Part shown: positions 1 to 64,000 of the stretch, piece by piece | Numbering within the stretch: the stretch's first letter is position 1 | Layout: every line of letters starts with the position of its first letter | Assembly (NCBI GenBank): GCA_903835555.1 | Contig: CAILNN010000420.1 | Location: 4,990-68,989 of the forward strand | DNA: 64,000 nt | From: an uncultured Verrucomicrobiota bacterium | GTDB taxonomy: Bacteria > Verrucomicrobiota > Verrucomicrobiia > Limisphaerales > UBA9464 | Direction of reading: 5' to 3' | Notes under the pieces: generated by a model | The model's input: the letters and a program-made list of their open reading frames with translations, nothing else | The model's database searches: none | Told to the model about the DNA's origin: nothing | Translations under genes and position numbers: made by a program

Positions 1-819
1 TTGGTCGTGCGGGGACTCAATCCAAAGGTGGGACTGCTCTATGAAGCCGGTCGGCAAACCCAGTTTTTCGCCAACTACAGCCGCAGTTGGGAACCGCCGT
101 CATTCGACAACATGGTTGAGTTCGACGATCAACCGGGCGGAAGTCTGGTGTTTACACCGCTCGCGGCTCAGCACGCTTGGACAGCGGAGGTTGGCGGACG
201 TGGCGAGGAGGGTCCCTTTCGATGGGAGTTGGCGCTTTATCATTCGTGGGTGCGCAACGAATTGTTGGATATCAACAACGCCCAGGGTGTCAACCTGGGT
301 GCGGTCAACGTGAATCGAAGCTACCATCAAGGTATCGAAGCCGGGCTGGAAACGGAGCTTCTGCATTCCCTTTTTGTTCCGAAAAGTGCCCGCCGAGAGG
401 ATGACACATTGGTCTGGGAGCAAAGCTACACGCTCAATGACCTGCATTTCGATCATGACCCGGTTTATGGCAACAACCGCATCGGCATCATTCCAATTCA
501 CCTCTATCAGGCGGCACTGACCTACCGCCACCCGTCGGGATTTTATTGCGGCCCGACCTTACGCTGGAATGTGACCAAGTATCCGGTTGACCATGCCAAC
601 ACCCTTTACGCCGACGCTTACGCCCTGTTGGGCTTCCGGGTAGGCTATCAATCGGCCAAGGGGTTTTCGGTCTTTGCCGAGGCGCGAAATCTTACCGACC
701 AACGGTATGCCGGGGATGTCGATCCGATTCCCGACGCGCGTACGACCGGAGGTGCACCGACGATATTTCATCCCGGGGATGGGCGTGGGGTCTATGTTGG
801 GGTTTCGTGGAGATTGTAA
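1..819 (+). CDS. TonB-dependent outer-membrane receptor, C-terminal portion (5' end outside window)
   Basis: ORF is open at the window edge. It has an alternating beta-strand pattern, an ARNLTDQRY-type motif and an aromatic terminal strand, all typical of TBDR barrels. Confidence 0.7.
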   Translation: MVVRGLNPKVGLLYEAGRQTQFFANYSRSWEPPSFDNMVEFDDQPGGSLVFTPLAAQHAWTAEVGGRGEEGPFRWELALYHSWVRNELLDINNAQGVNLGAVNVNRSYHQGIEAGLETELLHSLFVPKSARREDDTLVWEQSYTLNDLHFDHDPVYGNNRIGIIPIHLYQAALTYRHPSGFYCGPTLRWNVTKYPVDHANTLYADAYALLGFRVGYQSAKGFSVFAEARNLTDQRYAGDVDPIPDARTTGGAPTIFHPGDGRGVYVGVSWRL

Positions 820-1041
820 CGATTTGACTCGTTTAATTGTTACCTTGATTCCATGTATTTCCGTCCAAGAAAGGTCGTTTAAGGATGCTGGTTTCGCCCC
901 TTCGGGGCCCGAAGGATTAGCAACGCCTTTCCATGGCGTTGCCATGGGCCATCTCATTTCGCCCCTTTGGAGTGGGACCAATAGAAAATTTCGGTTCAAA
1001 TTCAAAATCCGCATCACTCGGGGTCAGGCGACGGAAAACGT

Positions 1042-1129
1042 GCAGGGCGGACGCGGTTCGGACCGCCGACGGTTCGACGGAGTCTCGCCCTACCGATGTC
1101 ACTTTGCATCAATAGGTTACGTATGAATC
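1042..1129 (+). repeat. Dispersed ~88-nt intergenic repeat, family B, copy 1
   Basis: Aligns by eye over its whole length with 22379-22465. Shared blocks include GGCGG..CGCGGT..GACCGCC, GTCTCG, CCGATGT, CAATAG and TTACGTATGAATC. Lies between convergent genes. Confidence 0.6.
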
Positions 1130-1243
1130 TCGTAGAACAATAAATGGTGTGCTATTTTCGGCACCAGGCCGTGCTACGCAGAATGCGGCTACTTTTTCCC
1201 GGTCCCCACCATCACTAAAAGCGCGAGGTCAGGAGCTTTAAGA

Positions 1244-2392
1244 CTACCTCCACAGATATTGGCGAACCTCGGGATCGCGCCCTTCGCGAAACGGTATCGC
1301 CGCAAAGATTGATTTTAGCGTCGGAACAAACAGGCAGGTGCGTGCGTGCCAGGCGGTCGGGACGGAAACGGAGCGGACGGGCGGAACATGTCCGATGTCG
1401 AAGCCGTCGAGGGAACCGGGTACACCGGGTGGGGTCAAGGGACTGGCTTCATCGGGCGTTTGCAGATCAGGGCGAAATCCTCCCGATGAAATCCAAATTC
1501 GATTTTGGTTTTCATCGAGGAACAGGTCGTCGGAGTCATCCGAACAAGGGGTTTCCGAGAGCACCGACTGGGAGGCAATGTCGATCTCTATCAGGCGGGC
1601 CGGACGCCGGGTGGCGATAAAGAGACGTCCGTGCTTGGAATCGAGCGCCATGGGGAAGTTTCTGCCGCGGCCGACCAATGGGACAACCGATGTAACTGTC
1701 CCAGACCGGCGACTGGCGAAGGCGACGGTACCGTCGTGCAGAGAACGCACCCCGCCGGGGATGTTGGCGTAGATTCGGTCGCCGTCTGGATCGAGTTGGA
1801 AGGACTCGGGATGCGAGGCAAATCGAATTTCCCGGGTCGTGGTCCACGTTAGGGTATCCATTTCAACCAAGGCACCGGTGTTGATGTCACCGACGGCGAC
1901 GAAGAGTCGGTGACGTTTTGAATCATAGCGGACATTATCGGCATCCTCGCCAACGTTCAGGTACCGAAATTGAGTTAGAGTCTTGGTGTCGTAGAGAAGA
2001 ACGCGACCATCCCCCCCGCAGGCAACCGCTACGGCGGACTGGTCTGGGATTAGGGCGACACCTTGAGGTTCTTCGAGTCCCGCGATACTGCCGACCCGGC
2101 GTCCGTCCTTGGCATCGATGACCTCCAGTGAACCGTTTTCCAAGGCGGCAACGAATAGGCGATGGGTTTTAGGATCATAGGCCATGTGGTCCATGCGCCC
2201 AGGAACTCCAATGTTGGTTCGAGAATGGCTGACACCATCCAGGACGATGGTCCATCCCAGGCGTAGGGTGTCGTTGGTTGGAACCATTGTCTCGGCGAGT
2301 AACCAATGGGACCAAGTTCCTAGTAATGACAGGAGTAGGAGTCGAATCATAACCAATGGCGGGGACAGTGAGTCATTGACTATCGGAAGCAA
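1244..2392 (-). CDS. Secreted beta-propeller repeat protein (YncE/YVTN-like)
   Basis: N-terminal hydrophobic signal-like segment followed by repeated ~40-aa units (e.g. LFVA..G.L.V.D) typical of YVTN/YncE propellers. Confidence 0.55.
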   Translation of the reverse strand: MLPIVNDSLSPPLVMIRLLLLSLLGTWSHWLLAETMVPTNDTLRLGWTIVLDGVSHSRTNIGVPGRMDHMAYDPKTHRLFVAALENGSLEVIDAKDGRRVGSIAGLEEPQGVALIPDQSAVAVACGGDGRVLLYDTKTLTQFRYLNVGEDADNVRYDSKRHRLFVAVGDINTGALVEMDTLTWTTTREIRFASHPESFQLDPDGDRIYANIPGGVRSLHDGTVAFASRRSGTVTSVVPLVGRGRNFPMALDSKHGRLFIATRRPARLIEIDIASQSVLSETPCSDDSDDLFLDENQNRIWISSGGFRPDLQTPDEASPLTPPGVPGSLDGFDIGHVPPVRSVSVPTAWHARTCLFVPTLKSIFAAIPFREGRDPEVRQYLWR

Positions 2393-2447
2393 GGGACATC
2401 AGATTTCGCGACTCTATTTTTGGTAGAAATGGAAACCACAGCAAACC

Positions 2448-3389
2448 ATGCATTCGGGGCTGCAAAGAATCGAAATCATCGACCGTGAATTGGGGCTGAA
2501 TTTTCCGGCTATCGTCCAATACCCTTCTCGGGCGGCAGTTTCGCCGGTCCAGTTGGGGCTTTATCTATTTGATGTCTGCGAGAACGGCCCCATCGCAGAT
2601 GGGAAGCATCCATTAGTCCTGATTTCACATGGCAGCGGTGGTTCGCACCTGCTGTATCGGACGGTGAGCACGCATTTGGCCCGAAACGGGTACATTGTGG
2701 TGGCACCGGAACATCCGGGCAACAATCGCAATCAAAACACCCTGCATGGGTTGGACGAGAATCTAACGCGCCGCACGCGTCATGCCTCGATGACGATTGA
2801 TGCGGTGATGGACGATCCGGTTTTCCGGCATCATACGGACGTGACTCGGATAGCTGTCATCGGGCATTCGATTGGTGCCACGACCGCACTGGCACTGGCG
2901 GGTGGGACTCCGTGGTCCAGGTCTGGTCATGCCATTCCGGTTACCAGCGATAGTCGGATAGGGGCGCTGGTGCTCCTGGCTCCAACGACGGAGTGGTTTT
3001 TGCCCGATGATTCCCTCCGGCGAGTCACTCAGCCGATTTTGATCGTCGCTGGCACTCGGGACACGATCACTCCAGTCTGGCAGGCGAAGCTGGTGAGCGA
3101 ACGCGTGCCCGACGTCCGACGGGTCGTCGTTCACACGGTGGAAAATGCCGGACATTTCTCTTTCCTGAGTCCATTTCCCGCTGAAATGCGCAAGCCGGGA
3201 TTTCTGCCGGCCACGGACCCGGATGGGTTTGATCGGGAGGCGTTCCACAGACGATTGCCGCAGATGATTTTAGAGTTTTTGAAGGCGTACAGCGGGGTGT
3301 CAACATCCAGATATCCCACTAGTGGCAATATTCGAGAGCAAGGCTGCTTTTCTTGGGACGTGGCAATACACAAGCTGATCTCTCCATAG
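2448..3389 (+). CDS. Alpha/beta hydrolase (dienelactone-hydrolase-like)
   Basis: HPLVLISHGSGG oxyanion region, GHSIGA nucleophile elbow and a late NAGHFSF histidine motif. Confidence 0.65.
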   Translation: MHSGLQRIEIIDRELGLNFPAIVQYPSRAAVSPVQLGLYLFDVCENGPIADGKHPLVLISHGSGGSHLLYRTVSTHLARNGYIVVAPEHPGNNRNQNTLHGLDENLTRRTRHASMTIDAVMDDPVFRHHTDVTRIAVIGHSIGATTALALAGGTPWSRSGHAIPVTSDSRIGALVLLAPTTEWFLPDDSLRRVTQPILIVAGTRDTITPVWQAKLVSERVPDVRRVVVHTVENAGHFSFLSPFPAEMRKPGFLPATDPDGFDREAFHRRLPQMILEFLKAYSGVSTSRYPTSGNIREQGCFSWDVAIHKLISP

Positions 3390-3545
3390 GCCTCAGCCTG
3401 TGAACAGCGTTTCAGTCCCGCCGAGCGCGGGTACTCACTGACTGGAAAGCCGGATGCGGGAAATCCGCCCGTCCGGTTTGGAGGGAGGGGTGGGCGCAAG
3501 CCCATCCCTACCCCTATACGACCTGGCGGACATTTCCTTGCTCCT

Positions 3546-4703
3546 TTACGGGGTCAACAGCTCCACTGAGCGGTGGAGTTCTTCCATTGTATTGTAGTAG
3601 TGGGGGGTGAAGCGGAGCCAGAAACGTCCGTCGCGGGTCTTTCGAATATTGGCGACGACGTTTGCCTCCAACAAGCGCCGGTGGAGTGCGACCATGTCCT
3701 GGCCAGGCAGCGCGAACGACGTGATACCGCTGGTATTGTCCGCCGGAGCATCGGCGTTCAGCACCTCGCAACCGCGTTCTCGCAGGGCTTTCACCAGCCA
3801 TTGACGTTTGTGCAGCAGGTCGGCAGCGATGGCGGCGATTCCGATTTCTTCGAGCAACAAGAAGGATTCGCGAAGTCCGGCCAATCCAAGGAGGTTATGA
3901 GAACCGGCCTCGAATCGTCGGGCATCCTTTCGATATTCCAGGTGTTCCTCGGTGAGGAACATCGGGCTTCGTAGGTTGTTCCAACCTTGAACGGTCGGAG
4001 TGAGGGCTTCGTGCCGTTCTTGGCGCACGTAAAGCACCCCGGCTGCGCATGGGCCCAGCATCCATTTATGGAGGTCAGCGGCGAGGAAATCGGTTGACGC
4101 AGCCGAGGTGGGAAACGCGCCCAGGGTTTGGATGGCGTCGAGACAAAACCAGATGCCTCGTCCGCGCAGCCAATTGCCCAGCGTTTCGATGGGCAAACGC
4201 CAGCCGCTGACAAAGTGGGCACTGGAGAGGGCGACCAAGCGGGTGTTTTCATCCACCTGCCCTTGCACGTCGATCATGCGGATTTTTCCAAGTTCACGGA
4301 CGTTCAGGAAGCGGACCTGAACGCCGCGGTCGGCGAGCGCCATCCACGGATAAACGTTGGATGGGTAATCGTCGTGGTAGATGACCACATTCTGGCCGCG
4401 ACGCCACTTGATGCTGCCCGCAATCAGGCTAATGCCCAGTGAAGTGGGACCGACGAAGGCGATTTCCTCGGGTCGAGCACCCAGGGAACGCGCTATCAGG
4501 GAGCGGGTATCCGCAATGAAGTTCTGAGGCAGGGCGGCGTCCTGATCGGCATCCATACTGCGTTCAGCCATCCGCTGGACGGCATCTTTGACGCGACGGG
4601 GCAGCGGGCAGACTGCGCCGTGTCCGAGGAAAATCTGTTTGGCAACAATGGGGAACTCATGACGACGGAGTTCTTCGTTGGTTTGGAGTTCGGTCAGGGT
4701 CAT
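3546..4703 (-). CDS. Class V aminotransferase-fold PLP-dependent enzyme (cysteine desulfurase/epimerase-like)
   Basis: 385 aa with a fold-type I pattern, including FLAADLHKWMLGP around the putative PLP lysine. 4-nt ATGA overlap with the upstream TerC gene. Confidence 0.7.
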   Translation of the reverse strand: MTLTELQTNEELRRHEFPIVAKQIFLGHGAVCPLPRRVKDAVQRMAERSMDADQDAALPQNFIADTRSLIARSLGARPEEIAFVGPTSLGISLIAGSIKWRRGQNVVIYHDDYPSNVYPWMALADRGVQVRFLNVRELGKIRMIDVQGQVDENTRLVALSSAHFVSGWRLPIETLGNWLRGRGIWFCLDAIQTLGAFPTSAASTDFLAADLHKWMLGPCAAGVLYVRQERHEALTPTVQGWNNLRSPMFLTEEHLEYRKDARRFEAGSHNLLGLAGLRESFLLLEEIGIAAIAADLLHKRQWLVKALRERGCEVLNADAPADNTSGITSFALPGQDMVALHRRLLEANVVANIRKTRDGRFWLRFTPHYYNTMEELHRSVELLTP

Positions 4704-5461
4704 GGGCCTTCGGACGATTCAGGAGGGAGCGATTGATCGGTCGATTGTTTGGAACGTAAACGAATGTTGAAACCTTCCACAACGGCAGAAAATGCCATGG
4801 CAAAGTAGACGTAGCCTTTGGAAATGTGCTGGTGCAGTCCTTCTGCGACCAGCAAGGTGCCGATCATGATCAGGAAAGCGAGCGCCAGCATCTTGATGGT
4901 GGGATGTCGCTCGACCAAGGCGCTGACGGCGTCAGCGGCAGTGACCATCACGCCCATCGCCGCAATCACAGCGGCGATCATCACGCCGACTTGGTTGGCC
5001 ATACCTACGGCTGTAATCACGGAATCGAGCGAGAACACCACATCCAGCAGGAAGATTTGAAGGACCACCTGAGTGATAGAAGGCGTTCGGTAGGTTGATT
5101 CCGGACGATGAACAGTCGCTTCAAATTTTGCATGAATCTCGCGCGTGCTTTTGAAAATGAGGAAACAGCCACCGACCATCAGGATCACGTCTTTTGGGGA
5201 AGTTTCAAGAGTCTGCCCAAGGATATTGCCGCTCCAAAACGGGCGATCAAAGCGCATCACCCAGGAGAGGGACAGCAGGAGCACGGTGCGACTGATCACC
5301 GCCAGAAGAAGGCCGATCCGGCGTCCCCGCGACTGTTGGCCCCGTGGTAGCCGCCCGCTGAGGATGGAAACAAAAATTAGATTATCGATCCCCAAAACAA
5401 TTTCGAGGACAGTCAGGGTCAAAAAAGAAAGCCAGAGATTTGGATCGGAAATCCAAGACAT
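4700..5461 (-). CDS. TerC family integral membrane protein (paralog 1)
   Basis: Multi-TM protein carrying the two TerC signature segments LGIDNLIFVSIL and FSLDSVITAVG. Confidence 0.75.
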   Translation of the reverse strand: MSWISDPNLWLSFLTLTVLEIVLGIDNLIFVSILSGRLPRGQQSRGRRIGLLLAVISRTVLLLSLSWVMRFDRPFWSGNILGQTLETSPKDVILMVGGCFLIFKSTREIHAKFEATVHRPESTYRTPSITQVVLQIFLLDVVFSLDSVITAVGMANQVGVMIAAVIAAMGVMVTAADAVSALVERHPTIKMLALAFLIMIGTLLVAEGLHQHISKGYVYFAMAFSAVVEGFNIRLRSKQSTDQSLPPESSEGP

Positions 5462-5481
5462 AAGCGAGAACTGTCGGGAGG

Positions 5482-7221
5482 TCAGGGATGAGAACCGTTC
5501 GATGGCACCGATGGACGCCAGTCGAGGAGTTTGAACTTGACCGAGGTGCGTCCGCCGTAGGTATCGATACTCGGAGCGACCGCCACGTCAAAAACGCCGT
5601 GGGGAGCGGGTTCCTGACCGCTTCCCCACCACAACGTTTCGATGGCAGGTCCGCCGGTAGTCACCCAGAGTTTCCAATGTTGAAGTTCCCTGCCCAACCG
5701 TTGCGGAGGACGGGCCAAATGCACCCCCGCCACACACAATTGAATCGGAGGATTTTGGGAGCCGAACGGGGCCAAACGCGCCAGTTCAGTAACACGTTCC
5801 ACGGTCAAATCATGGAGTGGGGCGATGGCATCCAGGCGCAGTTCAGGCACGAGGACCGACGGGTTCATTCGTTCGCGGGCCACTTGGTTGAGATGGGTGC
5901 GAAAGGCTTCTAATTGGTCGGCCTTGAGGCTGACACCGGCGGCCATCGCATGGCCACCATGGCGGACCAATAGATGATCACAAGCTCGCAAGGCTTCAGC
6001 CAGATCGAAGCCGGCGATGCTACGACCCGAACCGCGCCATCCGTCGCCATCGGGTCCCAGAATAAAGGTGGGCCGATAGACTTCCCTCGAGATTCGGGCG
6101 GCGACGATTCCGACTACGCCCAAGTGCCAATCCGGACTGGCCTCGACCACTGCCCAGTCGTTTTCGGGATTAAAACTCTCACGGACCCTGGCGAGAGCCG
6201 TATCGGACATCCGGCGCTCAATATCTTGGCGTTCACGGTTGGTGGCATCGAGCGCCAGCGCCAGCGGTCGGGCGATTTCTTCATCGGGAGCGACGAGCAA
6301 TTCAAGGGCGGCTTCTGCCGTTTCCAAACGCCCGGCGGCGTTTAACCGAGGAGCCAATTGAAAGCCGACTTCATAGGTGCCGATCGGCGACCGAGTTTGC
6401 GCCACCTCCTTGAGTGCAATCAATCCCGGCAGGGAAGTGGATTCGATCCGTTTCAGACCAGCGTGGACCAGGATGCGATTTTCTCCGGTCAACGGAACCA
6501 AATCAGCCACCGTTCCAAGGGCAACCAAATCGAGGCTGTCTTTCAGGTCCAGGGCGGAAAACCTTCTGAGGCCGAGTTCGCGCCCCCGCTTTACGAGGGC
6601 ATGGAGGAGTTTGAAGGCAATACCAACCGAACAAAGTTCGCGCCCGTGTGGCGCAGCGGAGGTATCCAACTGCGGATTGACCAAGGCATAGGCGTCTGGG
6701 GGCGGCGACGTCAATTGATGGTGGTCAACAACGATGACATCGACATACTGCGTCCGTAGCCAATCGACCAATTCATTGGACGTTGAACCGCAATCGACAG
6801 CGATGAGCAGGTCGGGTGGGTCGCCACAGAGACAGCTTTCCAGAGCGCCCCGGGTCAACCCGTAGCCCTCCTCATGGCGACGCGGCAGGTAATGTCTCAC
6901 CTGCCATCCCAGCGATTTAAGGGAGGTTTCAAGAAGGGCGGTGGCCGTGACACCGTCCACATCGTAGTCCCCAAAAATCACCAAGTTTTCCCCGCGATCG
7001 AGAGCTTGAAGAAGGCGTTCGACGGCTCGTTCGACGTTGGGCAGTCGAAATGGGTCCTCCAAGAGCTTAAGACGAGGCTCTAGAAATGTGGCTGCCTGAC
7101 CGGGGTGCCCAAAGCCGCGATTGATCAGGCATTGCGCGGTCAAATGGGCGATGCCCAATTCGAGCGCCAATGATTGGCATTGATCCATTGCAGGCGGATG
7201 AATCGTCCAGCGTGGTTTCAT
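5482..7221 (-). CDS. recJ: Single-stranded-DNA-specific exonuclease RecJ
   Basis: 579 aa with DHH-family motifs (IFGDYDVDGVT, VDCGS, VVDHHQ) plus DHHA1-type GGHAMAAG. Confidence 0.9.
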   Translation of the reverse strand: MKPRWTIHPPAMDQCQSLALELGIAHLTAQCLINRGFGHPGQAATFLEPRLKLLEDPFRLPNVERAVERLLQALDRGENLVIFGDYDVDGVTATALLETSLKSLGWQVRHYLPRRHEEGYGLTRGALESCLCGDPPDLLIAVDCGSTSNELVDWLRTQYVDVIVVDHHQLTSPPPDAYALVNPQLDTSAAPHGRELCSVGIAFKLLHALVKRGRELGLRRFSALDLKDSLDLVALGTVADLVPLTGENRILVHAGLKRIESTSLPGLIALKEVAQTRSPIGTYEVGFQLAPRLNAAGRLETAEAALELLVAPDEEIARPLALALDATNRERQDIERRMSDTALARVRESFNPENDWAVVEASPDWHLGVVGIVAARISREVYRPTFILGPDGDGWRGSGRSIAGFDLAEALRACDHLLVRHGGHAMAAGVSLKADQLEAFRTHLNQVARERMNPSVLVPELRLDAIAPLHDLTVERVTELARLAPFGSQNPPIQLCVAGVHLARPPQRLGRELQHWKLWVTTGGPAIETLWWGSGQEPAPHGVFDVAVAPSIDTYGGRTSVKFKLLDWRPSVPSNGSHP

Positions 7222-7224
7222 GAA

Positions 7225-7902
7225 TCAAGAAGCACACCACTGGATAGCTGACCGCAGGAGGTAGCGAAAAAACTCGAGATGCAAAGCAATCATGACGGAG
7301 AGGTACGCGGCGGAAGCGAGAGTCGTCAAATAGCCGAGCCAGATGACCCACCCATCTTCCTCCATCATGCTGGCGGCCAATACGACAATGGCGACGGCTG
7401 GAATAAAATTGGACAGGGGTATGGTGGGGGGCAGGGGCAATGCCAGCATGATCCCACCCAGAGCCAATCCGCTCGCCCCCATCATCCGTCCGGCACGGGT
7501 ACGAATCCATTGGGAGTGGCGGGGCCGTACCCAACGCTCGACCCAGCGCAAGACTCGGACACCCGCCCTAAGCGCTCGGGCAAAAAGACCACTTTGGACG
7601 TTTCGATCGCCGAACTGACTGGGAAGCTTGGGGGGAAAACCCAGACACAACCTCCAGGCGAGGTAAACGATGATGACACCAAATAGGTTGCTGACCCCGG
7701 GGAGGCTTATCGGGATCATGAACGGCAGGCTCAATAGAATGATGAACCCATAAGGGCCACGGGCAGCGGTCCTAACCAGCAATTGGTTCAAAGTGAGCGA
7801 TTGGCCATTGAAATCGGCGAGCACCTGGTCGAGTTCGACAGACAGCGGAAGAATGCCGGGAAAAGGCTGTCCGATGGTCATCTGAAAGGGAGAGGCTTTC
7901 AT
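7225..7902 (-). CDS. ExoD-family membrane protein (exopolysaccharide synthesis ExoD-like)
   Basis: ~225-aa multi-TM protein with an ARGPYGFIILLSLPFMIPISLPG segment characteristic of ExoD. ATGA overlap with the upstream TerC gene. Confidence 0.55.
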   Translation of the reverse strand: MKASPFQMTIGQPFPGILPLSVELDQVLADFNGQSLTLNQLLVRTAARGPYGFIILLSLPFMIPISLPGVSNLFGVIIVYLAWRLCLGFPPKLPSQFGDRNVQSGLFARALRAGVRVLRWVERWVRPRHSQWIRTRAGRMMGASGLALGGIMLALPLPPTIPLSNFIPAVAIVVLAASMMEEDGWVIWLGYLTTLASAAYLSVMIALHLEFFRYLLRSAIQWCAS

Positions 7903-8951
7903 GGACCGGTGGGAGGCGACGTCCGGGCATCCGTCGCTTTCAATGCAACCGAGCCAAGAATGGATGCCACGAGGATTCCGATAACCAAGGCCAGGGAACC
8001 GACCATGAGTTGATCACCAAGCCAATGCTCCAGCGGGACCCGAAAAAGCATTTTGAGTCCGATGACGACCAACACGAGAGCGAGGCCATGTTTCAACAGA
8101 CGAAAGTAGTCCATGATCGAGGCTAGGACAAAGTAGAGCGAGCGAAGACCCAGGACGGCGAAGATATTCGATGCGAACACAATGAATGGGTCCCGTGTGA
8201 TCCCAAAAACGGCAGGGATGGAATCCAACGCGAAAGCAACGTCGGTGGTCTCCACCACGATCAAGACCAAGGCGAGCGGCGTTAGCAGCCAACGGTGAGA
8301 TTGACGGGTGGTCAGGCGTTCGCCGTCGAATTCGGAACTGAGCGGAAGAAAGCGCCGGGCCACTTTGACCACCCAATTTCGGTCTGGCTCGATTCCAGCT
8401 TCGGTTCCGTGACCCAAAAACATGCGCCCACCGGTCCAGACCAGGAATGCACCCATGCCATACAGTGTCCACGACCATCGGGTCAGAACGGCGGCTCCGA
8501 GGAATATCATCCCCCCTCTCAGGAGAAGCGCACCAAGGATGCCCCAGAAAAGCAAGCGGTGCTGCCAGGCCAGCGGAACATTAAAATAGCGAAAGATCAG
8601 CGCGATAACGAAAACATTGTCCATCGAAAGGCTAAGCTCGACCGCGTAGCCGGTGAGGAAAATGGCCGATTGCTCCCCAGCCCACCCTGGAATCCAACTT
8701 GGAGCGACCGCAAACGCGAAGGCAACTGCCGATCCCATCCAAACGACAGTCCACATCATGGCTTCGGGCAGTTTCACCGTCCGTCCTCGCCGATGAAACA
8801 CTCCGAGGTCCAAAGCTATCGCCACCAAGACAAAGAGGGCGAATTGCGCCCAATGCCACAAACTGGTTTGCAGCGTCACAACGGAAACGGTAGCCATTCC
8901 AAAGACGGGAGCGAGTGGAGTTCCTGGGGATAATCCCACTTCAGCGGGCAT
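7899..8951 (-). CDS. TerC family integral membrane protein (Alx-like, paralog 2)
   Basis: Multi-TM protein with SLSMDNVFVIALIF and ALDSIPAVFGIT TerC signatures. The ATG at 8951 is preferred over the TTG at 8957. Confidence 0.75.
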   Translation of the reverse strand: MPAEVGLSPGTPLAPVFGMATVSVVTLQTSLWHWAQFALFVLVAIALDLGVFHRRGRTVKLPEAMMWTVVWMGSAVAFAFAVAPSWIPGWAGEQSAIFLTGYAVELSLSMDNVFVIALIFRYFNVPLAWQHRLLFWGILGALLLRGGMIFLGAAVLTRWSWTLYGMGAFLVWTGGRMFLGHGTEAGIEPDRNWVVKVARRFLPLSSEFDGERLTTRQSHRWLLTPLALVLIVVETTDVAFALDSIPAVFGITRDPFIVFASNIFAVLGLRSLYFVLASIMDYFRLLKHGLALVLVVIGLKMLFRVPLEHWLGDQLMVGSLALVIGILVASILGSVALKATDARTSPPTGP

Positions 8952-8953
8952 CC

Positions 8954-9718
8954 TCAATGAACTGGGTCAACGTCATCGTCGGAATTCACCTGTTCCTGAT
9001 GAAGCAGAAACTCGCTGACGGTCACTGGATTGATGCTCCATCGCCGCGCCAGGAAAACCACGCGTTCGACATTCTGAAAGTCGGGGGGGACGCCTGAAAA
9101 CTGAACGGGAGCGGGATCATCGGCATAGTTTCGGCAAGTCAGGCCCAACTCACGCTCTTCCGGAGTCAGAGGCCCTTCATTCCAAAGCGGCATACCTGAC
9201 CAAGCATAGGCCCGAAGCACCCGCCCGGACAGCAGACGAGCCCAGGCATGAGTGCCAAAGACGCGATCGGCACAAAAGTAGTGAACCTCACCCAGCGCAC
9301 TGCTCATTTGCCGGAGAAATCTATAGAGGACATCTACGTTCTTGGACGGGTCGGGAATCGCCCCGCCGATCACCAGTATCCATCCGTCTACTGGAGGGGA
9401 TACGAAACAACGTCGATCACGACTGTGTTTCAAAGCCTCTGACCAAGGGGTTTCGAGGTTTGCTACGGAGCCCAACCATTGGGCAACACGCACGGAATCG
9501 TTGCCTCGTAAAACTAGCCATCGTGTTGGGAGCGAACGAGCCACCGGGTGACGTCCGGCTTGAGGAGTTGAACGGGGCAGATCGGTTGGCAGATGCAACA
9601 AACGAGCTCGCCTGAGATGGCGTCGATAGATGGCCACCATCAAGCAACCGACACTCGCCAGCAGCGTCAAGGCTGCCAGGAGGCCAGTGACGATGACGAA
9701 TGGCTGATCCACAGCCAA
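8954..9718 (-). CDS. Hypothetical protein with one N-terminal TM anchor and a ~200-aa soluble domain
   Basis: ORF with a TTG start. Its stop lies 2 nt from the TerC ATG. I recognise no family. Confidence 0.45.
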   Translation of the reverse strand: MAVDQPFVIVTGLLAALTLLASVGCLMVAIYRRHLRRARLLHLPTDLPRSTPQAGRHPVARSLPTRWLVLRGNDSVRVAQWLGSVANLETPWSEALKHSRDRRCFVSPPVDGWILVIGGAIPDPSKNVDVLYRFLRQMSSALGEVHYFCADRVFGTHAWARLLSGRVLRAYAWSGMPLWNEGPLTPEERELGLTCRNYADDPAPVQFSGVPPDFQNVERVVFLARRWSINPVTVSEFLLHQEQVNSDDDVDPVH

Positions 9719-9781
9719 TGACTATTCAACCTTCGAACCAATTCGCAACGGTGAATTGAAAAAGGATGGTCTTTTTGTTTT

Positions 9782-10696
9782 CTAAGGCAATCGACTGCCA
9801 CGGGCCGCAACCAGCAGGCGATACCAATTTTCCCGACTGAGGGTACAGGTCGGAGCAGCGGCCAATTCCTGAATACGTTGGGGCTGGACTGTTCCCACAA
9901 CTGGGATTATCCCCGCCGGGTGCCGCAGCAGCCAAGCGACAGCCATCGCGGCCGGCGTCACTTTTTGTTCGGCTGCCAAAGCAGCGAGCAGCGTTTGGAC
10001 CGCAGCCAATGGAGGGCTATCGATATCGAACAGGTGTCCGCGAGCCAACGGACTCCAAGCCATGGGCGTCCACCGATCCGTTAGACACTGCTCGATCGAT
10101 CCGTCGTCCAGAGCTTCCCGATGGGCGAGGCTGAGCTGGAATTGATGGGTCACCAACGGACGTCCGAGTGCATTCTGCAATGCCGCTGCCTGGGCAGGAC
10201 GGAAATTGCTCACTCCAAACTCGCGCACTTTCCCTTCTTTCCGAAGCCTTTCAAACGCTCCCGCCACCTCCGCCGGGTCCAATAAATAATCGGGGCGATG
10301 GAGGAGAAGCACATCCAGGTGGGAAATGCCCATCCGTCGCAAGGAACCTTCCACACTGGACACAATGTAGTCGGCGCTGGCGTCGTATCGGTACGGGGCG
10401 TCGGCATCGGGCTCCCCCGAGCGACGGATGGAGCACTTGCTGACCACGATTAATTGGTCGCGCAAGCCAGGGCGCTCCCGGAGTGCGCGACCAAAAATCA
10501 GCTCGCTTTCCCCTCCCCCATAGATATCGGCCAGATCGAAGAGCGTATAACCGGCATCGGAGGCCGCCAAGACGGCGCGAATGCCAACAGCCCCGTCGTC
10601 GTTGAGGGGAAATCCCTCAGACCCGGCCAAGCGCCAGCATCCGTAAGCCAGGCGACTGACCTTCCAGTCGGTTGATCCGAATCGTTGAGTTTGCAT
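9782..10696 (-). CDS. Aldo/keto reductase family oxidoreductase
   Basis: 304 aa with LAYGCWRL, FDLADIYGGGESE and LLHRPD motifs typical of AKRs. Confidence 0.8.
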   Translation of the reverse strand: MQTQRFGSTDWKVSRLAYGCWRLAGSEGFPLNDDGAVGIRAVLAASDAGYTLFDLADIYGGGESELIFGRALRERPGLRDQLIVVSKCSIRRSGEPDADAPYRYDASADYIVSSVEGSLRRMGISHLDVLLLHRPDYLLDPAEVAGAFERLRKEGKVREFGVSNFRPAQAAALQNALGRPLVTHQFQLSLAHREALDDGSIEQCLTDRWTPMAWSPLARGHLFDIDSPPLAAVQTLLAALAAEQKVTPAAMAVAWLLRHPAGIIPVVGTVQPQRIQELAAAPTCTLSRENWYRLLVAARGSRLP

Positions 10697-10730
10697 GGGG
10701 CCGAAAGTGTGGGAATCGAGGATGGGAGGT

Positions 10731-12443
10731 CTATTCGAGGTCGGTCACGGCACCTGTCGATGCCGTGCTCACTGATCGAGCGTACTTGGCCAGGACGCCT
10801 CGGGAATACCGAGGAGTTGGTTGTTTCCAGCCCTGGAGACGAGTGGCGATTTCGGAATCGGTTGCGTCCAAGGTGATACGGCAGGTTTCGGCATCGATGA
10901 CAATCCCGTCCCCGTCCCGGACGATCGCAAGGGGACCCCCATTAAAGGCTTCCGGAGTGACGTGCCCAATGACGAATCCATGGCTACCGCCGCTGAAGCG
11001 ACCATCGGTGATCAGAGCGACATCCTTGCCCAGACCACGGCCCATGATGGCGGAGGTCGGGGAAAGCATCTCCCGCATACCTGGCCCGCCTTTGGGGCCT
11101 TCGTACCGGATGACCACCACATGGCCCTTGTGGACGGTTCCGTTGAGAATGGCTTGAAGCGCGGCTTCTTCGCTGTCGAAACATATAGCCGTGCCTTTGA
11201 AAACAAGGCCCTCCTTGCCGCTGATCTTGGCCATGGCACCGCCGGGAGCCAAATTCCCGTAAAGGACCACTAGGTGGCTGTTTTTCTTGATCGGGTTATC
11301 GAAACCACGGACGACATCCTGACCGACCGGATAGGCCGGTGCGTTCTCCAGGTTCTCCGCCATGGTTTTGCCGGTCACCGTCAGGCAATCGCCATGCAAG
11401 AGTCCGTGGTCTAGCAGCATCTTCATCAGGGGAACCGTCCCACCGATCTTGACCAATTCAGCCATCACGTATTTGCCGCTGGGCTTCAAATCAGCCAGAA
11501 CCGGCACTTTTTGGCCGATGGTGGTGAAGTCGTCGATGGACAACGGAACGTTGGCGGCATGGGCCATGGCCAGAAGGTGAAGTACTGCATTGGTCGAACC
11601 GCCCAGGGCGATGACCACGGTGATGGCATTCTCAAATGCCTTGCGGGTCATAATGTCGCGGGGACGGATGCCCTTGCGGATGAGTTCGACCACGGCTTTA
11701 CCGGCCGCTTCGCAATCGGCGGTTTTTTCATTGGAGACGGCTGCTTGAGCGGAAGAATTCGGAAGGCTCATGCCGAGGGCCTCAATGGCGCTGGCCATGG
11801 TGTTGGCGGTGTACATTCCACCGCACGAGCCGGCACCGGGGATGGCCACGGCTTCGAGACTGGCCAACTGTTCATCGCTGATCTTCCCGGCGGCATGCTG
11901 GCCGACCGCTTCAAACACGCTTACCACGTCGACCGGTTTGCCATTGTGGTCTCCGGGCAGGATGGTGCCTCCGTAAACAAAAATCGCGGGACGATTCAGC
12001 CGAGCGAGTGCTATCAGGCAGCCAGGCATATTCTTGTCGCAACCGCCAATGGCGACGACTCCGTCCAACCCCTCGCATCCGACAACCGTTTCGATGGAAT
12101 CGGCAATGACTTCGCGGCTGACCAGGGAATACTTCATGCCCTCGCTGCCCATTGAAATGCCGTCGCTGACGGTGATGGTGTTGAACACCAGTGGCTTACC
12201 GCCACCCGCTTGAACGCCGAGAGCCACGCTGACGGCGAGTTGGTCGATATGGATATTACACGGAGTGACTTGACTCCAGGTGGAGGCGATACCGACCTGG
12301 GACTTGGCGAAGTCCTCGCGGGTAAAACCGACCGCATGGAGCATGGCGCGGCTGGCAGCGCGTTCGGGGCCGTCGACAACGATAGACGACCAGGCGCGTT
12401 CCAACGATGGAGACGAAGAAGAATCAGGAGACCAACTAGACAT
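10731..12443 (-). CDS. ilvD: Dihydroxy-acid dehydratase
   Basis: IlvD/Edd signatures ([22 protein letters not shown]-like [11 protein letters not shown]). Start set at the internal ATG (12443) because the upstream 31 codons look like read-through. Confidence 0.9.
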
Positions 12444-12556
12444 GGGTAGAAAATGGCGGTAGACGGGTGATTTGGCCAAGAAGAAAGGGCTGGGGCATAT
12501 CCACGCCTTTGGCCCGAGAATAAACGCTCTTCCCATTTGTTGTAATAAAGAACCAT

Positions 12557-12713
12557 GGTAGCACGCGGCAGCGTCTTGGACTGCGGTTGTCCTCTACCGC
12601 TTTTGGCCTCGGGAGCGAACGAGCCCGTTAATCAACTCTGGCAAGCTTCCAAATCGCGGCGGTTTCCAAAGCGCCAGAGGGCTGGCGCAGTCCGGGACCT
12701 GACGGACAGCCCC
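12557..12713 (+). repeat. Structured dispersed repeat, family A, full copy 1 (~157 nt)
   Basis: Collinear with 18367-18521. Carries the conserved 5' arm GTCTTGGACTGCG, the local hairpin GCGCCAG-AGGG-CTGGCGC and a complementary 3' arm CGCAGTCCGGGAC. Confidence 0.75.
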
Positions 12714-12860
12714 TTGGTCCACAAATCAGGAAGCGCCTCGGATGGTAGTAGCTGCATGAAAAATACGCGGGTAGGACGGACTAAGACCCTGAACCCGTTA
12801 TCTAAGCGCCATTCCGCTAGTGTCGTGTTTCCCAAATAGCTTACAGTTTGCCGCGAGGGA

Positions 12861-12994
12861 TTTTCGGCTCCCGCGAGGCGACGAGCGACGAGCATACCCG
12901 CGGTGGTCTGTGAGGAGCGAGCAACGAAGCGGGAGCCGAAAAGAGCTGCGGCCCTATGGGTTGCGCCTAAAATGCCCCAGGGCTTCGTTGCTCG
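12861..12994. repeat. Nested inverted repeats in the ilvD / PEP-CTERM divergent region
   Basis: A perfect 14-nt inverted repeat, TTTTCGGCTCCCGC (12861-12874) with GCGGGAGCCGAAAA (12929-12942), plus a 13-nt inverted repeat, CGAGCAACGAAGC (12918-12930) with GCTTCGTTGCTCG (12982-12994). Confidence 0.6.
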
Positions 12995-13160
12995 TCGGCC
13001 ACATTTCAATATTCGACCGCCTCGGGCTGCACTGAAGCTCTTTTGCAAACAGATCATTAAGCGCCCGTTATTTGGAAGACTCAAAAAACTCTTGACGCAA
13101 GACATATCCTAAGCGATCTTCCGAGAAAGGGTGCACTGTAGGAAAAAATCTGACAATCAA

Positions 13161-13442
13161 ATGATCCGAATAAAAACAACCACGCTGGCAGTGTTCGCGG
13201 CCGTTACGGTTGGCATCGTCGCAAGCGCCCAAATCTATACGACGCAGCCTATCCCAAACGTGAATCCGCCGGGTCAATTCGTTGATACGGGTATTACTCA
13301 AACCAAGGTGGGTAATTTGACTCCTTCTTCATTGGTTACGCTGGTCCCATCTGCTATTCCCGAGGCAGGCACGACTGGTCTGGCTGCAGGTACGGCTCTT
13401 GGTTTTTTTGCTCTTTCCCGTTTTATTTACCGGAAGAAATAG
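13161..13442 (+). CDS. Small secreted PEP-CTERM-type protein (putative exosortase substrate)
   Basis: N-terminal signal peptide (TLAVFAAVTVGIVASAQ). The C-terminus is IPEAGT + hydrophobic helix + YRKK, matching the PEP-CTERM sorting-signal layout. Confidence 0.55.
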   Translation: MIRIKTTTLAVFAAVTVGIVASAQIYTTQPIPNVNPPGQFVDTGITQTKVGNLTPSSLVTLVPSAIPEAGTTGLAAGTALGFFALSRFIYRKK

Positions 13443-13472
13443 GGCGATCAACGGGGCGAGATTTTTCGCGGG

Positions 13473-14153
13473 ATGGCAATCGAGCCCATCGTGGAAGTTC
13501 GGGAGCTATCGAAGGTCTACCTCCAGGGGGAGACCAACGTTGTGGCCCTCAATCGAGTTTCGGTGGGCATCCAAGCGGGTGAGTTTGTGGTTCTGATGGG
13601 CCCATCTGGTTCTGGTAAATCGACCCTACTGCACCTCATCGCTGGGATTGACCGACCGACATCTGGCCAAGTGTTGGTCCGTGGCATCAATGTAGCGAAT
13701 CTCAATGAGTCAGCGCTCGCGGAATGGCGCAATCGAAATGTCGGTTTTGTATTCCAAAGCTTCAACCTGATTCCCGTATTGACGGCGGCGGAAAACGTAG
13801 AATTGCCGCTGCTACTGACATCTCTAAGTTCCCGGCAGCGCCGGGAACATGTTGCCGCTGCCTTGGATCTAGTGGGACTGACCGAGAGGGCGAAGCATCT
13901 GCCACGACAGCTTTCCGGAGGACAGGAGCAACGGGTGGCCATCGCGCGAGCACTTGTGACCGACCCACTGCTGGTCGTGGCGGATGAACCGACGGGGAAT
14001 CTCGACTCCAAATCGGCGACGGACGTCTTGACGATACTCCAGTCGCTGAGCCGGGAAGCCAACAAGACGGTCATCATGGTGACCCACGATCCGAAAGCCG
14101 CAGCTTTTGGGAGTCGTCAACTGCATCTGGAAAAGGGTGAAATCGTTGCCTAG
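13473..14153 (+). CDS. ABC transporter ATP-binding protein (MacB/LolD family)
   Basis: Walker [10 protein letters not shown], signature [15 protein letters not shown] and Walker [13 protein letters not shown]. Confidence 0.9.
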
Positions 14154-14177
14154 GGCGTAATTTCACACGGAATACCG

Positions 14178-15323
14178 ATGACCATAGCTGGATTCATCAC
14201 CAAGAATGCTCTGCGGAATCGGCGACGCGCCCTGCTTTCGGTTGGTAGCGTAGCGGTCAGTTTGTTTCTTTTGGTGACGCTGATGACCCTGGTCCGGGAA
14301 CTGACGATACCGCCAGAAGACATTGGGGCCTCGCTTCGCTTGGTCGTGCGCAACAAAGTTTCGCTGGCTCAGCCCCTGCCCTGGAAGCAAATCACCCAGC
14401 TCGACAAAATTCCGGGGGTAATGGCGGTGACTCCATTCACCTTTTTCGGGGGCAACTACAAGGACCTGAAAGTAACGTCGTTTGCCCAATTTGCGGTTGA
14501 TCCGGTCCGATTCACGAACGTGTTTGTCGAAAACCGATCGTCGAAGGAACAAATTGAGGCGTGGATCAAGAATAAGGCAGGCTGCCTGGTGGGAGCTGAC
14601 ACGATGCGTCGTTACGATATGAAGATCGGCGACACCCTCAAATTGACAGGGACTTTTTATCCGTGTGATTTGGAATTAAAAATCGAAGGAACTTATAAAG
14701 GCTCGGTGGATGATCGGACGGTTTTCTTTCACCACAAGTACCTCGACGAACTGAGCGGGGACTTGGGGACGGTGGGCACTTGGTGGGTACGAGTGGCTTC
14801 CGCAGAAGTGGTTCCGGAGGTTCGAAAACAAATCAATCAAACGTTCGAGAACACGTCGGCATCGGTCAGCGCAGAAACCGAGCGGTCTTTTCAAATGAGC
14901 TTTGTGAGCATGTGGGGCAATATCAAGGTGCTCATTGAATCGATCAGTTCCGTGGTCGTATTTACCCTGATGCTAGTGACCGTGAGTACGATGAGTATGG
15001 CAATTCGAGAACGATTCCGCGAATTGGCCATTCTCAAAGCGATTGGATTTCGTCGACGTGAAATCTTCGCATTCATTTTGGCCGAAAGCTTTGGTTTGGC
15101 GGCACTGGGCGGTGTTATCGGAATTGGCGGCGCGGCGTTATTTTGGGGACTGTTAGACGTCCAAAAACTCAGCAATGGTTTCCTGGTCTACTTTGAAGTT
15201 GTGCCACGAACAATGGCTCGTGCAGCTGTGGTGGCGGCCGTTCTGGGGGTGGTATCGGCAATCGGACCCAGTTTGTCTGTGGCCCAGACCAGCGTGGTTG
15301 AAGGATTGAAGACCCTCGATTAA
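14178..15323 (+). CDS. ABC transporter permease, FtsX/MacB-type (1 of 2)
   Basis: N-terminal TM, a large periplasmic domain and a C-terminal FtsX-like 3-TM bundle (AILKAIGFRRREI). Confidence 0.8.
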   Translation: MTIAGFITKNALRNRRRALLSVGSVAVSLFLLVTLMTLVRELTIPPEDIGASLRLVVRNKVSLAQPLPWKQITQLDKIPGVMAVTPFTFFGGNYKDLKVTSFAQFAVDPVRFTNVFVENRSSKEQIEAWIKNKAGCLVGADTMRRYDMKIGDTLKLTGTFYPCDLELKIEGTYKGSVDDRTVFFHHKYLDELSGDLGTVGTWWVRVASAEVVPEVRKQINQTFENTSASVSAETERSFQMSFVSMWGNIKVLIESISSVVVFTLMLVTVSTMSMAIRERFRELAILKAIGFRRREIFAFILAESFGLAALGGVIGIGGAALFWGLLDVQKLSNGFLVYFEVVPRTMARAAVVAAVLGVVSAIGPSLSVAQTSVVEGLKTLD

Positions 15324-15332
15324 GCCCGCTGC

Positions 15333-16514
15333 ATGGTCATTCCCATTCGCTACCACGTCCGCAATGTCACTGTGCGGTGGCGGTCCACTTTGGCGACCCT
15401 GATGGGAATAGCCCTGGTGGTGGCGGTCTTTGTTCTTCTTCGGGCTTTGGCCGCTGGAATCGAAAAGAGCAGCGCACAAACCGGGGACCCGCGAAATGTA
15501 TTGGTGGTGCGTAAAGGCTCCCAAGCGGAATCGAGTAGCCTGGTCACTCGGGAACAACTGCAGGCATTGCAATATCTGGATGGTATCGCCCGCAATAGCG
15601 ACGGACAGCCGCTGATTTCGGCGGATGTTATCACGCTCCTGCTCGCTCCCCGCGCCAGCGGGGATGGTGAGGCCAATCTCCTCCTGCGAGGGGTCACGCC
15701 TCGTGGACGGGAGCTGCGGCCACAGGTACACCTGACAAACGGTCGGTGGCTGGAACCGGGAAAGCGGGAGGTGGTGGTTTCCGAGAACCTGGCTCGACGT
15801 TTCAAGGGATTGGAGATCGGTGGAACGTTGAAAGCGGGAATCGGACGGCTATTGGTCGTTGGCACCTTTTCGGCCGGTGGAAGCGCTTACGATTCTGAAG
15901 TCTGGATGGATGCCGATGAAGCCCGGCTTTTGTTTGAACGGGAGATGTATTCGAGCCTGATCCTCCGCCCAGTGGATGAGGTGGCCTACCGATCGCTCAC
16001 GAACTCGATTGAATCGGATAAACGCTTTGCCCTAAGGGCCGAACGGGAGGTGGAGTATTACGCCAAGCAGACCCTGACGGCGGTGCCGATCAAGATTCTT
16101 GCCAGCCTTCTGGGTTCCGCGATGTCCGTCGGAGCGGTCTTCGCGGCGATGAACACCATGTACGCAGCCATTGGTTCTCGGACGCGGGAAATTGGGACGC
16201 TACGGGTCCTCGGATTTTCGCGTCTCTCCATTTTGCTGGGCTTCCTGCTGGAGGGAGGCTTGTTGGCATTTCTGGGGGGATTGATGGGGACGTCCGTTTC
16301 CTACGGACTCTACCAATATGTCATTTTGCGAGGTATCACCTTTGGCACGATGAACTTCCAATCGTTTAGCGAGACGACCTTCCAATTTGCGATGCCTCCG
16401 ATCCTGCTCTTGGTGGGACTTTTGTTCAGCATTCTGGTGGGCGTGATTGGAAGCATCCTTCCTGCGTGGCGCGCTTCTCGAATTCCGGTTATATCGGCCC
16501 TGAAATCGCTATGA
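15333..16514 (+). CDS. ABC transporter permease, FtsX/MacB-type (2 of 2)
   Basis: Same architecture as the preceding permease (GTLRVLGFSRLSI). Confidence 0.8.
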   Translation: MVIPIRYHVRNVTVRWRSTLATLMGIALVVAVFVLLRALAAGIEKSSAQTGDPRNVLVVRKGSQAESSSLVTREQLQALQYLDGIARNSDGQPLISADVITLLLAPRASGDGEANLLLRGVTPRGRELRPQVHLTNGRWLEPGKREVVVSENLARRFKGLEIGGTLKAGIGRLLVVGTFSAGGSAYDSEVWMDADEARLLFEREMYSSLILRPVDEVAYRSLTNSIESDKRFALRAEREVEYYAKQTLTAVPIKILASLLGSAMSVGAVFAAMNTMYAAIGSRTREIGTLRVLGFSRLSILLGFLLEGGLLAFLGGLMGTSVSYGLYQYVILRGITFGTMNFQSFSETTFQFAMPPILLLVGLLFSILVGVIGSILPAWRASRIPVISALKSL

Positions 16515-17524
16515 ACAGCCAACGGCTTGCCGCATTACGCATCGATCCAGAAAGCAAGACCCGTCGAGTGGGCGCTTGGTGGAAAATCGTTGCGGGAGTC
16601 AGTCTGCTAGCGGGAACTGCCGTGGTTCTTTCGATTCCCCGCAAGGGCGATGATAATCGATTGGTGGGAGCCCCGGCGAAGAAGGAGAGTCCGACGAAAC
16701 AGAGTGAGGAAAACCGGTCCATACCCCGCGAGTCCGCCAGACCGGATAGTCTGCTGGCGCCCCCTTCATCGGCCCCTGGACGGGTGGTGGGCTCATTGCT
16801 CACGTCGTCCGGTCATATTGTCGCCCACGAGCGGATCGAGCTCAGCCCGCGCTTTATGGGAATCGTTGCGTGGATTGGGGTGAAGAAGGGAGATCCGGTG
16901 AAGAAAGGGGAAATCGTAGTTCGCCTCGACGACTCGGAATACCGTGCCCGTCTAGCGGAGAACGATGGACAATTGGCGGTCGCCCAAGTGGCTTTGGATA
17001 AAGCGGAGCTCGATCTGAATCGAACGGAGGAATTGTTTCGTAAGCAGGTCGAGATGGCCAAAACGTTGGACGACGCCCGGCTTGCTGTGCGAACGGCTGA
17101 CGCGCAAATCCTTCAAATTCAGGGGGCACGCAAGCTCATTGAGACTTGGATCGATTGGTGTGTGATCCAGTCGCCGGTCGATGGTGTGGTGCTGGAGAAA
17201 CTGGCGAAAGCCAACGAATTGGTTTCACCGCAGACCTTTGGTGGAACTCGAGGTCCGAGCACTTCGCTGCTGGCGGTGGCCGACTTAACCGACTTGCAAG
17301 TTGAAGTCGACGTTAGCGAGGAAGCGTTGGCCAGGATCGGGTTGGGACAAAAGTGCAAGGTGAGTCCGGAAGCGTATCCCGAGTTGCAATACGACGGCCA
17401 CGTGGCCGAGATCGCACCCGAAGCCAACCGGGCTAAAGGGACGTTGCAGGTCAAGGTTCAGATCGATCATCCAGACCGGCATTTGACCCCGGAACTCAGC
17501 GCAAAGGTCGATTTTCTCCCGTGA
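16511..17524 (+). CDS. HlyD/MacA-family periplasmic adaptor subunit
   Basis: TM anchor, lipoyl-like GDPVKKGEIVVRLD, a coiled-coil hairpin and a beta-barrel domain. The ATG at 16511 forms an ATGA overlap with the permease stop. Confidence 0.75.
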   Translation: MNSQRLAALRIDPESKTRRVGAWWKIVAGVSLLAGTAVVLSIPRKGDDNRLVGAPAKKESPTKQSEENRSIPRESARPDSLLAPPSSAPGRVVGSLLTSSGHIVAHERIELSPRFMGIVAWIGVKKGDPVKKGEIVVRLDDSEYRARLAENDGQLAVAQVALDKAELDLNRTEELFRKQVEMAKTLDDARLAVRTADAQILQIQGARKLIETWIDWCVIQSPVDGVVLEKLAKANELVSPQTFGGTRGPSTSLLAVADLTDLQVEVDVSEEALARIGLGQKCKVSPEAYPELQYDGHVAEIAPEANRAKGTLQVKVQIDHPDRHLTPELSAKVDFLP

Positions 17525-17594
17525 AAAGCGAGTGACGAAGCGGAATCGAAATCGAGGCAACAGCAAAAATGTGTGCTGAAACCAAAAGTTTCCC

Positions 17595-17622
17595 TTGCAC
17601 CGACCGAGTTCAACCCTATGAT
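17595..17622 (+). promoter_or_regulatory. Candidate sigma-70-type promoter for rpmI-rplT
   Basis: TTGCAC (17595-17600), a 16-nt spacer, then TATGAT (17617-17622), about 35 nt upstream of the rpmI ATG. Confidence 0.3.
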
Positions 17623-17656
17623 GCCCGCCCTTTAACGAGTCGAACTCAGGCTATAT

Positions 17657-17866
17657 ATGCGTCGCCCCAAGGGTATCAAAACAAAAAAATCGGTGGCGAA
17701 GCGCTTTAAGATCAGCGCCCGCGGCAAGGTGATGAGCCGCCATTCCGGGATGCGTCACTTGCTTTCGGGCAAGTCATCGAAGCGCCGTCGTCGTCTCGGT
17801 CGGTGGAAGGAAATCCACGAGACCGATGTGTACAAAATCAAGCAGAGCCTGCCGTTTTCCCACTAA
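17657..17866 (+). CDS. rpmI: 50S ribosomal protein L35
   Basis: 69-aa, highly basic protein with KTKKSVAKRFKISARGKV...RHLL..KS.KRRR, as in L35. Confidence 0.85.
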   Translation: MRRPKGIKTKKSVAKRFKISARGKVMSRHSGMRHLLSGKSSKRRRRLGRWKEIHETDVYKIKQSLPFSH

Positions 17867-17906
17867 ACGGTTATTCTCCAGAAACCATTTTTCGCTCTAG
17901 AACGCC

Positions 17907-18293
17907 ATGCGTGTAACCAATGCCCCAGCATCCCGGAAACGCCGGAAACGGATGCTCAAGCTCGCCAAGGGCTATCGCCTGAAGCGCAGCAAACTGTATC
18001 GCTACGCCAGTGACGCCGTCGACCACGGCCTGAAGTATGCCTACCGTGATCGTCGCCGTAAGAAGCGCGAGTATCGCTATCTCTGGCAGGCGCGTATCAA
18101 CGCCGCCGCCCGGCCCGCAGGAATCACCTACAGCCGCTTGATCGAGGGCCTCAAGGCGGCCAATTGCACCCTGGACCGCAAGGCTCTGGCAGACCTCGCA
18201 GCAACGGACCATGATGCCTTCCTGGAATTGGTGAAAACCGCCCAGCAAGGGTTGGTGACCAAAGCAGCGGCATTGAAAGCAGTCGCCGCTTAA
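17907..18293 (+). CDS. rplT: 50S ribosomal protein L20
   Basis: RKRRKRMLKLAKGYR...AYRDRRRKKREYR.LWQARINAAAR is the canonical L20 sequence. Confidence 0.9.
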   Translation: MRVTNAPASRKRRKRMLKLAKGYRLKRSKLYRYASDAVDHGLKYAYRDRRRKKREYRYLWQARINAAARPAGITYSRLIEGLKAANCTLDRKALADLAATDHDAFLELVKTAQQGLVTKAAALKAVAA

Positions 18294-18319
18294 GATCGGC
18301 TTCAGCCATTATTTTTGAG

Positions 18320-18350
18320 GGGTGCCTTCCACTGGAGGCACCCTTTTTTT
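18320..18350 (+). terminator. Rho-independent terminator after rplT
   Basis: GGGTGCCT (18320-18327), an 8-nt loop, AGGCACCC (18336-18343), then T7. Starts 27 nt past the rplT stop. Confidence 0.8.
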
Positions 18351-18366
18351 AGGGCTTGGGCCAGGT

Positions 18367-18521
18367 GGTAACGTGCGGCGGCGTCTTGGACTGCGGTTGT
18401 GCTCTGCCGCTTTCGGCTCCGAACCGAAAAAGCCCGCAAGTGAACGCCCGCCGACGTTGATTTCACGGCTGTTTCCAAAGCGCCAGAGGACTGGCGCACT
18501 CCAAGACCTGGCGGGCTCCCC
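18367..18521 (+). repeat. Structured dispersed repeat, family A, full copy 2 (~155 nt)
   Basis: Collinear with 12557-12713. Sits between the rplT terminator and folA and ends 30 nt before the folA ATG. Confidence 0.75.
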
Positions 18522-18550
18522 TCGCTATGCTCGCTACTTCTCGAATCAAT

Positions 18551-19033
18551 ATGCGCCCATTGAAGGCGATCGCCGCCATGGCGACCAATCGCGTCATCGG
18601 CCGTGGCGGACGCATCCCGTGGCATCTGCCAGCCGATTTCCGATGGTTTAAACAATGCACGTTGGGCCAGGTGCTGGTCATGGGACGCAAGACGTTTGAG
18701 TCCATCGGACGACCGCTTCCGGGACGTCAGACGATAGTGCTTACCCGTTCGGGTTTCACGCATCCGGGAGTAACGGTGGTGCACTCGATCGAAGAGTTTA
18801 GCGAACGGGTGGAGGGCGACCCGAGGGATGTCTGGGTGGCGGGTGGGGCGGAAATCTACTCCCTACTGCTGCCGTACTGTGCCGACCTATTCCTGACGTT
18901 GGTGAAGCAGGAAGCGATAGGGGATTGTTTGTTCCCCCGTTTTGAAGACCGCTTTGTTCTGGTGGCAGAGATTGAGGAGAATGCGGACTTCCGCATTGAG
19001 CATTATACGAACCGGGATCGCTTGATGGCGTAG
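18551..19033 (+). CDS. folA: Dihydrofolate reductase
   Basis: IAAMATNRVIGRGGRIPWHLPADFRWFKQ.T....VMGRKTFESIG.PLPGR matches the DHFR signature. Start set at the ATG just after the repeat. Confidence 0.85.
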   Translation: MRPLKAIAAMATNRVIGRGGRIPWHLPADFRWFKQCTLGQVLVMGRKTFESIGRPLPGRQTIVLTRSGFTHPGVTVVHSIEEFSERVEGDPRDVWVAGGAEIYSLLLPYCADLFLTLVKQEAIGDCLFPRFEDRFVLVAEIEENADFRIEHYTNRDRLMA

Positions 19034-19357
19034 CTACAGGCGGTGTTTTGGGGAGCAATGGAACGCGTGGACGAGACGTGCGCGCTACCAAGGGGGACGA
19101 AATGCCGTCGGGTCGGACTATCGTTCTTCACCTCAAAAACTCTGTTTTCCAGGCGAGGGAGAGGCTGGAGGTGCTGAGCGTGTTTTGCATTTCGGATCGA
19201 AGGTCACAAAGCAATTAAGCCTTCACCTCTCGTTTGGAAAAATGGCCTAAATGCTGACCTATTTTCACCCGTTTTACTGGATAGAGGTTAACTTCGACAT
19301 TGGTGCACGGATGGTGGAGTCATAATCCCCTCGCTTACCTCTGTAGAAGCGGAATTA

Positions 19358-19376
19358 AAGCGGCGGGACGCCGCTT
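19358..19376 (-). terminator. Candidate terminator hairpin for the sigma/anti-sigma operon
   Basis: 8-bp stem AAGCGGCG / CGCCGCTT with a 3-nt loop, about 80 nt past the anti-sigma stop. The downstream tract on the minus strand is only partly T-rich. Confidence 0.3.
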
Positions 19377-19454
19377 CCACACTGCTATAGCGTCAGCCAG
19401 GGGTGCCATCGACCCAGCGGCCCGTCGGCGGGAGTCCTTGCCACCTACGACAAA

Positions 19455-19691
19455 TCAACCGCTGGTTTCCAGAATCTTCTTCAATGCCAGCAGTTCCTCA
19501 CGGCACTCTGGGCAGATGACGAGATGCTGTTCCACGCGGGCAAGTGCTTCGTTCAAAGGCAGGCCAACCAGCTGGCGCTCGGCAAATTCGGCGGCAAAAT
19601 TCTGACAGTCGGCACAGTTCAACTCTTGGTCGCGGGTCGCGTCGACGCTGTTGATTAGACCGACAAGCTGTTGTTTCGTGAGCGGTTTCAT
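19455..19691 (-). CDS. Putative zinc-finger anti-sigma factor
   Basis: 78 aa with Cys pairs (NCADC ... H..ICPEC) resembling the zf-HC2/ZAS layout. ATGA overlap with the sigma gene stop. Confidence 0.5.
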   Translation of the reverse strand: MKPLTKQQLVGLINSVDATRDQELNCADCQNFAAEFAERQLVGLPLNEALARVEQHLVICPECREELLALKKILETSG

Positions 19692-20347
19692 TCGGCAAAA
19701 GTGGTACGGATGGTTTCGAGCGAAATGCCCGCGTCCATCAAGTGCTGCTTGAGTGCGCGGCGTGCGTCGTGAACGAGTTTGTAGGCGGCGTTGCGGTTCG
19801 TGCCGAGCAACCCGACGATTTGATCAAACGGCAATCCCTCCAACGAACCGGCGATGGCCGCGCGCTGCTTATCAGACAGCTTCTCCGCGATGGCCTTCCG
19901 CAAAACGGCGACCAACCGTACCCGTTCCTGGTCATCGCCAAAAGTATCGTCGGCCATCGTTGCGGGCTCGTTCAATTCCCGTCCGTCGGCCAGCAGTGCG
20001 TCGAGCGACACATCGCGCCAGCGTTTGCGGCGCAATTCAGTGAAGGCCGTGTTGATGGCGATGGAATGCGCCCAGGTGGTGAATTTACTACGGCCTGAAA
20101 ACTGGTTGAGCCGCTCGAGAATTTTCAACAAAGCCTCCTGTGCGAAATCCTCCAGGTGCGCCTCGCTAACCTCATGACGGTCACGAAGCGAAATCCGGAG
20201 TCCATTGAGCAGAATGGCACGCAGTTCGCCCAAGACGGCGGCATTGTCCGCCGCCTGCAGCGCTTCCACCCAATTGATTTCACCGGCTACCATGCGGTGG
20301 AATTTAGCCAAAAGCGGGCGGACTGCCATCCAAAACCCGGCCCTCAT
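19688..20347 (-). CDS. ECF-type RNA polymerase sigma-70 family factor (start uncertain)
   Basis: Region 2 (EDFAQEALLKILERL..F....KFTTWAHSIAIN) and region 4 (LPFDQIVGLLGTNRNAAYKLVHDARRAL). The ATGs at 20347, 20329 and 20293 are all possible starts. Confidence 0.8.
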   Translation of the reverse strand: MRAGFWMAVRPLLAKFHRMVAGEINWVEALQAADNAAVLGELRAILLNGLRISLRDRHEVSEAHLEDFAQEALLKILERLNQFSGRSKFTTWAHSIAINTAFTELRRKRWRDVSLDALLADGRELNEPATMADDTFGDDQERVRLVAVLRKAIAEKLSDKQRAAIAGSLEGLPFDQIVGLLGTNRNAAYKLVHDARRALKQHLMDAGISLETIRTTFAE

Positions 20348-20360
20348 GGGCGAGCCGGAT

Positions 20361-21107
20361 TTACGCCTGTGCCATACCGCCATCGACCAGCAATTCCGTG
20401 CCCGTCACATAAGCGGCATCTGACGACGCGAGATACGTGACAGCTTTGGCGATTTCCCATGCTTCACCGAAACGCCCGAGCGGCACCTGCGCCAGGATTG
20501 CGCCGGCGAGTTCCTGCACCGCCGCCTCAGGCAAACCCATCTTGCCGAAAATTGGCGTGCTGATCGGGCCGGGGCTAACGACGTTCACTCGGATTTTTTT
20601 TGAGGCCAATTCGACGGCGAGCGTCTTTGCGAGATTGATGAGCGCGGCCTTTGTCATGGAATAAACGCTCGAACCGGGCATCCCGAAATGGGAGACGGTG
20701 GACGAGGTGAAAATGACCGATGCGCCTTCACTCAATAAAGGCAAGGCTTTTTGCGCGGAGAAGTACGCGCCCTTCATGTTGATTCCGACTTGTTCGAGGA
20801 AAAATTCCTCAGTGACCTCACCAATCGGTAGGAACTTGGCGATGCCCGCGTTGGCGAACAGCACATCTACGCGGCCATACTTTTCACGGATGATACGGAA
20901 GGCCGCATCGAGTTCCGCGACTTTCGCGACGTCGGCCACGAGGCCTAGCGTGTCGCCGCCGACTTCCTTTGCAGCTGCTGCGACGGCGTCCGGCTTGCGC
21001 CCAATGATGATGACGTGCGCACCCTGCGTCTTGAATTCGTGCGCCGTGGCGAGGCCGATGCCGCTGTTGCCTCCGGTGATGACGGTGATTTTATTTTCGA
21101 GTTTCAT
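20361..21107 (-). CDS. SDR-family oxidoreductase
   Basis: TGGNSGIG cofactor motif, NAG, and YSMTK catalytic Tyr-x3-Lys. Confidence 0.85.
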   Translation of the reverse strand: MKLENKITVITGGNSGIGLATAHEFKTQGAHVIIIGRKPDAVAAAAKEVGGDTLGLVADVAKVAELDAAFRIIREKYGRVDVLFANAGIAKFLPIGEVTEEFFLEQVGINMKGAYFSAQKALPLLSEGASVIFTSSTVSHFGMPGSSVYSMTKAALINLAKTLAVELASKKIRVNVVSPGPISTPIFGKMGLPEAAVQELAGAILAQVPLGRFGEAWEIAKAVTYLASSDAAYVTGTELLVDGGMAQA

Positions 21108-21151
21108 CTTTTGTTTTGGTTGTCCTGTTTTGATTTTAATTTGTATTTGAT

Positions 21152-22111
21152 TCAATTTGTTCCCTTAACGTTTGTGGTAAGAAATTCCAGGATATATTTC
21201 GCAATGAAGTCACCGTCTTCTTCGAGAGCGAAATGGCCGGTGTCGAGGAGATGAACCTCGGCTTTAGGCACGTCGTTGGAGAAGGCACTTGCGCCCGCAG
21301 GCAGGAAGAACGGGTCGTTCTTGCCCCAGACCGCGAGCACGGGCGGTTGATGTTTGCGGAGCGCGATGTGCCAGGAGTCGTATTGCTTCACGTTATTCTG
21401 GTAGTCGAAGAACAACGCAAGCTGGATATCCGCGTTCCCGGGTTTGTCGAGCGTGCTCTGGTCGTGCGTCCAAGCGTCGGGGCTGACATGTGCGGTATCG
21501 CGGACACCATTGGTGTATTGAAATTTAGTTGTGGCCGGCGTGAAAAAGCCGCGCAGCTTTGCTTCGTTCGCGGAGGTTTTATCCTTCCAATAAGGGACAA
21601 GATTTTCCGCCCAAAAAGGACTCAAGCCTTCGTTATACGCGTTGCCGTTTTGGGAGATGATGGCTTGAATCTTTTCGGGATGCTTCACGAACAAACGGAA
21701 TCCTACGGGCGAGCCGTAGTCCTGGATGTAGATGCTGAATTTCTCCAGTTTTAGCGAGCTCAACAAATCATCCGTGACTGCCGCGAGATGATCAAACGTG
21801 TAGGCGAAGTCCGTCACTGACGGCTGATCGGAATAGCCGAAGCCTGGATAATCCGGCGCGATGACGTGATATTTCTCCGCGAGCTTCGGAATCAAATTGC
21901 GAAACATGTGGGACGAGGACGGAAACCCGTGTAGCAGCACAATCGTCGGTCGCGATGAGTCGCCGGCCTCGCGATAAAACAGAGTGAGGCCATCTACTTT
22001 TGCGGTGTGATAGGTTATACGTGCCGTTTCATCCGCGAGCCCGGACTGCGTGTATGTGAGGCTGGCGACGGCAACGGCGAGTCCACTGAGGATTTTGACC
22101 TTCGATTTCAT
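21152..22111 (-). CDS. Secreted alpha/beta hydrolase (epoxide-hydrolase/haloalkane-dehalogenase-like)
   Basis: Signal peptide, HGFPSS oxyanion motif, QDYGSPVG nucleophile elbow (Asp nucleophile type) and C-terminal TGHFALEE. Confidence 0.75.
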   Translation of the reverse strand: MKSKVKILSGLAVAVASLTYTQSGLADETARITYHTAKVDGLTLFYREAGDSSRPTIVLLHGFPSSSHMFRNLIPKLAEKYHVIAPDYPGFGYSDQPSVTDFAYTFDHLAAVTDDLLSSLKLEKFSIYIQDYGSPVGFRLFVKHPEKIQAIISQNGNAYNEGLSPFWAENLVPYWKDKTSANEAKLRGFFTPATTKFQYTNGVRDTAHVSPDAWTHDQSTLDKPGNADIQLALFFDYQNNVKQYDSWHIALRKHQPPVLAVWGKNDPFFLPAGASAFSNDVPKAEVHLLDTGHFALEEDGDFIAKYILEFLTTNVKGTN

Positions 22112-22378
22112 TTTGATAAGGCGGTTGGATTTATCAGTCGCGCAGGCGGGATCGATTGGTTGGAAGTGGCTCATAGCCTTGTTTAGTTTAGTTGTCGTTT
22201 GCCGTTTTGTGATTGTCCCGATTTCCGGGCTTACTGGTTGGATGCGGCGACGGGAATGAATCTTACCTTCTCAAGAAGTGCCTCAAGGTGCCTTCGTTTC
22301 GGACATTCGAAGCCTCCGGGAATTGCTAACGAGAACAACCTTACCAGTGGCGCTCGGGGGCGGGCGATGGACAACCAA

Positions 22379-22465
22379 CGAGGCGGGCGCGGTCCAGACC
22401 GCCTCCGGCCAGGCGAAGTCTCGACCTGCCGATGTTGCTTTGATTCAATAGCTTACGTATGAATC
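22379..22465 (+). repeat. Dispersed ~88-nt intergenic repeat, family B, copy 2
   Basis: See the 1042-1129 feature. Overlaps the last 13 nt of the ackA ORF. Confidence 0.6.
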
Positions 22466-23673
22466 GTGCGAGTCGGTGGAACCGTTGCAATTTCGGAGAC
22501 ACGGATGTCGGCGGTACGTCGGACGGTGCGGGCGATCATTTGTTCTTCGTCGGCGGCAATCACGCGGACCGTGACGGCGCAGTCGGATTTGGAAATGGTA
22601 CCGGCGGAGAGCTTGTTCGTCTCAGGATTAAGTTCAATACCGAGGAATTTCAGGCCATCGCAGATTCTGGCCCTGATTCCCGGGGCGTTTTCTCCGATGC
22701 CGCCGGTGAAGACGAGGGTATCCAAACCGCCCAGAACGGCGGCGAATGCACCAATCCATTTTCGAGCCTGATAACAAAAGAGTTCGATGGCTTCGTGCGC
22801 ACGCACATCACTGGCTTCGATGCCCAATAACTCCCGCATGTCCGAACTGGTTCCCGATAGACCGAGAAGTCCAGATTCGTTATGAATCATTTTTTGGAAC
22901 TGAAGGGGAGTCTTGTTTTCCGTGCGGGCGAGTAGGCCGGGCAAGCCGGGGTCCAAATCGCCGGAGCGCGAGCCCATCACCAAACCAGATGCCGGGGTGA
23001 GGCCCATGCTGGTATCCAAGCTGTGACCATTGCGAACCGCCGCCAAGCTTGCTCCGCTGCCAAGGTGGGCGAGAATGATTTTCCCTGTCGCGGCTGCAGG
23101 GTGGTCGAGGCGAAGAAGTTCCTCCATGAGATAGGCATAGGAAATGCCATGGAATCCATGGCGTCGCACTCCGCTATCCCAATACCGGCGGGGAATGGCC
23201 AGTTGCCGGGCGACGATCGGCATCTCCGCGTGAAAGGCCGTGTCAAAGCAAACCAATTGCTTTAGAGCTGGATACCGAAGATGGATGGCTTCAATCAGGG
23301 CGATTTCGCCGGGGAGATGAGCCGGATCATCGACAGACGCAGCGCGGAGGTCATCAAGCAGCGAGGTTGTGACCCATGCAGGTTGCGTGTGTTTCGCTCC
23401 ATAAACCACCCGATGGCCAACGAATTGGAGTCCCTCAAAAGCTTTTTGTTCACCAAACCATTTCACCAAGGAGCGGGCGGCGACGGGCTCATTGGGAGCG
23501 TCGATTTCAAAGCTTAATCGCAGTTCACCATTGCCTTCTCGAACGGAGAGTGTCGGACGACTCAAGCCGATACGCTCAATCCGACCGGAAAGCCGTCGGA
23601 CCAGCGGAGTCCCCTCTCCGAAGATGGCGAACCGGATCGTTGAAGAGCCGCCATTGAGGACCAAAATGCTCAT
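22453..23673 (-). CDS. ackA: Acetate kinase
   Basis: ILVLNGGSSTIRF N-terminus, HRVVYG, GFHGISY, HLGSGAS and FTGGIGEN motifs. Confidence 0.9.
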   Translation of the reverse strand: MSILVLNGGSSTIRFAIFGEGTPLVRRLSGRIERIGLSRPTLSVREGNGELRLSFEIDAPNEPVAARSLVKWFGEQKAFEGLQFVGHRVVYGAKHTQPAWVTTSLLDDLRAASVDDPAHLPGEIALIEAIHLRYPALKQLVCFDTAFHAEMPIVARQLAIPRRYWDSGVRRHGFHGISYAYLMEELLRLDHPAAATGKIILAHLGSGASLAAVRNGHSLDTSMGLTPASGLVMGSRSGDLDPGLPGLLARTENKTPLQFQKMIHNESGLLGLSGTSSDMRELLGIEASDVRAHEAIELFCYQARKWIGAFAAVLGGLDTLVFTGGIGENAPGIRARICDGLKFLGIELNPETNKLSAGTISKSDCAVTVRVIAADEEQMIARTVRRTADIRVSEIATVPPTRTIHT

Positions 23674-25103
23674 ATTTCCAGAGTCTTTAAAAGACGGTTC
23701 TCATCGGCTCGCTCCTCGGTGGTCTCGACCCAAAGAAGCAAGCCTTTGACCACATCGCCGAATCCGGCCTGTCGATAACGTTCGTCGTGCAACTGGTCGG
23801 CAGCCCGCCTGAAATCCCGCTCCAATTCACGAGTGGCGGCTCCGCCGACGCGACTGCCGGGAGGAAGCTTCTCCCGAACATAAAGGCGCATCCGTTCAAT
23901 CTCCTCCGGCGGGTGAATCCGGAGCAACTCGGACTGAAATCGGTGGGCTTCAGATTTGGAATGAATGGCACCAAAGTTACCGGCCTGGGCGAGTATGCCA
24001 CCCAACTCCCAACGAAGCCCCTCCGCTGGCCGGACGATCGGTTCCTTGGGGAGCAAGGACGTGGGCGGACTATTTGACGACTCTGGTCGCAACGGCTCGG
24101 GAATAGCTTTCGACGGGTGAAGCGTAGCCCGTCCATTGGCTGCCGCGTGTTGAAGGAGTTTGGCCTGAGCCGCAGGGATATTGGCCGGATTCCCTTTCCA
24201 AGCGTTCATGACCGACTCTTGGAGAGCGCGTCCGAATGAAAAGCTGATGGTCCAGGGCAAATTCGGCAAGGCACAGATAGCGGCCAGTCGAAGGGTGGCC
24301 AATTCATCGGATTGTCCGCCGGACAAGAATAGAATGCCAGGTACCGCTGCGGGCACTGCCCGGAGGAGGCACTGCCGAGTGGCGTGGGAAACCTCGGAGA
24401 CCTCGTCCTTTCGGGGACAATCAGTACCGGAGATCACCATGTTGACCTTGAGCAACACGTGTTCCAGACGAACCCGCTGTGAAACCAAGGCTGAGAATAC
24501 GGTTTCCAGGACGCTCTGAGTTACTTCCGCGCAACGCGCTAGTGAATGTGCGCCATCCATAACGGTCTCAGGTTCCACAATGGGCACCAAACCAGTTTCC
24601 TGGCACAGAGCGGCGTAAAGGGCTAATGAGTGTGTATTGCAGCGAATCGCGTGCTCGGTTGGAAGTGTAGGACCGATATGAATAACTGCGCGCCATTTGG
24701 CAAATCGGGCACCGAAAGATCGGTATTCCGTAAGACGATCCCGCAAGCCATCCAACCCCTCGGTGATGGTCTCCCCCGCAAAATTGGTTAACCCGACGAC
24801 ACCCTTATCCACTTTGATTCCAGGAACCATTCCGTCCCGAGCGAGAGCGGTAGCAAATGGAACATCGCTGGAGTTTCGTTGGCGGATGGTTTCGTCGAAC
24901 AGGATCACGCCGCTAATCGAGTCGCCCATTTGGGGAGCCGAAAACAGCAATTCGCGGTATGCACGCCGACTTTCCGCCGTCGACGGTATGCCATGCGTCT
25001 CGAAACGCCTTCCCAAGGTGGGAAGACTTTCATCGGCTGCAAGAATCCCTTTACCAGGTGCCAGAAGGGAATGGATGGTCTCATGGAGTGAGGGGGGGGA
25101 CAT
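23670..25103 (-). CDS. Class I fructose-bisphosphate aldolase with a ~130-aa C-terminal extension
   Basis: GKGILAADES, FDETIRQ and the LLKVNMV Schiff-base lysine region. A Pro/Ser-rich linker and an unrecognised helical tail follow. ATGA overlap with ackA. Confidence 0.8.
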   Translation of the reverse strand: MSPPSLHETIHSLLAPGKGILAADESLPTLGRRFETHGIPSTAESRRAYRELLFSAPQMGDSISGVILFDETIRQRNSSDVPFATALARDGMVPGIKVDKGVVGLTNFAGETITEGLDGLRDRLTEYRSFGARFAKWRAVIHIGPTLPTEHAIRCNTHSLALYAALCQETGLVPIVEPETVMDGAHSLARCAEVTQSVLETVFSALVSQRVRLEHVLLKVNMVISGTDCPRKDEVSEVSHATRQCLLRAVPAAVPGILFLSGGQSDELATLRLAAICALPNLPWTISFSFGRALQESVMNAWKGNPANIPAAQAKLLQHAAANGRATLHPSKAIPEPLRPESSNSPPTSLLPKEPIVRPAEGLRWELGGILAQAGNFGAIHSKSEAHRFQSELLRIHPPEEIERMRLYVREKLPPGSRVGGAATRELERDFRRAADQLHDERYRQAGFGDVVKGLLLWVETTEERADENRLLKTLEI

Positions 25104-25251
25104 CAAAAAGATTGAAATTGAAAGTTGTCGGGGTGAATGCGGCCAAGGGCGGGTTTCGCCCCATCAGCTAGGAATGTTTTGCAACATTGAAACCAGGACT
25201 ATGGCGTGGAAGTGGTGTGGCCCCGTACTCGTTAAAACAACTGACTGCCGA

Positions 25252-25298
25252 GCAGACTAAAGGTCTGCGATACGGCAGACTAGAAAGTCTGCGCTACG
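25252..25298. repeat. Tandem GCAGAC/GTCTGC mini-hairpin array
   Basis: GCAGAC-TAAAG-GTCTGC-GATACG-GCAGAC-TAGAAA-GTCTGC-GCTACG. Three overlapping 6-bp hairpins are possible. Confidence 0.6.
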
Positions 25299-25695
25299 TC
25301 GAGTGGAGCCACCAATTTTCCATCCTCGCCATCTCTCATAGCGCGAAGCCAGGGGTCCTGCGTTTTTTATTTCGGCCCATAGGGGTGCCAAATTGATGCG
25401 ATCCGCCTATTTGGCGTGAAGCCAATTGGCATGGGGCAGGGTCTGGGTGTTCTTGACTGTCTTCATCTGGCGTTCGCCTCGGTCCTCCCGGAGGTCGCGG
25501 GAGGTTGAAAACGGCTTAGACGGCTTCATCGAGGGAACGATCACAATCGGGGGAGGAACTGCGCCCAGACCGTGTGGAGTGTGCTCAATTTTCAAGGCGC
25601 TCGTGAGAGCCTGGGTGGGTTTACGTTTAGATGGACCTGATTTTTTCATTTGAGAACGATTGGATTCCGTATAGAGATATCTGGGCCGATTTGGG

Positions 25696-26151
25696 TCAAA
25701 CGGCTTTCTTAGCAAAACTGGCGCGATCATCAGCTTCCAGCCAGTCAAAGGTGGAGTTTGTTTCGGGGTTGAGACCGAGGTGTCCGCAATTGTTGATGAA
25801 TTGCTCCCGCCGTTCCGGATTTTTCATGGGACTCGAAGCTTCAACCTGATCGGACCAGGCCTTAATCTCCGCCGGGGTCTTGGCAGTGCCGTGATTTTGC
25901 AACCAAATGCCTAAATCCTCGTAGGTTTTTGCTCCCTGAACAGCGGTTTGGAATTGAGCACCGTCGATTCCCTTGAAGGTGAACAGTTGGTTGTCCAGGG
26001 GACAGTTATAATGATATTCGCCCTGTGTACCGGCGAGGGTGGAACGGCATTTATCGGCGGCTCGATTGGCGATGGCAAAGCCTGCATTTCGGCTTCGGGG
26101 ACTGTGGGGGGCCTGTTTGGTCAGGTCGCGGGCAACAATAGTGGTATTCAT
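25696..26151 (-). CDS. DUF5069-like protein
   Basis: APHSPRSR..G.A...R..DKCR..LAG..GEYHYNCPLD matches my recollection of the DUF5069 family. Start set at the ATG that avoids overlap with dps. Confidence 0.6.
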   Translation of the reverse strand: MNTTIVARDLTKQAPHSPRSRNAGFAIANRAADKCRSTLAGTQGEYHYNCPLDNQLFTFKGIDGAQFQTAVQGAKTYEDLGIWLQNHGTAKTPAEIKAWSDQVEASSPMKNPERREQFINNCGHLGLNPETNSTFDWLEADDRASFAKKAV

Positions 26152-26201
26152 AACAAGAGCAGGAATTGAATCGACAGGAAAATTGTGGGGGTACGGGCAA
26201 A

Positions 26202-26732
26202 TTACTTGGTGGCCTGGGAATGGGCTTCCACAAACCAGAGCCATTTATCGATCCCGCGGGAAACCTCGGTGAAAATATCAGCGGTATCGGCGTCATTTAG
26301 TTCGGTGACCTCCAAAATGGTCTGGCGAGCGTCGTGACCGAAATCGGACAAAGCCTTGGAGACGGCCTCGACGTGGGCTGAGCCGTTGGCGATATCGAGG
26401 GGATACTCTTCAAGGCGGGAACGGGAGGCGGCTGTCCGTACCGTGCCTTCCGCGACGCCACCGAGTTGAACAATGCGTTCGGCGATAGTATCGACATAGG
26501 ACTCGACGCCTTCGGAGACCTTGTCAAAAAGCTCATGAAGGCCTATGAAATTGGGCCCTTTGACATTCCAATGCGCTTGTTTGAGCTGAAGCTGCAAATC
26601 CACACCGGAAGCGAGTCGTTGGTTCATCAGGTCCACTAACTCCTGACGACGATTGGCGGAGATATCGTTTTCCGTCTGATAGGTGATGGGCACTACGGGG
26701 ACGATGGGGCGTAGGGGAATGGTGGTGGTCAT
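26202..26732 (-). CDS. dps: Dps (DNA starvation/stationary-phase protection protein)
   Basis: LQLKQAHWNVKGPNFIGLHELFD ferroxidase-site region and a DTIAERI helix. Start set at the internal ATG (26732). Confidence 0.8.
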   Translation of the reverse strand: MTTTIPLRPIVPVVPITYQTENDISANRRQELVDLMNQRLASGVDLQLQLKQAHWNVKGPNFIGLHELFDKVSEGVESYVDTIAERIVQLGGVAEGTVRTAASRSRLEEYPLDIANGSAHVEAVSKALSDFGHDARQTILEVTELNDADTADIFTEVSRGIDKWLWFVEAHSQATK

Positions 26733-26782
26733 AGGCTGGGTAAGATTTTGTTCTGGCAGCATCGTGGAGGTCTGCCCAATTG

Positions 26783-26808
26783 CGCCATAGGGTGAACCCC
26801 TTATGGCG
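26783..26808 (-). promoter_or_regulatory. Palindrome carrying stress-motif copy, upstream of dps
   Basis: Minus strand reads CGCCATAAGGGGTTCACCCTATGGCG (10-bp stem with one bulge). It contains GGGGTTCACCCTATGG (26800-26785), 52 nt before the dps ATG. Confidence 0.4.
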
Positions 26809-26931
26809 TGACCGGTCGCTCCAAGGTCACTTTCCGGCTGTGAAAAATCGGACCGGTTGGACAAACCTCAAGAGGTGTAGTTGTCCCGCGCCAGCAAGGC
26901 GGGCGCATTGAATCTACGAGGCAAAACCAAG

Positions 26932-28851
26932 ATGTATCGGTGGGCACTTGCCACGGCGGCCCTGGCCATCCCTCTTTTGGGACAAGGCCCGCCAGAGAAT
27001 CAAATGGGCACCAATCCGGTTCCTGCGGAGCACATCATTTTGCCAGCGGAAGTACCTGATCCCATTGAACCGTTTAATCGGGTGATGTGGTCCTTCAACA
27101 AGGGGTTGATGATGGACGTTATCAATCCCACCGCACGTGCCTATCGATTCGTCATTGTGAAACCGATTCGGCGTGTGATCCGCAACTTCAATCGGAACCT
27201 CCTTTACCCGGGAAGAGCGATCAACAACCTGCTCCAAGCCAGATGGAGCGGTGCGCGGGACGAATCCTACCGCTTTCTAGTGAACACCACGCTGGGGGTG
27301 GGCGGCATCTTTGACATGGCCACCCCGTATAAAATCCCGAAGTCCGATGCTGATTTTGGCCAAACCTTTGGCTACTGGGGTTGGAAGCCGACCTGTTTCA
27401 TCATGCTGCCTGTGTTTGGCCCCAGCAGTGAACGAGACACCGTGGGATTGGTTGCCGATACCGCAGCCAATCCACTTCTGTACGTATCACCCTATTCATT
27501 CAACAAGAATAATCCGCTGACCTATTTGGGTGCATATAGCTATTTTAGCTATGGTGCCATGTACAACGGTCTCTCGGACTCCGTCGCGGAGTATGTCCGG
27601 TTTAGTGAATCGGAAATGGACCCGTATGCCGAGATACGATTGGCGTGGACTTTCGCGCACAAAAATCAGACGACAGATATGCGGGTGATGGGCAGTCAGG
27701 ATCAGCCATCGTTGGACACCGTGAGATCGGCGTTGTTTACCTACCAGGACCCCGAGTTTCCCGTCCACGCCCATACGCGCTCCGTTGTGATTCCAACGAC
27801 CGGTCGCAGGCTCCCCTTCTCTTATTGGCTACAACGCGGGAAGGCCCCATTGGTTTATGTCCTGCCCGGACTTGGCGGACACCGACTCTCCCAAACAGCG
27901 GTTGCGTTGGCTGAATTGCTTTATGGGAAAGGATACTCGGTCGTTTGTGTCAGTAATCCATTCCATTCCGAATTCATGGAACGTGCTTCCTCGGCCGTCC
28001 TTCCGGGTTACCTACCGGTCGACGCCCATGATGTACATGTGGCTTTGAACGAGATTGATCGCCGTTTGACGGAATTGTATCCGGGACGAATTGGGCCGAA
28101 AGCCTTGCTAGGCTACTCGATGGGAGCGCTGGAAGCCCTTTTCATTGCAGCGGAACCAGCCACCAATCACCCGTCCTTACTCCGGTTTGATCGGTTCGTG
28201 GCCATCAGCACACCGGTCAGCCTGATGCATGGAATAGCCAAGCTGGACGAATTCTATCTGGCACCGCTTGAGTGGCCTGCCGTGGAGCGCTCAAAGAATT
28301 TAGAAAACACCTATTTAAAGGTGGCGGCATTGGTGAAGGAAGGACTCAACCCTCAAACGAATCTGCCGTTTAACTCGATCGAATCCCGTTTTCTCATCGG
28401 AATGACCTTTCGATCGATTTTACGAGACATCGTTTATAGCAGTCAACGCAGGGCTCCCCAACATGTTCTACGGCACTCCCTTCTGAATCTCAGCCGCGAA
28501 GATATCTATCGGGAGATCAGTCGATATTCCTTTCAGGATTACTTCACCGACTTTGCCTCGCCTCTCTATGAAGGATCGGGGGAATTAAAACTGAATTCGG
28601 GTACCCTGGCACGTGCGGGTGACTTACGAACTTACGAGGTCGGCCTCCGAGCGAATTCAAATATTCGGGTCCTATCAAATCACAACGATTTCCTACTGGA
28701 CTATAACGATATTGCCTGGTTGCAAGCGACTTTTTCAAATGAACAATTAACCATTTTCCCCGATGGAGGCCACTTGGGAAATCTATTCGTTCCCGAAGTT
28801 CAAAAGGCCATATTGGGGGCTTTGCCAACGCTTTTGGATCCAAAACCCTAA
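26932..28851 (+). CDS. MlaA/VacJ-family domain fused to a C-terminal alpha/beta hydrolase domain
   Basis: N-terminal half has EPFNR..W.FN, NFNRNL.YP, LVNTTLGVGGIFD and FGQTFGYWG (MlaA). C-terminal half has LPGLGGH, a GYSMG nucleophile elbow and a DGGHLG histidine motif. Confidence 0.7.
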   Translation: MYRWALATAALAIPLLGQGPPENQMGTNPVPAEHIILPAEVPDPIEPFNRVMWSFNKGLMMDVINPTARAYRFVIVKPIRRVIRNFNRNLLYPGRAINNLLQARWSGARDESYRFLVNTTLGVGGIFDMATPYKIPKSDADFGQTFGYWGWKPTCFIMLPVFGPSSERDTVGLVADTAANPLLYVSPYSFNKNNPLTYLGAYSYFSYGAMYNGLSDSVAEYVRFSESEMDPYAEIRLAWTFAHKNQTTDMRVMGSQDQPSLDTVRSALFTYQDPEFPVHAHTRSVVIPTTGRRLPFSYWLQRGKAPLVYVLPGLGGHRLSQTAVALAELLYGKGYSVVCVSNPFHSEFMERASSAVLPGYLPVDAHDVHVALNEIDRRLTELYPGRIGPKALLGYSMGALEALFIAAEPATNHPSLLRFDRFVAISTPVSLMHGIAKLDEFYLAPLEWPAVERSKNLENTYLKVAALVKEGLNPQTNLPFNSIESRFLIGMTFRSILRDIVYSSQRRAPQHVLRHSLLNLSREDIYREISRYSFQDYFTDFASPLYEGSGELKLNSGTLARAGDLRTYEVGLRANSNIRVLSNHNDFLLDYNDIAWLQATFSNEQLTIFPDGGHLGNLFVPEVQKAILGALPTLLDPKP

Positions 28852-28920
28852 CCCAGTTTTGCACTGCCACAAACGCGAAGCAATTGGGGCACGCCAAGAC
28901 GCAAAGGAAGAAGGGAGGTA

Positions 28921-28936
28921 GTAATTGACCCCATGG
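28921..28936 (+). promoter_or_regulatory. Stress-motif copy upstream of DUF2934 gene (weaker match)
   Basis: GTAATTGACCCCATGG, 15 nt before the annotated ATG. Confidence 0.25.
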
Positions 28937-28951
28937 CAGTAAAGGGCAGAA

Positions 28952-29224
28952 ATGGGCTACCCTTCAACAATGCAACGGAAGTTCTACTCAAAAAAAATAG
29001 CAACGCCGCCCGTGGACGCTGCTGGACGCCCGAGCGGGGGGGCGATTGAAGGGCAAGTGGATTTCTGGCCATCACCCGACGAAGTGGCGCGAAGAGCGTA
29101 CTTTACCTATGTAAACCAGGGGTCTCTGCCGGGACATGATGTGCAGCATTGGCTGGACGCGGAAGCGGAGTTAATTCAGGAGAGAGACAAGACCCGAACA
29201 CATGGTTTTCATAACCCGACTTAG
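28952..29224 (+). CDS. DUF2934-like small protein
   Basis: EVARRAYFTYVNQG..PGHDVQHWLDAEAEL matches the DUF2934 pattern. Confidence 0.55.
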   Translation: MGYPSTMQRKFYSKKIATPPVDAAGRPSGGAIEGQVDFWPSPDEVARRAYFTYVNQGSLPGHDVQHWLDAEAELIQERDKTRTHGFHNPT

Positions 29225-29498
29225 GGTCACTTGATTCCCTTTCGCTAAAAACCATTGGCTGGGAAGCCTTCGGCTTCAGCGAGAAACCGACAATTCTAGG
29301 GTACATTTTGAAAATACGCCCTAACCAAGTAGAACTAGTATGGGATAAAGCCCCCCCATTTGAAAGCAGGACGAGCTTTCGCCCGTCCCACCCCCCACCC
29401 CAAAATTCCTACTCGATTCCTCCGCCCGCCGCTGTAGACCTAACGGGCAGCGGATGGTCTCCTCTTGAAAAAAGATTGAATGATGCCCCGCAACTTTT

Positions 29499-29514
29499 CG
29501 ATGGGGTGTAACCC
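29499..29514 (-). promoter_or_regulatory. Orphan stress-motif copy (no ORF downstream)
   Basis: Minus strand reads GGGTTACACCCCATCG, a 15/16 match to the copy upstream of the BON gene. Confidence 0.3.
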
Positions 29515-29714
29515 CACCTCCGGGTGCATGCGGATGGCAGAAGCGGAATGCCAAAATGGGCTTGCGTCGATAAGATATCGGCTTCCTCCGAGGATTACAT
29601 CTAATTTTAGCGGCCTTGTACACCGAATGCCGTCGACTTACCTGTCGCAACCTTTTCTATTTCAACGTTGACTATGTTCACCGACAGGAGGACTGATGGG
29701 TTGAATCGGGATAG

Positions 29715-29730
29715 GGTGAATACCCCATGT
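29715..29730 (+). promoter_or_regulatory. Stress-motif copy upstream of the signalling operon
   Basis: GGTGAATACCCCATGT, 64 nt before the ATG at 29795. Confidence 0.3.
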
Positions 29731-29794
29731 CACGGGCGGCGGGGTTCAGTCAGTGTGTTTTAGGAGAGACGGAACGGCGAATCATTGCCCGACC

Positions 29795-30493
29795 ATGAAG
29801 CCAAAAGAAATTCGCTTGGCAAAGCAATACGCATCGGCCATGCGACGATATTTGGTCCCTGGCAATCTGGAAGATTTGCAACCCGCCCTTCGTTTGGGAC
29901 GGGCGGCAGTCGCGATTGGCCTAGAGACGCTGGACTTGGCGCGGATTCATGAGGAGACGCTCTTAAGCCTTGGATTGGCAAACGGACCGTCGCCGACTGT
30001 AAAGCAAGCGGAACGGTTCTTTACTGAGGCCATCACGCCGATCATCGAGAGTCATCGAACATCACGAGCCAGAAAACTTCAGCTCAAAAGCCACAGCGAT
30101 ACGCTTCGAAAGCGAACAATCGAACTGGCGACCGCAAACCGCAACCTGAGGCGGGGTATCATTCGGCGCAAGAGCATGGAGGCGGCACTTAAGAAGACCG
30201 GGGAACACTACGCGAATCTCCTCAAGGAGTCGTTGCGATTGCAGGAGGTATTGCGCCGGCTGACGCGACAAGTTCTGGCGGCGCAGGAAGATGAACGAAA
30301 AAAGATCAGTGCTGAATTGCAGAATCAAATCGCGCAAACACTCCTTGGGATCAATATCCGGCTCTATTCGCTAAAGAAAGAGGCAAAATTGAACTTAAGC
30401 GATCTTAAGAGTGAAATCTCCAGCACCCAAAGGCTTGTGGCAAAATCAGCACGGACGGTGCAGCGAGTGGCCCGGGAGGTTGGGGAACAATGA
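29795..30493 (+). CDS. Histidine-kinase paralog lacking the phospho-acceptor His and the ATPase domain (RsbU_N-like + coiled coil + degenerate HisKA_3)
   Basis: Collinear with residues 1-235 of the next gene. The H-box reads ISAELQNQIAQTL where the neighbour has ISRELHDVIAQTL. The ORF ends right after DHp helix 2. Confidence 0.6.
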   Translation: MKPKEIRLAKQYASAMRRYLVPGNLEDLQPALRLGRAAVAIGLETLDLARIHEETLLSLGLANGPSPTVKQAERFFTEAITPIIESHRTSRARKLQLKSHSDTLRKRTIELATANRNLRRGIIRRKSMEAALKKTGEHYANLLKESLRLQEVLRRLTRQVLAAQEDERKKISAELQNQIAQTLLGINIRLYSLKKEAKLNLSDLKSEISSTQRLVAKSARTVQRVAREVGEQ

Positions 30494-31689
30494 AGGCGAA
30501 ACTTGACACCTTTCACCGCCGATATCAGGCCGCCCTTCTTCATCATCTCAAGTTCGGGACCGAAGTAAGTCTGGAGACGGCGCGAAGCCTCGGTAGCGAC
30601 GCGATTGCCGCCGGTCTGCAAACGCTGGATTTGGTCAAAATACATGAACAAATAGTAACTGAGGTAGTTATTCCGGGGTCTACCGCAGCTCGACGCCGGA
30701 CATTGATTAAAGAGGCTGGGGCTTTTTTCGCAATCGCCATCACCCAAATTGAAAAGACCCATCGCAGCGCCCGCGAAGCCACGGCACATCTTGAAAAGAT
30801 CATCGAATCCCTCAGCCAACGAACAGCCGAACTTGCTGCCTCCAACATGGATCTCAATTTGGAGGTGGCCCAGCGGAAGGCTGCCGAGGAAGCCCTCAGG
30901 GATAGTGAGCGGCACTATCGCCATTTACTGAAAAAGTCAGACCATCTTCAACAGGAGTTAAGGCGGCTTTCGCGTCAGATTCTCTCGGCGCAGGAAAATG
31001 AACGGAAGGAAATCAGCCGCGAATTGCACGACGTGATCGCACAAACGTTAACGGGAATCAGCCTTCGCCTGTCCGCGCTTGCCAAAGATGCGGCTCGGAA
31101 TACCAAGGGGCTCGACAACAACATTGCCCAAACTCAGGCGATGGTGGTCAAATCAGTGGCTATCGTCCATCAATTCGCGCGCGAACTGCGCCCGGCGGTT
31201 CTCGACGACCTGGGTTTGATTCCGGCCTTGCACACCTTTTTAAAGGCATTTTCAGACCGGACGGGAATCAAAGCGCACTTGACTGCATTTGCCGGAGTTG
31301 AAAACCTGTCTCCAAGTCGGCGTACCGTATTGTTTCGGGTTGCCCAGGAGGCCCTGACCAACGTTGGTCGCCATGCCCATGCCCATCGGGTGGATGTCAC
31401 GATCGAGAATCGAGCGGATGGCATCCTGTTACGGATTAAGGACGACGGAAGATCCTTCAAGGTTGATCAAGTTTTGAATAGCAGGAGCAACAAGCGTCTC
31501 GGACTTCTTGGTATGCGGGAACGGCTGGAGATGGTGGGCGGTCGACTTACTATCGAGTCGAGTCCGGGGGCTGGAACAACGATTCAAGCTTTGGTCCCGC
31601 GACCAACGACGGGGGCTCGAGAAGTTCGGGCAAAGATTCCGATCGAGAGGACCAATGATACTGGCGCGACTCACAGTTTATTATCATGA
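30490..31689 (+). CDS. Sensor histidine kinase (RsbU_N-like domain, HisKA_3, HATPase_c)
   Basis: H-box ENERKEISRELHDVIAQTL, N-box EALTNVGRHA, G-boxes DDGRSF and GLLGMRERLEMVGG. ATGA overlaps on both sides. Confidence 0.85.
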   Translation: MKAKLDTFHRRYQAALLHHLKFGTEVSLETARSLGSDAIAAGLQTLDLVKIHEQIVTEVVIPGSTAARRRTLIKEAGAFFAIAITQIEKTHRSAREATAHLEKIIESLSQRTAELAASNMDLNLEVAQRKAAEEALRDSERHYRHLLKKSDHLQQELRRLSRQILSAQENERKEISRELHDVIAQTLTGISLRLSALAKDAARNTKGLDNNIAQTQAMVVKSVAIVHQFARELRPAVLDDLGLIPALHTFLKAFSDRTGIKAHLTAFAGVENLSPSRRTVLFRVAQEALTNVGRHAHAHRVDVTIENRADGILLRIKDDGRSFKVDQVLNSRSNKRLGLLGMRERLEMVGGRLTIESSPGAGTTIQALVPRPTTGAREVRAKIPIERTNDTGATHSLLS

Positions 31690-32369
31690 TACCAATTACC
31701 ATTCTGTTGGCCGAAGACCACACCATCGTGCGGGAAGGATTCCGCAACATGCTCAATGCGGAAATCGATATTCGGGTGGTGGGTGAGGCATCCAACGGTC
31801 GCCAAGCAGTGGCGCTGGCGAAAGATTTGCAGCCCGACGTTGTGCTGATGGATATCGCGATGCCGGTCCTCAATGGGCTGGAAGCAACCCGCCAAATCGT
31901 CGGAGCAATTCCCAAAGCGAAAGTATTGATTTTATCGGCTCATCACGATGACGCCTACGTGGAGTCGGCCATCGAGGCGGGGGCCTTTGGATTTCTGATC
32001 AAACAGGCGTCAGGGGCTGACGTTTGCATCGCGATTCGCGAGGCTCACAAAGGGACCCATCTGATGAGTCCTCTGGTGGCGAAGCGAAACGCTGAACTAA
32101 ACCGTTCGGCACCGGACCGTCGCGGTACTTTCAAAGCTCGGCGGCACAATCTGTCGGTCCGCGAGATGGAAGTGATTCAACTCATTGCCGAAGGAAAGGC
32201 CAATAAGGAGACAGCTTCAGAACTGGGGATCAGCATTAAGACGGTTGAGAAGCACCGACAAAACCTGATGACCAAGCTCAATATACACGACACGGCCGGG
32301 TTGACCAGATACGCCATCGGGGCGGGAATTATTGAAAGTAACGTCCAACTCACGATTGTGCCGGAGTAA
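31686..32369 (+). CDS. NarL/FixJ-family response regulator (REC + LuxR-type HTH)
   Basis: ILLAEDH, DVVLMDIAMP, and C-terminal LSVREMEVIQLIAEGKANKETASELGISIKTVEKHR. Confidence 0.9.
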   Translation: MIPITILLAEDHTIVREGFRNMLNAEIDIRVVGEASNGRQAVALAKDLQPDVVLMDIAMPVLNGLEATRQIVGAIPKAKVLILSAHHDDAYVESAIEAGAFGFLIKQASGADVCIAIREAHKGTHLMSPLVAKRNAELNRSAPDRRGTFKARRHNLSVREMEVIQLIAEGKANKETASELGISIKTVEKHRQNLMTKLNIHDTAGLTRYAIGAGIIESNVQLTIVPE

Positions 32370-32414
32370 AAAGCATGAAGTCAAGAGTCCTGAGCCTTCC
32401 GCGAGAGGACGACC

Positions 32415-35400
32415 TCACACGAGTGGAGGAGGTGGTGTAGGCCTAGCCAATAGGAGGGTCACTAGATGGTCCCGATGGTCATTTTTTAACGGGAGCATGA
32501 CCCCTGGAAGCACTTCACCGTCAACGGTCAAGACTCCGGCTTGGGCTGATGGATGATTCGGGAGCGAAATGTGAATGTGATAGGTTGATTCATGGAATCG
32601 GTAATGAAGGGTACATTGGTTCCAATCATCAGGTAGGTGCGGCGACAGGAACAATTGGTCTCCGACACGGTTCAGGCCCAGCAGAGTTTCGACAAGAAGC
32701 CGATACATCCATCCGGCTGAACCAGTGTACCACGTCCAACCGCCTCTTCCGATGTAGGGGGTCCGAGAATAGACGTCCGCGGCTACCACATACGGTTCCA
32801 CCTTATAGATCGCGGCTGACTTTGGGGTGAGGCTATGAAGGACAGGATTAATCAGTCCAAACAATTCCCAGGCCAGACTATTCTGGTCCAGAAGTGCGAA
32901 CGCCATCACAGACCAAATCGCCGCATGGGTATACTGACCTCCATTTTCGCGAACTCCCGGGATGTATCCCTTTATGTATCCCGGGTTCGAGGTGGATTTA
33001 TCAAAAGGCGGGTCGAACAATTGGATCAATCGATCGCCCCGTCTTACAAGCCGTCCATCCACCTGGGACATTGCGTGGCGGGCGCGGACAGGATCGGCGG
33101 CACCACTGATGACCGCCCAACTCTGGGGAATGGAATCGATCTGACATTCGGTATTCAGGTGAGAACCCAACGGTTCACCGTTATCAAAATAGGCGCGGCG
33201 GTACCAATCTCCGTCCCATCCCTGGGCCTCAATGCTTTTCTGGAGATTCGATGCGGTGGCAAGGCAGCGATCCGCAAATAGCGTGTCCAAGCGATGTCGA
33301 GCCAACCGCTCAAACTTGATTAGGACATCATAGAGGAAAAAAGCCAACCAGACACTTTCCCCGCGGCCTTCATTGCCTACGCGGTTCATACCGTCATTCC
33401 AATCGCCGCAACCCATCAGTGGCAAACCGTGGGTTCCGAATCGCGAACCGCGCTCGATGGCGCGTACGCCGTGTTGGTACAGCGTAATCGACTCCTCCGC
33501 AGGGTTCGGCTGGTCGTAGTACGATTCTTCCTCAGGTTTGACCAAGCGCGCCTCGAGAAGGCCGATCTTTTCATCCAAGACGGAATGGTCACCAACCGTT
33601 TCAACATACTGGCAAGTGACATAGGGCAGCCAAAGAAGGTCATCGGAGAAGTGGGTGCGCACGCCGCGGCCGGACGGTGGATGCCACCAGTGTTGGACAT
33701 CCCCTTCCCTGAACTGGTGGGCTGCGGCCCGGAGGATGTGCTCGCGTGTTAGAGTCGGCGCGGCGTGGACCAGCGCCATGACATCCTGCAATTGATCGCG
33801 GAACCCGTAAGCTCCTCCCGATTGGTAAAACCCCGTTCGGCCCCAGAGACGGCAACTGAGCGTTTGATAGAGGAGCCATCCATTGGCCAGGAAGTTTGCA
33901 GCGGGATCGGGGGTTTCGATTTGAATGGTGCCAAGAATACGTTGCCAATGTGCGCGAACAGAGGCAAGTACGCCGCTGGTAGAATCGAACCGTCGATAGC
34001 GTTGAATCAAGGTGGACACGTCCGGCAGGCCGCATCCGACGCCCAGTCTAAACGTGGTCTCACGCTCTTGCGCGTCGGCCAGTTCGAGCGCAACTTGCAC
34101 CGCACCGCAGGGGTCCAACCCGGCACCGACGCGTCCCGAAAGAGCCGAACGTCGAAGGGCCGCCGGGTTTCCAAGATTTCCATTGCCACCAATAAACTCC
34201 CGACGATCACCCGTGCTTGTCCGGTGTGGGTGGCTGACATCGACAAACGCAATCCGGTTTGGAAACTCAGAATTGTAATGATTATAGGCAAGGAGTGCTC
34301 CTGTCTTGAAGTCCACCTCGGTTTGCACGTGAAGAAAAGTCTTGGTTCGCAACTCGCCCAGAACCCATTCCCAATATCCGGTGATAGAAACCCGTCGGGT
34401 TCGCCCCGAATCATTCCGAAGCTTCAACTGGTAAAACTTCACCGGTGCATCCATAGCGACAAAGATGGTTAATTCGGAGTGAATGCCATTCTCACTATGT
34501 TCAAAGATGCTGTAACCGAATCCGTGACGGATAAGATACGGAGTCGCACCTCGCACCGGAAGAGGGGTGGGCGACCAGAATTGACCGGTTTCCTCATCCC
34601 GAAGATAGAGGGCTTCGCCAGGTGTGTCCATGACGGGATCATTACTCCAGGGCGTGAGCCTGAATTCGTGAGAATTTTCGAGCCACGTGTAGCCTGAACC
34701 ACTTTCAGAGACGATCGTTCCAAAAGTAGGGTTGGCGATGACGTTGACCCAGGGGGCAGGCGTCGTCTGGCCGGATTCGAGGAAGACGATGTATTCCTGT
34801 CCATCTTCCGAAAAGCCGCCCAGTCCATTGGGGAATCGTCGTTTTGGCAAGACCAGGGGGTGGGACGTTTCGACACCTCCAATCCGAACCGGACTGAATG
34901 CCGGGACGAGCGGCACCAAGGCCAAATGCGGTTCAACTTGGTCCGCCAATGTGCCACGTTCATCATCGACAAAAACCCGCGCCACTGCCTGAAGGAGGGT
35001 ACGATCTTCGTGCGACATTTGTTCCAAGTGTCTGACAAAAATGCCACCTGGTTTATCCAACAGTTGCGCTCCGAGGCCCGAGGAGACGAGACTGATGATT
35101 TGGTCGTGCAGAGACTGGCGGTAGACCGAAATATCTTCATTAAGAATGACCAAGTCCGTAATGAGACCCTTCATCCGCCAGTAAGCGTGAGCTTTGATGA
35201 GTTGCCGGACGATCTCGATTTTATTGGCATCACTGATTCGAAGCAGCAGAATTGGCAGGTCACCCGAAATGCCATAACTCCACAAGGCGTTTTGACCCTT
35301 GCGATTGCCCCGAAGTATGCAGGCATTCGCCCGCCTCACCGGGTCGGCATAGATGAGGGCGCTGGCGAGCCGACTAAAAAGCTGGGCGTCGCCCTCGGTA

Positions 35401-38400
35401 GCGTCCAAGTGCCGGAGGGTAACCTGGCCGTGGGTCCAAGCGAGGTCAAAGCCGCGATCGGACATTCGCGGACTTTGGTAGCGCTCGACCAGCGACAGCG
35501 CGGCCTCCCGGGTTTCAGCCATGCCTGTCACGATGTCCATCGTCGCGGTTTGATAGGGAGTCAGCCGGAGGGTACGGCGAAGCGACAAAATGGAATCGGG
35601 AACTGCTCCCACGGTATTCGAAAGCGGAATGGCCGTGGCCATGGCGTCTGGTTGGACGAGGCTTCCGCAACGCCCAATGAAACGGGCGCGATCGGTCTCA
35701 CAAGTGATAGCTCGGGAATCGCCTCCGGGGACGATTAAGAGATGAATCAACCAAGGTGGCATTTCTTCTTTTGATCGGGCACGGCGGGTACAAAGCAACG
35801 CGGATGTGCCGGGATTGAATTCGGTCTGTAAGAACATCTTGCTGAATAATGGATGGGCGATATCCGCCGCGGCAAGCGCCAGAACCGGCTCGAGGTAGGT
35901 CGTCACTTCCAACTCCCGAAGCAGGGCGGAGTGATTGGTGATGGTCAGGCGTCGAAGTTCGACATCATCCTCTGGCGAGACACTGATGGCCAAATGCACC
36001 TCGAATTCAGAATTCCGGTGCCGGAACTCCGCCCTCGCCTCGGTAAAAATGGTTTCGCTTTCCAGCGTTGTGCAGAGGGTAGGCTGAGGGGTGGCGGACC
36101 AAAATTCTCCGGAAACCGGCTCGCGCAGGTAGACGAACGTTCCCCAGCAATCGCGGGTGGCATCTTCCTGCCAACGGCTGACGGAGAGGTCTTTCCAACG
36201 TGCGTAACCGCCACCGGTGCTGCTGACCATGACGTGGTAGCGCCCGTTTGACAGAAGTTGAACTTCCGGGGCCTGAGGCGACATTTCGGTGAACACCCGC
36301 ATCATACTTTCGTTCTTAGCGGCAAGGGTGTGGGTGGTTTCCAAGGTCAGGTCTTCGGCAAAGACTCCAGGCACAGCGCGCGGAACCCGCTCCTGCAAGA
36401 GCAGGTCGGATGCCTTGAGGACGGGGCAAGCGAGAAACCGGCGTTGCATGGGCCCTTCTTGGAGAAACTGTGACAGGGCGAGCAGACTCATCCCCTGGTG
36501 GTGAACCATGAAGGAACGGACGGTTGCACTGGATTCCCCGGGAGGCAGACGGGTCGGGGTATAATCAATGGCTTCATAGAAGCCGTAGTTACCACTCCGT
36601 CCATCGCGATACAATCGCTGCAGGTTTTCGCAGGCTGCCCGTGGATCGATCATCAACGCCAGCGCCGTGGCATAGGGTGCGATGACGAGGTCTTCCGATA
36701 ATCCACGCTTGAGACCAAGCCCGGGGACACCAAAAGCGCGATATTGGTAGTTCAATTCGACATCCGTCCGATTGTAGCCGGACTCAGAGATTCCCCAAGG
36801 AACACCTCTCAATTTCCCATAGGCGATCTGCTGCCGGACAGCGGCGCGACAGGTGCGGTCCAGGAGCGTATTTTCATAGGACGGCATCACCAGCATTGGC
36901 ATGAGGTACTCGAACATGGAGCCGCTCCAGGAAACCAATTTAGGCCCGCACTGTCCGCCAACCAGCAACCGGCCCAGGGCAAACCAATGATCCTGGGGGA
37001 TTTGGCCCAAGGCGATGGCCACAAAACTGCACACTCGGGCCTCGGAAGCTAGGAGGTCATAGTAGCCGGGGTCACATCGGTGCTCCGCCATGCGGAAACC
37101 GGTTGAAAACAGTTTCCGTTCGGAATCAAACAGGAAGGTAAAGTCCATGGCGGCCATGGTTTCACACACCCGGGCCAGCTCCTCCAGTTCCGCCAGACGT
37201 TCCTTGGTTCGCGTCGCAGATTGTTGAAGCCACACGATTAATTCAGATAGCTTTCGGGCGGGAGGAACCAAAGGGGTAGCGGTGTCGGGCGGGCGGTGAC
37301 TGGATTCGACGGATTCGGCCAGTCCGGAAGCCAGGCAGGCCCAACTTGTCAAACTTAGTGGCGAATCAAAGGAATTCACGACGGTTTCCCAATGGCCAGA
37401 CACGGAATCAGTGGAAGCCATCGTGGGTGTGTCTGTCTCCGTAAGCCAGGGAGCGATGAAAAGCAGGTCTGCCAAATGGTCACGACAGTTCTGGTCCAGC
37501 ACATTCGCCCACTCCCGACATTGGTTCTCCGTATCCTTTGAGGCTTCCAACAGGGCGTTCGTCAGAAGCGCAACTTGCGACAGGCAGCGGTAAGTGGCAC
37601 CCAGTCCAACCGTCGGCGCGGTTAGCACGGCCTCAAGCACGTCCAATGCGGCGGGCGGGCCCCCCGCGAGTCGAATTATACGGACGGTGTCCATCAACCC
37701 CCGAGAAGGACTTTGGAGGTCCATCGGAAGTCCGGCCAATTCTCTCAGGCCGGCAGACAGGGTGAGCAGGTGCACAGCGAGATTGCCACTATCAACACTG
37801 GAGATATACTGCGGTAATAGCGGCTGTTGCGTTCGGGTGTTGTACCAATTAAAAAAGTGCCCCCGGTGGCGCTCGAGCCGCTGCATCGCGGTCAATGCAT
37901 CGCGTGATCGCCGGAGGAACAACCCAGGGGACAGATAGCCGAAATCGCACGCCGTCAAATTTGAGAGCAGCGCCAGCCCCATATTTGTTGGAGAGGTCCG
38001 CGAGGCCACGCGTCCGGCAGGAATTTCCTGGAAATTATCGGGTGGCAACCAGTTCTCCTCAACGGTCACAAAGGCTTCAAAGAATCGCCAGGTCCTACGA
38101 GCGGTAAGTCTCAGGAACTGAAGCTGATCCGCTGTTAACGCGGGTGGAATTGTTGAAATAGTTCTACTGATCCACCAAGCCAGTCCGGGTCCAAGCCACC
38201 AGAGCAACAGAAAAGGAAGGGCCACGGGCAGACTACCAGGTTGGACATACGCAATGGCGATTCCACTGACTGTGGCAACGAGAGGTGCACTGGCCATGCT
38301 GCAATAGGACCGAATCAACCCATCGGCTTCATGACTCTCGGATTCCCCGGAGGTCCGCCATTGCATCAGTCGGCGGCCCGTAATGCATACCCGGGCCACG

Positions 38401-41174
38401 GTCCGGGCAATGGCGTCCAAGTTGAGTGCGGCATCGCATGGGAGGAATGCCACGTTCAGCAAAAGTTGGCCCAACTGCCGGATGGCAGACAGACCGACCT
38501 GACAAAGGTGCAGTCCTACCGCGATTTCCTCCGGTTTTATCATGACGGTTCCGAAGGCCATTAGCATTGCTGGGAGGATCAACACACCGACGACCAAGAG
38601 GTCTGCGTCAAGAGCGAAGGAAGGAATAAACAACCAACTTCCCAACAAAAAAGCGGTCAGCGCTGCGGGAACCAAGCTGCGGCGGAGATTATCCAATAAT
38701 TTCCACTGGGAAAGAAGGGTCAGGGGATTTGCCTGGGTTGCTCCATCCGCCCGAGGTGGGCATCGCAGCAGCCACCGCACTGCTTGCCAATCCCCGCGAA
38801 TCCAGCGGTGACGACGCGCGGCGTCGACGTTGTAGCGAGTGGGAAATCCTTCGTAGAACTCTACGTCGCTGACCAAGGCAGACCGGGCGTGGCAGGCCTC
38901 CAGCAGGTCATGGCTGAGCACCGTGTTTTCCGGGAAACGCCCGGCCATCACGCGTTCGAAGGTATCGACATCATAAATCCCTTTCCCGACAAAGGAACCC
39001 TCCTGGAAGAGGTCCTGATAAAGGTCTGAAACAGCCCGGGTATAGGGGTCGATGCCGGAATCGCCCGCAAACAGGCGGGCAAACCAAGTGCGTCGAGCCG
39101 TGGGCAGACTGACTCCAACGCGAGGTTGGAGGATTCCGTAGCCGTCCGTGACAATACCTCTCGCCGGATCGAATTCGGGTCGATTCAGCCGATGGGCCAT
39201 GATTCCGACAAGCTGCCGAGCGGCATTTCTCGGAAGCTGTGTGTCCGAATCAAGGGTGACGACATATCGGACAGACGCAAGAATTCCAATCTCCCCAATG
39301 ACAACGGAGAAACAGTGGCTGGCACCTCCGCGAAGGAAGGCATTGAATTCACTTAATTTTCCTCGCTTTCGCTCATAGCCCATCCACAATCGTTCCCCGG
39401 CATTCCACCGCCGAGGACGATGAAACAGATAAAAGATGCTTCGTCCGGCGGCTGAATATCTCTGATTCAGGGCAATTATACCAAGCCTCGCCCGCTCCAA
39501 CAGTGCCGCGTCCCCCAAAGTCGATTCCGTCAGCGAATCGGTGAAATCCGTCAATAGGGCAAAATGCAGATGGGTATCTGGATTGGCCAGGTGATGAATT
39601 TCGAGGTTCCCAATGAGTTGGTCCACTCCATCTTCGGTTGAGATCAAGGTAGGAACCACGACCATGGTTCGGCGGTCGGGAGGCAAGCCGCGGGAATAAT
39701 CCAATCGCGGAAGCAACCGTGGTTTTATCAAACCGCCAAACAGCAGGTTGGTCAACGCAACGGCCAACTGGCTCGCCCCTATCAAGACGATCGGAACGAA
39801 CGAAAGATAAAGCCATTCGGAGATGCCCATTCGTTGGGCCTTTTGACTCCAGGCCAATCCGGCCAGGATCGTCGATAGGCAGATCGTGCCTCCATAAAAC
39901 AGCAATGGATGCCCGAGAACAACAGCCTCGACCTTGCAGGACCACGGTAAGCGGACGCCGAGGTCCGCACGTAAGGCATCGTGTCCGCGTCCGATCAGAT
40001 GATATCCAACATGAGCGGGCCGTGCATCCATCCCGAAAGTCGAGACCCCTTCAGCCGCGCGTCGGATTGCCTTTTCGGCAGCCTCGGACTCGGTGACCCG
40101 TCCATGGCGAGCAAGAGATTCGACGGCGTGGCGATAACAATCCCGAGTCTGGAAATCCATTTCCGCGTAAACGGACGCGGGATCGGAACGCAAGATCGTT
40201 TCCACCTGACTGTGCGACTCCACGAATCGCATCCAATCCATGGTACTAAGAAATCGTAAACTGGAGATGCCGTGGCTGACGGAAACCTGATCAGCCGCCT
40301 GGCTCTGGCTTTCCTGGTGAATGAGAAGCTCAATAGTGGTTCCCTGTTCCGCCAAACGTTGATCCAGCCAATTGCGGGCGAGTTGAAGGATTGGGCTTTG
40401 CCGAGAGAGTCGCTGGCAGAATTCGGCCACAAAGGCTGACGACAGCGACAGGTCCGCCTTGGCCATCTCCGCCACCACAATGACCAATTGGGAAGCCTGT
40501 TTCCCGGTCATCTCCTGGAGTCGATTCACCCAAACATCCGCCGAGTCTCGATCCGCCCTGGCCAAAGTGAGTCGGGTGGCTATACGTCGGAGGTTCTCAA
40601 TCAAACCGAGGCGAAGCATGATCGGAATGGCCCAAAGCTCACCAAGCTTAAGGGAGGAAACAGACTGATACGCGGCAACAAATGCCGAGAGGGGCTCTGC
40701 ATCAATCTGCGCGTCGACGTGGGCAATTAATTCCAGAATGATGTCGTAAACCCTGGGCAAACCGCTGGAGGAACCGCGGACCAACCGTGGCAATTCACGG
40801 CTGTATCCAGATGGGAGATGTCGTCTCGCCAACTGTATTTGTTCTTCAATCAAATAAAAATTATCGAGCAACCATTCTGCCGCCGGAGTCAGATGTCGCT
40901 CGCGACCGATGATTAAGGTGGTACGATTGAAGTCCCGCAAGACCTGCTCGTTGGCATCCAGACAGGCAAGCAGTCGATTGTCTCGATGGCGAATAATAAC
41001 CTCATGCTTTTCAGCCAACATCCGAGCATGGCGGACAAGCTGGTCCCCGCTCATCAATTCCGCCCGGAGCGGCGGGTCATCACTCAATGGGTGAAGGCGC
41101 AAGGCCACCCATCTTTGGAAAAGCGAGGCCAGGGATTGTATCATGGGCTTAAATTGGAACCCCGCCCACGTCAC
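32415..41174 (-). CDS. ndvB: Cyclic beta-1,2-glucan synthase (GT84 + GH94-type, NdvB/ChvB/Cgs-like)
   Basis: 2919-aa single ORF with an N-terminal membrane/GT region (VVPTLIS...LLTDF...DSDT). The C-terminal glycoside-phosphorylase region has GFRDQLQD and MGCGDWNDGMN. Size matches known Cgs proteins. GTG start at 41174 or ATG at 41144. Confidence 0.85.
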   Translation of the reverse strand: MTWAGFQFKPMIQSLASLFQRWVALRLHPLSDDPPLRAELMSGDQLVRHARMLAEKHEVIIRHRDNRLLACLDANEQVLRDFNRTTLIIGRERHLTPAAEWLLDNFYLIEEQIQLARRHLPSGYSRELPRLVRGSSSGLPRVYDIILELIAHVDAQIDAEPLSAFVAAYQSVSSLKLGELWAIPIMLRLGLIENLRRIATRLTLARADRDSADVWVNRLQEMTGKQASQLVIVVAEMAKADLSLSSAFVAEFCQRLSRQSPILQLARNWLDQRLAEQGTTIELLIHQESQSQAADQVSVSHGISSLRFLSTMDWMRFVESHSQVETILRSDPASVYAEMDFQTRDCYRHAVESLARHGRVTESEAAEKAIRRAAEGVSTFGMDARPAHVGYHLIGRGHDALRADLGVRLPWSCKVEAVVLGHPLLFYGGTICLSTILAGLAWSQKAQRMGISEWLYLSFVPIVLIGASQLAVALTNLLFGGLIKPRLLPRLDYSRGLPPDRRTMVVVPTLISTEDGVDQLIGNLEIHHLANPDTHLHFALLTDFTDSLTESTLGDAALLERARLGIIALNQRYSAAGRSIFYLFHRPRRWNAGERLWMGYERKRGKLSEFNAFLRGGASHCFSVVIGEIGILASVRYVVTLDSDTQLPRNAARQLVGIMAHRLNRPEFDPARGIVTDGYGILQPRVGVSLPTARRTWFARLFAGDSGIDPYTRAVSDLYQDLFQEGSFVGKGIYDVDTFERVMAGRFPENTVLSHDLLEACHARSALVSDVEFYEGFPTRYNVDAARRHRWIRGDWQAVRWLLRCPPRADGATQANPLTLLSQWKLLDNLRRSLVPAALTAFLLGSWLFIPSFALDADLLVVGVLILPAMLMAFGTVMIKPEEIAVGLHLCQVGLSAIRQLGQLLLNVAFLPCDAALNLDAIARTVARVCITGRRLMQWRTSGESESHEADGLIRSYCSMASAPLVATVSGIAIAYVQPGSLPVALPFLLLWWLGPGLAWWISRTISTIPPALTADQLQFLRLTARRTWRFFEAFVTVEENWLPPDNFQEIPAGRVASRTSPTNMGLALLSNLTACDFGYLSPGLFLRRSRDALTAMQRLERHRGHFFNWYNTRTQQPLLPQYISSVDSGNLAVHLLTLSAGLRELAGLPMDLQSPSRGLMDTVRIIRLAGGPPAALDVLEAVLTAPTVGLGATYRCLSQVALLTNALLEASKDTENQCREWANVLDQNCRDHLADLLFIAPWLTETDTPTMASTDSVSGHWETVVNSFDSPLSLTSWACLASGLAESVESSHRPPDTATPLVPPARKLSELIVWLQQSATRTKERLAELEELARVCETMAAMDFTFLFDSERKLFSTGFRMAEHRCDPGYYDLLASEARVCSFVAIALGQIPQDHWFALGRLLVGGQCGPKLVSWSGSMFEYLMPMLVMPSYENTLLDRTCRAAVRQQIAYGKLRGVPWGISESGYNRTDVELNYQYRAFGVPGLGLKRGLSEDLVIAPYATALALMIDPRAACENLQRLYRDGRSGNYGFYEAIDYTPTRLPPGESSATVRSFMVHHQGMSLLALSQFLQEGPMQRRFLACPVLKASDLLLQERVPRAVPGVFAEDLTLETTHTLAAKNESMMRVFTEMSPQAPEVQLLSNGRYHVMVSSTGGGYARWKDLSVSRWQEDATRDCWGTFVYLREPVSGEFWSATPQPTLCTTLESETIFTEARAEFRHRNSEFEVHLAISVSPEDDVELRRLTITNHSALLRELEVTTYLEPVLALAAADIAHPLFSKMFLQTEFNPGTSALLCTRRARSKEEMPPWLIHLLIVPGGDSRAITCETDRARFIGRCGSLVQPDAMATAIPLSNTVGAVPDSILSLRRTLRLTPYQTATMDIVTGMAETREAALSLVERYQSPRMSDRGFDLAWTHGQVTLRHLDATEGDAQLFSRLASALIYADPVRRANACILRGNRKGQNALWSYGISGDLPILLLRISDANKIEIVRQLIKAHAYWRMKGLITDLVILNEDISVYRQSLHDQIISLVSSGLGAQLLDKPGGIFVRHLEQMSHEDRTLLQAVARVFVDDERGTLADQVEPHLALVPLVPAFSPVRIGGVETSHPLVLPKRRFPNGLGGFSEDGQEYIVFLESGQTTPAPWVNVIANPTFGTIVSESGSGYTWLENSHEFRLTPWSNDPVMDTPGEALYLRDEETGQFWSPTPLPVRGATPYLIRHGFGYSIFEHSENGIHSELTIFVAMDAPVKFYQLKLRNDSGRTRRVSITGYWEWVLGELRTKTFLHVQTEVDFKTGALLAYNHYNSEFPNRIAFVDVSHPHRTSTGDRREFIGGNGNLGNPAALRRSALSGRVGAGLDPCGAVQVALELADAQERETTFRLGVGCGLPDVSTLIQRYRRFDSTSGVLASVRAHWQRILGTIQIETPDPAANFLANGWLLYQTLSCRLWGRTGFYQSGGAYGFRDQLQDVMALVHAAPTLTREHILRAAAHQFREGDVQHWWHPPSGRGVRTHFSDDLLWLPYVTCQYVETVGDHSVLDEKIGLLEARLVKPEEESYYDQPNPAEESITLYQHGVRAIERGSRFGTHGLPLMGCGDWNDGMNRVGNEGRGESVWLAFFLYDVLIKFERLARHRLDTLFADRCLATASNLQKSIEAQGWDGDWYRRAYFDNGEPLGSHLNTECQIDSIPQSWAVISGAADPVRARHAMSQVDGRLVRRGDRLIQLFDPPFDKSTSNPGYIKGYIPGVRENGGQYTHAAIWSVMAFALLDQNSLAWELFGLINPVLHSLTPKSAAIYKVEPYVVAADVYSRTPYIGRGGWTWYTGSAGWMYRLLVETLLGLNRVGDQLFLSPHLPDDWNQCTLHYRFHESTYHIHISLPNHPSAQAGVLTVDGEVLPGVMLPLKNDHRDHLVTLLLARPTPPPPLV

Positions 41175-41243
41175 GCCTTTCCTCCGCAGGTATTGGCTGG
41201 CTCACATAGACAACCCCGTTTTGAAAACCCATCCCAGTCGAAT

Positions 41244-41393
41244 TCAAGTTCCGCGTCGCCCCCCGATGAGGTTGACAAGAACCATGACAATAGCGACCAC
41301 CAGAAGAATGTGGATGAATCCTCCGATAGTGTAACTGGTGACCAATCCGAGGACCCAAAGGATCAGGAGCACGACAGCAATGGTATAGAGCAT
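41244..41393 (-). CDS. lmo0937-family small membrane protein (49 aa, below the ORF-track cutoff)
   Basis: Hand translation gives MLYTIAVVLLILWVLGLVTSYTIGGFIHILLVVAIVMVLVNLIGGRRGT, matching the conserved lmo0937-type sequence. Confidence 0.7.
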   Translation of the reverse strand: MLYTIAVVLLILWVLGLVTSYTIGGFIHILLVVAIVMVLVNLIGGRRGT

Positions 41394-41467
41394 AAGACAG
41401 TATAATTCAAATGACTACCGTGACACGAGACCGGCATGCCGAATGCCGGTTCGTTGTCCCGATCCGG

Positions 41468-42244
41468 TTACTTCGCCGATGCGGCGGAAATCTCGACGAC
41501 CAATTGGTTGTTGACCTGGCGGACGCCGTTGATGTCCCCGACCAGTTTGCCAACGAGGCTTTTTTCCGCGTCATTGGAAGCACGACCTGTCAAGGTAACC
41601 ACACCTTCGACAGTGGAAACCTTGATCTTCGAAGACCGGGTAGAACGGTGCGCGAGGAGGGCGGATTTCACCTGAGCGGTAATCGAGGCATCGTCAATCT
41701 TTTCGTCCATGCTTTCCTCGGGCTTCACCGGCGCAACTGACACCGTCAGTTCATTCTTTACGTCGCGAACGCCTTCGACGTCCTTGGCGTATTCTCCGGT
41801 CAATTCCTTTTGGGCCAAACTAGAAACTTCCCCATGCAGGGTAACGATGCCGTCCGAAACAGACACATCCGTACCGGTGGAGCTGACATGCCGATGGAAC
41901 AAAAGCGTCGATTTCACCCGGAGAGCCAGCCAAGTGTCCGAATGTTCAGGCTGGGGATCTCCTTTAATTTTGAGCTGATTGTCGACCCGTAGGACCCCGG
42001 GTAAGCCTTCAACGGTGTCCTCAGCCAGTTTACGGTGCTCGATCACTTCAACCGTTCCGGTTAATGTCACAACCCCTTCTTTGGATTCGGTGTGAATGGA
42101 ATCGCCGACGAGGTAGGTCTTGAAAACATACGACTTCCTGGCGGCCGACTCAATGCGGTCGTCGGTCTCAGATGCGGTCAAAATCAATGGCGCGATAAAC
42201 AGGGCACCAGCCACCCATGGGGCGAGGGAGAGAGTCTTTTTCAT
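41468..42244 (-). CDS. Periplasmic BON-domain protein (OsmY-like, three BON repeats)
   Basis: Signal peptide followed by three ~65-aa repeats, each ending G.VTL.G.V......A......GV..V.N.L.V. Confidence 0.8.
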   Translation of the reverse strand: MKKTLSLAPWVAGALFIAPLILTASETDDRIESAARKSYVFKTYLVGDSIHTESKEGVVTLTGTVEVIEHRKLAEDTVEGLPGVLRVDNQLKIKGDPQPEHSDTWLALRVKSTLLFHRHVSSTGTDVSVSDGIVTLHGEVSSLAQKELTGEYAKDVEGVRDVKNELTVSVAPVKPEESMDEKIDDASITAQVKSALLAHRSTRSSKIKVSTVEGVVTLTGRASNDAEKSLVGKLVGDINGVRQVNNQLVVEISAASAK

Positions 42245-42313
42245 AATCTTATTGCAGCGAACACCACGTGGTGTTTGCAGCGGAAGAATCGTAAGTGATG
42301 TCTTGATTTCAAT

Positions 42314-42329
42314 CCATGGGGTGTAACCC
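42314..42329 (-). promoter_or_regulatory. Stress-motif copy upstream of BON/OsmY-like gene
   Basis: Minus strand reads GGGTTACACCCCATGG, about 70 nt before the ATG at 42244. Confidence 0.4.
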
Positions 42330-42409
42330 GACTGAATCGAATACCAAACCGCTTCGTGGCGATCGCCGGTCGGAAACCCGCGCATGCCCATGGGAAACCT
42401 GGCCTATCT

Positions 42410-43957
42410 TCAGGGGGCCGACTTGATTATTGGGCGCTCAAAATCAATGAAACCACGCTCGACATCGATATGAAGCAATTTGACCTGAACTCTGTCCCCC
42501 ACATCCAGCCCTTGAAAACCAATATCCACCCGCCCCTCAGTCGGTGGCTGGAAGATACGTACCCACGTACCCTTATTCGATGCACCCGTGACGATGGCAT
42601 CAAAGGATTCGCCAATTCTGCCGGATAAAAGGAGCGCAGCGGCTGACTTTCGCAGATGCCGTTCAACTTTTGTTGCATCGTCCTCCCGGTCGGTGCAACG
42701 TTTCGCAAGTTCGCCGAGTTCGGAAATGGTATAGGGCAATGTCGCACCCGAAATCGCCGCCTTTAAGAGGCGTTGGGTGAGGAGGTCGGGAAAGCGTCGG
42801 TTTGGCGCGGTCGAATGAGTGTAGTCCCGGACCGCCAGAGCGAAATGACCGGGCGGTACGCCACCAGGAAGGTCCAGATCGTACTCACCACGACCAATCA
42901 ACTTGACTACAGCCAAAGAGAGATCGGGGAATTGGTCAGGAGCAGCCTTGCGACGCCGTTCCAGGAAAGCTTCGAGTGCCACAACATCCGGCTTTTCCGG
43001 CAGTCGCTCATTGAATCCGCCCGCCAGCGCGACGATGCGCTCCCATCTCTCAGGCGATCTTAACACTCGACGGATGGATGGGAATTTCCGGGATGCCAGG
43101 TAGGTTGCGGACGCTCCGTTGGCGGCAACCATGAATTCCTCAATCAACTGAGTCGCCCTATTCTTCCAATCTGGCTCCAGTCCGGCAATGGAATCCCCCT
43201 TGAAAATCGCCCGTGGCTCAATTGTTTCTAGACTGAGTGCACCCCGCGTTTGTCTGAGGCCGACAAGACGTTGAGCAACTCCATCCTGAAGCCGAAGATT
43301 GGTGGCAAGTCCCGGTACTTTTGGAATCTGATCTGGAATGGAGCTTTCGCCAGCAAGCCATGCACCCAGGCTTCGGTAGGCCAGTTTCGCCCGGTTACGG
43401 ACCAGAGCGCGGTAGTGTTCTGAGTAAGCAAGCGATCCATCGGCCTCGAATACCATATCCGTAACGACGGCAACGCGATCCTGGTCCTCATTAAGCGACG
43501 TCAAATTCGTCGACAATGCGGTCGGCAACATCGGAAAGACCAGGGACGGCGTATAAACGGAAGTCGTGTTACGAGCGGCGTGCCCATCAATCGCGGAGTC
43601 CCTCTGGACAAGTGCATCGACGTCGGCAATAGCAACGAGGACCCTCATACGACCGTTTTCTAGCGATTCGGCGACAGTGATTTGGTCAAGATCGAGAGAA
43701 TCGTCGTTGTCGATGGACGCCCAAGGCCGGTCCCGCAGGTCCTTCAAATCGATGGTTGCCACAGCCGCTTCTTGAATCGCCAACAATTGTTGCAAAGCAT
43801 TTGGCGGGAAATCGGGCTCAAGTCCGCGCTCGATCATGGCTCGATGGGCTATCCCAGCGAGGATTTCTCGGTCGTTTGCTGGACCTTGAGAATATTTGCC
43901 GATTTTACCTAGTGTTTTCTCGGCGTTAGGAACGGTAGCGGTCATGAGGTTTGTCAT
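42410..43957 (-). CDS. RNB-domain exoribonuclease (RNase II/R family) with C-terminal S1-like domain
   Basis: SIDNDDSLDLDQ, the RNB catalytic-region pattern, HFALAVRDYTHSTAPNRRFPDL, and a C-terminal S1-like beta segment. Confidence 0.75.
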   Translation of the reverse strand: MTNLMTATVPNAEKTLGKIGKYSQGPANDREILAGIAHRAMIERGLEPDFPPNALQQLLAIQEAAVATIDLKDLRDRPWASIDNDDSLDLDQITVAESLENGRMRVLVAIADVDALVQRDSAIDGHAARNTTSVYTPSLVFPMLPTALSTNLTSLNEDQDRVAVVTDMVFEADGSLAYSEHYRALVRNRAKLAYRSLGAWLAGESSIPDQIPKVPGLATNLRLQDGVAQRLVGLRQTRGALSLETIEPRAIFKGDSIAGLEPDWKNRATQLIEEFMVAANGASATYLASRKFPSIRRVLRSPERWERIVALAGGFNERLPEKPDVVALEAFLERRRKAAPDQFPDLSLAVVKLIGRGEYDLDLPGGVPPGHFALAVRDYTHSTAPNRRFPDLLTQRLLKAAISGATLPYTISELGELAKRCTDREDDATKVERHLRKSAAALLLSGRIGESFDAIVTGASNKGTWVRIFQPPTEGRVDIGFQGLDVGDRVQVKLLHIDVERGFIDFERPIIKSAP

Positions 43958-44043
43958 TTAACGTTGCCGGTGTTCGAGGCATCTATCGGTAAGCAATGAC
44001 ATCCCGACCCATGCCCGCTCACGCACCTGGAACATCACCGCTG

Positions 44044-44685
44044 TCAACTGTTTGTCTCGCAGATCAGGTTTGGGTACTCATGATGATCCAGAGTCTCTAG
44101 TTTTGTCTGATTCAGGATAGCCTTGGCGTGGCAGGTGTCATCAATTGTGCCGTGGGCGACGAGAACGAACTTACCCGTCTTGAGGGCGGTCTCGTATTGC
44201 AGAATGCTGTTCTTGGGAATGCCGATGCTATAGAGAGCCGCTCCCGCAGCACTTAAGCCACCGATGACCACAGCACCCTCCAAAGCGCCGACGATCCAAC
44301 CGACCAATGGCCCGGCCACTAGCAATGGACCTAGGCCGGGAATCCAAAATAATGCTGACCCGAACAAAAGGCCCCACAATCCACCCCAGAAAGCCCCTGA
44401 TTTCCCCCACGCCATCATCCGGTCGCCGATATTATAATAGCCAATGACATGTTCATCGGTGTGATAGTCACGGCCTATGATAGACAATTTCTTCATGTCA
44501 AAGCCGGACTTTTGAAGCTCCTTTATACCTCGTTCAGCTGCCGGATGGGTTGCATACACAGCCACAACGGAGTTGCACTTGCCGGTGGGCTTTGGGGAAC
44601 TGTCACTCGAAACATGCCCTACTTCGGGTAGGACATTCGTTCTTGGTTCCGAGCGAATTTGCTCGGGTGATTTTGCAATATTCAT
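44044..44685 (-). CDS. General-stress membrane protein (YflT/GSP17M-like N-domain plus glycine-zipper TM region)
   Basis: VAVYATHPAAERGIKELQKSGFDMKKLSIIG followed by a Gly-rich TM segment. Lies 11 nt after the entericidin gene. Confidence 0.5.
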   Translation of the reverse strand: MNIAKSPEQIRSEPRTNVLPEVGHVSSDSSPKPTGKCNSVVAVYATHPAAERGIKELQKSGFDMKKLSIIGRDYHTDEHVIGYYNIGDRMMAWGKSGAFWGGLWGLLFGSALFWIPGLGPLLVAGPLVGWIVGALEGAVVIGGLSAAGAALYSIGIPKNSILQYETALKTGKFVLVAHGTIDDTCHAKAILNQTKLETLDHHEYPNLICETNS

Positions 44686-44696
44686 AACGTTATAAA

Positions 44697-44837
44697 TTAT
44701 TTGGTACTGTCCTGAATACCCTCGCCTGCTTTTTCGACGTCCTTGCCGAATCCGCGGGTGGTATTGCATCCGGTGCCGATCAGTACGACCAGACAGGCGA
44801 GAAGAAGGAGGCGTGCAGTTCGATTTAGAGATATCAT
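44697..44837 (-). CDS. Entericidin EcnA/B-family lipoprotein (46 aa)
   Basis: LLLLACLVVLIGTGCNTTRGFGKDVEKAGEGI: a lipobox Cys followed by the NT.RG.G.D motif of entericidins. Confidence 0.65.
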   Translation of the reverse strand: MISLNRTARLLLLACLVVLIGTGCNTTRGFGKDVEKAGEGIQDSTK

Positions 44838-44871
44838 GCCAGTAATACTTGGGCTTGCGGGGAACTTACAA

Positions 44872-44887
44872 CAATAGGGTAATACCC
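44872..44887 (-). promoter_or_regulatory. Stress-motif copy upstream of entericidin gene
   Basis: Minus strand reads GGGTATTACCCTATTG, 34 nt before the ATG at 44837. Confidence 0.3.
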
Positions 44888-44915
44888 GACCTTCAGCTTT
44901 CCTCAAGAGGCCGGT

Positions 44916-45230
44916 TTATCGCTTCCGGGAATGGAATTGCTGCCAAAGAGCGGTAACCAGACGAACGCCGGAGGTGAGTGTCTCGCCCCACGATGAATGC
45001 GTGTGGTGTCGGGATTCTTTCCGAGGGTGATACCCATCGAAAGCCGTCATGAGAGAGATGGCACAGTCGGAGACGCCCTTCCATGATCGGGCGTGACGGG
45101 CGATGTCATTACAACCGGATGAAATCGTTTTCAGGTCCTGAATTAATCTGACTCGGTTGAGATTGCTTTCAGCAATGAGCAACTGCTTGCGGGTAGCGAG
45201 GGAATTTATCGAAGTGTTTTTTCCAAACAT
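44916..45230 (-). CDS. YqjK-like small protein
   Basis: Sits after YqjD/YqjE-like genes and has an RKQLLIAESNLNR segment. Weak call. Confidence 0.4.
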   Translation of the reverse strand: MFGKNTSINSLATRKQLLIAESNLNRVRLIQDLKTISSGCNDIARHARSWKGVSDCAISLMTAFDGYHPRKESRHHTHSSWGETLTSGVRLVTALWQQFHSRKR

Positions 45231-45595
45231 TCACGGTCCTTTCGCAGTTGTTCGAGAGTCGCCGATGGATTTCTCCCACCACGAATTCCCGAACGCAATC
45301 TCCAGTAGAGACCAACGGCGGTGATGGCGTAGACTCCAGCCAAAGTCAAGAGGGTCAGACCCGGGCAGTTTGGCCAGCAGAGCAGGCAGATGGCAGCACT
45401 GAGAGCAATGGCAGCCAAGAGGCCAAAGGCCGCGATTCCGAGGCCCAAAAGGAGTTGGCTCAGGAGAAGCACCCGCTCCTCCTGAACCTCGACCATCCAC
45501 AATTCCAGGCGATTCTCGCCCATGGCGAGAAGGGCTTTCCCAAAATCAAGGACGGATGCCTTCAGTTGACTCCAACCGATGGTTCCGGGTTCCAT
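45206..45595 (-). CDS. YqjE-like (DUF1469, holin-X-like) membrane protein
   Basis: N-terminal amphipathic R.EL...E..EE segment followed by two TM helices. Typical partner of DUF883 genes. Confidence 0.55.
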   Translation of the reverse strand: MEPGTIGWSQLKASVLDFGKALLAMGENRLELWMVEVQEERVLLLSQLLLGLGIAAFGLLAAIALSAAICLLCWPNCPGLTLLTLAGVYAITAVGLYWRLRSGIRGGRNPSATLEQLRKDRECLEKTLR

Positions 45596-45602
45596 GGGGG
45601 GC

Positions 45603-45899
45603 CTACTCGCGATTCCGACGGGTAAGAAGGAATCCGATCAAGGTCCCTACGCCAAAGGCGACGCCCATAGCCGTGTAGGGATGCTGACGAACCGTTTGAT
45701 CGGCTTCCTTGGCCCGCGCCAGCGCTCCCGCACCGACATTTTCGCAGGCTTGTTCGGCCTGGTGGATTGCCGCCGAAAGACGCTGACGGGCCTGGACCAC
45801 TTTGTCCCCAAGGACGTCGGCGGTGGCGGCGATGAGGGCCTTGGCCTCGTCGGTCAGGTCGGATTTCTGGGATGATGGGGGTGTTAACAGAGTTGTCAT
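45603..45899 (-). CDS. YqjD/ElaB-family (DUF883) tail-anchored stress protein
   Basis: Helical N-terminal region followed by HPYTAMGVAFGVGTLIGFLLTRR, the characteristic C-terminal anchor. Confidence 0.7.
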   Translation of the reverse strand: MTTLLTPPSSQKSDLTDEAKALIAATADVLGDKVVQARQRLSAAIHQAEQACENVGAGALARAKEADQTVRQHPYTAMGVAFGVGTLIGFLLTRRNRE

Positions 45900-45935
45900 A
45901 TTTTTCCTGTTGGTTGTGAACGAGAACCGCTTCGC

Positions 45936-46550
45936 TCAACGGGTTGCCGCAGCAGCGGCGTGAGGCGCGGGAGAAATCGGCGGAACGGTCGCGGGTTTGG
46001 TGGAATGAACCGCCGGAGATTGCTTCACTTCGGCTGCGACGGTTGAAGAAGCCGTCTTTTCTGAATGCGCCAGCGCTTCGGGGTTGCAGGTGGAACGAGC
46101 CAAGGTGATCAGGAATTCATTGGACGCCTTCTCCTCGGCTAGAATTTCGGCCAGGATTCCGGCACCTTTTTTGTTTCCCAGAATATTCGCCCATTCATGA
46201 AGACCACCGTAGGAGGCTATTTCATAATGTTCGATCTTTTGCACCATGTTGACCAAGGCTGCATTCAAGACAGGGGAGCCTTTGAAGTGAGTGATCAACT
46301 CGTGCGCTTCCTTGACCAAACCAGAAGCCACTTCACAGGTTCTGCCATGAGGTTTTGCTGCAACCGACTCGAAGACATGGTCCAACCTTCGGACATGAAC
46401 TTCGCTTTCCTTCAAGTTGGTGTGCAATGCCTTCTTCAATTTCTCGCAGGTTGTCGCCTCAGCGAGCTTGGGCAACGCGTGCACAATCTGCTTTTCGGCG
46501 TCATAGATGTCGGACAGTTCGTGCAGGAAAAGGGTTTGAAGTGTTTTCAT
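45936..46550 (-). CDS. YciE/YciF-family ferritin-like protein (DUF892)
   Basis: LFLHELSDIYDAEKQIVHALPKL and EHYEIASYG motifs. Confidence 0.8.
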   Translation of the reverse strand: MKTLQTLFLHELSDIYDAEKQIVHALPKLAEATTCEKLKKALHTNLKESEVHVRRLDHVFESVAAKPHGRTCEVASGLVKEAHELITHFKGSPVLNAALVNMVQKIEHYEIASYGGLHEWANILGNKKGAGILAEILAEEKASNEFLITLARSTCNPEALAHSEKTASSTVAAEVKQSPAVHSTKPATVPPISPAPHAAAAATR

Positions 46551-46653
46551 AATGGATATGGGTTCGATCCCGCGAATCGGGCTGAGAAGTTGAATACTTC
46601 GCTGTCCCTAACTTGGGGTCGTTGATAACTTTAGATTTGGCATTTGGACCAAT

Positions 46654-46669
46654 CCATGGGGTGTTTCCC
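46654..46669 (-). promoter_or_regulatory. Stress-motif copy upstream of yciF-like gene
   Basis: Minus strand reads GGGAAACACCCCATGG, about 100 nt before the ATG at 46550. Confidence 0.4.
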
Positions 46670-46986
46670 TGCCCCAATGAAGATGAAGGGGCGTCGACTC
46701 ACATGGGACGGCTACGGGATTTGGCGCCCCGGGGTCTTTCGTTCTTGGGATTTTGAACGATCAATGGGGAGGCTCGATAGTCAGTACCGGGGTACCGCCC
46801 ACTGACAGGGACTCGATTTTGATGAAGTGATGTCCGTGCCCTGAGGAACGGACAGAAAGAGGAATCAATGAATCCGAACCCGGAAAAATTCCTGGCCTGA
46901 AGCACCTTGCCACAAAATGGCCGGTTGCAACGCCCGGCGGAAGGGCTGGAACGCCTGCACTACGGGGGGGATTTTTTAGTAGCGGT

Positions 46987-48486
46987 TTATCTTCCAGATG
47001 CCAGAATGGCTCTTAATTCGGTCTTGAGGATTTTGCCCGTTGCATTTCGTGGGAGGGACGGAAGGACGATGACTCGTCGGGGCAGCTTGAAATCGGCTAG
47101 GTTTTCCTTGAGCCAATTGAGCAAGGCGGACTCCGAGAAAGTGACACCCGTGTCCAGGCCCACAAAGGCGACCGGGCGCTCGCCACGACGTTCGTCTGGC
47201 TCACCCACCACGGCGCATTCCTTGATGCCACGAAATTGCTGGATGACCTCCTCGATCTCGCGAGGATAAACATTGATGCCATTGGGCTTGAGCATGTCTT
47301 TGGCGCGATCAGTGATGACAAAATACCCATCAGGTCGGCGAAAGCCAACGTCACCGGTCCGCAGCCAACCGGAGACGAGGGTGGCTGCGGTCTTCGCCGG
47401 GTCTTTCCAATAGCCCAACATGATATTTCGCCCCCGAACACAAAGCTCACCGGTTGTTTCGTCCGGCAGGTGAGTGCCGGATTCATCCTGAATGCTGATT
47501 TCCACATCGGGAATGGCAGGTCCAATCGACCCGGCGACGCAGCGTCCGGCGGGGGGATTCACCGCGACGACCGGGCTGGCCTCGGTGAGTCCGTAGCCTT
47601 CGATCAACGGTACCTGTGGGAACCTAGCCTGGAATCCGCGGAGAATCTCGGCGGGCAGTGGTCCGGCACCGCTGATGCAAAGGCGGAGGGGCAGATGGAG
47701 TTCCGCCGGGAGCTGCGACAGCAGCCGGAAAATCGCCGCCATCGCCGGCAGGACGGTCCCTTGGTGGGTGATGATTTCCTCCAACATGGCTTTTGGTGGG
47801 TGGAGGGATTTGATCAGCACGATCGAGCCACCGACGAGCAGGGGGAGAAAGATGCACACCGTCAGCATGAAGCTGTGGAACATGGGCAGCATCAAAACGA
47901 ATCGGTCGAACTCGACGACTTGAAGAACTTGGCGACAGGACTCCACATTCGAGAGGAAATTGCCATGGGTCAGCATGGCTCCCTTGGGATGACCGGTAGT
48001 CCCGCTGGTATAGACCAGCAAAGCCAACGCGTCTTCCGATACTAGAACGGAGTCCGGATTCAAAAGAGGAGCATCGGGGGCGGGAGATGGCCAACGGTCC
48101 AAGGATAGAACGGACGAATCCTTCAATCCCTGGACCGCAGCCTCAGCCGTTTCGCGGAGTATAGGGTCGGCGATCAATAGCTTGAGCTCGGAGTCACTCG
48201 CGAGATAGGCAATCTCAGGGACTTTTAGAAATTGGTTGATCGGCACCGCCACGGCCCCTAGAGCGAGGATTGCAAACAACACCGAGACAAACTCCGGCTG
48301 GTTCTTGACCAGCAATCCGACACGGTCACCCGGCCTAATGCCAAATTCTTTGGCTAAGAAGGTGGCACCCCCCGCTGCAGAACGTGAAAAATCCTGATAG
48401 AGAAAGGACTGATCACCCCAGAATAATGCGGCTTTTTCCGGGTGAGCGATGGCGGATATGGCAAAGTTGGCTGCGAGTGAAGGCAT
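46987..48486 (-). CDS. AMP-dependent acyl-CoA ligase (long-chain fatty acid-CoA ligase-like)
   Basis: YTSGTTGHPKGAMLTH, GYGLTE, TGDVG and a PRNATGKI C-terminal motif. Start set at the internal ATG (48486). Confidence 0.8.
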   Translation of the reverse strand: MPSLAANFAISAIAHPEKAALFWGDQSFLYQDFSRSAAGGATFLAKEFGIRPGDRVGLLVKNQPEFVSVLFAILALGAVAVPINQFLKVPEIAYLASDSELKLLIADPILRETAEAAVQGLKDSSVLSLDRWPSPAPDAPLLNPDSVLVSEDALALLVYTSGTTGHPKGAMLTHGNFLSNVESCRQVLQVVEFDRFVLMLPMFHSFMLTVCIFLPLLVGGSIVLIKSLHPPKAMLEEIITHQGTVLPAMAAIFRLLSQLPAELHLPLRLCISGAGPLPAEILRGFQARFPQVPLIEGYGLTEASPVVAVNPPAGRCVAGSIGPAIPDVEISIQDESGTHLPDETTGELCVRGRNIMLGYWKDPAKTAATLVSGWLRTGDVGFRRPDGYFVITDRAKDMLKPNGINVYPREIEEVIQQFRGIKECAVVGEPDERRGERPVAFVGLDTGVTFSESALLNWLKENLADFKLPRRVIVLPSLPRNATGKILKTELRAILASGR

Positions 48487-48978
48487 CGGCGTGAGTTGGA
48501 TGAAAACACGGACAGGCGGGTTGTGGTCAAGCCGTGCCATCGCTGGTTGCTGAATTCCCCCCTTGTGGGTCATGCGGACGGCCATTTCGCTATGGGTATG
48601 CGAAAATGGCGTCCTTTGGACCGCCATGCAGGCCTGGAGTGCACTCGCTGTGGTCGGGGGTCGGGCGATGGACATCTTGCGAGGTAGGCATGGTTCGGAC
48701 CGCCCCAACGGGGCGAAATTCGACGCCACCTGTTTCTGACCGAACCCTCAGGCATCACGCCCGTTTGATGTAGCCCCAACCGCCGTTCGCCCCTTCAGCT
48801 AAATACTTTTTATATCCGCACCCGGGACGTCGTCCCGGGGTATTGCATTCAGCCCCCTTTTGGGGTACCTGCCGAGCGAATATTTTTCAGTAGCCCACTA
48901 AAGAACCTACTGTTGGTCGCCGAGCGGTTATTTGAAAGGACTGTCGGCGGTCCGGTGACCAGCGGTGCTCTTTGCGGA

Positions 48979-50247
48979 TCAGGCAAAGCTGTTCTGTCGA
49001 TAGGCACCGATTTTTGGAGCGCCCGGGTTTGCGTCCGGTCCGAAATAGCGAAGACAAACCAGGGGTTCAGTCTCGCTCTTGTTTTCGAAGGTTATTCCGG
49101 CGGCGGCACCATCGGCGGTGACAAAGACTTCGTCTTCGGTCAACTCATGAAAGCGAATCAGTTTGGGGCTGTTGAGTGGCAGCCCATTGATGGTACCGAA
49201 GCCTTGGACACAGATCAGTCCGTAGGCTCCGCCGTCCTTGATGGTCACCTTGGTGCCAGGGTCGATGGTCAATTCCTTGGAAGTGAAGAGCTGCTTGCCA
49301 TGAACTGTTCCATAAACAATCCAACGATCCACGAAGCCTTCCGAACGGGTATCGGCGACGGGGACAGGTTCGAGGTAGTGGTTGTCCTTAAAGTTTTCGT
49401 CGAGGTTCCCTTCCCAATCCAATTGCTCAACGATCCAGTCCAAGTCGTGATGCTTTTCCGCAGGCATATCCTTGACCAGCAGGTTCCAGGGAACCTCTCG
49501 ACCTTCGACCAAACTTTGGTACATGCCAAACACATCGCTGCCCCACTGCGGTTCATAGGTGCAGAGGGAACCGGGCGCATGCAATACGCACGGCGGGATC
49601 AACCATCCGGTGCCGGGCTTGAGCCGATAAGCACGGCTGAGGTCGAGAATGCCGTTATCGCCCTTATTCCAGTTTTCGAGGGTCTTGCGGACCTGAGCTT
49701 TCGTAGTGCCCGGTTCCAATCCCATGAACGTGTAGGGGAAATTATTTCCGACGTTATTATGCTGAGGGGGGAAGTAGTAACTCTCCGGCTTACCTTCCTG
49801 GCCCACCAACCTGGCTTGGGCGTCATTCTGGTGCATGTGATGGGGGATCGGCCCCATGTTATCGAAGAATTTCGAGTAAACCGGCCATTTCTTGTAAGAA
49901 TTCCAGATGGAGGAGCCAATCAAGGTGGCACCGGTGTCAGCGACGGCTTGGGCCAGGGTGAAGCGTTCATTGCCCACCACGCAGTAACTGAGGCCTTCAT
50001 CGGGAGTCCGATTGTCGTTGGCCGCTGGAGTGGTGGAAGCAAACCAACGCTCATCAATGCCACCACGGTTTAGGCCAAAGGCATAGAGGTCGTCCGGGTG
50101 GAGTTTCAGTCGTTTGCCCGGTTGAAGGAATGAGCGCGGAACCCAGCAGGGGGCGAGGCGCAGGACGCCTCGTGTGCGGGAGATTTCGGCTTCGACCTTG
50201 GCTTGGACGTTGCCAGTCAGGGTGTGGAGAGAAGAGACGGTGTTCAT
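48979..50247 (-). CDS. Cupin-fold protein resembling class I phosphomannose isomerase (function uncertain)
   Basis: Loose by-eye parallels to PMI motifs (IDERW, PIPHHMHQND, GKPESYYF). No confident family assignment. Confidence 0.4.
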   Translation of the reverse strand: MNTVSSLHTLTGNVQAKVEAEISRTRGVLRLAPCWVPRSFLQPGKRLKLHPDDLYAFGLNRGGIDERWFASTTPAANDNRTPDEGLSYCVVGNERFTLAQAVADTGATLIGSSIWNSYKKWPVYSKFFDNMGPIPHHMHQNDAQARLVGQEGKPESYYFPPQHNNVGNNFPYTFMGLEPGTTKAQVRKTLENWNKGDNGILDLSRAYRLKPGTGWLIPPCVLHAPGSLCTYEPQWGSDVFGMYQSLVEGREVPWNLLVKDMPAEKHHDLDWIVEQLDWEGNLDENFKDNHYLEPVPVADTRSEGFVDRWIVYGTVHGKQLFTSKELTIDPGTKVTIKDGGAYGLICVQGFGTINGLPLNSPKLIRFHELTEDEVFVTADGAAAGITFENKSETEPLVCLRYFGPDANPGAPKIGAYRQNSFA

Positions 50248-50294
50248 GGAGAAAGAGTCTGGGAAATCGTCGTCAAAGAAAAGTCCGGCGCAAA

Positions 50295-52604
50295 TCAACC
50301 CATCAATCGGGCGATGGCATTCCACCAACCGTCATGGAGGTCGGCGACTGGGAGGCGGTGTTCCTCCCCCGAGAGCTTCAGCACCAAGTCTGTCCCACGG
50401 ACTGTTCCGAGACGGAGGGCAGTTAGTCCCATCGCTTTGGCTTGCGCAATGACCTTGCCCGCCTCGATGGCCGAAGTGGAAATCACCACGCGGTGGTGCG
50501 ATTCGCCAAACAGGACGGCATCAGTTCGCAAGCCAGTGATGGATGAAAGGTCAATCGTGGCTCCAATCATCCGGGGAGTGCCTAATGCGACTGGCGATTG
50601 AAAACAGGCTTCGGCAAGGCATACCGCCAACCCACCTTCGCTGCAATCGTGTGCACTCTTGATACTGCCGCCGTGTATCAGAGCCCGAAGTCCTTCAACC
50701 AATCGGACTCCGTCCTCCAGATCGCAGACGGGCGGGGTCCCATTTTTCTGGCCATGAACGACTTGTAAATAGGCACTCCCGCCCAAGCCCTGGAGCGGAT
50801 CGGTGCTGTCGACAATGTGGCCTAGGAGCAGGATGGCGTCCCCTTCGTCCTTGAATCCTTGTGTGGTGATTAAATCGCGCCGGTCGAGTATCCCGACCAT
50901 GGCGATGGCTGGGGTCGGGTCGATTGGACCCGAAGGACTCTGGTTATAGAGCGAACAATTTCCTCCGGTAATCGGTACCCCAAGAGCGCGACAGGCATCG
51001 CCAATGCCGCGCAAGGATTCCTTGAGTTGGTAGAACAACTCGGGGTTATGGGGATTGGCGAAGTTCAGGTTATCGGTGACCCCGAGTGGAGTGGCACCGG
51101 AGCAGGTTAGGTTTCGGGCAGCCTCCATAACGGCCGCTTTGCCGCCCGAGTATGGGTCCAGGTAGACATAGACCCCGTTGCAATCAACGGTCATGGCCAG
51201 AAGTTTTTCTGGAACGGGATGTACCGGGGTTCCGTCCGCGACCGGCGGCAACGAGTCTGCCTTGATCCGGATAATGGCGGCATCCGAACCGGGGCATACC
51301 ACCGTCCCGTCGCGGACCATGTGATCGTATTGGCGATAGACCCAATTTTTGGAGGCAATCGACGGCCAGGCCAGGAGGTCACGGAGGAGGATCAGCGGCT
51401 CGGATACATCCGGGATGCCCGCAAGCGTGAACGACCGGACATCCGCGAGATAGGCTGGCTCCCGCGATTCCCGCTGATAAATCGGTGCCTCATCCGCGAG
51501 CTTCGCAGCCGGAACATCGACAACCACTCGTCCCCCGTGGCGAACCACCATCCGACCGGTGTCGGTAACGGTTCCAATTTCCGCCCAAGGGAGGTCCCAT
51601 TTGTCGAAAATTCGCTGGACCTCGGCTTCGCGCCCTCGGTGAACGATGATCAACATACGCTCCTGCGACTCGGAGAGCATGATCTCGTATGAACTCATGT
51701 GCGGCGACCGCTGGGGAACCAGGTCTAATTCGATTTCGATGCCAGTTCCCGCACGAGCGGCTGTCTCGCAGGTTGAGCAGGTGAGCCCTGCTGCTCCCAT
51801 ATCCTGGATGCCGGCGACCGCGCCCGTTGTCAAAAGCTCCAAGCAAGCCTCGCACACCAGCTTCTCCATGAACGGATCGCCCACCTGAACGGAGCCACGC
51901 TGATGTTCAGCCGATTCCTCGGTTAGGTCTTGGGAAGCAAAGGCAGCACCGGCCAAACCGTCGCGTCCGGTCGCCGGACCGACATAGAAGACGGGATTTC
52001 CGACTCCTGTCGCTTTACCGCGGGCAATCTGTTCATGGCGCAGAACTCCGAGGCAAAAGGCGTTGACCAGCGGATTGCCCTCGTAACTACGGTCAAAGTA
52101 GACCTCGCCGGCGACCGTTGGGAGTCCGAAGCAATTGCCGTAATGGGCGATACCACTGACGACACCGGAGAAAAGTCGGCGGACGTTGGGTTGAGTCAGT
52201 TCCCCAAAGCGGAGCGAATTCATCGCGGCAATGGGACGGGCACCCATGGTGAAGATATCGCGGATAATCCCGCCGACGCCGGTGGCGGCCCCTTGAAACG
52301 GCTCGACTGCGCTGGGATGATTATGGGATTCGATCTTAAAGGCGACGGCAAGTCCGTCACCGATATCGATAATCCCCGCGTTTTCCTCGCCCGCGCCCAC
52401 GAGAATACCAGCTCCCTTGGTGGGCAGCGTTTTGAGCAATGGACGAGTATTTTTATACGAGCAATGCTCGCTCCACATGACCGAGAAGATACCCAACTCC
52501 GTGTAAGTGGGCGCACGTCCGAGAATCTGGAGCACCCGCTCATATTCGTCGGGGGTCAGATTGTGCCGGGCGACGAGTTCCGGGGTGATGGCGGGTTCAT
52601 TCAT
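50295..52604 (-). CDS. purL: Phosphoribosylformylglycinamidine synthase subunit PurL
   Basis: 769 aa with [24 protein letters not shown] and GLPTVAGEV motifs. Confidence 0.92.
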
Positions 52605-52860
52605 GAAAGGTCTTGTGACGCAAGCGGGACAGGAAGATTGCCGAGGAACGGAAACGGAGACAACTACGCGAACGTTGTTTTGGCGATGAAATCATCCCGC
52701 ACGCAATCGAACTAGAGAATATCTGTTTGCGGAAACAATTTTCGAGCGGGCTGATTGCTTCAGCCGATAGAAGCCCACGGAGCAGACTCTTCCTAGACGG
52801 CACTTCATTTTAGTGGTATGCCACTGGAACTGGGCGTTATCCCAGTGCAGCAGGTTCAGC

Positions 52861-54609
52861 ATGTCCTCCGATACAACGAAGCAATTAGGGCGACTCTGGA
52901 GCAGCCTCCCTCATCGGGCGGTTTTTCTTGGCCTTTTCGCGGTTTGGATTGCTCTTTTTCACTGGCTTGGCAATTCCACGTTGGGTTACGTCAATACCCC
53001 ATCGATCTTTGGATGGCTGAATGCGCTTTACCATCGGGATTCAGCATCTGAATCGGGCGATGAACTTTGCCCGCTAATCCCATTTATTGTTTTGGGACTG
53101 TTCTATTTAAGACGGGAAGAATTGACGCTGGTCCCGAAGAAGCCGTGGCCAACGGCATTGGGATTAATCGTGCTTGGTCTGGCGGCACATGCCTTGGGAT
53201 TTGTGATTCAGCAAACCCGCATTTCAATCGCTGGCTTTCTAGTTGGTGGATTTGGCCTGATGGGAGTGTTTTGGGGGTGGCAGTGGTTGCGGGCGGTGCT
53301 TTTTCCCTGGTTTTTCTTGGTCGCGGCAGTCCCGGTATCCTCCTACCTCGACTCTGCGACCTATGGTCTTCGGCTCCTTTCCAGCCAAATCTCGGTGGGC
53401 ATTTGCCGGGTTGTCCTGGGCTTGAATCTGATTCGCCAGGAAACTCTCGTCTCATTACCGCCTTCTGGAAAGAACCACGGCTTCCATTTTGAAGTTGCGG
53501 CTGCGTGCAGCGGCATGAGGAGTCTGACGGCGGTATTGCTGATCAGTGTCTTGTTCGCCTACCTCAATTACCGCTCTTGGTGGAGACGAACGTTAATCAT
53601 CTTAACTGCCATTCCGCTGGCGTTGGGTGGGAACGTGCTTCGGTTGTGCACTGTTTTTGTTGTCGGTGACGCTCTCGGCGAAAATGCGGGCCGATTGATC
53701 GAAACCAAGATGGGCTTTATTACTTGGGTAGCGGCTTTGCTAGGCTTGTTTCAAATTGGGCGTTTTCTTCGTGAACCCATGGTTGAAGCAGCGTCTAGCC
53801 GCTCTGAATCAGCCCCTCCGGAAGGGGCTACACAGGGAGGAAGACTGAATCCGGTCATTCCATCCATTACGTTGGCCCTGATGGCCTGTGCCGTGGCATT
53901 TATTTTTCATGTTCGGGCAAATCAACGGTTGGGACTACCTGGTGTTCGGCTGGAAAACATTCCGTTGATTTCTGATTCGGGGAACATCGTGCGAACAAAT
54001 TCGGTACACCTTCCCTTGGCGCTGGATGGCTACAGAGCGGAAACCGTTGCCGTCACGGACCTTGAAGTCAACTACCTACCACCGGATACCAGTTTTGGAC
54101 GGGTGGCGTATTATGCGTCCGACCTTTCCTTTTCTTCACTGGCGAGTGTGGTTCTGATGGGTACGGATCGAACCAGTATTCACCGCCCGGAATACTGCCT
54201 GACCAGCCAAGGTTGGCGGATCAATCAACAAACCCTCCAAACGATCCACCTTGCAGGAAAGAAGCCCCAAGACTTGGAGGTACAGCGATTTGACACGGTC
54301 ATTTCCGGGCAAGATGCCAAGGGCTACCAAGCTGAAAAGGCCGGGGTCTACGTTTTCTGGTTTCTTGCCGATGGGGAGATGACCGCCTACCACACAACTC
54401 GGCAATGGTTGATGATGAAGAACTTGGTTCTGAATAATCTTGTGCAACGGTGGGCGTATATTTCTTTTTTTGCTGAATGCAACCGCGGCGAAGAGGACGC
54501 CTGCTATCGCCGAGTTGCAGGGTTGATCTCCGAAGCCTTCCCGGGTATTATCCGGGCGGATATGAAGGATAAAGTAGGGATGGTGAGTTTCAATCTCCCG
54601 CGCCACTAG
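52861..54609 (+). CDS. Exosortase fused to an EpsI-family domain
   Basis: Polytopic N-terminal half with the catalytic-type AACSGMRSL Cys motif and GGNVLRL Arg motif. The C-terminal half has an EpsI-like SIHRPEYCLTSQGW motif. Confidence 0.75.
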   Translation: MSSDTTKQLGRLWSSLPHRAVFLGLFAVWIALFHWLGNSTLGYVNTPSIFGWLNALYHRDSASESGDELCPLIPFIVLGLFYLRREELTLVPKKPWPTALGLIVLGLAAHALGFVIQQTRISIAGFLVGGFGLMGVFWGWQWLRAVLFPWFFLVAAVPVSSYLDSATYGLRLLSSQISVGICRVVLGLNLIRQETLVSLPPSGKNHGFHFEVAAACSGMRSLTAVLLISVLFAYLNYRSWWRRTLIILTAIPLALGGNVLRLCTVFVVGDALGENAGRLIETKMGFITWVAALLGLFQIGRFLREPMVEAASSRSESAPPEGATQGGRLNPVIPSITLALMACAVAFIFHVRANQRLGLPGVRLENIPLISDSGNIVRTNSVHLPLALDGYRAETVAVTDLEVNYLPPDTSFGRVAYYASDLSFSSLASVVLMGTDRTSIHRPEYCLTSQGWRINQQTLQTIHLAGKKPQDLEVQRFDTVISGQDAKGYQAEKAGVYVFWFLADGEMTAYHTTRQWLMMKNLVLNNLVQRWAYISFFAECNRGEEDACYRRVAGLISEAFPGIIRADMKDKVGMVSFNLPRH

Positions 54610-54617
54610 GGGGGGGG

Positions 54618-54646
54618 TTTTCAAAATGGATTTGCCTATCTGCTGG
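54618..54646 (+). repeat. Conserved 29-nt intergenic element, EPS locus, copy 1
   Basis: TTTTCAAAATGGATTTGCCTATCTGCTGG, starting 9 nt after the exosortase stop. 23/29 identical to 56252-56280. Confidence 0.6.
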
Positions 54647-54729
54647 CCAAAACAGGCAGGAGCTTCGTTACTCCTCGGTCGCATCGTTCGTCGCAATATG
54701 CTCCCTCGTCATGCCTCGCTCCTGCGTGT

Positions 54730-54766
54730 TTTGGCTGGAGCATCCAGACAAAGCCATTTTGAAAAC
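54730..54766 (-). repeat. Inverted, diverged copy of the EPS-locus element
   Basis: Reverse complement reads GTTTTCAAAATGGCTTTGTCTGGATGCTCCAGCCAA. It forms an imperfect long inverted repeat with 54617-54650. Confidence 0.5.
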
Positions 54767-54841
54767 ACGCCCCAGCTGACTTCCTGATATCCGATAAGAT
54801 TTTTTCGTAAGAACGCCGTCCAATCGCATTTCCGCCCAGCC

Positions 54842-56239
54842 ATGTTTCGTCAGCATCGTCAAATTGAAGTTAAACTACGCAAGGCGACTGATGCCGTGCT
54901 TTTTGGGCTGACGTTTTGGTTAGCGCATTACATTCGTGCGATTCCCGAGCTGGATCCTGGGGGCCTGATTGCCGATTTCTCAGCTTATACTTGGACGCTG
55001 GTGGTGGTGGTACCGCTTGGCCCGATATTTCTTGAGTTTGAGGGCTACTACCAAAGGCGAGTATTTGCTTCACCCGCTTCTCGTCTAATTCAATCACTCC
55101 GGGCGGTCTTTTGGGTGAGCCTGGCGGTTCTGATTGCGGCATTTCTCCGCAAGGTGGAGTTCGCGCGTGGCCTGCTGTTCCTATTTGCCCCGGCCATGGT
55201 CGGTGTGCTGTGGGTGGAGGAGGAACTGATTTCACGATGGCGGCGTGGTCGCATGGCGGGCGGTTCCGCACGGCGTCGATTGATTCTGCTGTGTGGTGGA
55301 ACCGACGGGCTACCGGTTGACTCGCAAGCCCTGGAGCGAAGCCTAGGTCTGAAGGACTTGACATCCGTCGCTGTGGTAGCGACATTGGATATCCGGAAGC
55401 TTACACCTGAACAATTGGCCGAGCAGTTGCATCTGACTTCGGCGAACGCGGTCGTCATCTCGCCTCGTCAAGCTCCCTTTAGTTTAATCGAACAATCCAT
55501 CCAAGTCTGTGAGCTGGAGGGTGTGGATGTCTGGCTGATGGCGGACTTCTTCCAGACCCGAATCTCTCAAACCACGGCTGATGAGCTCAATGGGCACCCG
55601 ATGCTGGTCTTTAGCACCGGTCCATGGGCGTCGTGGCAATCGATTGCGAAGGGATTGATGGACCGTGCCGGTTCGTTTCTGCTCCTGATTGCTGTTTTTC
55701 CGCTCATGTTCTTGACTGCAATCGCGATACGGTTTGGCTCAAAGGGACCGATTTTTTTCCATCAACAGCGGGCAGGGTTAAATGGGCACCCCTTTCGCAT
55801 GTACAAGTTCCGAACCATGGTGACCAATGCGGAACAATTGAAGCAAGAGTTAGCATCTCTCAATGAAATGAGCGGCCCGGTGTTTAAAATCACCAAAGAC
55901 CCGAGGATTACCCCGATTGGACGTTTCCTACGGAAATGGTCGATTGATGAACTCCCTCAACTTTGGAACGTGTTTCTAGGGGACATGAGTTTGGTCGGCC
56001 CCCGTCCATTGCCGGTGGATGAGGTGGCCCGATTTGATGACCCGGCCCACCGCCGACGCCTGAGCGTCAAGCCGGGCTTGACCTGCCTATGGCAGGTGTC
56101 TGGTCGAAGCAATGTGAAGGATTTTAAGGAATGGGTCCGTCTCGATTTGGAGTATATTGACAATTGGAATCTCTGGCTGGATGTCAAGATTTTGTTCCGA
56201 ACGGTTCCAGCCGTTTTTACGGGTGCCGGCGCACGCTAG
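54842..56239 (+). CDS. Polyprenyl-phosphate sugar phosphotransferase (WbaP/EpsB-type priming glycosyltransferase)
   Basis: N-terminal TM bundle and a C-terminal bacterial sugar transferase domain (KGPIFFHQQRAGLNG.PF.MYKFRTM, DELPQLWNV..GDMSLVGPRP). Confidence 0.85.
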   Translation: MFRQHRQIEVKLRKATDAVLFGLTFWLAHYIRAIPELDPGGLIADFSAYTWTLVVVVPLGPIFLEFEGYYQRRVFASPASRLIQSLRAVFWVSLAVLIAAFLRKVEFARGLLFLFAPAMVGVLWVEEELISRWRRGRMAGGSARRRLILLCGGTDGLPVDSQALERSLGLKDLTSVAVVATLDIRKLTPEQLAEQLHLTSANAVVISPRQAPFSLIEQSIQVCELEGVDVWLMADFFQTRISQTTADELNGHPMLVFSTGPWASWQSIAKGLMDRAGSFLLLIAVFPLMFLTAIAIRFGSKGPIFFHQQRAGLNGHPFRMYKFRTMVTNAEQLKQELASLNEMSGPVFKITKDPRITPIGRFLRKWSIDELPQLWNVFLGDMSLVGPRPLPVDEVARFDDPAHRRRLSVKPGLTCLWQVSGRSNVKDFKEWVRLDLEYIDNWNLWLDVKILFRTVPAVFTGAGAR

Positions 56240-56251
56240 CTCAAGGGTGCC

Positions 56252-56280
56252 ATTTCAAAATGCAATTGCCTATCATCCGG
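56252..56280 (+). repeat. Conserved 29-nt intergenic element, EPS locus, copy 2
   Basis: ATTTCAAAATGCAATTGCCTATCATCCGG, starting 13 nt after the sugar-transferase stop. Confidence 0.6.
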
Positions 56281-56367
56281 TTGAGTTTTAGATGTTCGCG
56301 CTGCCGTGCGTCCCCGTGCTAACGGCGTTCCTCCCATCCATTCCTCTTGATGTTGGATTCAACCATC

Positions 56368-57330
56368 ATGAAAAACACCTTGACTCCCGTTTCAGTTGTC
56401 ACTGGCGGAGCTGGATTCCTCGGTTCCCATCTTGTCGACATCCTACTCGCTCGGGGTCACCGAGTGATAGTCATCGACAATTTGGTGACGGGTTCCACTG
56501 ACAATATTGCCCATTTGGCCGGCAATCAGAAGTTTACTTTTATACGCCAGGACGTGACCGAGTTCCTCTTCATAGCAGGTCCGGTTGATTACGTCTGGCA
56601 CTTTGCCTCTCCGGCGAGCCCAATCGACTACCTGGAGCTTCCGATTCAGACATTGAAGGTGGGCTCTCTCGGAACCCACAAGGCCCTTGGACTCGCCAAG
56701 GAAAAAGGGGCTCGATTCCTGATCACTTCCACTTCCGAAGTCTATGGGGACCCACTGGTTCATCCCCAGACTGAGTCCTACTGGGGCAATGTGAATCCGA
56801 TCGGACCGCGCGGTTGCTACGATGAGTCCAAACGATTTGCTGAAGCACTGGTTATGGCCTACCACCACGAGCACAAGCTCGATACCCGTATCGTCCGGAT
56901 TTTCAATACCTACGGACCCCGGATGCGAATCAAAGATGGACGGGTGGTCCCTGCGTTTGTCAGCCAAGCCCTTCTTGGACAACCGATTACCATATTTGGT
57001 GATGGACAACAAACGCGGAGCTTCTGTTTTTGCAGCGACCTTCTCGAAGGAATCTACCGATTGATGATGCTGGAGCATCCGACCCAGCATTTGCCGGTCA
57101 ATATCGGAAATCCCCAGGAGTTGACCATGGTCCAGTTTGCCCAGGAAATCATTCAAGCGACGGGGTCTTCCTCGACTCTGACATATCAACCATTGCCGCA
57201 GGATGATCCCAAGCAACGACGCCCGGATATTACCCGAGCCCGAACCCTCCTCGGGTGGGAACCGGTCGTCCCTCTTTCCGAGGGATTGAAGTCAACCATC
57301 GCGTATTTCAAGACGAAACTGGGGGTGTAA
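56368..57330 (+). CDS. UDP-glucuronate decarboxylase (UDP-xylose synthase-like SDR)
   Basis: [12 protein letters not shown] Rossmann motif and the YDESKRFAE catalytic Tyr-x3-Lys. Overall resembles UXS-type epimerase/dehydratases. Confidence 0.85.
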
Positions 57331-57470
57331 TGTTGCCTGTAGTCTGCGGGATAGGGAGAACTCCGTGGCAGCCTTCCATTCGTTGCACTCAGGGTTAGGC
57401 GAGGGATAGCGAGCGAGGCGTAACCGGACGGTCGCTTGAGTAAACTATGGCGAACGTCCATCTTACGTCC

Positions 57471-57522
57471 GTTGCCAAAGCGCCAGAGGGCTGGCGCAGT
57501 CCATGACCTGGCGGACATCCCC
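57471..57522 (+). repeat. Structured dispersed repeat, family A, partial copy 3 (3' module only)
   Basis: GTTGCCAAAGCGCCAGAGGGCTGGCGCAGTCCATGACCTGGCGGACATCCCC matches the 3' modules at 12661-12713 and 18470-18521. Confidence 0.7.
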
Positions 57523-57718
57523 AAGTTCGATTTTAACCGGATAGGGGTCACTGAACGTGGGGAGGATTCTTGAGTACCCAAACCGAAACGAAAAAAGGCT
57601 TGTGAAAAAATTCACTAGCTGCCAGGATTTACTCGTTGCCGTTGTTCAATTGGCGGCATAGGGTGTCGATTACAGCCCGTTAGTGCCGCCCGTTATCATC
57701 GGTTGACCGTCCATCGAA

Positions 57719-58639
57719 ATGCGTCGTTTACCTTCCATTTTACCTGCCCTATTGGGTGGGCTTCTGCCCGTTTCAGCGATTGCCGCTGGCACGTCGGAAG
57801 CCGCCGAGCATGCGGAGCAAGGGTTGTCTGCGAGCTCCCAGATTGTGTTCAATCTAGGACCGTTGGCGGTGACCAATTCGATGCTGATCACGGTCTTGGT
57901 GACCGTCGTTTTGGTGGTGTTCGCCCAGTTGGTCTCGCGGGGCGTCAAACCCGTTCCCAGCGGTCTGCAAAACTTTGCCGAATGGGCGGTTGAGTCGATG
58001 TACAACTTCCTCGCTGAAATCCTGGGTGAAGGACTGATCAAGAAGACCTTCTGGTTTTTTGGCTCCCTCTTTTTCTTCATCCTCGTCACCAACTGGATCG
58101 GGCTGATTCCGGGAGTCGGTACGATAGGTTATGGTCATGATTTACCGAATGGAGAGTTTCACTTAACCACCCCGTTGTTGCGCGGCGGAAACGCCGACTT
58201 GAACGTGACATCGGCTATGTCGGTTCTGTTTTTTGTTCTGTGGACTGTATGGGCGCTCCAGGCCAACGGACCGATCGGATTTATCAAGCATATCTTCGCA
58301 CCCAAGGGAAAAACCCCTGGTTTCATGGGAATTTTCATGATTCTGGTATTCCTGTTCGTGGGTGTGCTTGAGACCGTTTCTATTGTCTTTCGCCCCATTT
58401 CCCTCAGCTTCCGTCTCTATGGCAACGTGTTTGCCGGAGAGAATATTTTGGAAGCGATGATGAATCTGGTTCCTTGGTTGAGCTGGCTCATCCCATTGCC
58501 CTTTTACTTTCTCGAACTGTTGGTCGGACTGGTCCAGGCGCTGGTGTTCACTCTATTGACGGCCGTATTCACGCTGTTGATTTGCGAACATGAGCATGAG
58601 CCAGGCGAAGGCGATCAAGACGGTGCTCATCACCATTAA
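57719..58639 (+). CDS. atpB: F0F1 ATP synthase subunit a
   Basis: Polytopic protein with LSFRLYGNVFAGE (the essential Arg region). First gene of the atp operon. Confidence 0.85.
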   Translation: MRRLPSILPALLGGLLPVSAIAAGTSEAAEHAEQGLSASSQIVFNLGPLAVTNSMLITVLVTVVLVVFAQLVSRGVKPVPSGLQNFAEWAVESMYNFLAEILGEGLIKKTFWFFGSLFFFILVTNWIGLIPGVGTIGYGHDLPNGEFHLTTPLLRGGNADLNVTSAMSVLFFVLWTVWALQANGPIGFIKHIFAPKGKTPGFMGIFMILVFLFVGVLETVSIVFRPISLSFRLYGNVFAGENILEAMMNLVPWLSWLIPLPFYFLELLVGLVQALVFTLLTAVFTLLICEHEHEPGEGDQDGAHHH

Positions 58640-58709
58640 CCCATTTCGGGGGTCAGACGGTGGCAGGACTGCCGGGGCACCCGTTAGAACAAGAACGAAA
58701 GGATACATC

Positions 58710-58913
58710 ATGTTGCTCGCTGAAATCTCGGGTAACCTTCACGTCGGAATGGCAGCTGTCGGTTCGGCCATTGGCGTGGGAATTATTGGCATGAAAGCAG
58801 CCGAAGCGACCGGACGTAATCCGGGCGCGGCGGGCCAGATTCGCAATCTTGCGATCATTTTGGCAGCTTTGGCGGAAGGCATCACCTTCTTTGCCATCTT
58901 CCTTGTCAAGTAA
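58710..58913 (+). CDS. atpE: F0F1 ATP synthase subunit c
   Basis: 67-aa helical hairpin with the GRNPGA loop and the carboxylate in ALAEG. Start set at the internal ATG. Confidence 0.85.
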   Translation: MLLAEISGNLHVGMAAVGSAIGVGIIGMKAAEATGRNPGAAGQIRNLAIILAALAEGITFFAIFLVK

Positions 58914-58925
58914 GAGGCGTCACCC

Positions 58926-58955
58926 GGCTGCGGAGCCTTTGAGGGCTCCGCAGCC
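58926..58955 (+). promoter_or_regulatory. Perfect 12-bp intra-operon hairpin between atpE and atpF
   Basis: GGCTGCGGAGCC, loop TTTGAG, GGCTCCGCAGCC, beginning 13 nt after the atpE stop. Confidence 0.5.
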
Positions 58956-58973
58956 CAATTTCAATTTGATTCT

Positions 58974-59513
58974 ATGACTTCTTTTTTCTTCGCTGCCGCT
59001 GAGGGTAATCCCGCTGTTGAATTGGCTGAGCGTTTTGGGTGGGAGCCCCGCTTGTTCATTTCCCAGGTAGTCTTGTTCGTCATTGTAGCCGGTGTTCTGG
59101 CCAAATTTGCCTATAAGCCGCTGCTGGCAATGCTGGAGCAGCGCAAACGCCAGATTGAGGAAGGCATCGAAAATGCCGAGAAAACCCGCAAGGAACTGGC
59201 CAATGCCCAGGCCAAGTCTCAAGAGATTTTGACCAATGCCGGTCTCCAGGCGAACAAAGTGGTCGAAGAGGCTCGCGCTGCGGCTGCAGTTGAGCGTGAA
59301 AAAGCGCGCCAACAAGCGGTTACCGATGCCCAGGACATCATTGCCAAAGCTCGTGCAGCGAGTGAGTCTGAGTTGAATCGCTTGAAGGGTGAACTTCGCC
59401 GGGAGTTCGGACGTTTGGTGGTGGATGCCAGCACCCGCGTTACCTCCAAGATTCTCACCGACGCTGATCGGAACCGTTTGGCGGAAGAGGCCACCCGTGA
59501 GTTAGCTGCTTAA
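58974..59513 (+). CDS. atpF: F0F1 ATP synthase subunit b
   Basis: N-terminal TM helix followed by a long charged Ala/Glu/Lys-rich helix. Position fits the operon. Confidence 0.8.
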   Translation: MTSFFFAAAEGNPAVELAERFGWEPRLFISQVVLFVIVAGVLAKFAYKPLLAMLEQRKRQIEEGIENAEKTRKELANAQAKSQEILTNAGLQANKVVEEARAAAAVEREKARQQAVTDAQDIIAKARAASESELNRLKGELRREFGRLVVDASTRVTSKILTDADRNRLAEEATRELAA

Positions 59514-59559
59514 CCCGAGCACCCGATTTAAGTCGTTTGATTACCAGGCTTACCTTGCC

Positions 59560-59952
59560 ATGAAGATTACCAAGACCGCCCGACGCGAAGCCAAATCGCT
59601 GTTTGAAGCCTGCCGAATGAACGGAGTCTTGGATGACGCCCGGGTTCGCACGGCCGTGACTGCGGTTATTTCACAAAAGCCCCGTGGGTATGTCGGTATC
59701 TTGGAGCATTTTCAGCGTTTGGTGAAGTTGGACATACAACGCCGCACGGCGCGTATCGAGAACGCCATCGAAACCTCGCCTGCCTTGGCCCAACAACTGA
59801 CATCGACACTGGAAAAGCGCTATGGCAAGGGTTTGAATGTCAGTTTTGCGGTGGACCGCTCTCTCGTTGGCGGACTTCGCATCCAAGTGGGCAGTGATAT
59901 TTTCGATAGTTCCGTGGCAGCCCGCCTACGAGACCTAGCCGCCACGTTCTAA
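59560..59952 (+). CDS. atpH: F0F1 ATP synthase subunit delta (short, 130 aa)
   Basis: C-terminal OSCP signature LVGGLRIQVGSDIFDSSVAARLRDL. Position fits the operon. Confidence 0.65.
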   Translation: MKITKTARREAKSLFEACRMNGVLDDARVRTAVTAVISQKPRGYVGILEHFQRLVKLDIQRRTARIENAIETSPALAQQLTSTLEKRYGKGLNVSFAVDRSLVGGLRIQVGSDIFDSSVAARLRDLAATF

Positions 59953-60000
59953 TAACAACCGTTTTTAACCGACTTTTCGTCACCAACGATCCTTTCAGAC

Positions 60001-61533
60001 ATGAGTTCGCTTCTCCAAGAAATCGAAGCCCAAATCGCGGGCGTCAAAACCACGGTGCAAAAGCACAATGTCGGCGTTGTCCGCGAGACATCCGACGGCG
60101 TGGCCAAGGTCGAAGGCCTATCCGATTGCATGGCCAACGAAATGCTGGACTTCGGCAATGGCGTCATCGGATTGGCATTGAACCTCGAAGAAACCGAGGT
60201 CGGAGCCATCATCCTGGGCGATTGGCTTGGGGTCAAGGAAGGCACCGAAGTCCGCACCACCGGCAAGTTGCTCTCCGTTCCCGTCGGCAAGGGATTGCTC
60301 GGTCGCGTTGTGGACACCCTAGGACGTCCGGTTGACGGCAAGGGCCCCATCGAATCCACCGTTTCTTATCCGGTCGAAAAAATCGCACCGGGCATCGTCA
60401 AGCGTAAGTCGGTCAGCCAACCGCTACAGACAGGTATCATGGCGATTGACGCCATGATTCCCGTGGGTCGCGGCCAGCGTGAACTGATCATTGGCGACCG
60501 TTCGACCGGCAAGACCACCATCGGCGTTGACACGATGATCAACCAAGCCCGCGCCAACAAGGTCGGGCGCGCTTCGGGAGACCCGAAGTTTCGCGCGGTG
60601 TATAATATCTATGTCGCGGTCGGGCAGAAGCAATCGAACGTGGCCCGAGTCATTGCCGAATTGGAAAAGGCCGGTGCTTTGGAAGACACCATCGTCGTGG
60701 TGGCTGCGGCTTCTGATAGTGCCGCCAACCAATATTTGGCCCCGTTCTCCGGTGCGGCGATGGGTGAGTGGTTCATGGACAACGGCATGGATGCGTTGAT
60801 CATTTTTGATGATCTTTCCAAGCAAGCCGTGGCTTACCGCCAAGTCTCATTGGTGCTCAAGCGTCCATCGGGCCGCGAAGCCTATCCTGGCGACGTCTTC
60901 TATCTGCACAGCCGCTTGTTGGAACGAAGCGCCCGGGTCAATGAAGCGAACGGCAACGGTTCTTTGACTGCCCTGCCCATTATTGAAACTCAGGCCGGCG
61001 ACGTTTCGGCGTACATTCCGACCAACGTGATTTCCATCACCGACGGTCAGATTTACCTGGAGACCGACCTCTTCTACCAAGGCGTTCGTCCGGCTATTTC
61101 CGTCGGTTTGTCAGTGTCGCGCGTCGGTTCAGCGGCCCAAATCAAGGCGATGAAGCAGGTTGCCGGGCGTATCAAGCTGGACTTGGCCCAGTACCGTGAA
61201 TTGGCCGCTTTCGCTCAGTTCGGCTCTGATTTAGATGCCAAGACCCAAGCGACGCTGGAACGCGGCAAGCGGATTGTTGAGTTGTTCAAGCAGCTCCAGT
61301 ACAACCCGATCTCGGTCGAAGTTCAGTGCGCCATCCTCTGGACCATGCAAAACAACCACCTGGACGACGTGGCTGTTGAAAAGATCAAGGATTGGCAGAA
61401 CAAATTCACCGACTTTTTGGGTTCCCGTAAGGCGGCTTTGCTGGAGAAAATCCGCAATGAAAAAGCCATCAGCGACCCAATTGCTGCGGAATTAAAGACC
61501 GCAGTGGGCGAATTCAAGCAAACCTACCGGTAA
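60001..61533 (+). CDS. atpA: F0F1 ATP synthase subunit alpha
   Basis: GDRSTGKT Walker [19 protein letters not shown] and ITDGQIYL motifs. Confidence 0.95.
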
Positions 61534-61557
61534 TCCGGACGACCGGAATAGGCTCCC

Positions 61558-62442
61558 ATGCCAAGCACACGCGACATACGCCGACGCATTAAGTCGGTTA
61601 AGAATACCGCCCAGATCACCAAGGCGATGGAGAAGGTCGCCTCGGCCAAGATGCGGAAGGCACAGCAAGCGGCTCTGGCGGGTCGCCCGTATGTCGATCT
61701 GATGAACGGCATGCTGGCAGCGGCTACGGCAAGCGCCGGTGAGTTCACTCATCCGCTGATGGAACAACGCCCGGTGAAGAAGCGCGCCGTAATCGTCGTT
61801 TCGACGGACAAGGGACTTTGTGGCAGCCTCAATACCAACCTGCTTCGTGAAGCGGGGCGGTTTGATGCTGAATCCAGCCTTTTTCTGACGGCTGGCCGTA
61901 AGAGTGAGCAATGGACCGCGCGTGCCAAGCGGACGGTGGCGGAACGGTTTACCTACCGGGACAATCCCAAGTTTTCGGAGGCAATGGCAATTTGCCGAAA
62001 GGCCTGCGAGTTATTCACCTCAGGAGAAGTCGATCAGGTGGATATTGTCTTCACCAATTTTATTTCGACCCTGAATCAAAAGCCGCTGGTTCGCCAATTG
62101 TTGCCCATCATCGAACTCAAGCCGTTATCGGCGAGTGTGAAGGATGAGGAATCGACCGCTTCGGTTCCGGAATCCAAGGTGAGCGAATTTCAGTTTGAGC
62201 CTACCGCTACGGATGTTTTGGGCAGCCTGTTACCCAAGTACGTCAATTACCAGATTTACCAAGTGCTGCTGGAAGCGAAGGCCTCGGAACACAGTTCCCG
62301 AATGGTGGCGATGAAGAACGCAACCGACAACGCCAAGCAGCTCGTCAAGGACCTGACCCTCGAGTACAACAAAATTCGACAGGCCAATATCACCAAGGAA
62401 CTGCTCGAAATCACCAGTGCCGCGATGGCTATGGGCAACTAA
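61558..62442 (+). CDS. atpG: F0F1 ATP synthase subunit gamma
   Basis: IRRRIKSVKNTAQITKAMEKVA N-terminus and ITKELLEITSAA C-terminus. Confidence 0.9.
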   Translation: MPSTRDIRRRIKSVKNTAQITKAMEKVASAKMRKAQQAALAGRPYVDLMNGMLAAATASAGEFTHPLMEQRPVKKRAVIVVSTDKGLCGSLNTNLLREAGRFDAESSLFLTAGRKSEQWTARAKRTVAERFTYRDNPKFSEAMAICRKACELFTSGEVDQVDIVFTNFISTLNQKPLVRQLLPIIELKPLSASVKDEESTASVPESKVSEFQFEPTATDVLGSLLPKYVNYQIYQVLLEAKASEHSSRMVAMKNATDNAKQLVKDLTLEYNKIRQANITKELLEITSAAMAMGN

Positions 62443-62456
62443 CGCCCGGTGCCTAA

Positions 62457-63902
<1,446 letters not shown>

Positions 63903-63976
63903 GGCTGGTATCGGATTTGGCGGCACCGACGTCGGGTGCCACGGTCCGGGCAACCCCAATCTAGGAAGCAGCATTC

Positions 63977-64000
63977 ATGGCCACTTTGCGACTCGAAATT
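63977..64000 (+). CDS. atpC: Probable F0F1 ATP synthase subunit epsilon, first 8 codons only (runs off window)
   Basis: ATG 74 nt after atpD. MATLRLEI resembles epsilon N-termini. Called mostly on position. Confidence 0.45.

What the first reader, a model, noticed from the sequence alone, without database searches (positions are those of the whole stretch)
26785..46669. Shared 16-nt upstream motif links dps, osmY-like, entericidin, yciF-like, DUF2934 and the kinase/regulator operon into a candidate stress regulon
**Seven copies, each read on the coding strand of the downstream gene:**
- GGGTTACACCCCATGG (42329-42314), about 70 nt before the BON gene.
- GGGAAACACCCCATGG (46669-46654), about 100 nt before yciF-like.
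- GGGGTTCACCCTATGG (26800-26785), 52 nt before dps.
- GGGTATTACCCTATTG (44887-44872), 34 nt before entericidin.
- GTAATTGACCCCATGG (28921-28936), before DUF2934.
- GGTGAATACCCCATGT (29715-29730), 64 nt before the signalling operon.
- GGGTTACACCCCATCG (29514-29499), an orphan copy.

**Pattern.**
- The first two copies share 19 of 20 consecutive positions when the flanking ATTG is included.
- The orientation is consistent relative to the downstream gene in every case.

**Candidate regulator.**
- The core (TACCCCAT / TACCCTAT / CACCCCAT) resembles, but does not exactly match, the NarL heptamer TACYYMT.
- A NarL-family regulator is encoded in the middle of the cluster, with a motif copy in front of its own operon.
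Basis: partly seen in the sequence, partly recalled or inferred. Interest (0 to 1): 0.7.

Follow-up and report, generated by a model that had tools for sequence, protein, structure and literature searches.

The report
Verrucomicrobial stress-regulon activator box
The repeated 16-base motif is real. It is most likely the binding site of the two-component response regulator encoded in the cluster, built into the promoters of general stress genes, and it is conserved across the phylum Verrucomicrobiota, whose stress-response control I found described nowhere.

Summary
**Observation: confirmed.**
- All seven copies are at the stated coordinates, and every strong copy is intergenic in a window that is 91% coding.
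- A weight matrix gives 8 hits in the window against 0.8 in shuffles.

**What it is.**
- The motif is half of a composite promoter. Among 218 unique copies from the window and 90 Verrucomicrobiota loci, a TAnnnT hexamer lies 20-21 nt downstream (111 copies; about 1 at other offsets).
- That places the 16-mer at about -48 to -33. Its dyad, T(A/G)GGGT-N3-ACCC(C/T)A or the perfect palindrome ATGGGGTG-WW-CACCCCAT, is centred near -43, the position of a class II activator.
- Start codons peak 6-7 nt after the hexamer, so many targets look leaderless.

**Likely regulator.**
- Motif density is highest around orthologues of the window's NarL/FixJ-family regulator (31686-32369): 229 hits against 7.4 expected in 565 kb.
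- A copy sits about 70 nt before the kinase-regulator operon in 15 of 23 evaluable loci.

**Targets** include BON/OsmY, Dps, YciF, CsbD, DUF883, DUF3309, DUF2934, entericidin/YflT and stand-alone receiver proteins.

**Rejected:** the ECF sigma factor, and σB, σ54 and NarL-heptamer readings.

**Status:** a new member of a known kind. DNA binding by the regulator is inferred, not shown.

The parts
42314..42329 (-). Activator box (class A) GGGTTACACCCCATGG of the BON/OsmY-like gene promoter
   Evidence: 25.2 bits, intergenic.
42288..42293 (-). Predicted -10 hexamer TACGAT, 20 nt after the box. The BON gene runs 42244-41468 (3 BON domains).
   Evidence: Pfam.
46654..46669 (-). Activator box GGGAAACACCCCATGG of the yciF (DUF892) operon promoter
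   Evidence: 22.9 bits. The orthologous position carries the box in L015 and L005.
46628..46633 (-). Predicted -10 hexamer TAAAGT. The likely operon is yciF 46550-45936, a 125-aa gene, a Holin-X-like gene (45595-45206) and a 104-aa gene (45230-44916).
   Evidence: The same gene order occurs in L015.
26785..26800 (-). Activator box GGGGTTCACCCTATGG of the dps promoter. It lies inside a near-palindrome, CGCCATAGGGTGAACCCCTTATGGCG (26783-26808).
   Evidence: 21.1 bits. dps is also a motif target in L023.
26758..26763 (-). Predicted -10 hexamer GATGCT (offset 21). dps starts at ATG 26732 and is followed by DUF5069 (26244-25696) and a 113-aa ORF.
26791..26806 (+). Tentative reverse reading of the dps box (GGTGAACCCCTTATGG, 11.3 bits) facing the MlaA + alpha/beta-hydrolase gene 26881-28851; CACTTT lies at offset 21.
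   Evidence: The MlaA-hydrolase orthologue has a strong box in L130.
44872..44887 (-). Activator box GGGTATTACCCTATTG of the entericidin-YflT promoter
   Evidence: 19.3 bits.
44845..44850 (-). Predicted -10 hexamer AAGTAT. The entericidin ATG at 44837 is 7 nt downstream, so the mRNA is predicted to be leaderless. The YflT-domain gene follows (ORF 44769-44044).
28921..28936 (+). Weak box GTAATTGACCCCATGG before the DUF2934 gene
   Evidence: 7.6 bits. DUF2934 is a target in L002; L008 also encodes a DUF2934 homologue.
28958..28963 (+). Predicted -10 hexamer TACCCT. An in-frame ATG at 28970 lies 6 nt downstream, so the DUF2934 gene is likely leaderless and runs 28970-29224.
29711..29728 (+). Palindromic box (class B) ATAGGGTGAATACCCCAT before the kinase-regulator operon: the predicted autoregulatory site
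   Evidence: The equivalent site lies about 70 nt before the first operon gene in 15 of 23 loci and directly before the operon in L007.
29751..29756 (+). Predicted -10 hexamer CAGTGT (offset 20) of the operon promoter. Orthologues carry GAT(A/G)nT here.
29795..32369 (+). Operon of three genes. First, an RsbU_N-like + HisKA_3 protein without an ATPase domain (29795-30493). Second, an RsbU_N + HisKA_3 + HATPase kinase (30490-31689). Third, a REC + GerE (NarL/FixJ family) response regulator (31686-32369), the proposed box-binding activator.
29499..29514 (-). 'Orphan' strong box GGGTTACACCCCATCG with CAATCT (29478-29473) at offset 20. No ORF of 30 aa or more starts downstream of the predicted start site; a structured 244-nt non-coding stretch follows.

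Best explanation
**What it is.** The 16-mer is the operator of a transcription activator, embedded in sigma-70-type promoters of a general-stress regulon.

**Proposed mechanism.**
- The box is a dyad. Class A is (T)AGGGTTA-CACCCCAT and class B is the perfect palindrome ATGGGGTG-WW-CACCCCAT.
- It sits at about -48 to -33, centred near -43. Its 3' T-n-G falls where the -35 hexamer would be, 17 nt from a TAnnnT -10 box.
- The phosphorylated NarL/FixJ-family regulator encoded at 31686-32369 most likely binds it as a dimer and recruits RNA polymerase from this class II position.
- This would switch on dps, the BON/OsmY-like gene, entericidin-YflT, the yciF operon, DUF2934 and its own kinase-regulator operon (positive autoregulation).
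- About a third to a half of targets across genomes look leaderless.
- Signal input comes through HisKA_3 kinases whose sensor parts differ between lineages: RsbU_N here; PAS, KaiC-KaiB or CheB/CheR-PAS elsewhere.

**Shown here:** motif enrichment, conservation across the phylum, fixed spacing to the -10 box, the start-codon peak, the link to regulator loci, and the recurrent site before the regulator's own operon.

**Inferred:** that this regulator is the binding protein, that it activates rather than represses, and the transcription start positions.
For: **Enrichment**
- Matrix hits at 13 bits or more: window 8 against 0.8 in shuffles; Verrucomicrobiota yciF loci 25 against 3.6; regulator loci 229 against 7.4 (114 at 20 bits or more against 0).
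- Non-Verrucomicrobiota loci show none: 11 against 10.
- In the window every hit at 13 bits or more is intergenic although 91% is coding.

**Promoter geometry**
- TAnnnT lies at offset 20 or 21 in 73 + 38 of 218 unique sites, against about 1 at other offsets. For class A, 99 of 104 have nAnnnT at offsets 19-21.
- ORF starts peak 32-34 nt after the box, that is 6-7 nt after the hexamer, which independently marks the start site.

**Dimeric factor**
- There are 45 palindromic sites, and 22 of them have a -10 box on one side only. Palindromy is therefore not explained by two divergent promoters.

**Link to the regulator**
- In L007 the order is box, kinase-regulator operon, box, csbD-yciF, box.
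- The box lies about 70 nt before the first operon gene in 15 of 23 evaluable loci.
- A box lies just after the regulator's stop codon in many loci.
- In my ORF clustering of these loci no other recognisable DNA-binding protein recurred.

**The regulator itself**
- It has REC + GerE domains, with Asp56 and Lys106 aligned to the NarL phospho-acceptor residues. Its closest solved relatives are VraR, NarL and DevR.

**Targets**
- They are classic general-stress genes.
Against: **No experimental data**
- Nothing here measures binding, transcription start sites or expression.

**Sampling bias**
- The regulator loci were fetched using the regulator, so its presence there is by construction. It could be only a member of a clustered regulon whose true factor is encoded elsewhere.

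**Irregularities in the site**
- The two classes differ by 1 bp in half-site spacing.
- The left arm of class A is conserved in its own right.
- Both are unusual for one rigid dimer and may mean a second factor or a second binding mode.

**Gaps in the autoregulation evidence**
- 8 of 23 evaluable operons showed no hit at 13 bits or more, though my operon-start estimates were crude.

**Activation not shown**
- A site overlapping -35 could also repress.
Confidence: 0.68

Rival explanations
1. The box is bound by a different transcription factor encoded elsewhere in the genome. The kinase-regulator operon is then just one more member of the stress regulon.
For: - Motif-bearing yciF loci such as L002, L004-L006, L015 and L017 have no regulator gene nearby, so the factor acts in trans.
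- The regulator loci were selected by the regulator itself.
- Two spacing classes could reflect two factors.
Against: - Motif density is about 6 times higher per kb around the regulator than around yciF.
- In my ORF clustering of 80 loci no other recognisable DNA-binding protein recurred.
- From general knowledge, an 18-bp palindrome with G-rich and C-rich arms around an A/T centre is typical of GerE-type dimers, and self-regulation is typical of two-component systems.
Confidence: 0.17
2. The 16-mer is the recognition element of an alternative sigma factor, such as the ECF sigma at 19688-20347 or a sigma-B-like or RpoS-like factor, and not an activator site.
For: - Orientation is consistent, and the spacing to the downstream hexamer is fixed to within a base or two.
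- From general knowledge, the gene content resembles the sigma-S, sigma-B and EcfG regulons.
- GGGTAT-like starts resemble the sigma-B -10 element.
Against: - The conserved block lies 22 nt or more upstream of the -10 hexamer. From general knowledge, that is beyond the 16-19 nt reach of sigma region 4.
- The -10 element is TAnnnT, the type read by housekeeping and related sigma factors. It is not CGT-like (ECF) or GGGTAT.
- No conserved element lies 12-17 nt upstream of the box.
- Perfect palindromes occur at one-directional promoters.
- The ECF sigma gene is the last gene of a string of aldolase, acetate kinase, hydrolase and SDR genes, with no box facing it.
Confidence: 0.07
3. The regulator binds the box but acts as a repressor that occludes the -35 region. 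The genes would then be derepressed under stress.
For: The box overlaps the position of the -35 hexamer.
Against: - The -35 position holds only T-n-G, a poor sigma-70 -35 element. From general knowledge, that is typical of activator-dependent promoters.
- Repressor sites rarely keep spacing to the -10 box this tightly across hundreds of promoters.
- Positive feedback on a two-component operon is the common pattern.
Confidence: 0.08

Closest known systems
DosR/DevR dormancy regulon of Mycobacterium tuberculosis (NarL/LuxR-family response regulator; box TTSGGGACTWWAGTCCCSAA, as quoted in PMC2275270)
   Same: - Both regulators are of the NarL/FixJ family. DevR is among the closest solved structures (E 1.9e-25).
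- Both boxes have a G-rich arm, a WW centre and a C-rich arm, and the G-triplets sit at the same offsets from the dyad centre.
- From general knowledge, DosR also has its promoter-proximal site overlapping -35, regulates itself and controls a few dozen stress and dormancy genes.
   Different: - The half-site sequence differs: GGGGTG here, GGGACT in DosR.
- This system has a second, 1-bp-shorter asymmetric site class.
- The phylum and the kinase sensor domains differ: RsbU_N, PAS or KaiBC here, GAF in DosS/DosT.
- The targets are OsmY, Dps and YciF-type genes.
- The regulator scores below the curated cut-off of every NCBIfam equivalog model.
NarL operators (heptamers TACYYMT arranged 7-2-7)
   Same: Same regulator family. 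The C-rich core TACCCCA/TACCCTA looks like the heptamer.
   Different: - No window copy matches TACYYMT exactly.
- In the 7-2-7 arrangement the C-rich half comes first (TACYYMT-NN-AKRRGTA). Here the G-rich half comes first.
General stress regulons driven by alternative sigma factors (sigma-S in E. coli, sigma-B in Bacillus, sigma-EcfG in Alphaproteobacteria)
   Same: The gene content overlaps: osmY/BON, dps, yciF, ecnB, csbD/yjbJ, elaB/yqjD (DUF883) and yflT (comparison from general knowledge).
   Different: The promoters here keep a housekeeping-type -10 box and carry an activator box. No sigma-specific -35 or -10 element is present.
Histidine kinases with an RsbU N-terminal domain linked to stressosome genes (RsbR, RsbS, RsbT) in some Proteobacteria (PMC12143880, citing Heinz et al. 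2022)
   Same: The window kinase has RsbU_N + HisKA_3 + HATPase. RsbU_N scores 28.2 bits against a cut-off of 25.5.
   Different: - No RsbR, RsbS or RsbT genes occur in the 64-kb window.
- The output here is a defined stress regulon.
- Orthologous regulators pair with other sensor types.

Membership tests
NarL/FixJ (LuxR-type) response regulators: the proposed regulator, 31686-32369 | N-terminal receiver domain plus C-terminal GerE/LuxR helix-turn-helix | tested here: met
   Pfam Response_reg 94.8 bits and GerE 66.7 bits. Full-length alignment to VraR, NarL and DevR.
NarL/FixJ (LuxR-type) response regulators: the proposed regulator, 31686-32369 | Phospho-acceptor Asp and conserved Lys of the receiver | tested here: met
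   VVLMDIAMP aligns with NarL LILLDLNMP (Asp), and GFLIK with GYLLK (Lys).
NarL/FixJ (LuxR-type) response regulators: the proposed regulator, 31686-32369 | Adjacent HisKA_3-type (NarX/DesK-class) kinase | tested here: met
   30490-31689: HisKA_3 55.3 bits and HATPase_c 51.7 bits.
NarL/FixJ (LuxR-type) response regulators: the proposed regulator, 31686-32369 | Equivalence to a named, characterised regulator (NarL, UvrY/GacA, UhpA, MctR and others) | tested here: not met
   All NCBIfam equivalog scores are far below their cut-offs; the best is MctR at 181 bits against 300. Database names are generic.
NarL-type operator | Heptamer TACYYMT, high-affinity 7-2-7 inverted arrangement with the C-rich half first | tested here: not met
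   The copies read (C/T)ACCC(C/T)AT, none matches TACYYMT, and the G-rich arm is first.
Class II activator-dependent sigma-70-type promoter | -10 hexamer with A at -11 and T at -7, at a fixed distance from the activator site | tested here: met
   TAnnnT at offset 20 or 21 in 111 of 218 sites, and nAnnnT at offset 20 in 120. Five of the seven window copies have nAnnnT at offset 20 or 21, three of them TAnnnT.
Class II activator-dependent sigma-70-type promoter | Activator site centred near -41.5 to -43, overlapping -35 | tested here: inconclusive
   A centre near -43 follows from the spacing if the start site is about 7 nt after the hexamer. The start-codon peak 6-7 nt after the hexamer supports this, but no start sites were measured.
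Class II activator-dependent sigma-70-type promoter | Transcription depends on the bound activator | not testable with these tools
   Needs reporter assays, in vitro transcription or mutant RNA-seq.
ECF sigma-factor promoter | -35 GGAAC-like and -10 CGT-like elements about 16-17 nt apart; the sigma gene usually preceded by its own promoter | tested here: not met
   No such conserved pair in the alignments. The ECF gene at 19688-20383 ends a metabolic gene string with no box facing it.
Sigma-B / SigF-type promoter | GTTT -35 element 12-17 nt upstream of a GGGTAT -10 element, with the start site about 7 nt after it | tested here: not met
   Information content is 0.2 bits or less at all positions 7-45 nt upstream of the box. 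The strongest conservation and the -10-like hexamer lie downstream.
Sigma-54 promoter | GG and GC dinucleotides separated by 10 nt (TGGCAC-N5-TTGC) | tested here: not met
   The position 12 nt after G1G2 is AT and never GC, and a separate TAnnnT follows.
Stressosome-controlled RsbU_N kinase module | RsbU N-terminal domain on the kinase | tested here: met
   28.2 bits against a cut-off of 25.5 for 30490-31689. Only 19.8 bits for the first gene.
Stressosome-controlled RsbU_N kinase module | Linked rsbR, rsbS and rsbT genes | tested here: not met
   None among the window genes scanned with Pfam. The rest of the genome could not be searched.

The most novel reading that the evidence does not exclude
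In Verrucomicrobiota the general stress response may be run by one highly conserved, self-activating NarL-type two-component regulator, and not by a dedicated alternative sigma factor as in Proteobacteria (sigma-S, EcfG) and Firmicutes (sigma-B). That regulator would pool signals from interchangeable sensor modules (RsbU_N, PAS, KaiC-KaiB) and switch on largely leaderless stress genes from a class II box.
Probability: 0.45. Interest if true: 0.72.

Novelty: new member of a known kind. Interest (0 to 1): 0.6.

Why it matters
**The gap**
- Verrucomicrobiota are abundant in soil, peat, freshwater and the gut.
- I found no description of how they control their general stress response (literature searches).

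**What this finding supplies**
- A sequence-level handle: a box of about 20 bp plus a fixed -10 spacing. With it the regulon can be read directly from any genome or metagenome-assembled genome of the phylum.
- A named candidate master regulator and its kinases.
- A testable suggestion that this phylum uses a two-component activator where other phyla use an alternative sigma factor.

**Further openings**
- The predicted leaderless starts would help gene-start annotation in the phylum.
- The linkage to KaiC-KaiB would help the study of non-cyanobacterial Kai systems.

Tried and rejected
**Alternative readings of the motif**
- Sigma-B-type reading (GGGTAT as the -10 element): rejected. There is no GTTT upstream, and the conserved -10 box lies 20 nt downstream.
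- ECF promoter, or the ECF sigma at 19688 as regulator: rejected.
- Sigma-54 GG/GC spacing: rejected by inspection of the alignments.
- RNA hairpin in the leader (GGGU...ACCC): rejected. The box lies upstream of the predicted start site, and the sequence is conserved without compensatory change.
- Repeat or mobile element: rejected, given the strict position before genes and the fixed spacing.
- NarL heptamer: does not match.

**Dead ends**
- Hit at 25151-25166 (+): wrong geometry, probably chance.
- RNA downstream of the orphan promoter: no Rfam family and no relatives in the 160 loci, only a stable fold. Left open.
- Literature searches for the motif, for a Verrucomicrobiota stress regulon and for the regulator found nothing relevant.
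- One search call failed on syntax.
- My crude ORF calling picked antisense ORFs of the regulator gene. That clustering serves only to show that no other recognisable DNA-binding protein recurred.

Full report
**1. Observation**

All seven copies are at the stated coordinates and strands with the stated sequences.
- The 16-mer with up to 3 mismatches occurs 4 times against 0.58 expected. No shuffle out of 100 reached 4.
- GGGNNNNACCCYAT occurs exactly 5 times, always between genes.
- A weight matrix gives 8 window hits at 13 bits or more against 0.8 in shuffles, and 5 at 16 bits or more against 0.
- The window is 91% coding, yet every hit at 13 bits or more is intergenic.
- The quoted distances to start codons are right.
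- One slip: the first two copies share 18 of 20 positions, not 19.

**2. Genes in the region**

Pfam and NCBIfam scans give the following.

| Coordinates | Strand | Product |
|---|---|---|
| 26202-26732 | - | Dps, followed by a DUF5069 gene |
| 26881-28851 | + | MlaA + alpha/beta-hydrolase fusion |
| 28970-29224 | + | DUF2934 |
| 29795-30493 | + | RsbU_N-like + HisKA_3 protein, no ATPase domain |
| 30490-31689 | + | RsbU_N + HisKA_3 + HATPase kinase |
| 31686-32369 | + | REC + GerE response regulator |
| 32415-41174 | - | 2919-aa ORF, not analysed |
| 41468-42244 | - | Protein with three BON domains (OsmY-like) |
| 42410-43957 | - | RNase II |
| 44044-44769 | - | YflT-domain protein |
| 44697-44837 | - | Entericidin |
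| 44916-46550 | - | yciF (DUF892), a 125-aa gene, a Holin-X-like gene and a 104-aa gene |

- The ECF sigma gene (19688-20383) is the last gene of a string of aldolase, acetate kinase, hydrolase and SDR genes.
- No rsbR, rsbS or rsbT genes occur anywhere in the window.

**3. Organism and conservation**

- The closest relatives of the YciF protein are Verrucomicrobiota MAGs, up to 62% identical.
- Orthologues of the regulator carry only generic names and come from Verrucomicrobiales or Verrucomicrobiota.
- The same box lies before yciF orthologues in L015 (an identical 16-mer) and L005, with a one-C-shorter variant in L011 and L053.
- Matrix hits at 16 bits or more are almost confined to the Verrucomicrobiota loci.
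- Against shuffles, Verrucomicrobiota yciF loci give 25 against 3.6. Non-Verrucomicrobiota loci (Bacteroidota, Acidobacteriota, Pseudomonas and others, 0.96 Mb) give 11 against 10.

**4. The box is part of a promoter**

- Aligning 30 copies showed a TAnnnT hexamer exactly 20 (±1) nt after the 16-mer in 17 of them. The background was 0.45 per three-offset window.
- With 218 unique copies, TAnnnT falls at offsets 20 and 21 in 73 and 38 copies, against about 1 elsewhere. nAnnnT falls at offset 20 in 120 copies.
- This places the 16-mer at about -48 to -33.
- Its last bases, T14-n-G16(-C), occupy the -35 hexamer position with a 17-nt spacer.
- No conserved element lies further upstream.
- Independently, the first long ORF starts 32-34 nt after the box in 50 of 211 cases, that is 6-7 nt after the hexamer and exactly where transcription should start. 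This supports the -10 assignment and predicts many leaderless mRNAs.
- In the window, entericidin (ATG 44837) and DUF2934 (ATG 28970, in frame and 18 nt inside the longest ORF) fit this pattern.

**5. The box is a dyad**

Two classes exist.
- Class A: (cg)GTA GGGTTACACCCCATgG c. This is T(A/G)GGGT-N3-ACCC(C/T)A, an 8-1-8 arrangement with a weaker left arm. Of 104 such sites, 99 have nAnnnT at offsets 19-21.
- Class B: the perfect 18-bp palindrome ATGGGGTG-WW-CACCCCAT, an 8-2-8 arrangement.
- Of 45 palindromic sites, 22 have a -10 box on one side only and 16 on both. Palindromy is therefore a property of the bound factor and not of overlapping divergent promoters. That argues for a dimeric protein and against a sigma-factor element.
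- The dyad centre falls near -43, the class II activator position.

**6. Which protein?**

- In L007 the order is box, kinase-regulator operon (48% and 61% identical to the window proteins), box, csbD-yciF, box.
- In L008 and L023 a PAS-HisKA_3 kinase, 50% identical in the kinase core, lies just upstream of box-driven genes.
- I fetched 80 metagenomic loci holding 64-73% identical orthologues of the regulator. They contain 229 matrix hits in 565 kb against 7.4 expected, with 114 at 20 bits or more against 0.
- That is about 0.41 hits per kb, against 0.064 per kb around yciF.
- Recurrent positions are just after the regulator's stop codon and about 70 nt before the first gene of the kinase-regulator operon. 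The second position holds in 15 of 23 loci where the operon start could be estimated. The typical sequence there is GGTGTTCACCCCATAT, N20, GAT(A/G)nT.
- The window copy at 29711-29728 is the equivalent site.
- In my ORF clustering of these loci no other recognisable DNA-binding protein recurred.
- The regulator is a phosphorylatable NarL/FixJ-family member, with Asp56 and Lys106 aligned to NarL. Its closest solved relatives are VraR, NarL and DevR. No NCBIfam equivalog model reaches its cut-off.
- Caveat: these loci were selected through the regulator, so its presence is by construction. The argument rests on motif density, the fixed autoregulatory site and the type of operator.

**7. Regulon content across genomes**

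The first ORFs after boxes cluster as follows.
- Stand-alone receiver proteins: 21 + 10
- BON/OsmY-like proteins: 17, including the window gene
- First gene of the kinase-regulator operon: 14
- Also CsbD, YciF, Dps, DUF883 (ElaB/YqjD-like), DUF3309, DUF2934, ice-binding-like PEP-CTERM proteins, the MlaA-hydrolase fusion, a B12/radical-SAM enzyme and several small membrane proteins

From general knowledge, this is the gene set seen in sigma-S, sigma-B and EcfG regulons.

Sensor modules in front of the regulator vary between lineages: RsbU_N kinases, PAS kinases, KaiC-KaiB-KaiB plus a kinase (about 10 loci, for example L102) and CheB/CheR-PAS proteins.

**8. Comparison with known systems**

- The nearest analogue in design is the DosR/DevR regulon. 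It has the same regulator family and the same box layout: G-rich arm, WW centre, C-rich arm (TTSGGGACTWWAGTCCCSAA, quoted in PMC2275270). The G-triplets sit at the same offsets from the centre.
- From general knowledge, DosR also has a proximal site overlapping -35 and regulates itself.
- The half-site sequence, sensors, phylum and targets differ.
- Kinases with an RsbU N-terminal domain are known next to stressosome genes in some Proteobacteria (PMC12143880). No stressosome genes are in this window.
- I found no paper describing this motif or a Verrucomicrobiota general stress regulator.

**9. Verdict**

- The finding is a phylum-wide, previously undescribed regulon.
- Its operator, promoter geometry and likely regulator can be stated from sequence alone.
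- Binding, activation and start sites remain inferred.
- In kind it is a new member of a familiar class, the regulon of a NarL-family two-component activator.
- Its interest lies in supplying the missing general-stress regulator for a major phylum, and in the leaderless and KaiBC-linked features.

Noticed in passing
window 3445-3517 (+): Rfam group II intron domain hit (RF00029, 54 bits, E 8e-08). It stands alone in the gap between a hydrolase gene and an aminotransferase gene, with no reverse-transcriptase ORF beside it.
   Followed up: no
window 29225-29514 (-): A strong 'orphan' box (23.7 bits) with CAATCT at the right offset has no ORF of 30 aa or more starting downstream of the predicted start site. 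The 244-nt downstream stretch folds unusually stably (z = -3.3). It has no Rfam match and no relatives in the 160 loci. It may be a box-driven small RNA.
   Followed up: partly
L102 3559-8678; about 10 of the 80 regulator loci: KaiC-KaiB-KaiB genes sit directly upstream of the PAS-HisKA_3 kinase and the regulator, with the box in front of kaiC. This suggests a Kai-type input into the same regulon.
   Followed up: partly
window 29795-30493 (+), and the first operon gene in 14 or more loci: A conserved truncated kinase: an RsbU_N-like N-terminus plus the HisKA_3 dimerisation/phosphotransfer domain, with no ATPase domain. It is encoded ahead of the full kinase, and its role is unknown.
   Followed up: partly
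window 44835-44850 and 28958-28972; 218 sites in the loci: Start codons sit 6-7 nt after the predicted -10 hexamer in about a quarter to a third of box-driven genes. This implies leaderless mRNAs and, for DUF2934, a start codon 18 nt inside the longest ORF.
   Followed up: yes
L087 8884/8899, L085 2295/2314, L115 1741/1756, L147 6867/6882, L127 12424/12439: Tandem box copies 15-19 nt apart on the same strand. They may be distal plus proximal sites at some promoters.
   Followed up: no
window 26881-28851 (+); L130 5728, L087 10873-12984: An unusual MlaA lipoprotein + alpha/beta-hydrolase fusion recurs near the regulator and carries a strong box in L130. In the window only a weak reverse reading of the dps box faces it.
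   Followed up: partly
window 32415-41174 (-): A 2919-aa ORF lies directly downstream of, and convergent with, the regulator gene. It was not analysed.
   Followed up: no
L011 about 9911-9927 and L053 5795-5810: A variant box with one C fewer (GGTGTTC(C/A)ACCCATTG) lies before yciF in two other Verrucomicrobiota lineages. It may be a lineage-specific change in the operator.
   Followed up: no

Follow-up and report, generated by a model that had tools for sequence, protein, structure and literature searches.

The window analysed here, a stretch of 64,000 nucleotides from the genome of an uncultured Verrucomicrobiota bacterium (UBA9464), contains a gene that quite probably encodes a single-chain version of the MlaZ–MlaY outer-membrane lipid-asymmetry system. 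In Pseudomonas aeruginosa, the MlaA-like protein MlaZ and the alpha/beta-hydrolase lipase MlaY have been found genetically to maintain outer-membrane asymmetry (Guest, Lee, Wang and Silhavy, PNAS 2023, PMC10374164), and an MlaY-dependent loss of cardiolipin has been described (PMC11977310). An earlier note on this DNA had read the gene as an extract-and-hydrolyse device for misplaced lipid. That reading holds up in substance, as it agrees with the published P. aeruginosa proposal and with the catalytic triad, structural model and genomic linkage described below, but it is not new: both the idea and the existence of MlaA–hydrolase fusions were published in 2023. New here are the order of the two parts (MlaZ-like, then MlaY-like; Z-Y below), stand-alone hydrolases that are linked to MlaA, the clade formed by the MlaA domains, the lack of any detected MlaC or PldA, and the loss of the lipobox.

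The gene occupies positions 26881–28851 of the forward strand as a single uninterrupted open reading frame, which gives 639 amino acids from an ATG at 26932 or 656 from a TTG at 26881 and ends with a stop codon at 28849–28851. GAGG motifs stand 5 nt ahead of the TTG and 11 nt ahead of the ATG. The database copy of the protein (P0002) starts at the ATG, but the upstream TTG is a possible start, because some close homologues (P0003, P0005, P0118) carry in the alignment a basic N-terminal extension like that of the TTG-start product. Directly after the ATG there is a signal-peptide-like N-terminus (MYRWALATAALAIPLLGQG; 26932–26988, forward strand), read from the sequence, with a putative function in export and a putative cleavage site. 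The earlier note was correct that this signal peptide lacks a lipobox cysteine: the only cysteines of the protein are residues 155 and 339, and none precedes residue 155. Nine of 120 close homologues have a lipobox-like motif, whereas 56 of the 89 distant fused homologues do, and on these motif counts the lipobox is mostly lost in the clade to which the UBA9464 protein belongs. The lipid anchor of model-organism MlaA and MlaY is missing here, which counts against the single-chain reading and contrasts with P. aeruginosa, where MlaY and MlaZ are both lipoproteins. A scan for promoters and terminators near the gene returned nothing above chance. The gene is divergent from dps and lies near a DUF2934 gene and an RsbU_N-type kinase with a NarL-type regulator; close homologues of the kinase and regulator occur within ~5 kb in about 20–25 of 80 related loci.

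The earlier note had placed MlaA hallmarks at roughly residues 40–220, and a Pfam MlaA (VacJ) domain (PF04333) indeed covers residues 42–242 (27055–27657, forward strand), with an E-value of 1.2e-53 and 182 bits against a cut-off of 25. A PDB sequence search matched the solved MlaA chains 5nuq, 5nuo and 8i8r at E ~1e-16. In the AF2 model of the whole protein (pLDDT 92.6, pTM 0.92), pLDDT is ~95 across this domain, and Foldseek recovered the MlaA fold through 5nur_B and 5nuo_D, the reference chains from solved OmpF/C–MlaA complexes, at a target-normalised TM-score of 0.79 and a probability of 1.00. NCBIfam gave a sub-threshold MlaA match only and no match to the C-terminal domain. The N-terminal domain is homologous in sequence and fold to E. 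coli MlaA (VacJ), the partner of MlaC and MlaFEDB, from which the fusion differs in having no MlaC found in its genome, no lipid anchor, and a catalytic-type domain attached. That attachment is made by a linker, residues 243–280 (27658–27771, forward strand), which is conserved in the alignment, includes a DPEFP motif, and is modelled with a pLDDT, per 10 residues, of 84 at 241–250 and 96–98 at 251–280.

Residues 281–630 (27772–28821, forward strand) form an alpha/beta hydrolase domain, probably of the MlaY type, on the evidence of Pfam, the model, Foldseek and BLASTP. Pfam Abhydrolase_1 matches residues 306–444 (32 bits against a cut-off of 25.8), so that the joining of MlaA and hydrolase in one protein, as first noticed from the letters alone, is borne out by two Pfam domains on one reading frame. 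The order of strands and helices in the C-terminal model agrees with the alpha/beta hydrolase fold, and Foldseek matched the domain to monoacylglycerol lipases, lipases, esterases and thioesterases, with polyketide-shortening enzymes also among the nearest folds. In the PDB sequence search this domain found no MlaY-like structure and only a weak esterase match (E 0.08). After the third strand comes a conserved VLPGLGGHR loop (27859–27885, forward strand), which is likely, by its position and conservation, to be the oxyanion-hole region; across an alignment of 109 sequences, G313 and R318 are kept in all 109, G315 in 106 and H317 in 105. The nucleophile elbow GYSMG (28111–28125, Ser396 codon 28117–28119) is followed by a helical cap, or lid, of eight helices inserted at residues 431–575 (28222–28656; from the model's secondary structure) and then by the Asp motif NHNDF (28678–28692, Asp586 codon 28687–28689) and the motif DGGHLG (28762–28779, His614 codon 28771–28773), all on the forward strand and, for the three motifs, read from the translation.

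The Ser-Asp-His layout had been proposed from these same three motifs, and they lie where they were placed and are kept in 108–109 of 109 homologues. The alignment holds diverse homologues with 31–82% identity to the UBA9464 protein; G394, S396 and G398 of the elbow are each kept in 109 of 109, Asp586 and His614 each in 108 of 109, and the two exceptions are a gap at the Asp and a local misalignment in which the His stands one column later. The serine-hydrolase elements (GxSxG, Asp and His) are thus all present, in canonical order and conserved. Because the elbow, the Asp and the His are essentially invariant down to ~30% identity, the alignment indicates selection for catalysis.

Pairing an MlaA-family part with a Ser-Asp-His lipase is what is found in P. 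aeruginosa MlaZ (PA3239) and MlaY (PA3238). The MlaY triad is S187/D388/H415, and H415A abolishes asymmetry maintenance (PMC10374164); the Asp–His spacing is 27 in MlaY and 28 in the UBA9464 fusion. The hydrolase domain would be an MlaY homologue on two grounds: Guest and colleagues cited MlaA–hydrolase fusions in InterPro as support for their system and regarded the fused hydrolase domains as homologues of MlaY (PMC10374164), and our domain matches a hydrolase of Desulfotalea psychrophila (BLASTP, 25% identity, E 3e-27) whose gene lies just upstream of, and overlaps, an MlaA gene, the arrangement described for MlaY homologues (PMC10374164). Their fusion A0A3A4W9L3 (Desulfobacteraceae), which served as evidence for MlaY–MlaZ interaction, is likewise a single chain of MlaA and an MlaY-like hydrolase (PMC10374164), but its hydrolase (107–454) precedes its MlaA domain (529–741), whereas in the UBA9464 protein MlaA (42–242) precedes the hydrolase (281–630). 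The same reversal separates our fusion from P. aeruginosa, where two lipoproteins are encoded by a mlaY–mlaZ operon, Y before Z, rather than one polypeptide with Z before Y.

We propose that the signal peptide would export the fusion protein and that its N-terminal MlaA/MlaZ-type domain would sit in the inner leaflet of the outer membrane, forming a channel that draws stray phospholipids from the outer, LPS-containing leaflet. Extracted lipid would then pass to the attached periplasmic hydrolase domain and not to a periplasmic carrier, and the hydrolase, with its large helical cap and Ser396-Asp586-His614 triad, would cleave the acyl chains, so that the lipid would be destroyed and not returned. 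Inferred are the transfer of lipid between pore and active site, the identity of the substrate and the bond that is cut. The proposed flow from outer leaflet through channel to lipase is the same as that put forward for P. aeruginosa MlaZ/MlaY, which operates without MlaC, as the fusion would, and in an organism without PldA. Compared with the E. coli Mla pathway, lipid is probably degraded here instead of being returned to the inner membrane. PldA (OMPLA) of E. coli has an unrelated fold: it is a beta-barrel whose Ser-His-Asn site lies within the membrane, whereas we propose for the UBA9464 fusion an alpha/beta hydrolase in the periplasm that receives its lipid by way of a channel. PldA nonetheless renders the same service, the degradation of outer-leaflet phospholipid, and MlaYZ replaces it genetically (PMC10374164). 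The single-chain form could be handy for structural study of how lipid passes from an MlaA channel to a lipase, a step that the Pseudomonas papers left open.

That the fusion is real follows from its spread. The earlier note had considered that a sequencing or assembly frameshift might have joined two genes artificially, but 1,572 full-length homologues are in the database (the best 120 of them 607–780 aa long, at 95–100% coverage), and a second fused paralogue is encoded in the same genome on contig C217. The fusion locus was also found in 211 species genomes, mostly Verrucomicrobiota by name, in a search that used a close-relative alignment as query and thus returns close relatives only, and of 150 genomes sampled from the phylum, 38 have the fused architecture. 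An artefact of this kind, for which we found no supporting point, has next to no chance of being correct and is ruled out by the number of homologues sharing the architecture, the paralogue, the spread across species, and a linker that is both conserved and confidently modelled.

The hydrolase also keeps company with MlaA where the two are not fused. All three stand-alone hydrolase homologues that were looked up directly adjoin an MlaA-family gene; Pfam returned no match for the extra C-terminal stretch of stand-alone relatives of 535–590 aa, and the clusters of stand-alone homologues that were consulted contained no Pseudomonas name. Among the 150 sampled Verrucomicrobiota genomes, 43 carry the hydrolase, and in all 43 it is linked to MlaA, in the same frame in 38 and adjacent in five. 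Neither MlaC nor PldA was found in any of these 43, although relatedness among the genomes in the sample means that the mutual exclusion with MlaC overstates the number of independent cases. In 22 of the 23 genomes of the sample that do carry MlaC, a short MlaA adjoins it. Within the order, MlaC (PF05494) was detected in one of 60 other sampled genomes.

In the UBA9464 genome itself, which is 92.8% complete, the genome check that had been suggested for MlaC, MlaD, MlaE and PldA recovered MlaD and MlaE, as four MlaE and four MlaD-type loci, and did not find MlaC (PF05494) or PldA (Pfam PLA1); LpxC is present. The remark that no mla genes lie near the fusion was likewise accurate, since the MlaD/MlaE matches are on contigs C107, C358, C46, C323 and C217 and none is on C420, the contig of the fusion gene. 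P. aeruginosa has the canonical MlaA–MlaC alongside MlaZ/MlaY, but no such set was found in the UBA9464 host. The fusion route probably replaces both MlaA–MlaC transport and PldA in this bacterium, and a degradative route that works alone, without MlaC or PldA, seems to be present in many of the sampled genomes. In the published work, an E. coli strain mutated in both mlaC and pldA is rescued by MlaYZ (PMC10374164).

Other roles for the C-terminal domain can be imagined. It might be an acyltransferase or lipid remodeller that moves an acyl chain from extracted phospholipid to another envelope lipid or protein. There are acyltransferases among the Ser-Asp-His alpha/beta hydrolases, thioesterases and polyketide-shortening enzymes stand beside lipases among the nearest folds, and the present data do not fix the acyl acceptor; PagP performs acyl transfer, with a different fold. 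We regard this as unlikely, as no acceptor-binding feature or partner gene conserved beside the fusion gene was seen in related loci, and the published genetics fit degradation, with MlaYZ substituting for a phospholipase, PldA, in E. coli (PMC10374164). Quite improbable is a reading in which the domain is mainly a lipid-binding acceptor, tethered in place of MlaC and handing lipid on to inner-membrane MCE (MlaD/MlaE-type) systems, catalysis being secondary or absent. Such a stand-in would account for four MlaE and four MlaD-type loci in a genome where MlaC was not found, and the large helical cap could hold acyl chains; but the domain cannot travel back and forth across the periplasm while it is attached to a protein of the outer membrane, the elbow, Asp and His would not be expected to stay near invariant to ~30% identity, and the His is required in MlaY (PMC10374164).

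The hydrolysis of mislocalised phospholipid is also to be preferred over action on other substrates, such as foreign lipids or detergent-like esters, in detoxification or nutrition under stress. The neighbourhood of stress genes (dps, DUF2934, the RsbU_N-type kinase and NarL-type regulator), the recurrence of kinase and regulator homologues within ~5 kb in about 20–25 of 80 related loci, and the presence of monoacylglycerol lipases among the nearest folds all speak for such a role. We nevertheless consider it highly improbable, given the good conservation between the MlaA domain and canonical MlaA, and given that the fusion and MlaC/MlaA are strictly complementary among the sampled genomes of the phylum, which is indicative of one shared housekeeping role.

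The MlaA domains of the Z-Y fusions and of split operons in which Z precedes Y group as one clade (support 100/98), separate from canonical, MlaC-linked MlaA, in a small tree whose single MlaZ from a Y-then-Z operon, that of D. psychrophila, is placed with canonical MlaA. The domain order is Z-Y in every fused protein in which order was checked. We tentatively suggest that the Z-Y fusions and split Z-then-Y operons represent a MlaZ/MlaY lineage apart from the Pseudomonas-type Y-then-Z operon; that it is the sole asymmetry route in Verrucomicrobiota and relatives, exclusive in the sample with MlaA–MlaC and PldA; and that the clade found in the window is unanchored, duplicated and maybe wired to a stress system of RsbU_N-type kinase and NarL-type regulator. 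Taken jointly, these statements are possible, and we would put them at somewhat below even chances. The degradative MlaZ–MlaY route, for which the genetics come from one pathogen, is common in environmental diderms, its range extending over several sampled classes of Verrucomicrobiota and, by the names of homologues, to Planctomycetota, Myxococcota, Sumerlaeia and Lentisphaeria.

A second lipid-asymmetry pathway has been described in Pseudomonas aeruginosa, which pairs MlaA-like MlaZ (PA3239) with MlaY (PA3238), a lipoprotein of the alpha/beta-hydrolase type, with mlaY directly 5' of mlaZ (Guest, Lee, Wang, Silhavy, PNAS 2023, PMC10374164). MlaY and MlaZ jointly complement an E. coli mlaC pldA mutant, the H415A change in the proposed MlaY triad (S187/D388/H415) abolishes function, and the authors proposed that MlaZ funnels lipid to MlaY for degradation (PMC10374164). 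Later work reports that cardiolipin loss depends on MlaY (PMC11977310) and that mlaYZ overexpression affects the CtpA protease (PMC12569750). From InterPro, the 2023 authors also reported that some MlaA homologues carry an MlaY-homologous alpha/beta hydrolase domain; in the single example they give, A0A3A4W9L3, the hydrolase (107-454) precedes MlaA (529-741) (PMC10374164), whereas in every fused protein checked here MlaA comes before the hydrolase. Our fusion protein is a Z-Y-ordered (MlaA part first), non-lipidated and duplicated member of this already described MlaZ-MlaY kind. The earlier note had proposed that it would act as an extract-and-hydrolyse lipid-asymmetry device; its sequence supports that reading, but the idea is not new, being the model published in 2023 (PMC10374164).

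The fusion gene is a single open frame (window 26881-28851, plus strand), within which Pfam places MlaA (PF04333, residues 42-242, E 1.2e-53) and, slightly over the cut-off, Abhydrolase_1 (residues 306-444), bearing out the earlier claim that both domains share one polypeptide. A PDB sequence search matched the N-terminal part to the solved MlaA chains 5nuq, 5nuo and 8i8r (E about 1e-16). The start may be either the ATG at 26932 (639 aa, the numbering used here; GAGG 11 nt upstream) or the TTG at 26881 (656 aa, immediately 3' of an in-frame stop; GAGG 5 nt upstream), because both have this upstream motif and some close homologues (P0003, P0005, P0118) carry a basic N-terminal extension like that expected from the TTG start; the choice does not affect the reading.

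Translation places the three motifs named in the earlier note exactly where it had them on the plus strand: GYSMG at 28111-28125, NHNDF at 28678-28692 and DGGHLG at 28762-28779, containing Ser396, Asp586 and His614, respectively. Among 109 full-length homologues, which share 31-82% identity with the fusion protein, Ser396 is present in all 109, and Asp586 and His614 in 108 each; the departures are one gap and one one-column shift. G394, G398, G313 and R318 are invariant, and in sequence the triad layout is intact, as that note had it. A confident AlphaFold2 model built from this alignment (mean pLDDT 92.6, pTM 0.92) comprises a helical MlaA domain (46-242), a conserved linker and an alpha/beta hydrolase core from residue 281, capped by eight helices (431-575). 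In Foldseek searches against the PDB, MlaA was the match for the N-terminal part (target-normalised TM 0.79), and the C-terminal part matched many hydrolases of lipase, esterase and thioesterase type, among them ABHD6 from human and monoacylglycerol lipases from mycobacteria; no MlaY-like solved structure was among the matches.

Could a sequencing or assembly frameshift have joined two genes artificially? This alternative is refuted because the architecture recurs in homologues, in a fused paralogue and at other loci. A large protein collection holds 1,572 homologues, the best 120 of which have 607-780 aa, 59-83% identity and 95-100% query coverage; the named entries among them carry Verrucomicrobia, Verrucomicrobiota or Limisphaerales labels, plus one Dongiaceae. 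Scanning species genomes for a sequence pattern yielded 211 confirmed loci, and most of the best 80 are labelled Verrucomicrobiota (subdivision 3, Limisphaerales). The window's own genome (5.34 Mb, 423 contigs, 92.8% complete) contains a second fused copy (contig C217:299-2446; L001), of 715 aa from the first start codon and 71% identical, while no unfused MlaA was found in it. Contig C217 also carries an MlaD/MCE-type gene (11250-11543, minus strand) ~9 kb from this paralogue.

The link to MlaY was probed indirectly, through stand-alone homologues and an operon of Desulfotalea psychrophila. With the C-terminal 375 residues as query, a full HMMER scan returned 1,074 cluster representatives; among the best 150, most full-length members are fusions of 590-690 aa with MlaA in front, and others are stand-alone secreted proteins (~420-550 aa) with the hydrolase domain alone, whose profile retains GYSLGA, DDFLL and GGHLGNL. 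All three stand-alone homologues checked on their contigs adjoin an MlaA-family gene, which in two cases lies immediately 5' of the hydrolase gene (gaps 8 and 36 bp). In D. psychrophila the hydrolase gene lies upstream of, and overlaps, the MlaA gene, the same order as in mlaYZ, and its product aligns with the fusion protein over 366 residues (E 3e-27), Ser/Asp/His motifs included. Seven stand-alone MlaY-like hydrolases (P0217, P0228, P0231, P0249, P0251, P0256, P0267; 535-565 aa) have an additional C-terminal ~120-160 aa; in the four compared with Pfam (P0228, P0231, P0251, P0267), this stretch had no match.

In a maximum-likelihood tree of 43 MlaA domains, one clade (100/98 support) contains every one of the 23 fused Z-Y domains together with five MlaZ from split Z-then-Y operons, opposite 13 MlaC-linked canonical MlaA proteins that include E. 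coli MlaA; D. psychrophila MlaZ, the only Y-then-Z form in the tree, lies at the end of a long branch among the canonical proteins' side. Hydrolases of Z-then-Y operons are ~32-36% identical to the fusion protein, and the Y-then-Z type ~25%. This split and the two similarity classes jointly hint that Z-Y and Y-Z forms may be separate lineages, a tentative view given the small sample and an unrooted tree that lacks P. aeruginosa MlaZ.

The genome check suggested in the earlier note found neither MlaC nor PldA in the 92.8% complete genome, but four MlaE plus four MlaD-type loci (contigs C107, C358, C323, C46; L003-L010); MlaC, PldA and canonical MlaA all seem to be absent from this host. The MlaD open frames (327-380 aa) far exceed their 81-position Pfam domain. 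LpxC is present, and an LPS outer membrane is therefore expected; it was located at C108:6997-7803 (minus strand) in a 487-aa open frame, longer than the 268-position Pfam profile, which is possibly a fusion. Among 60 other genomes of the order, one per family, MlaC occurs in one and MlaA in 13, in 12 of these within open frames of 643-772 aa. Across 150 genomes of the phylum, which are mutually related so that counts are not independent events, 43 carry the hydrolase (38 in the same frame 3' of MlaA; five, of one family, as the adjacent downstream gene), none with MlaC or PldA, and 23 carry MlaC (22 with a short MlaA beside it and no hydrolase), one of them (G084) with PldA. Despite this relatedness, the pattern agrees with a lipid-asymmetry route independent of MlaC and PldA. 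A different MlaA fusion occurs at L098 (G093:C23), in a genome with MlaC: its MlaA domain occupies 496-638 of a 755-aa partial frame cut off where the locus stops (the genome search gave 774 aa), without an MlaY-like hydrolase.

The lipobox is missing, as the earlier note observed: no cysteine precedes residue 155. Lipidation loss is a clade trait and no error of this gene, because a lipobox-like motif occurs within the first 70 residues of nine of 120 close homologues (some doubtful) versus 56 of 89 distant fused ones. The lipid anchor may be dispensable, since MlaA itself sits within the membrane.

No lipid-metabolism or mla gene was a conserved neighbour among 80 related loci, and no promoter or terminator signal near the fusion gene stood out in the scan. 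Downstream lie a DUF2934 gene, a kinase-like paralogue, an RsbU_N/HisKA_3 kinase and a NarL-type regulator. Close homologues of the RsbU_N kinase and regulator (window 29753-32369) occur within ~5 kb in roughly 20-25 of the 80 loci (L019, L037, L044, L051, L060, L074, L076, L077 and others), mostly upstream of the homologous fusion gene and in variable order; dps is nearby in nine and DUF2934 in 14. Together these look like a loosely conserved stress-gene neighbourhood. In the window, dps (ferritin-like) is divergent from the fusion gene. Its mechanical ORF (26202-26864, minus strand; TTG start, 220 aa) is longer than the product that the ferritin-like domain fits, with a start near 26735, and the actual intergenic region shared with the fusion gene is therefore ~150-200 bp.
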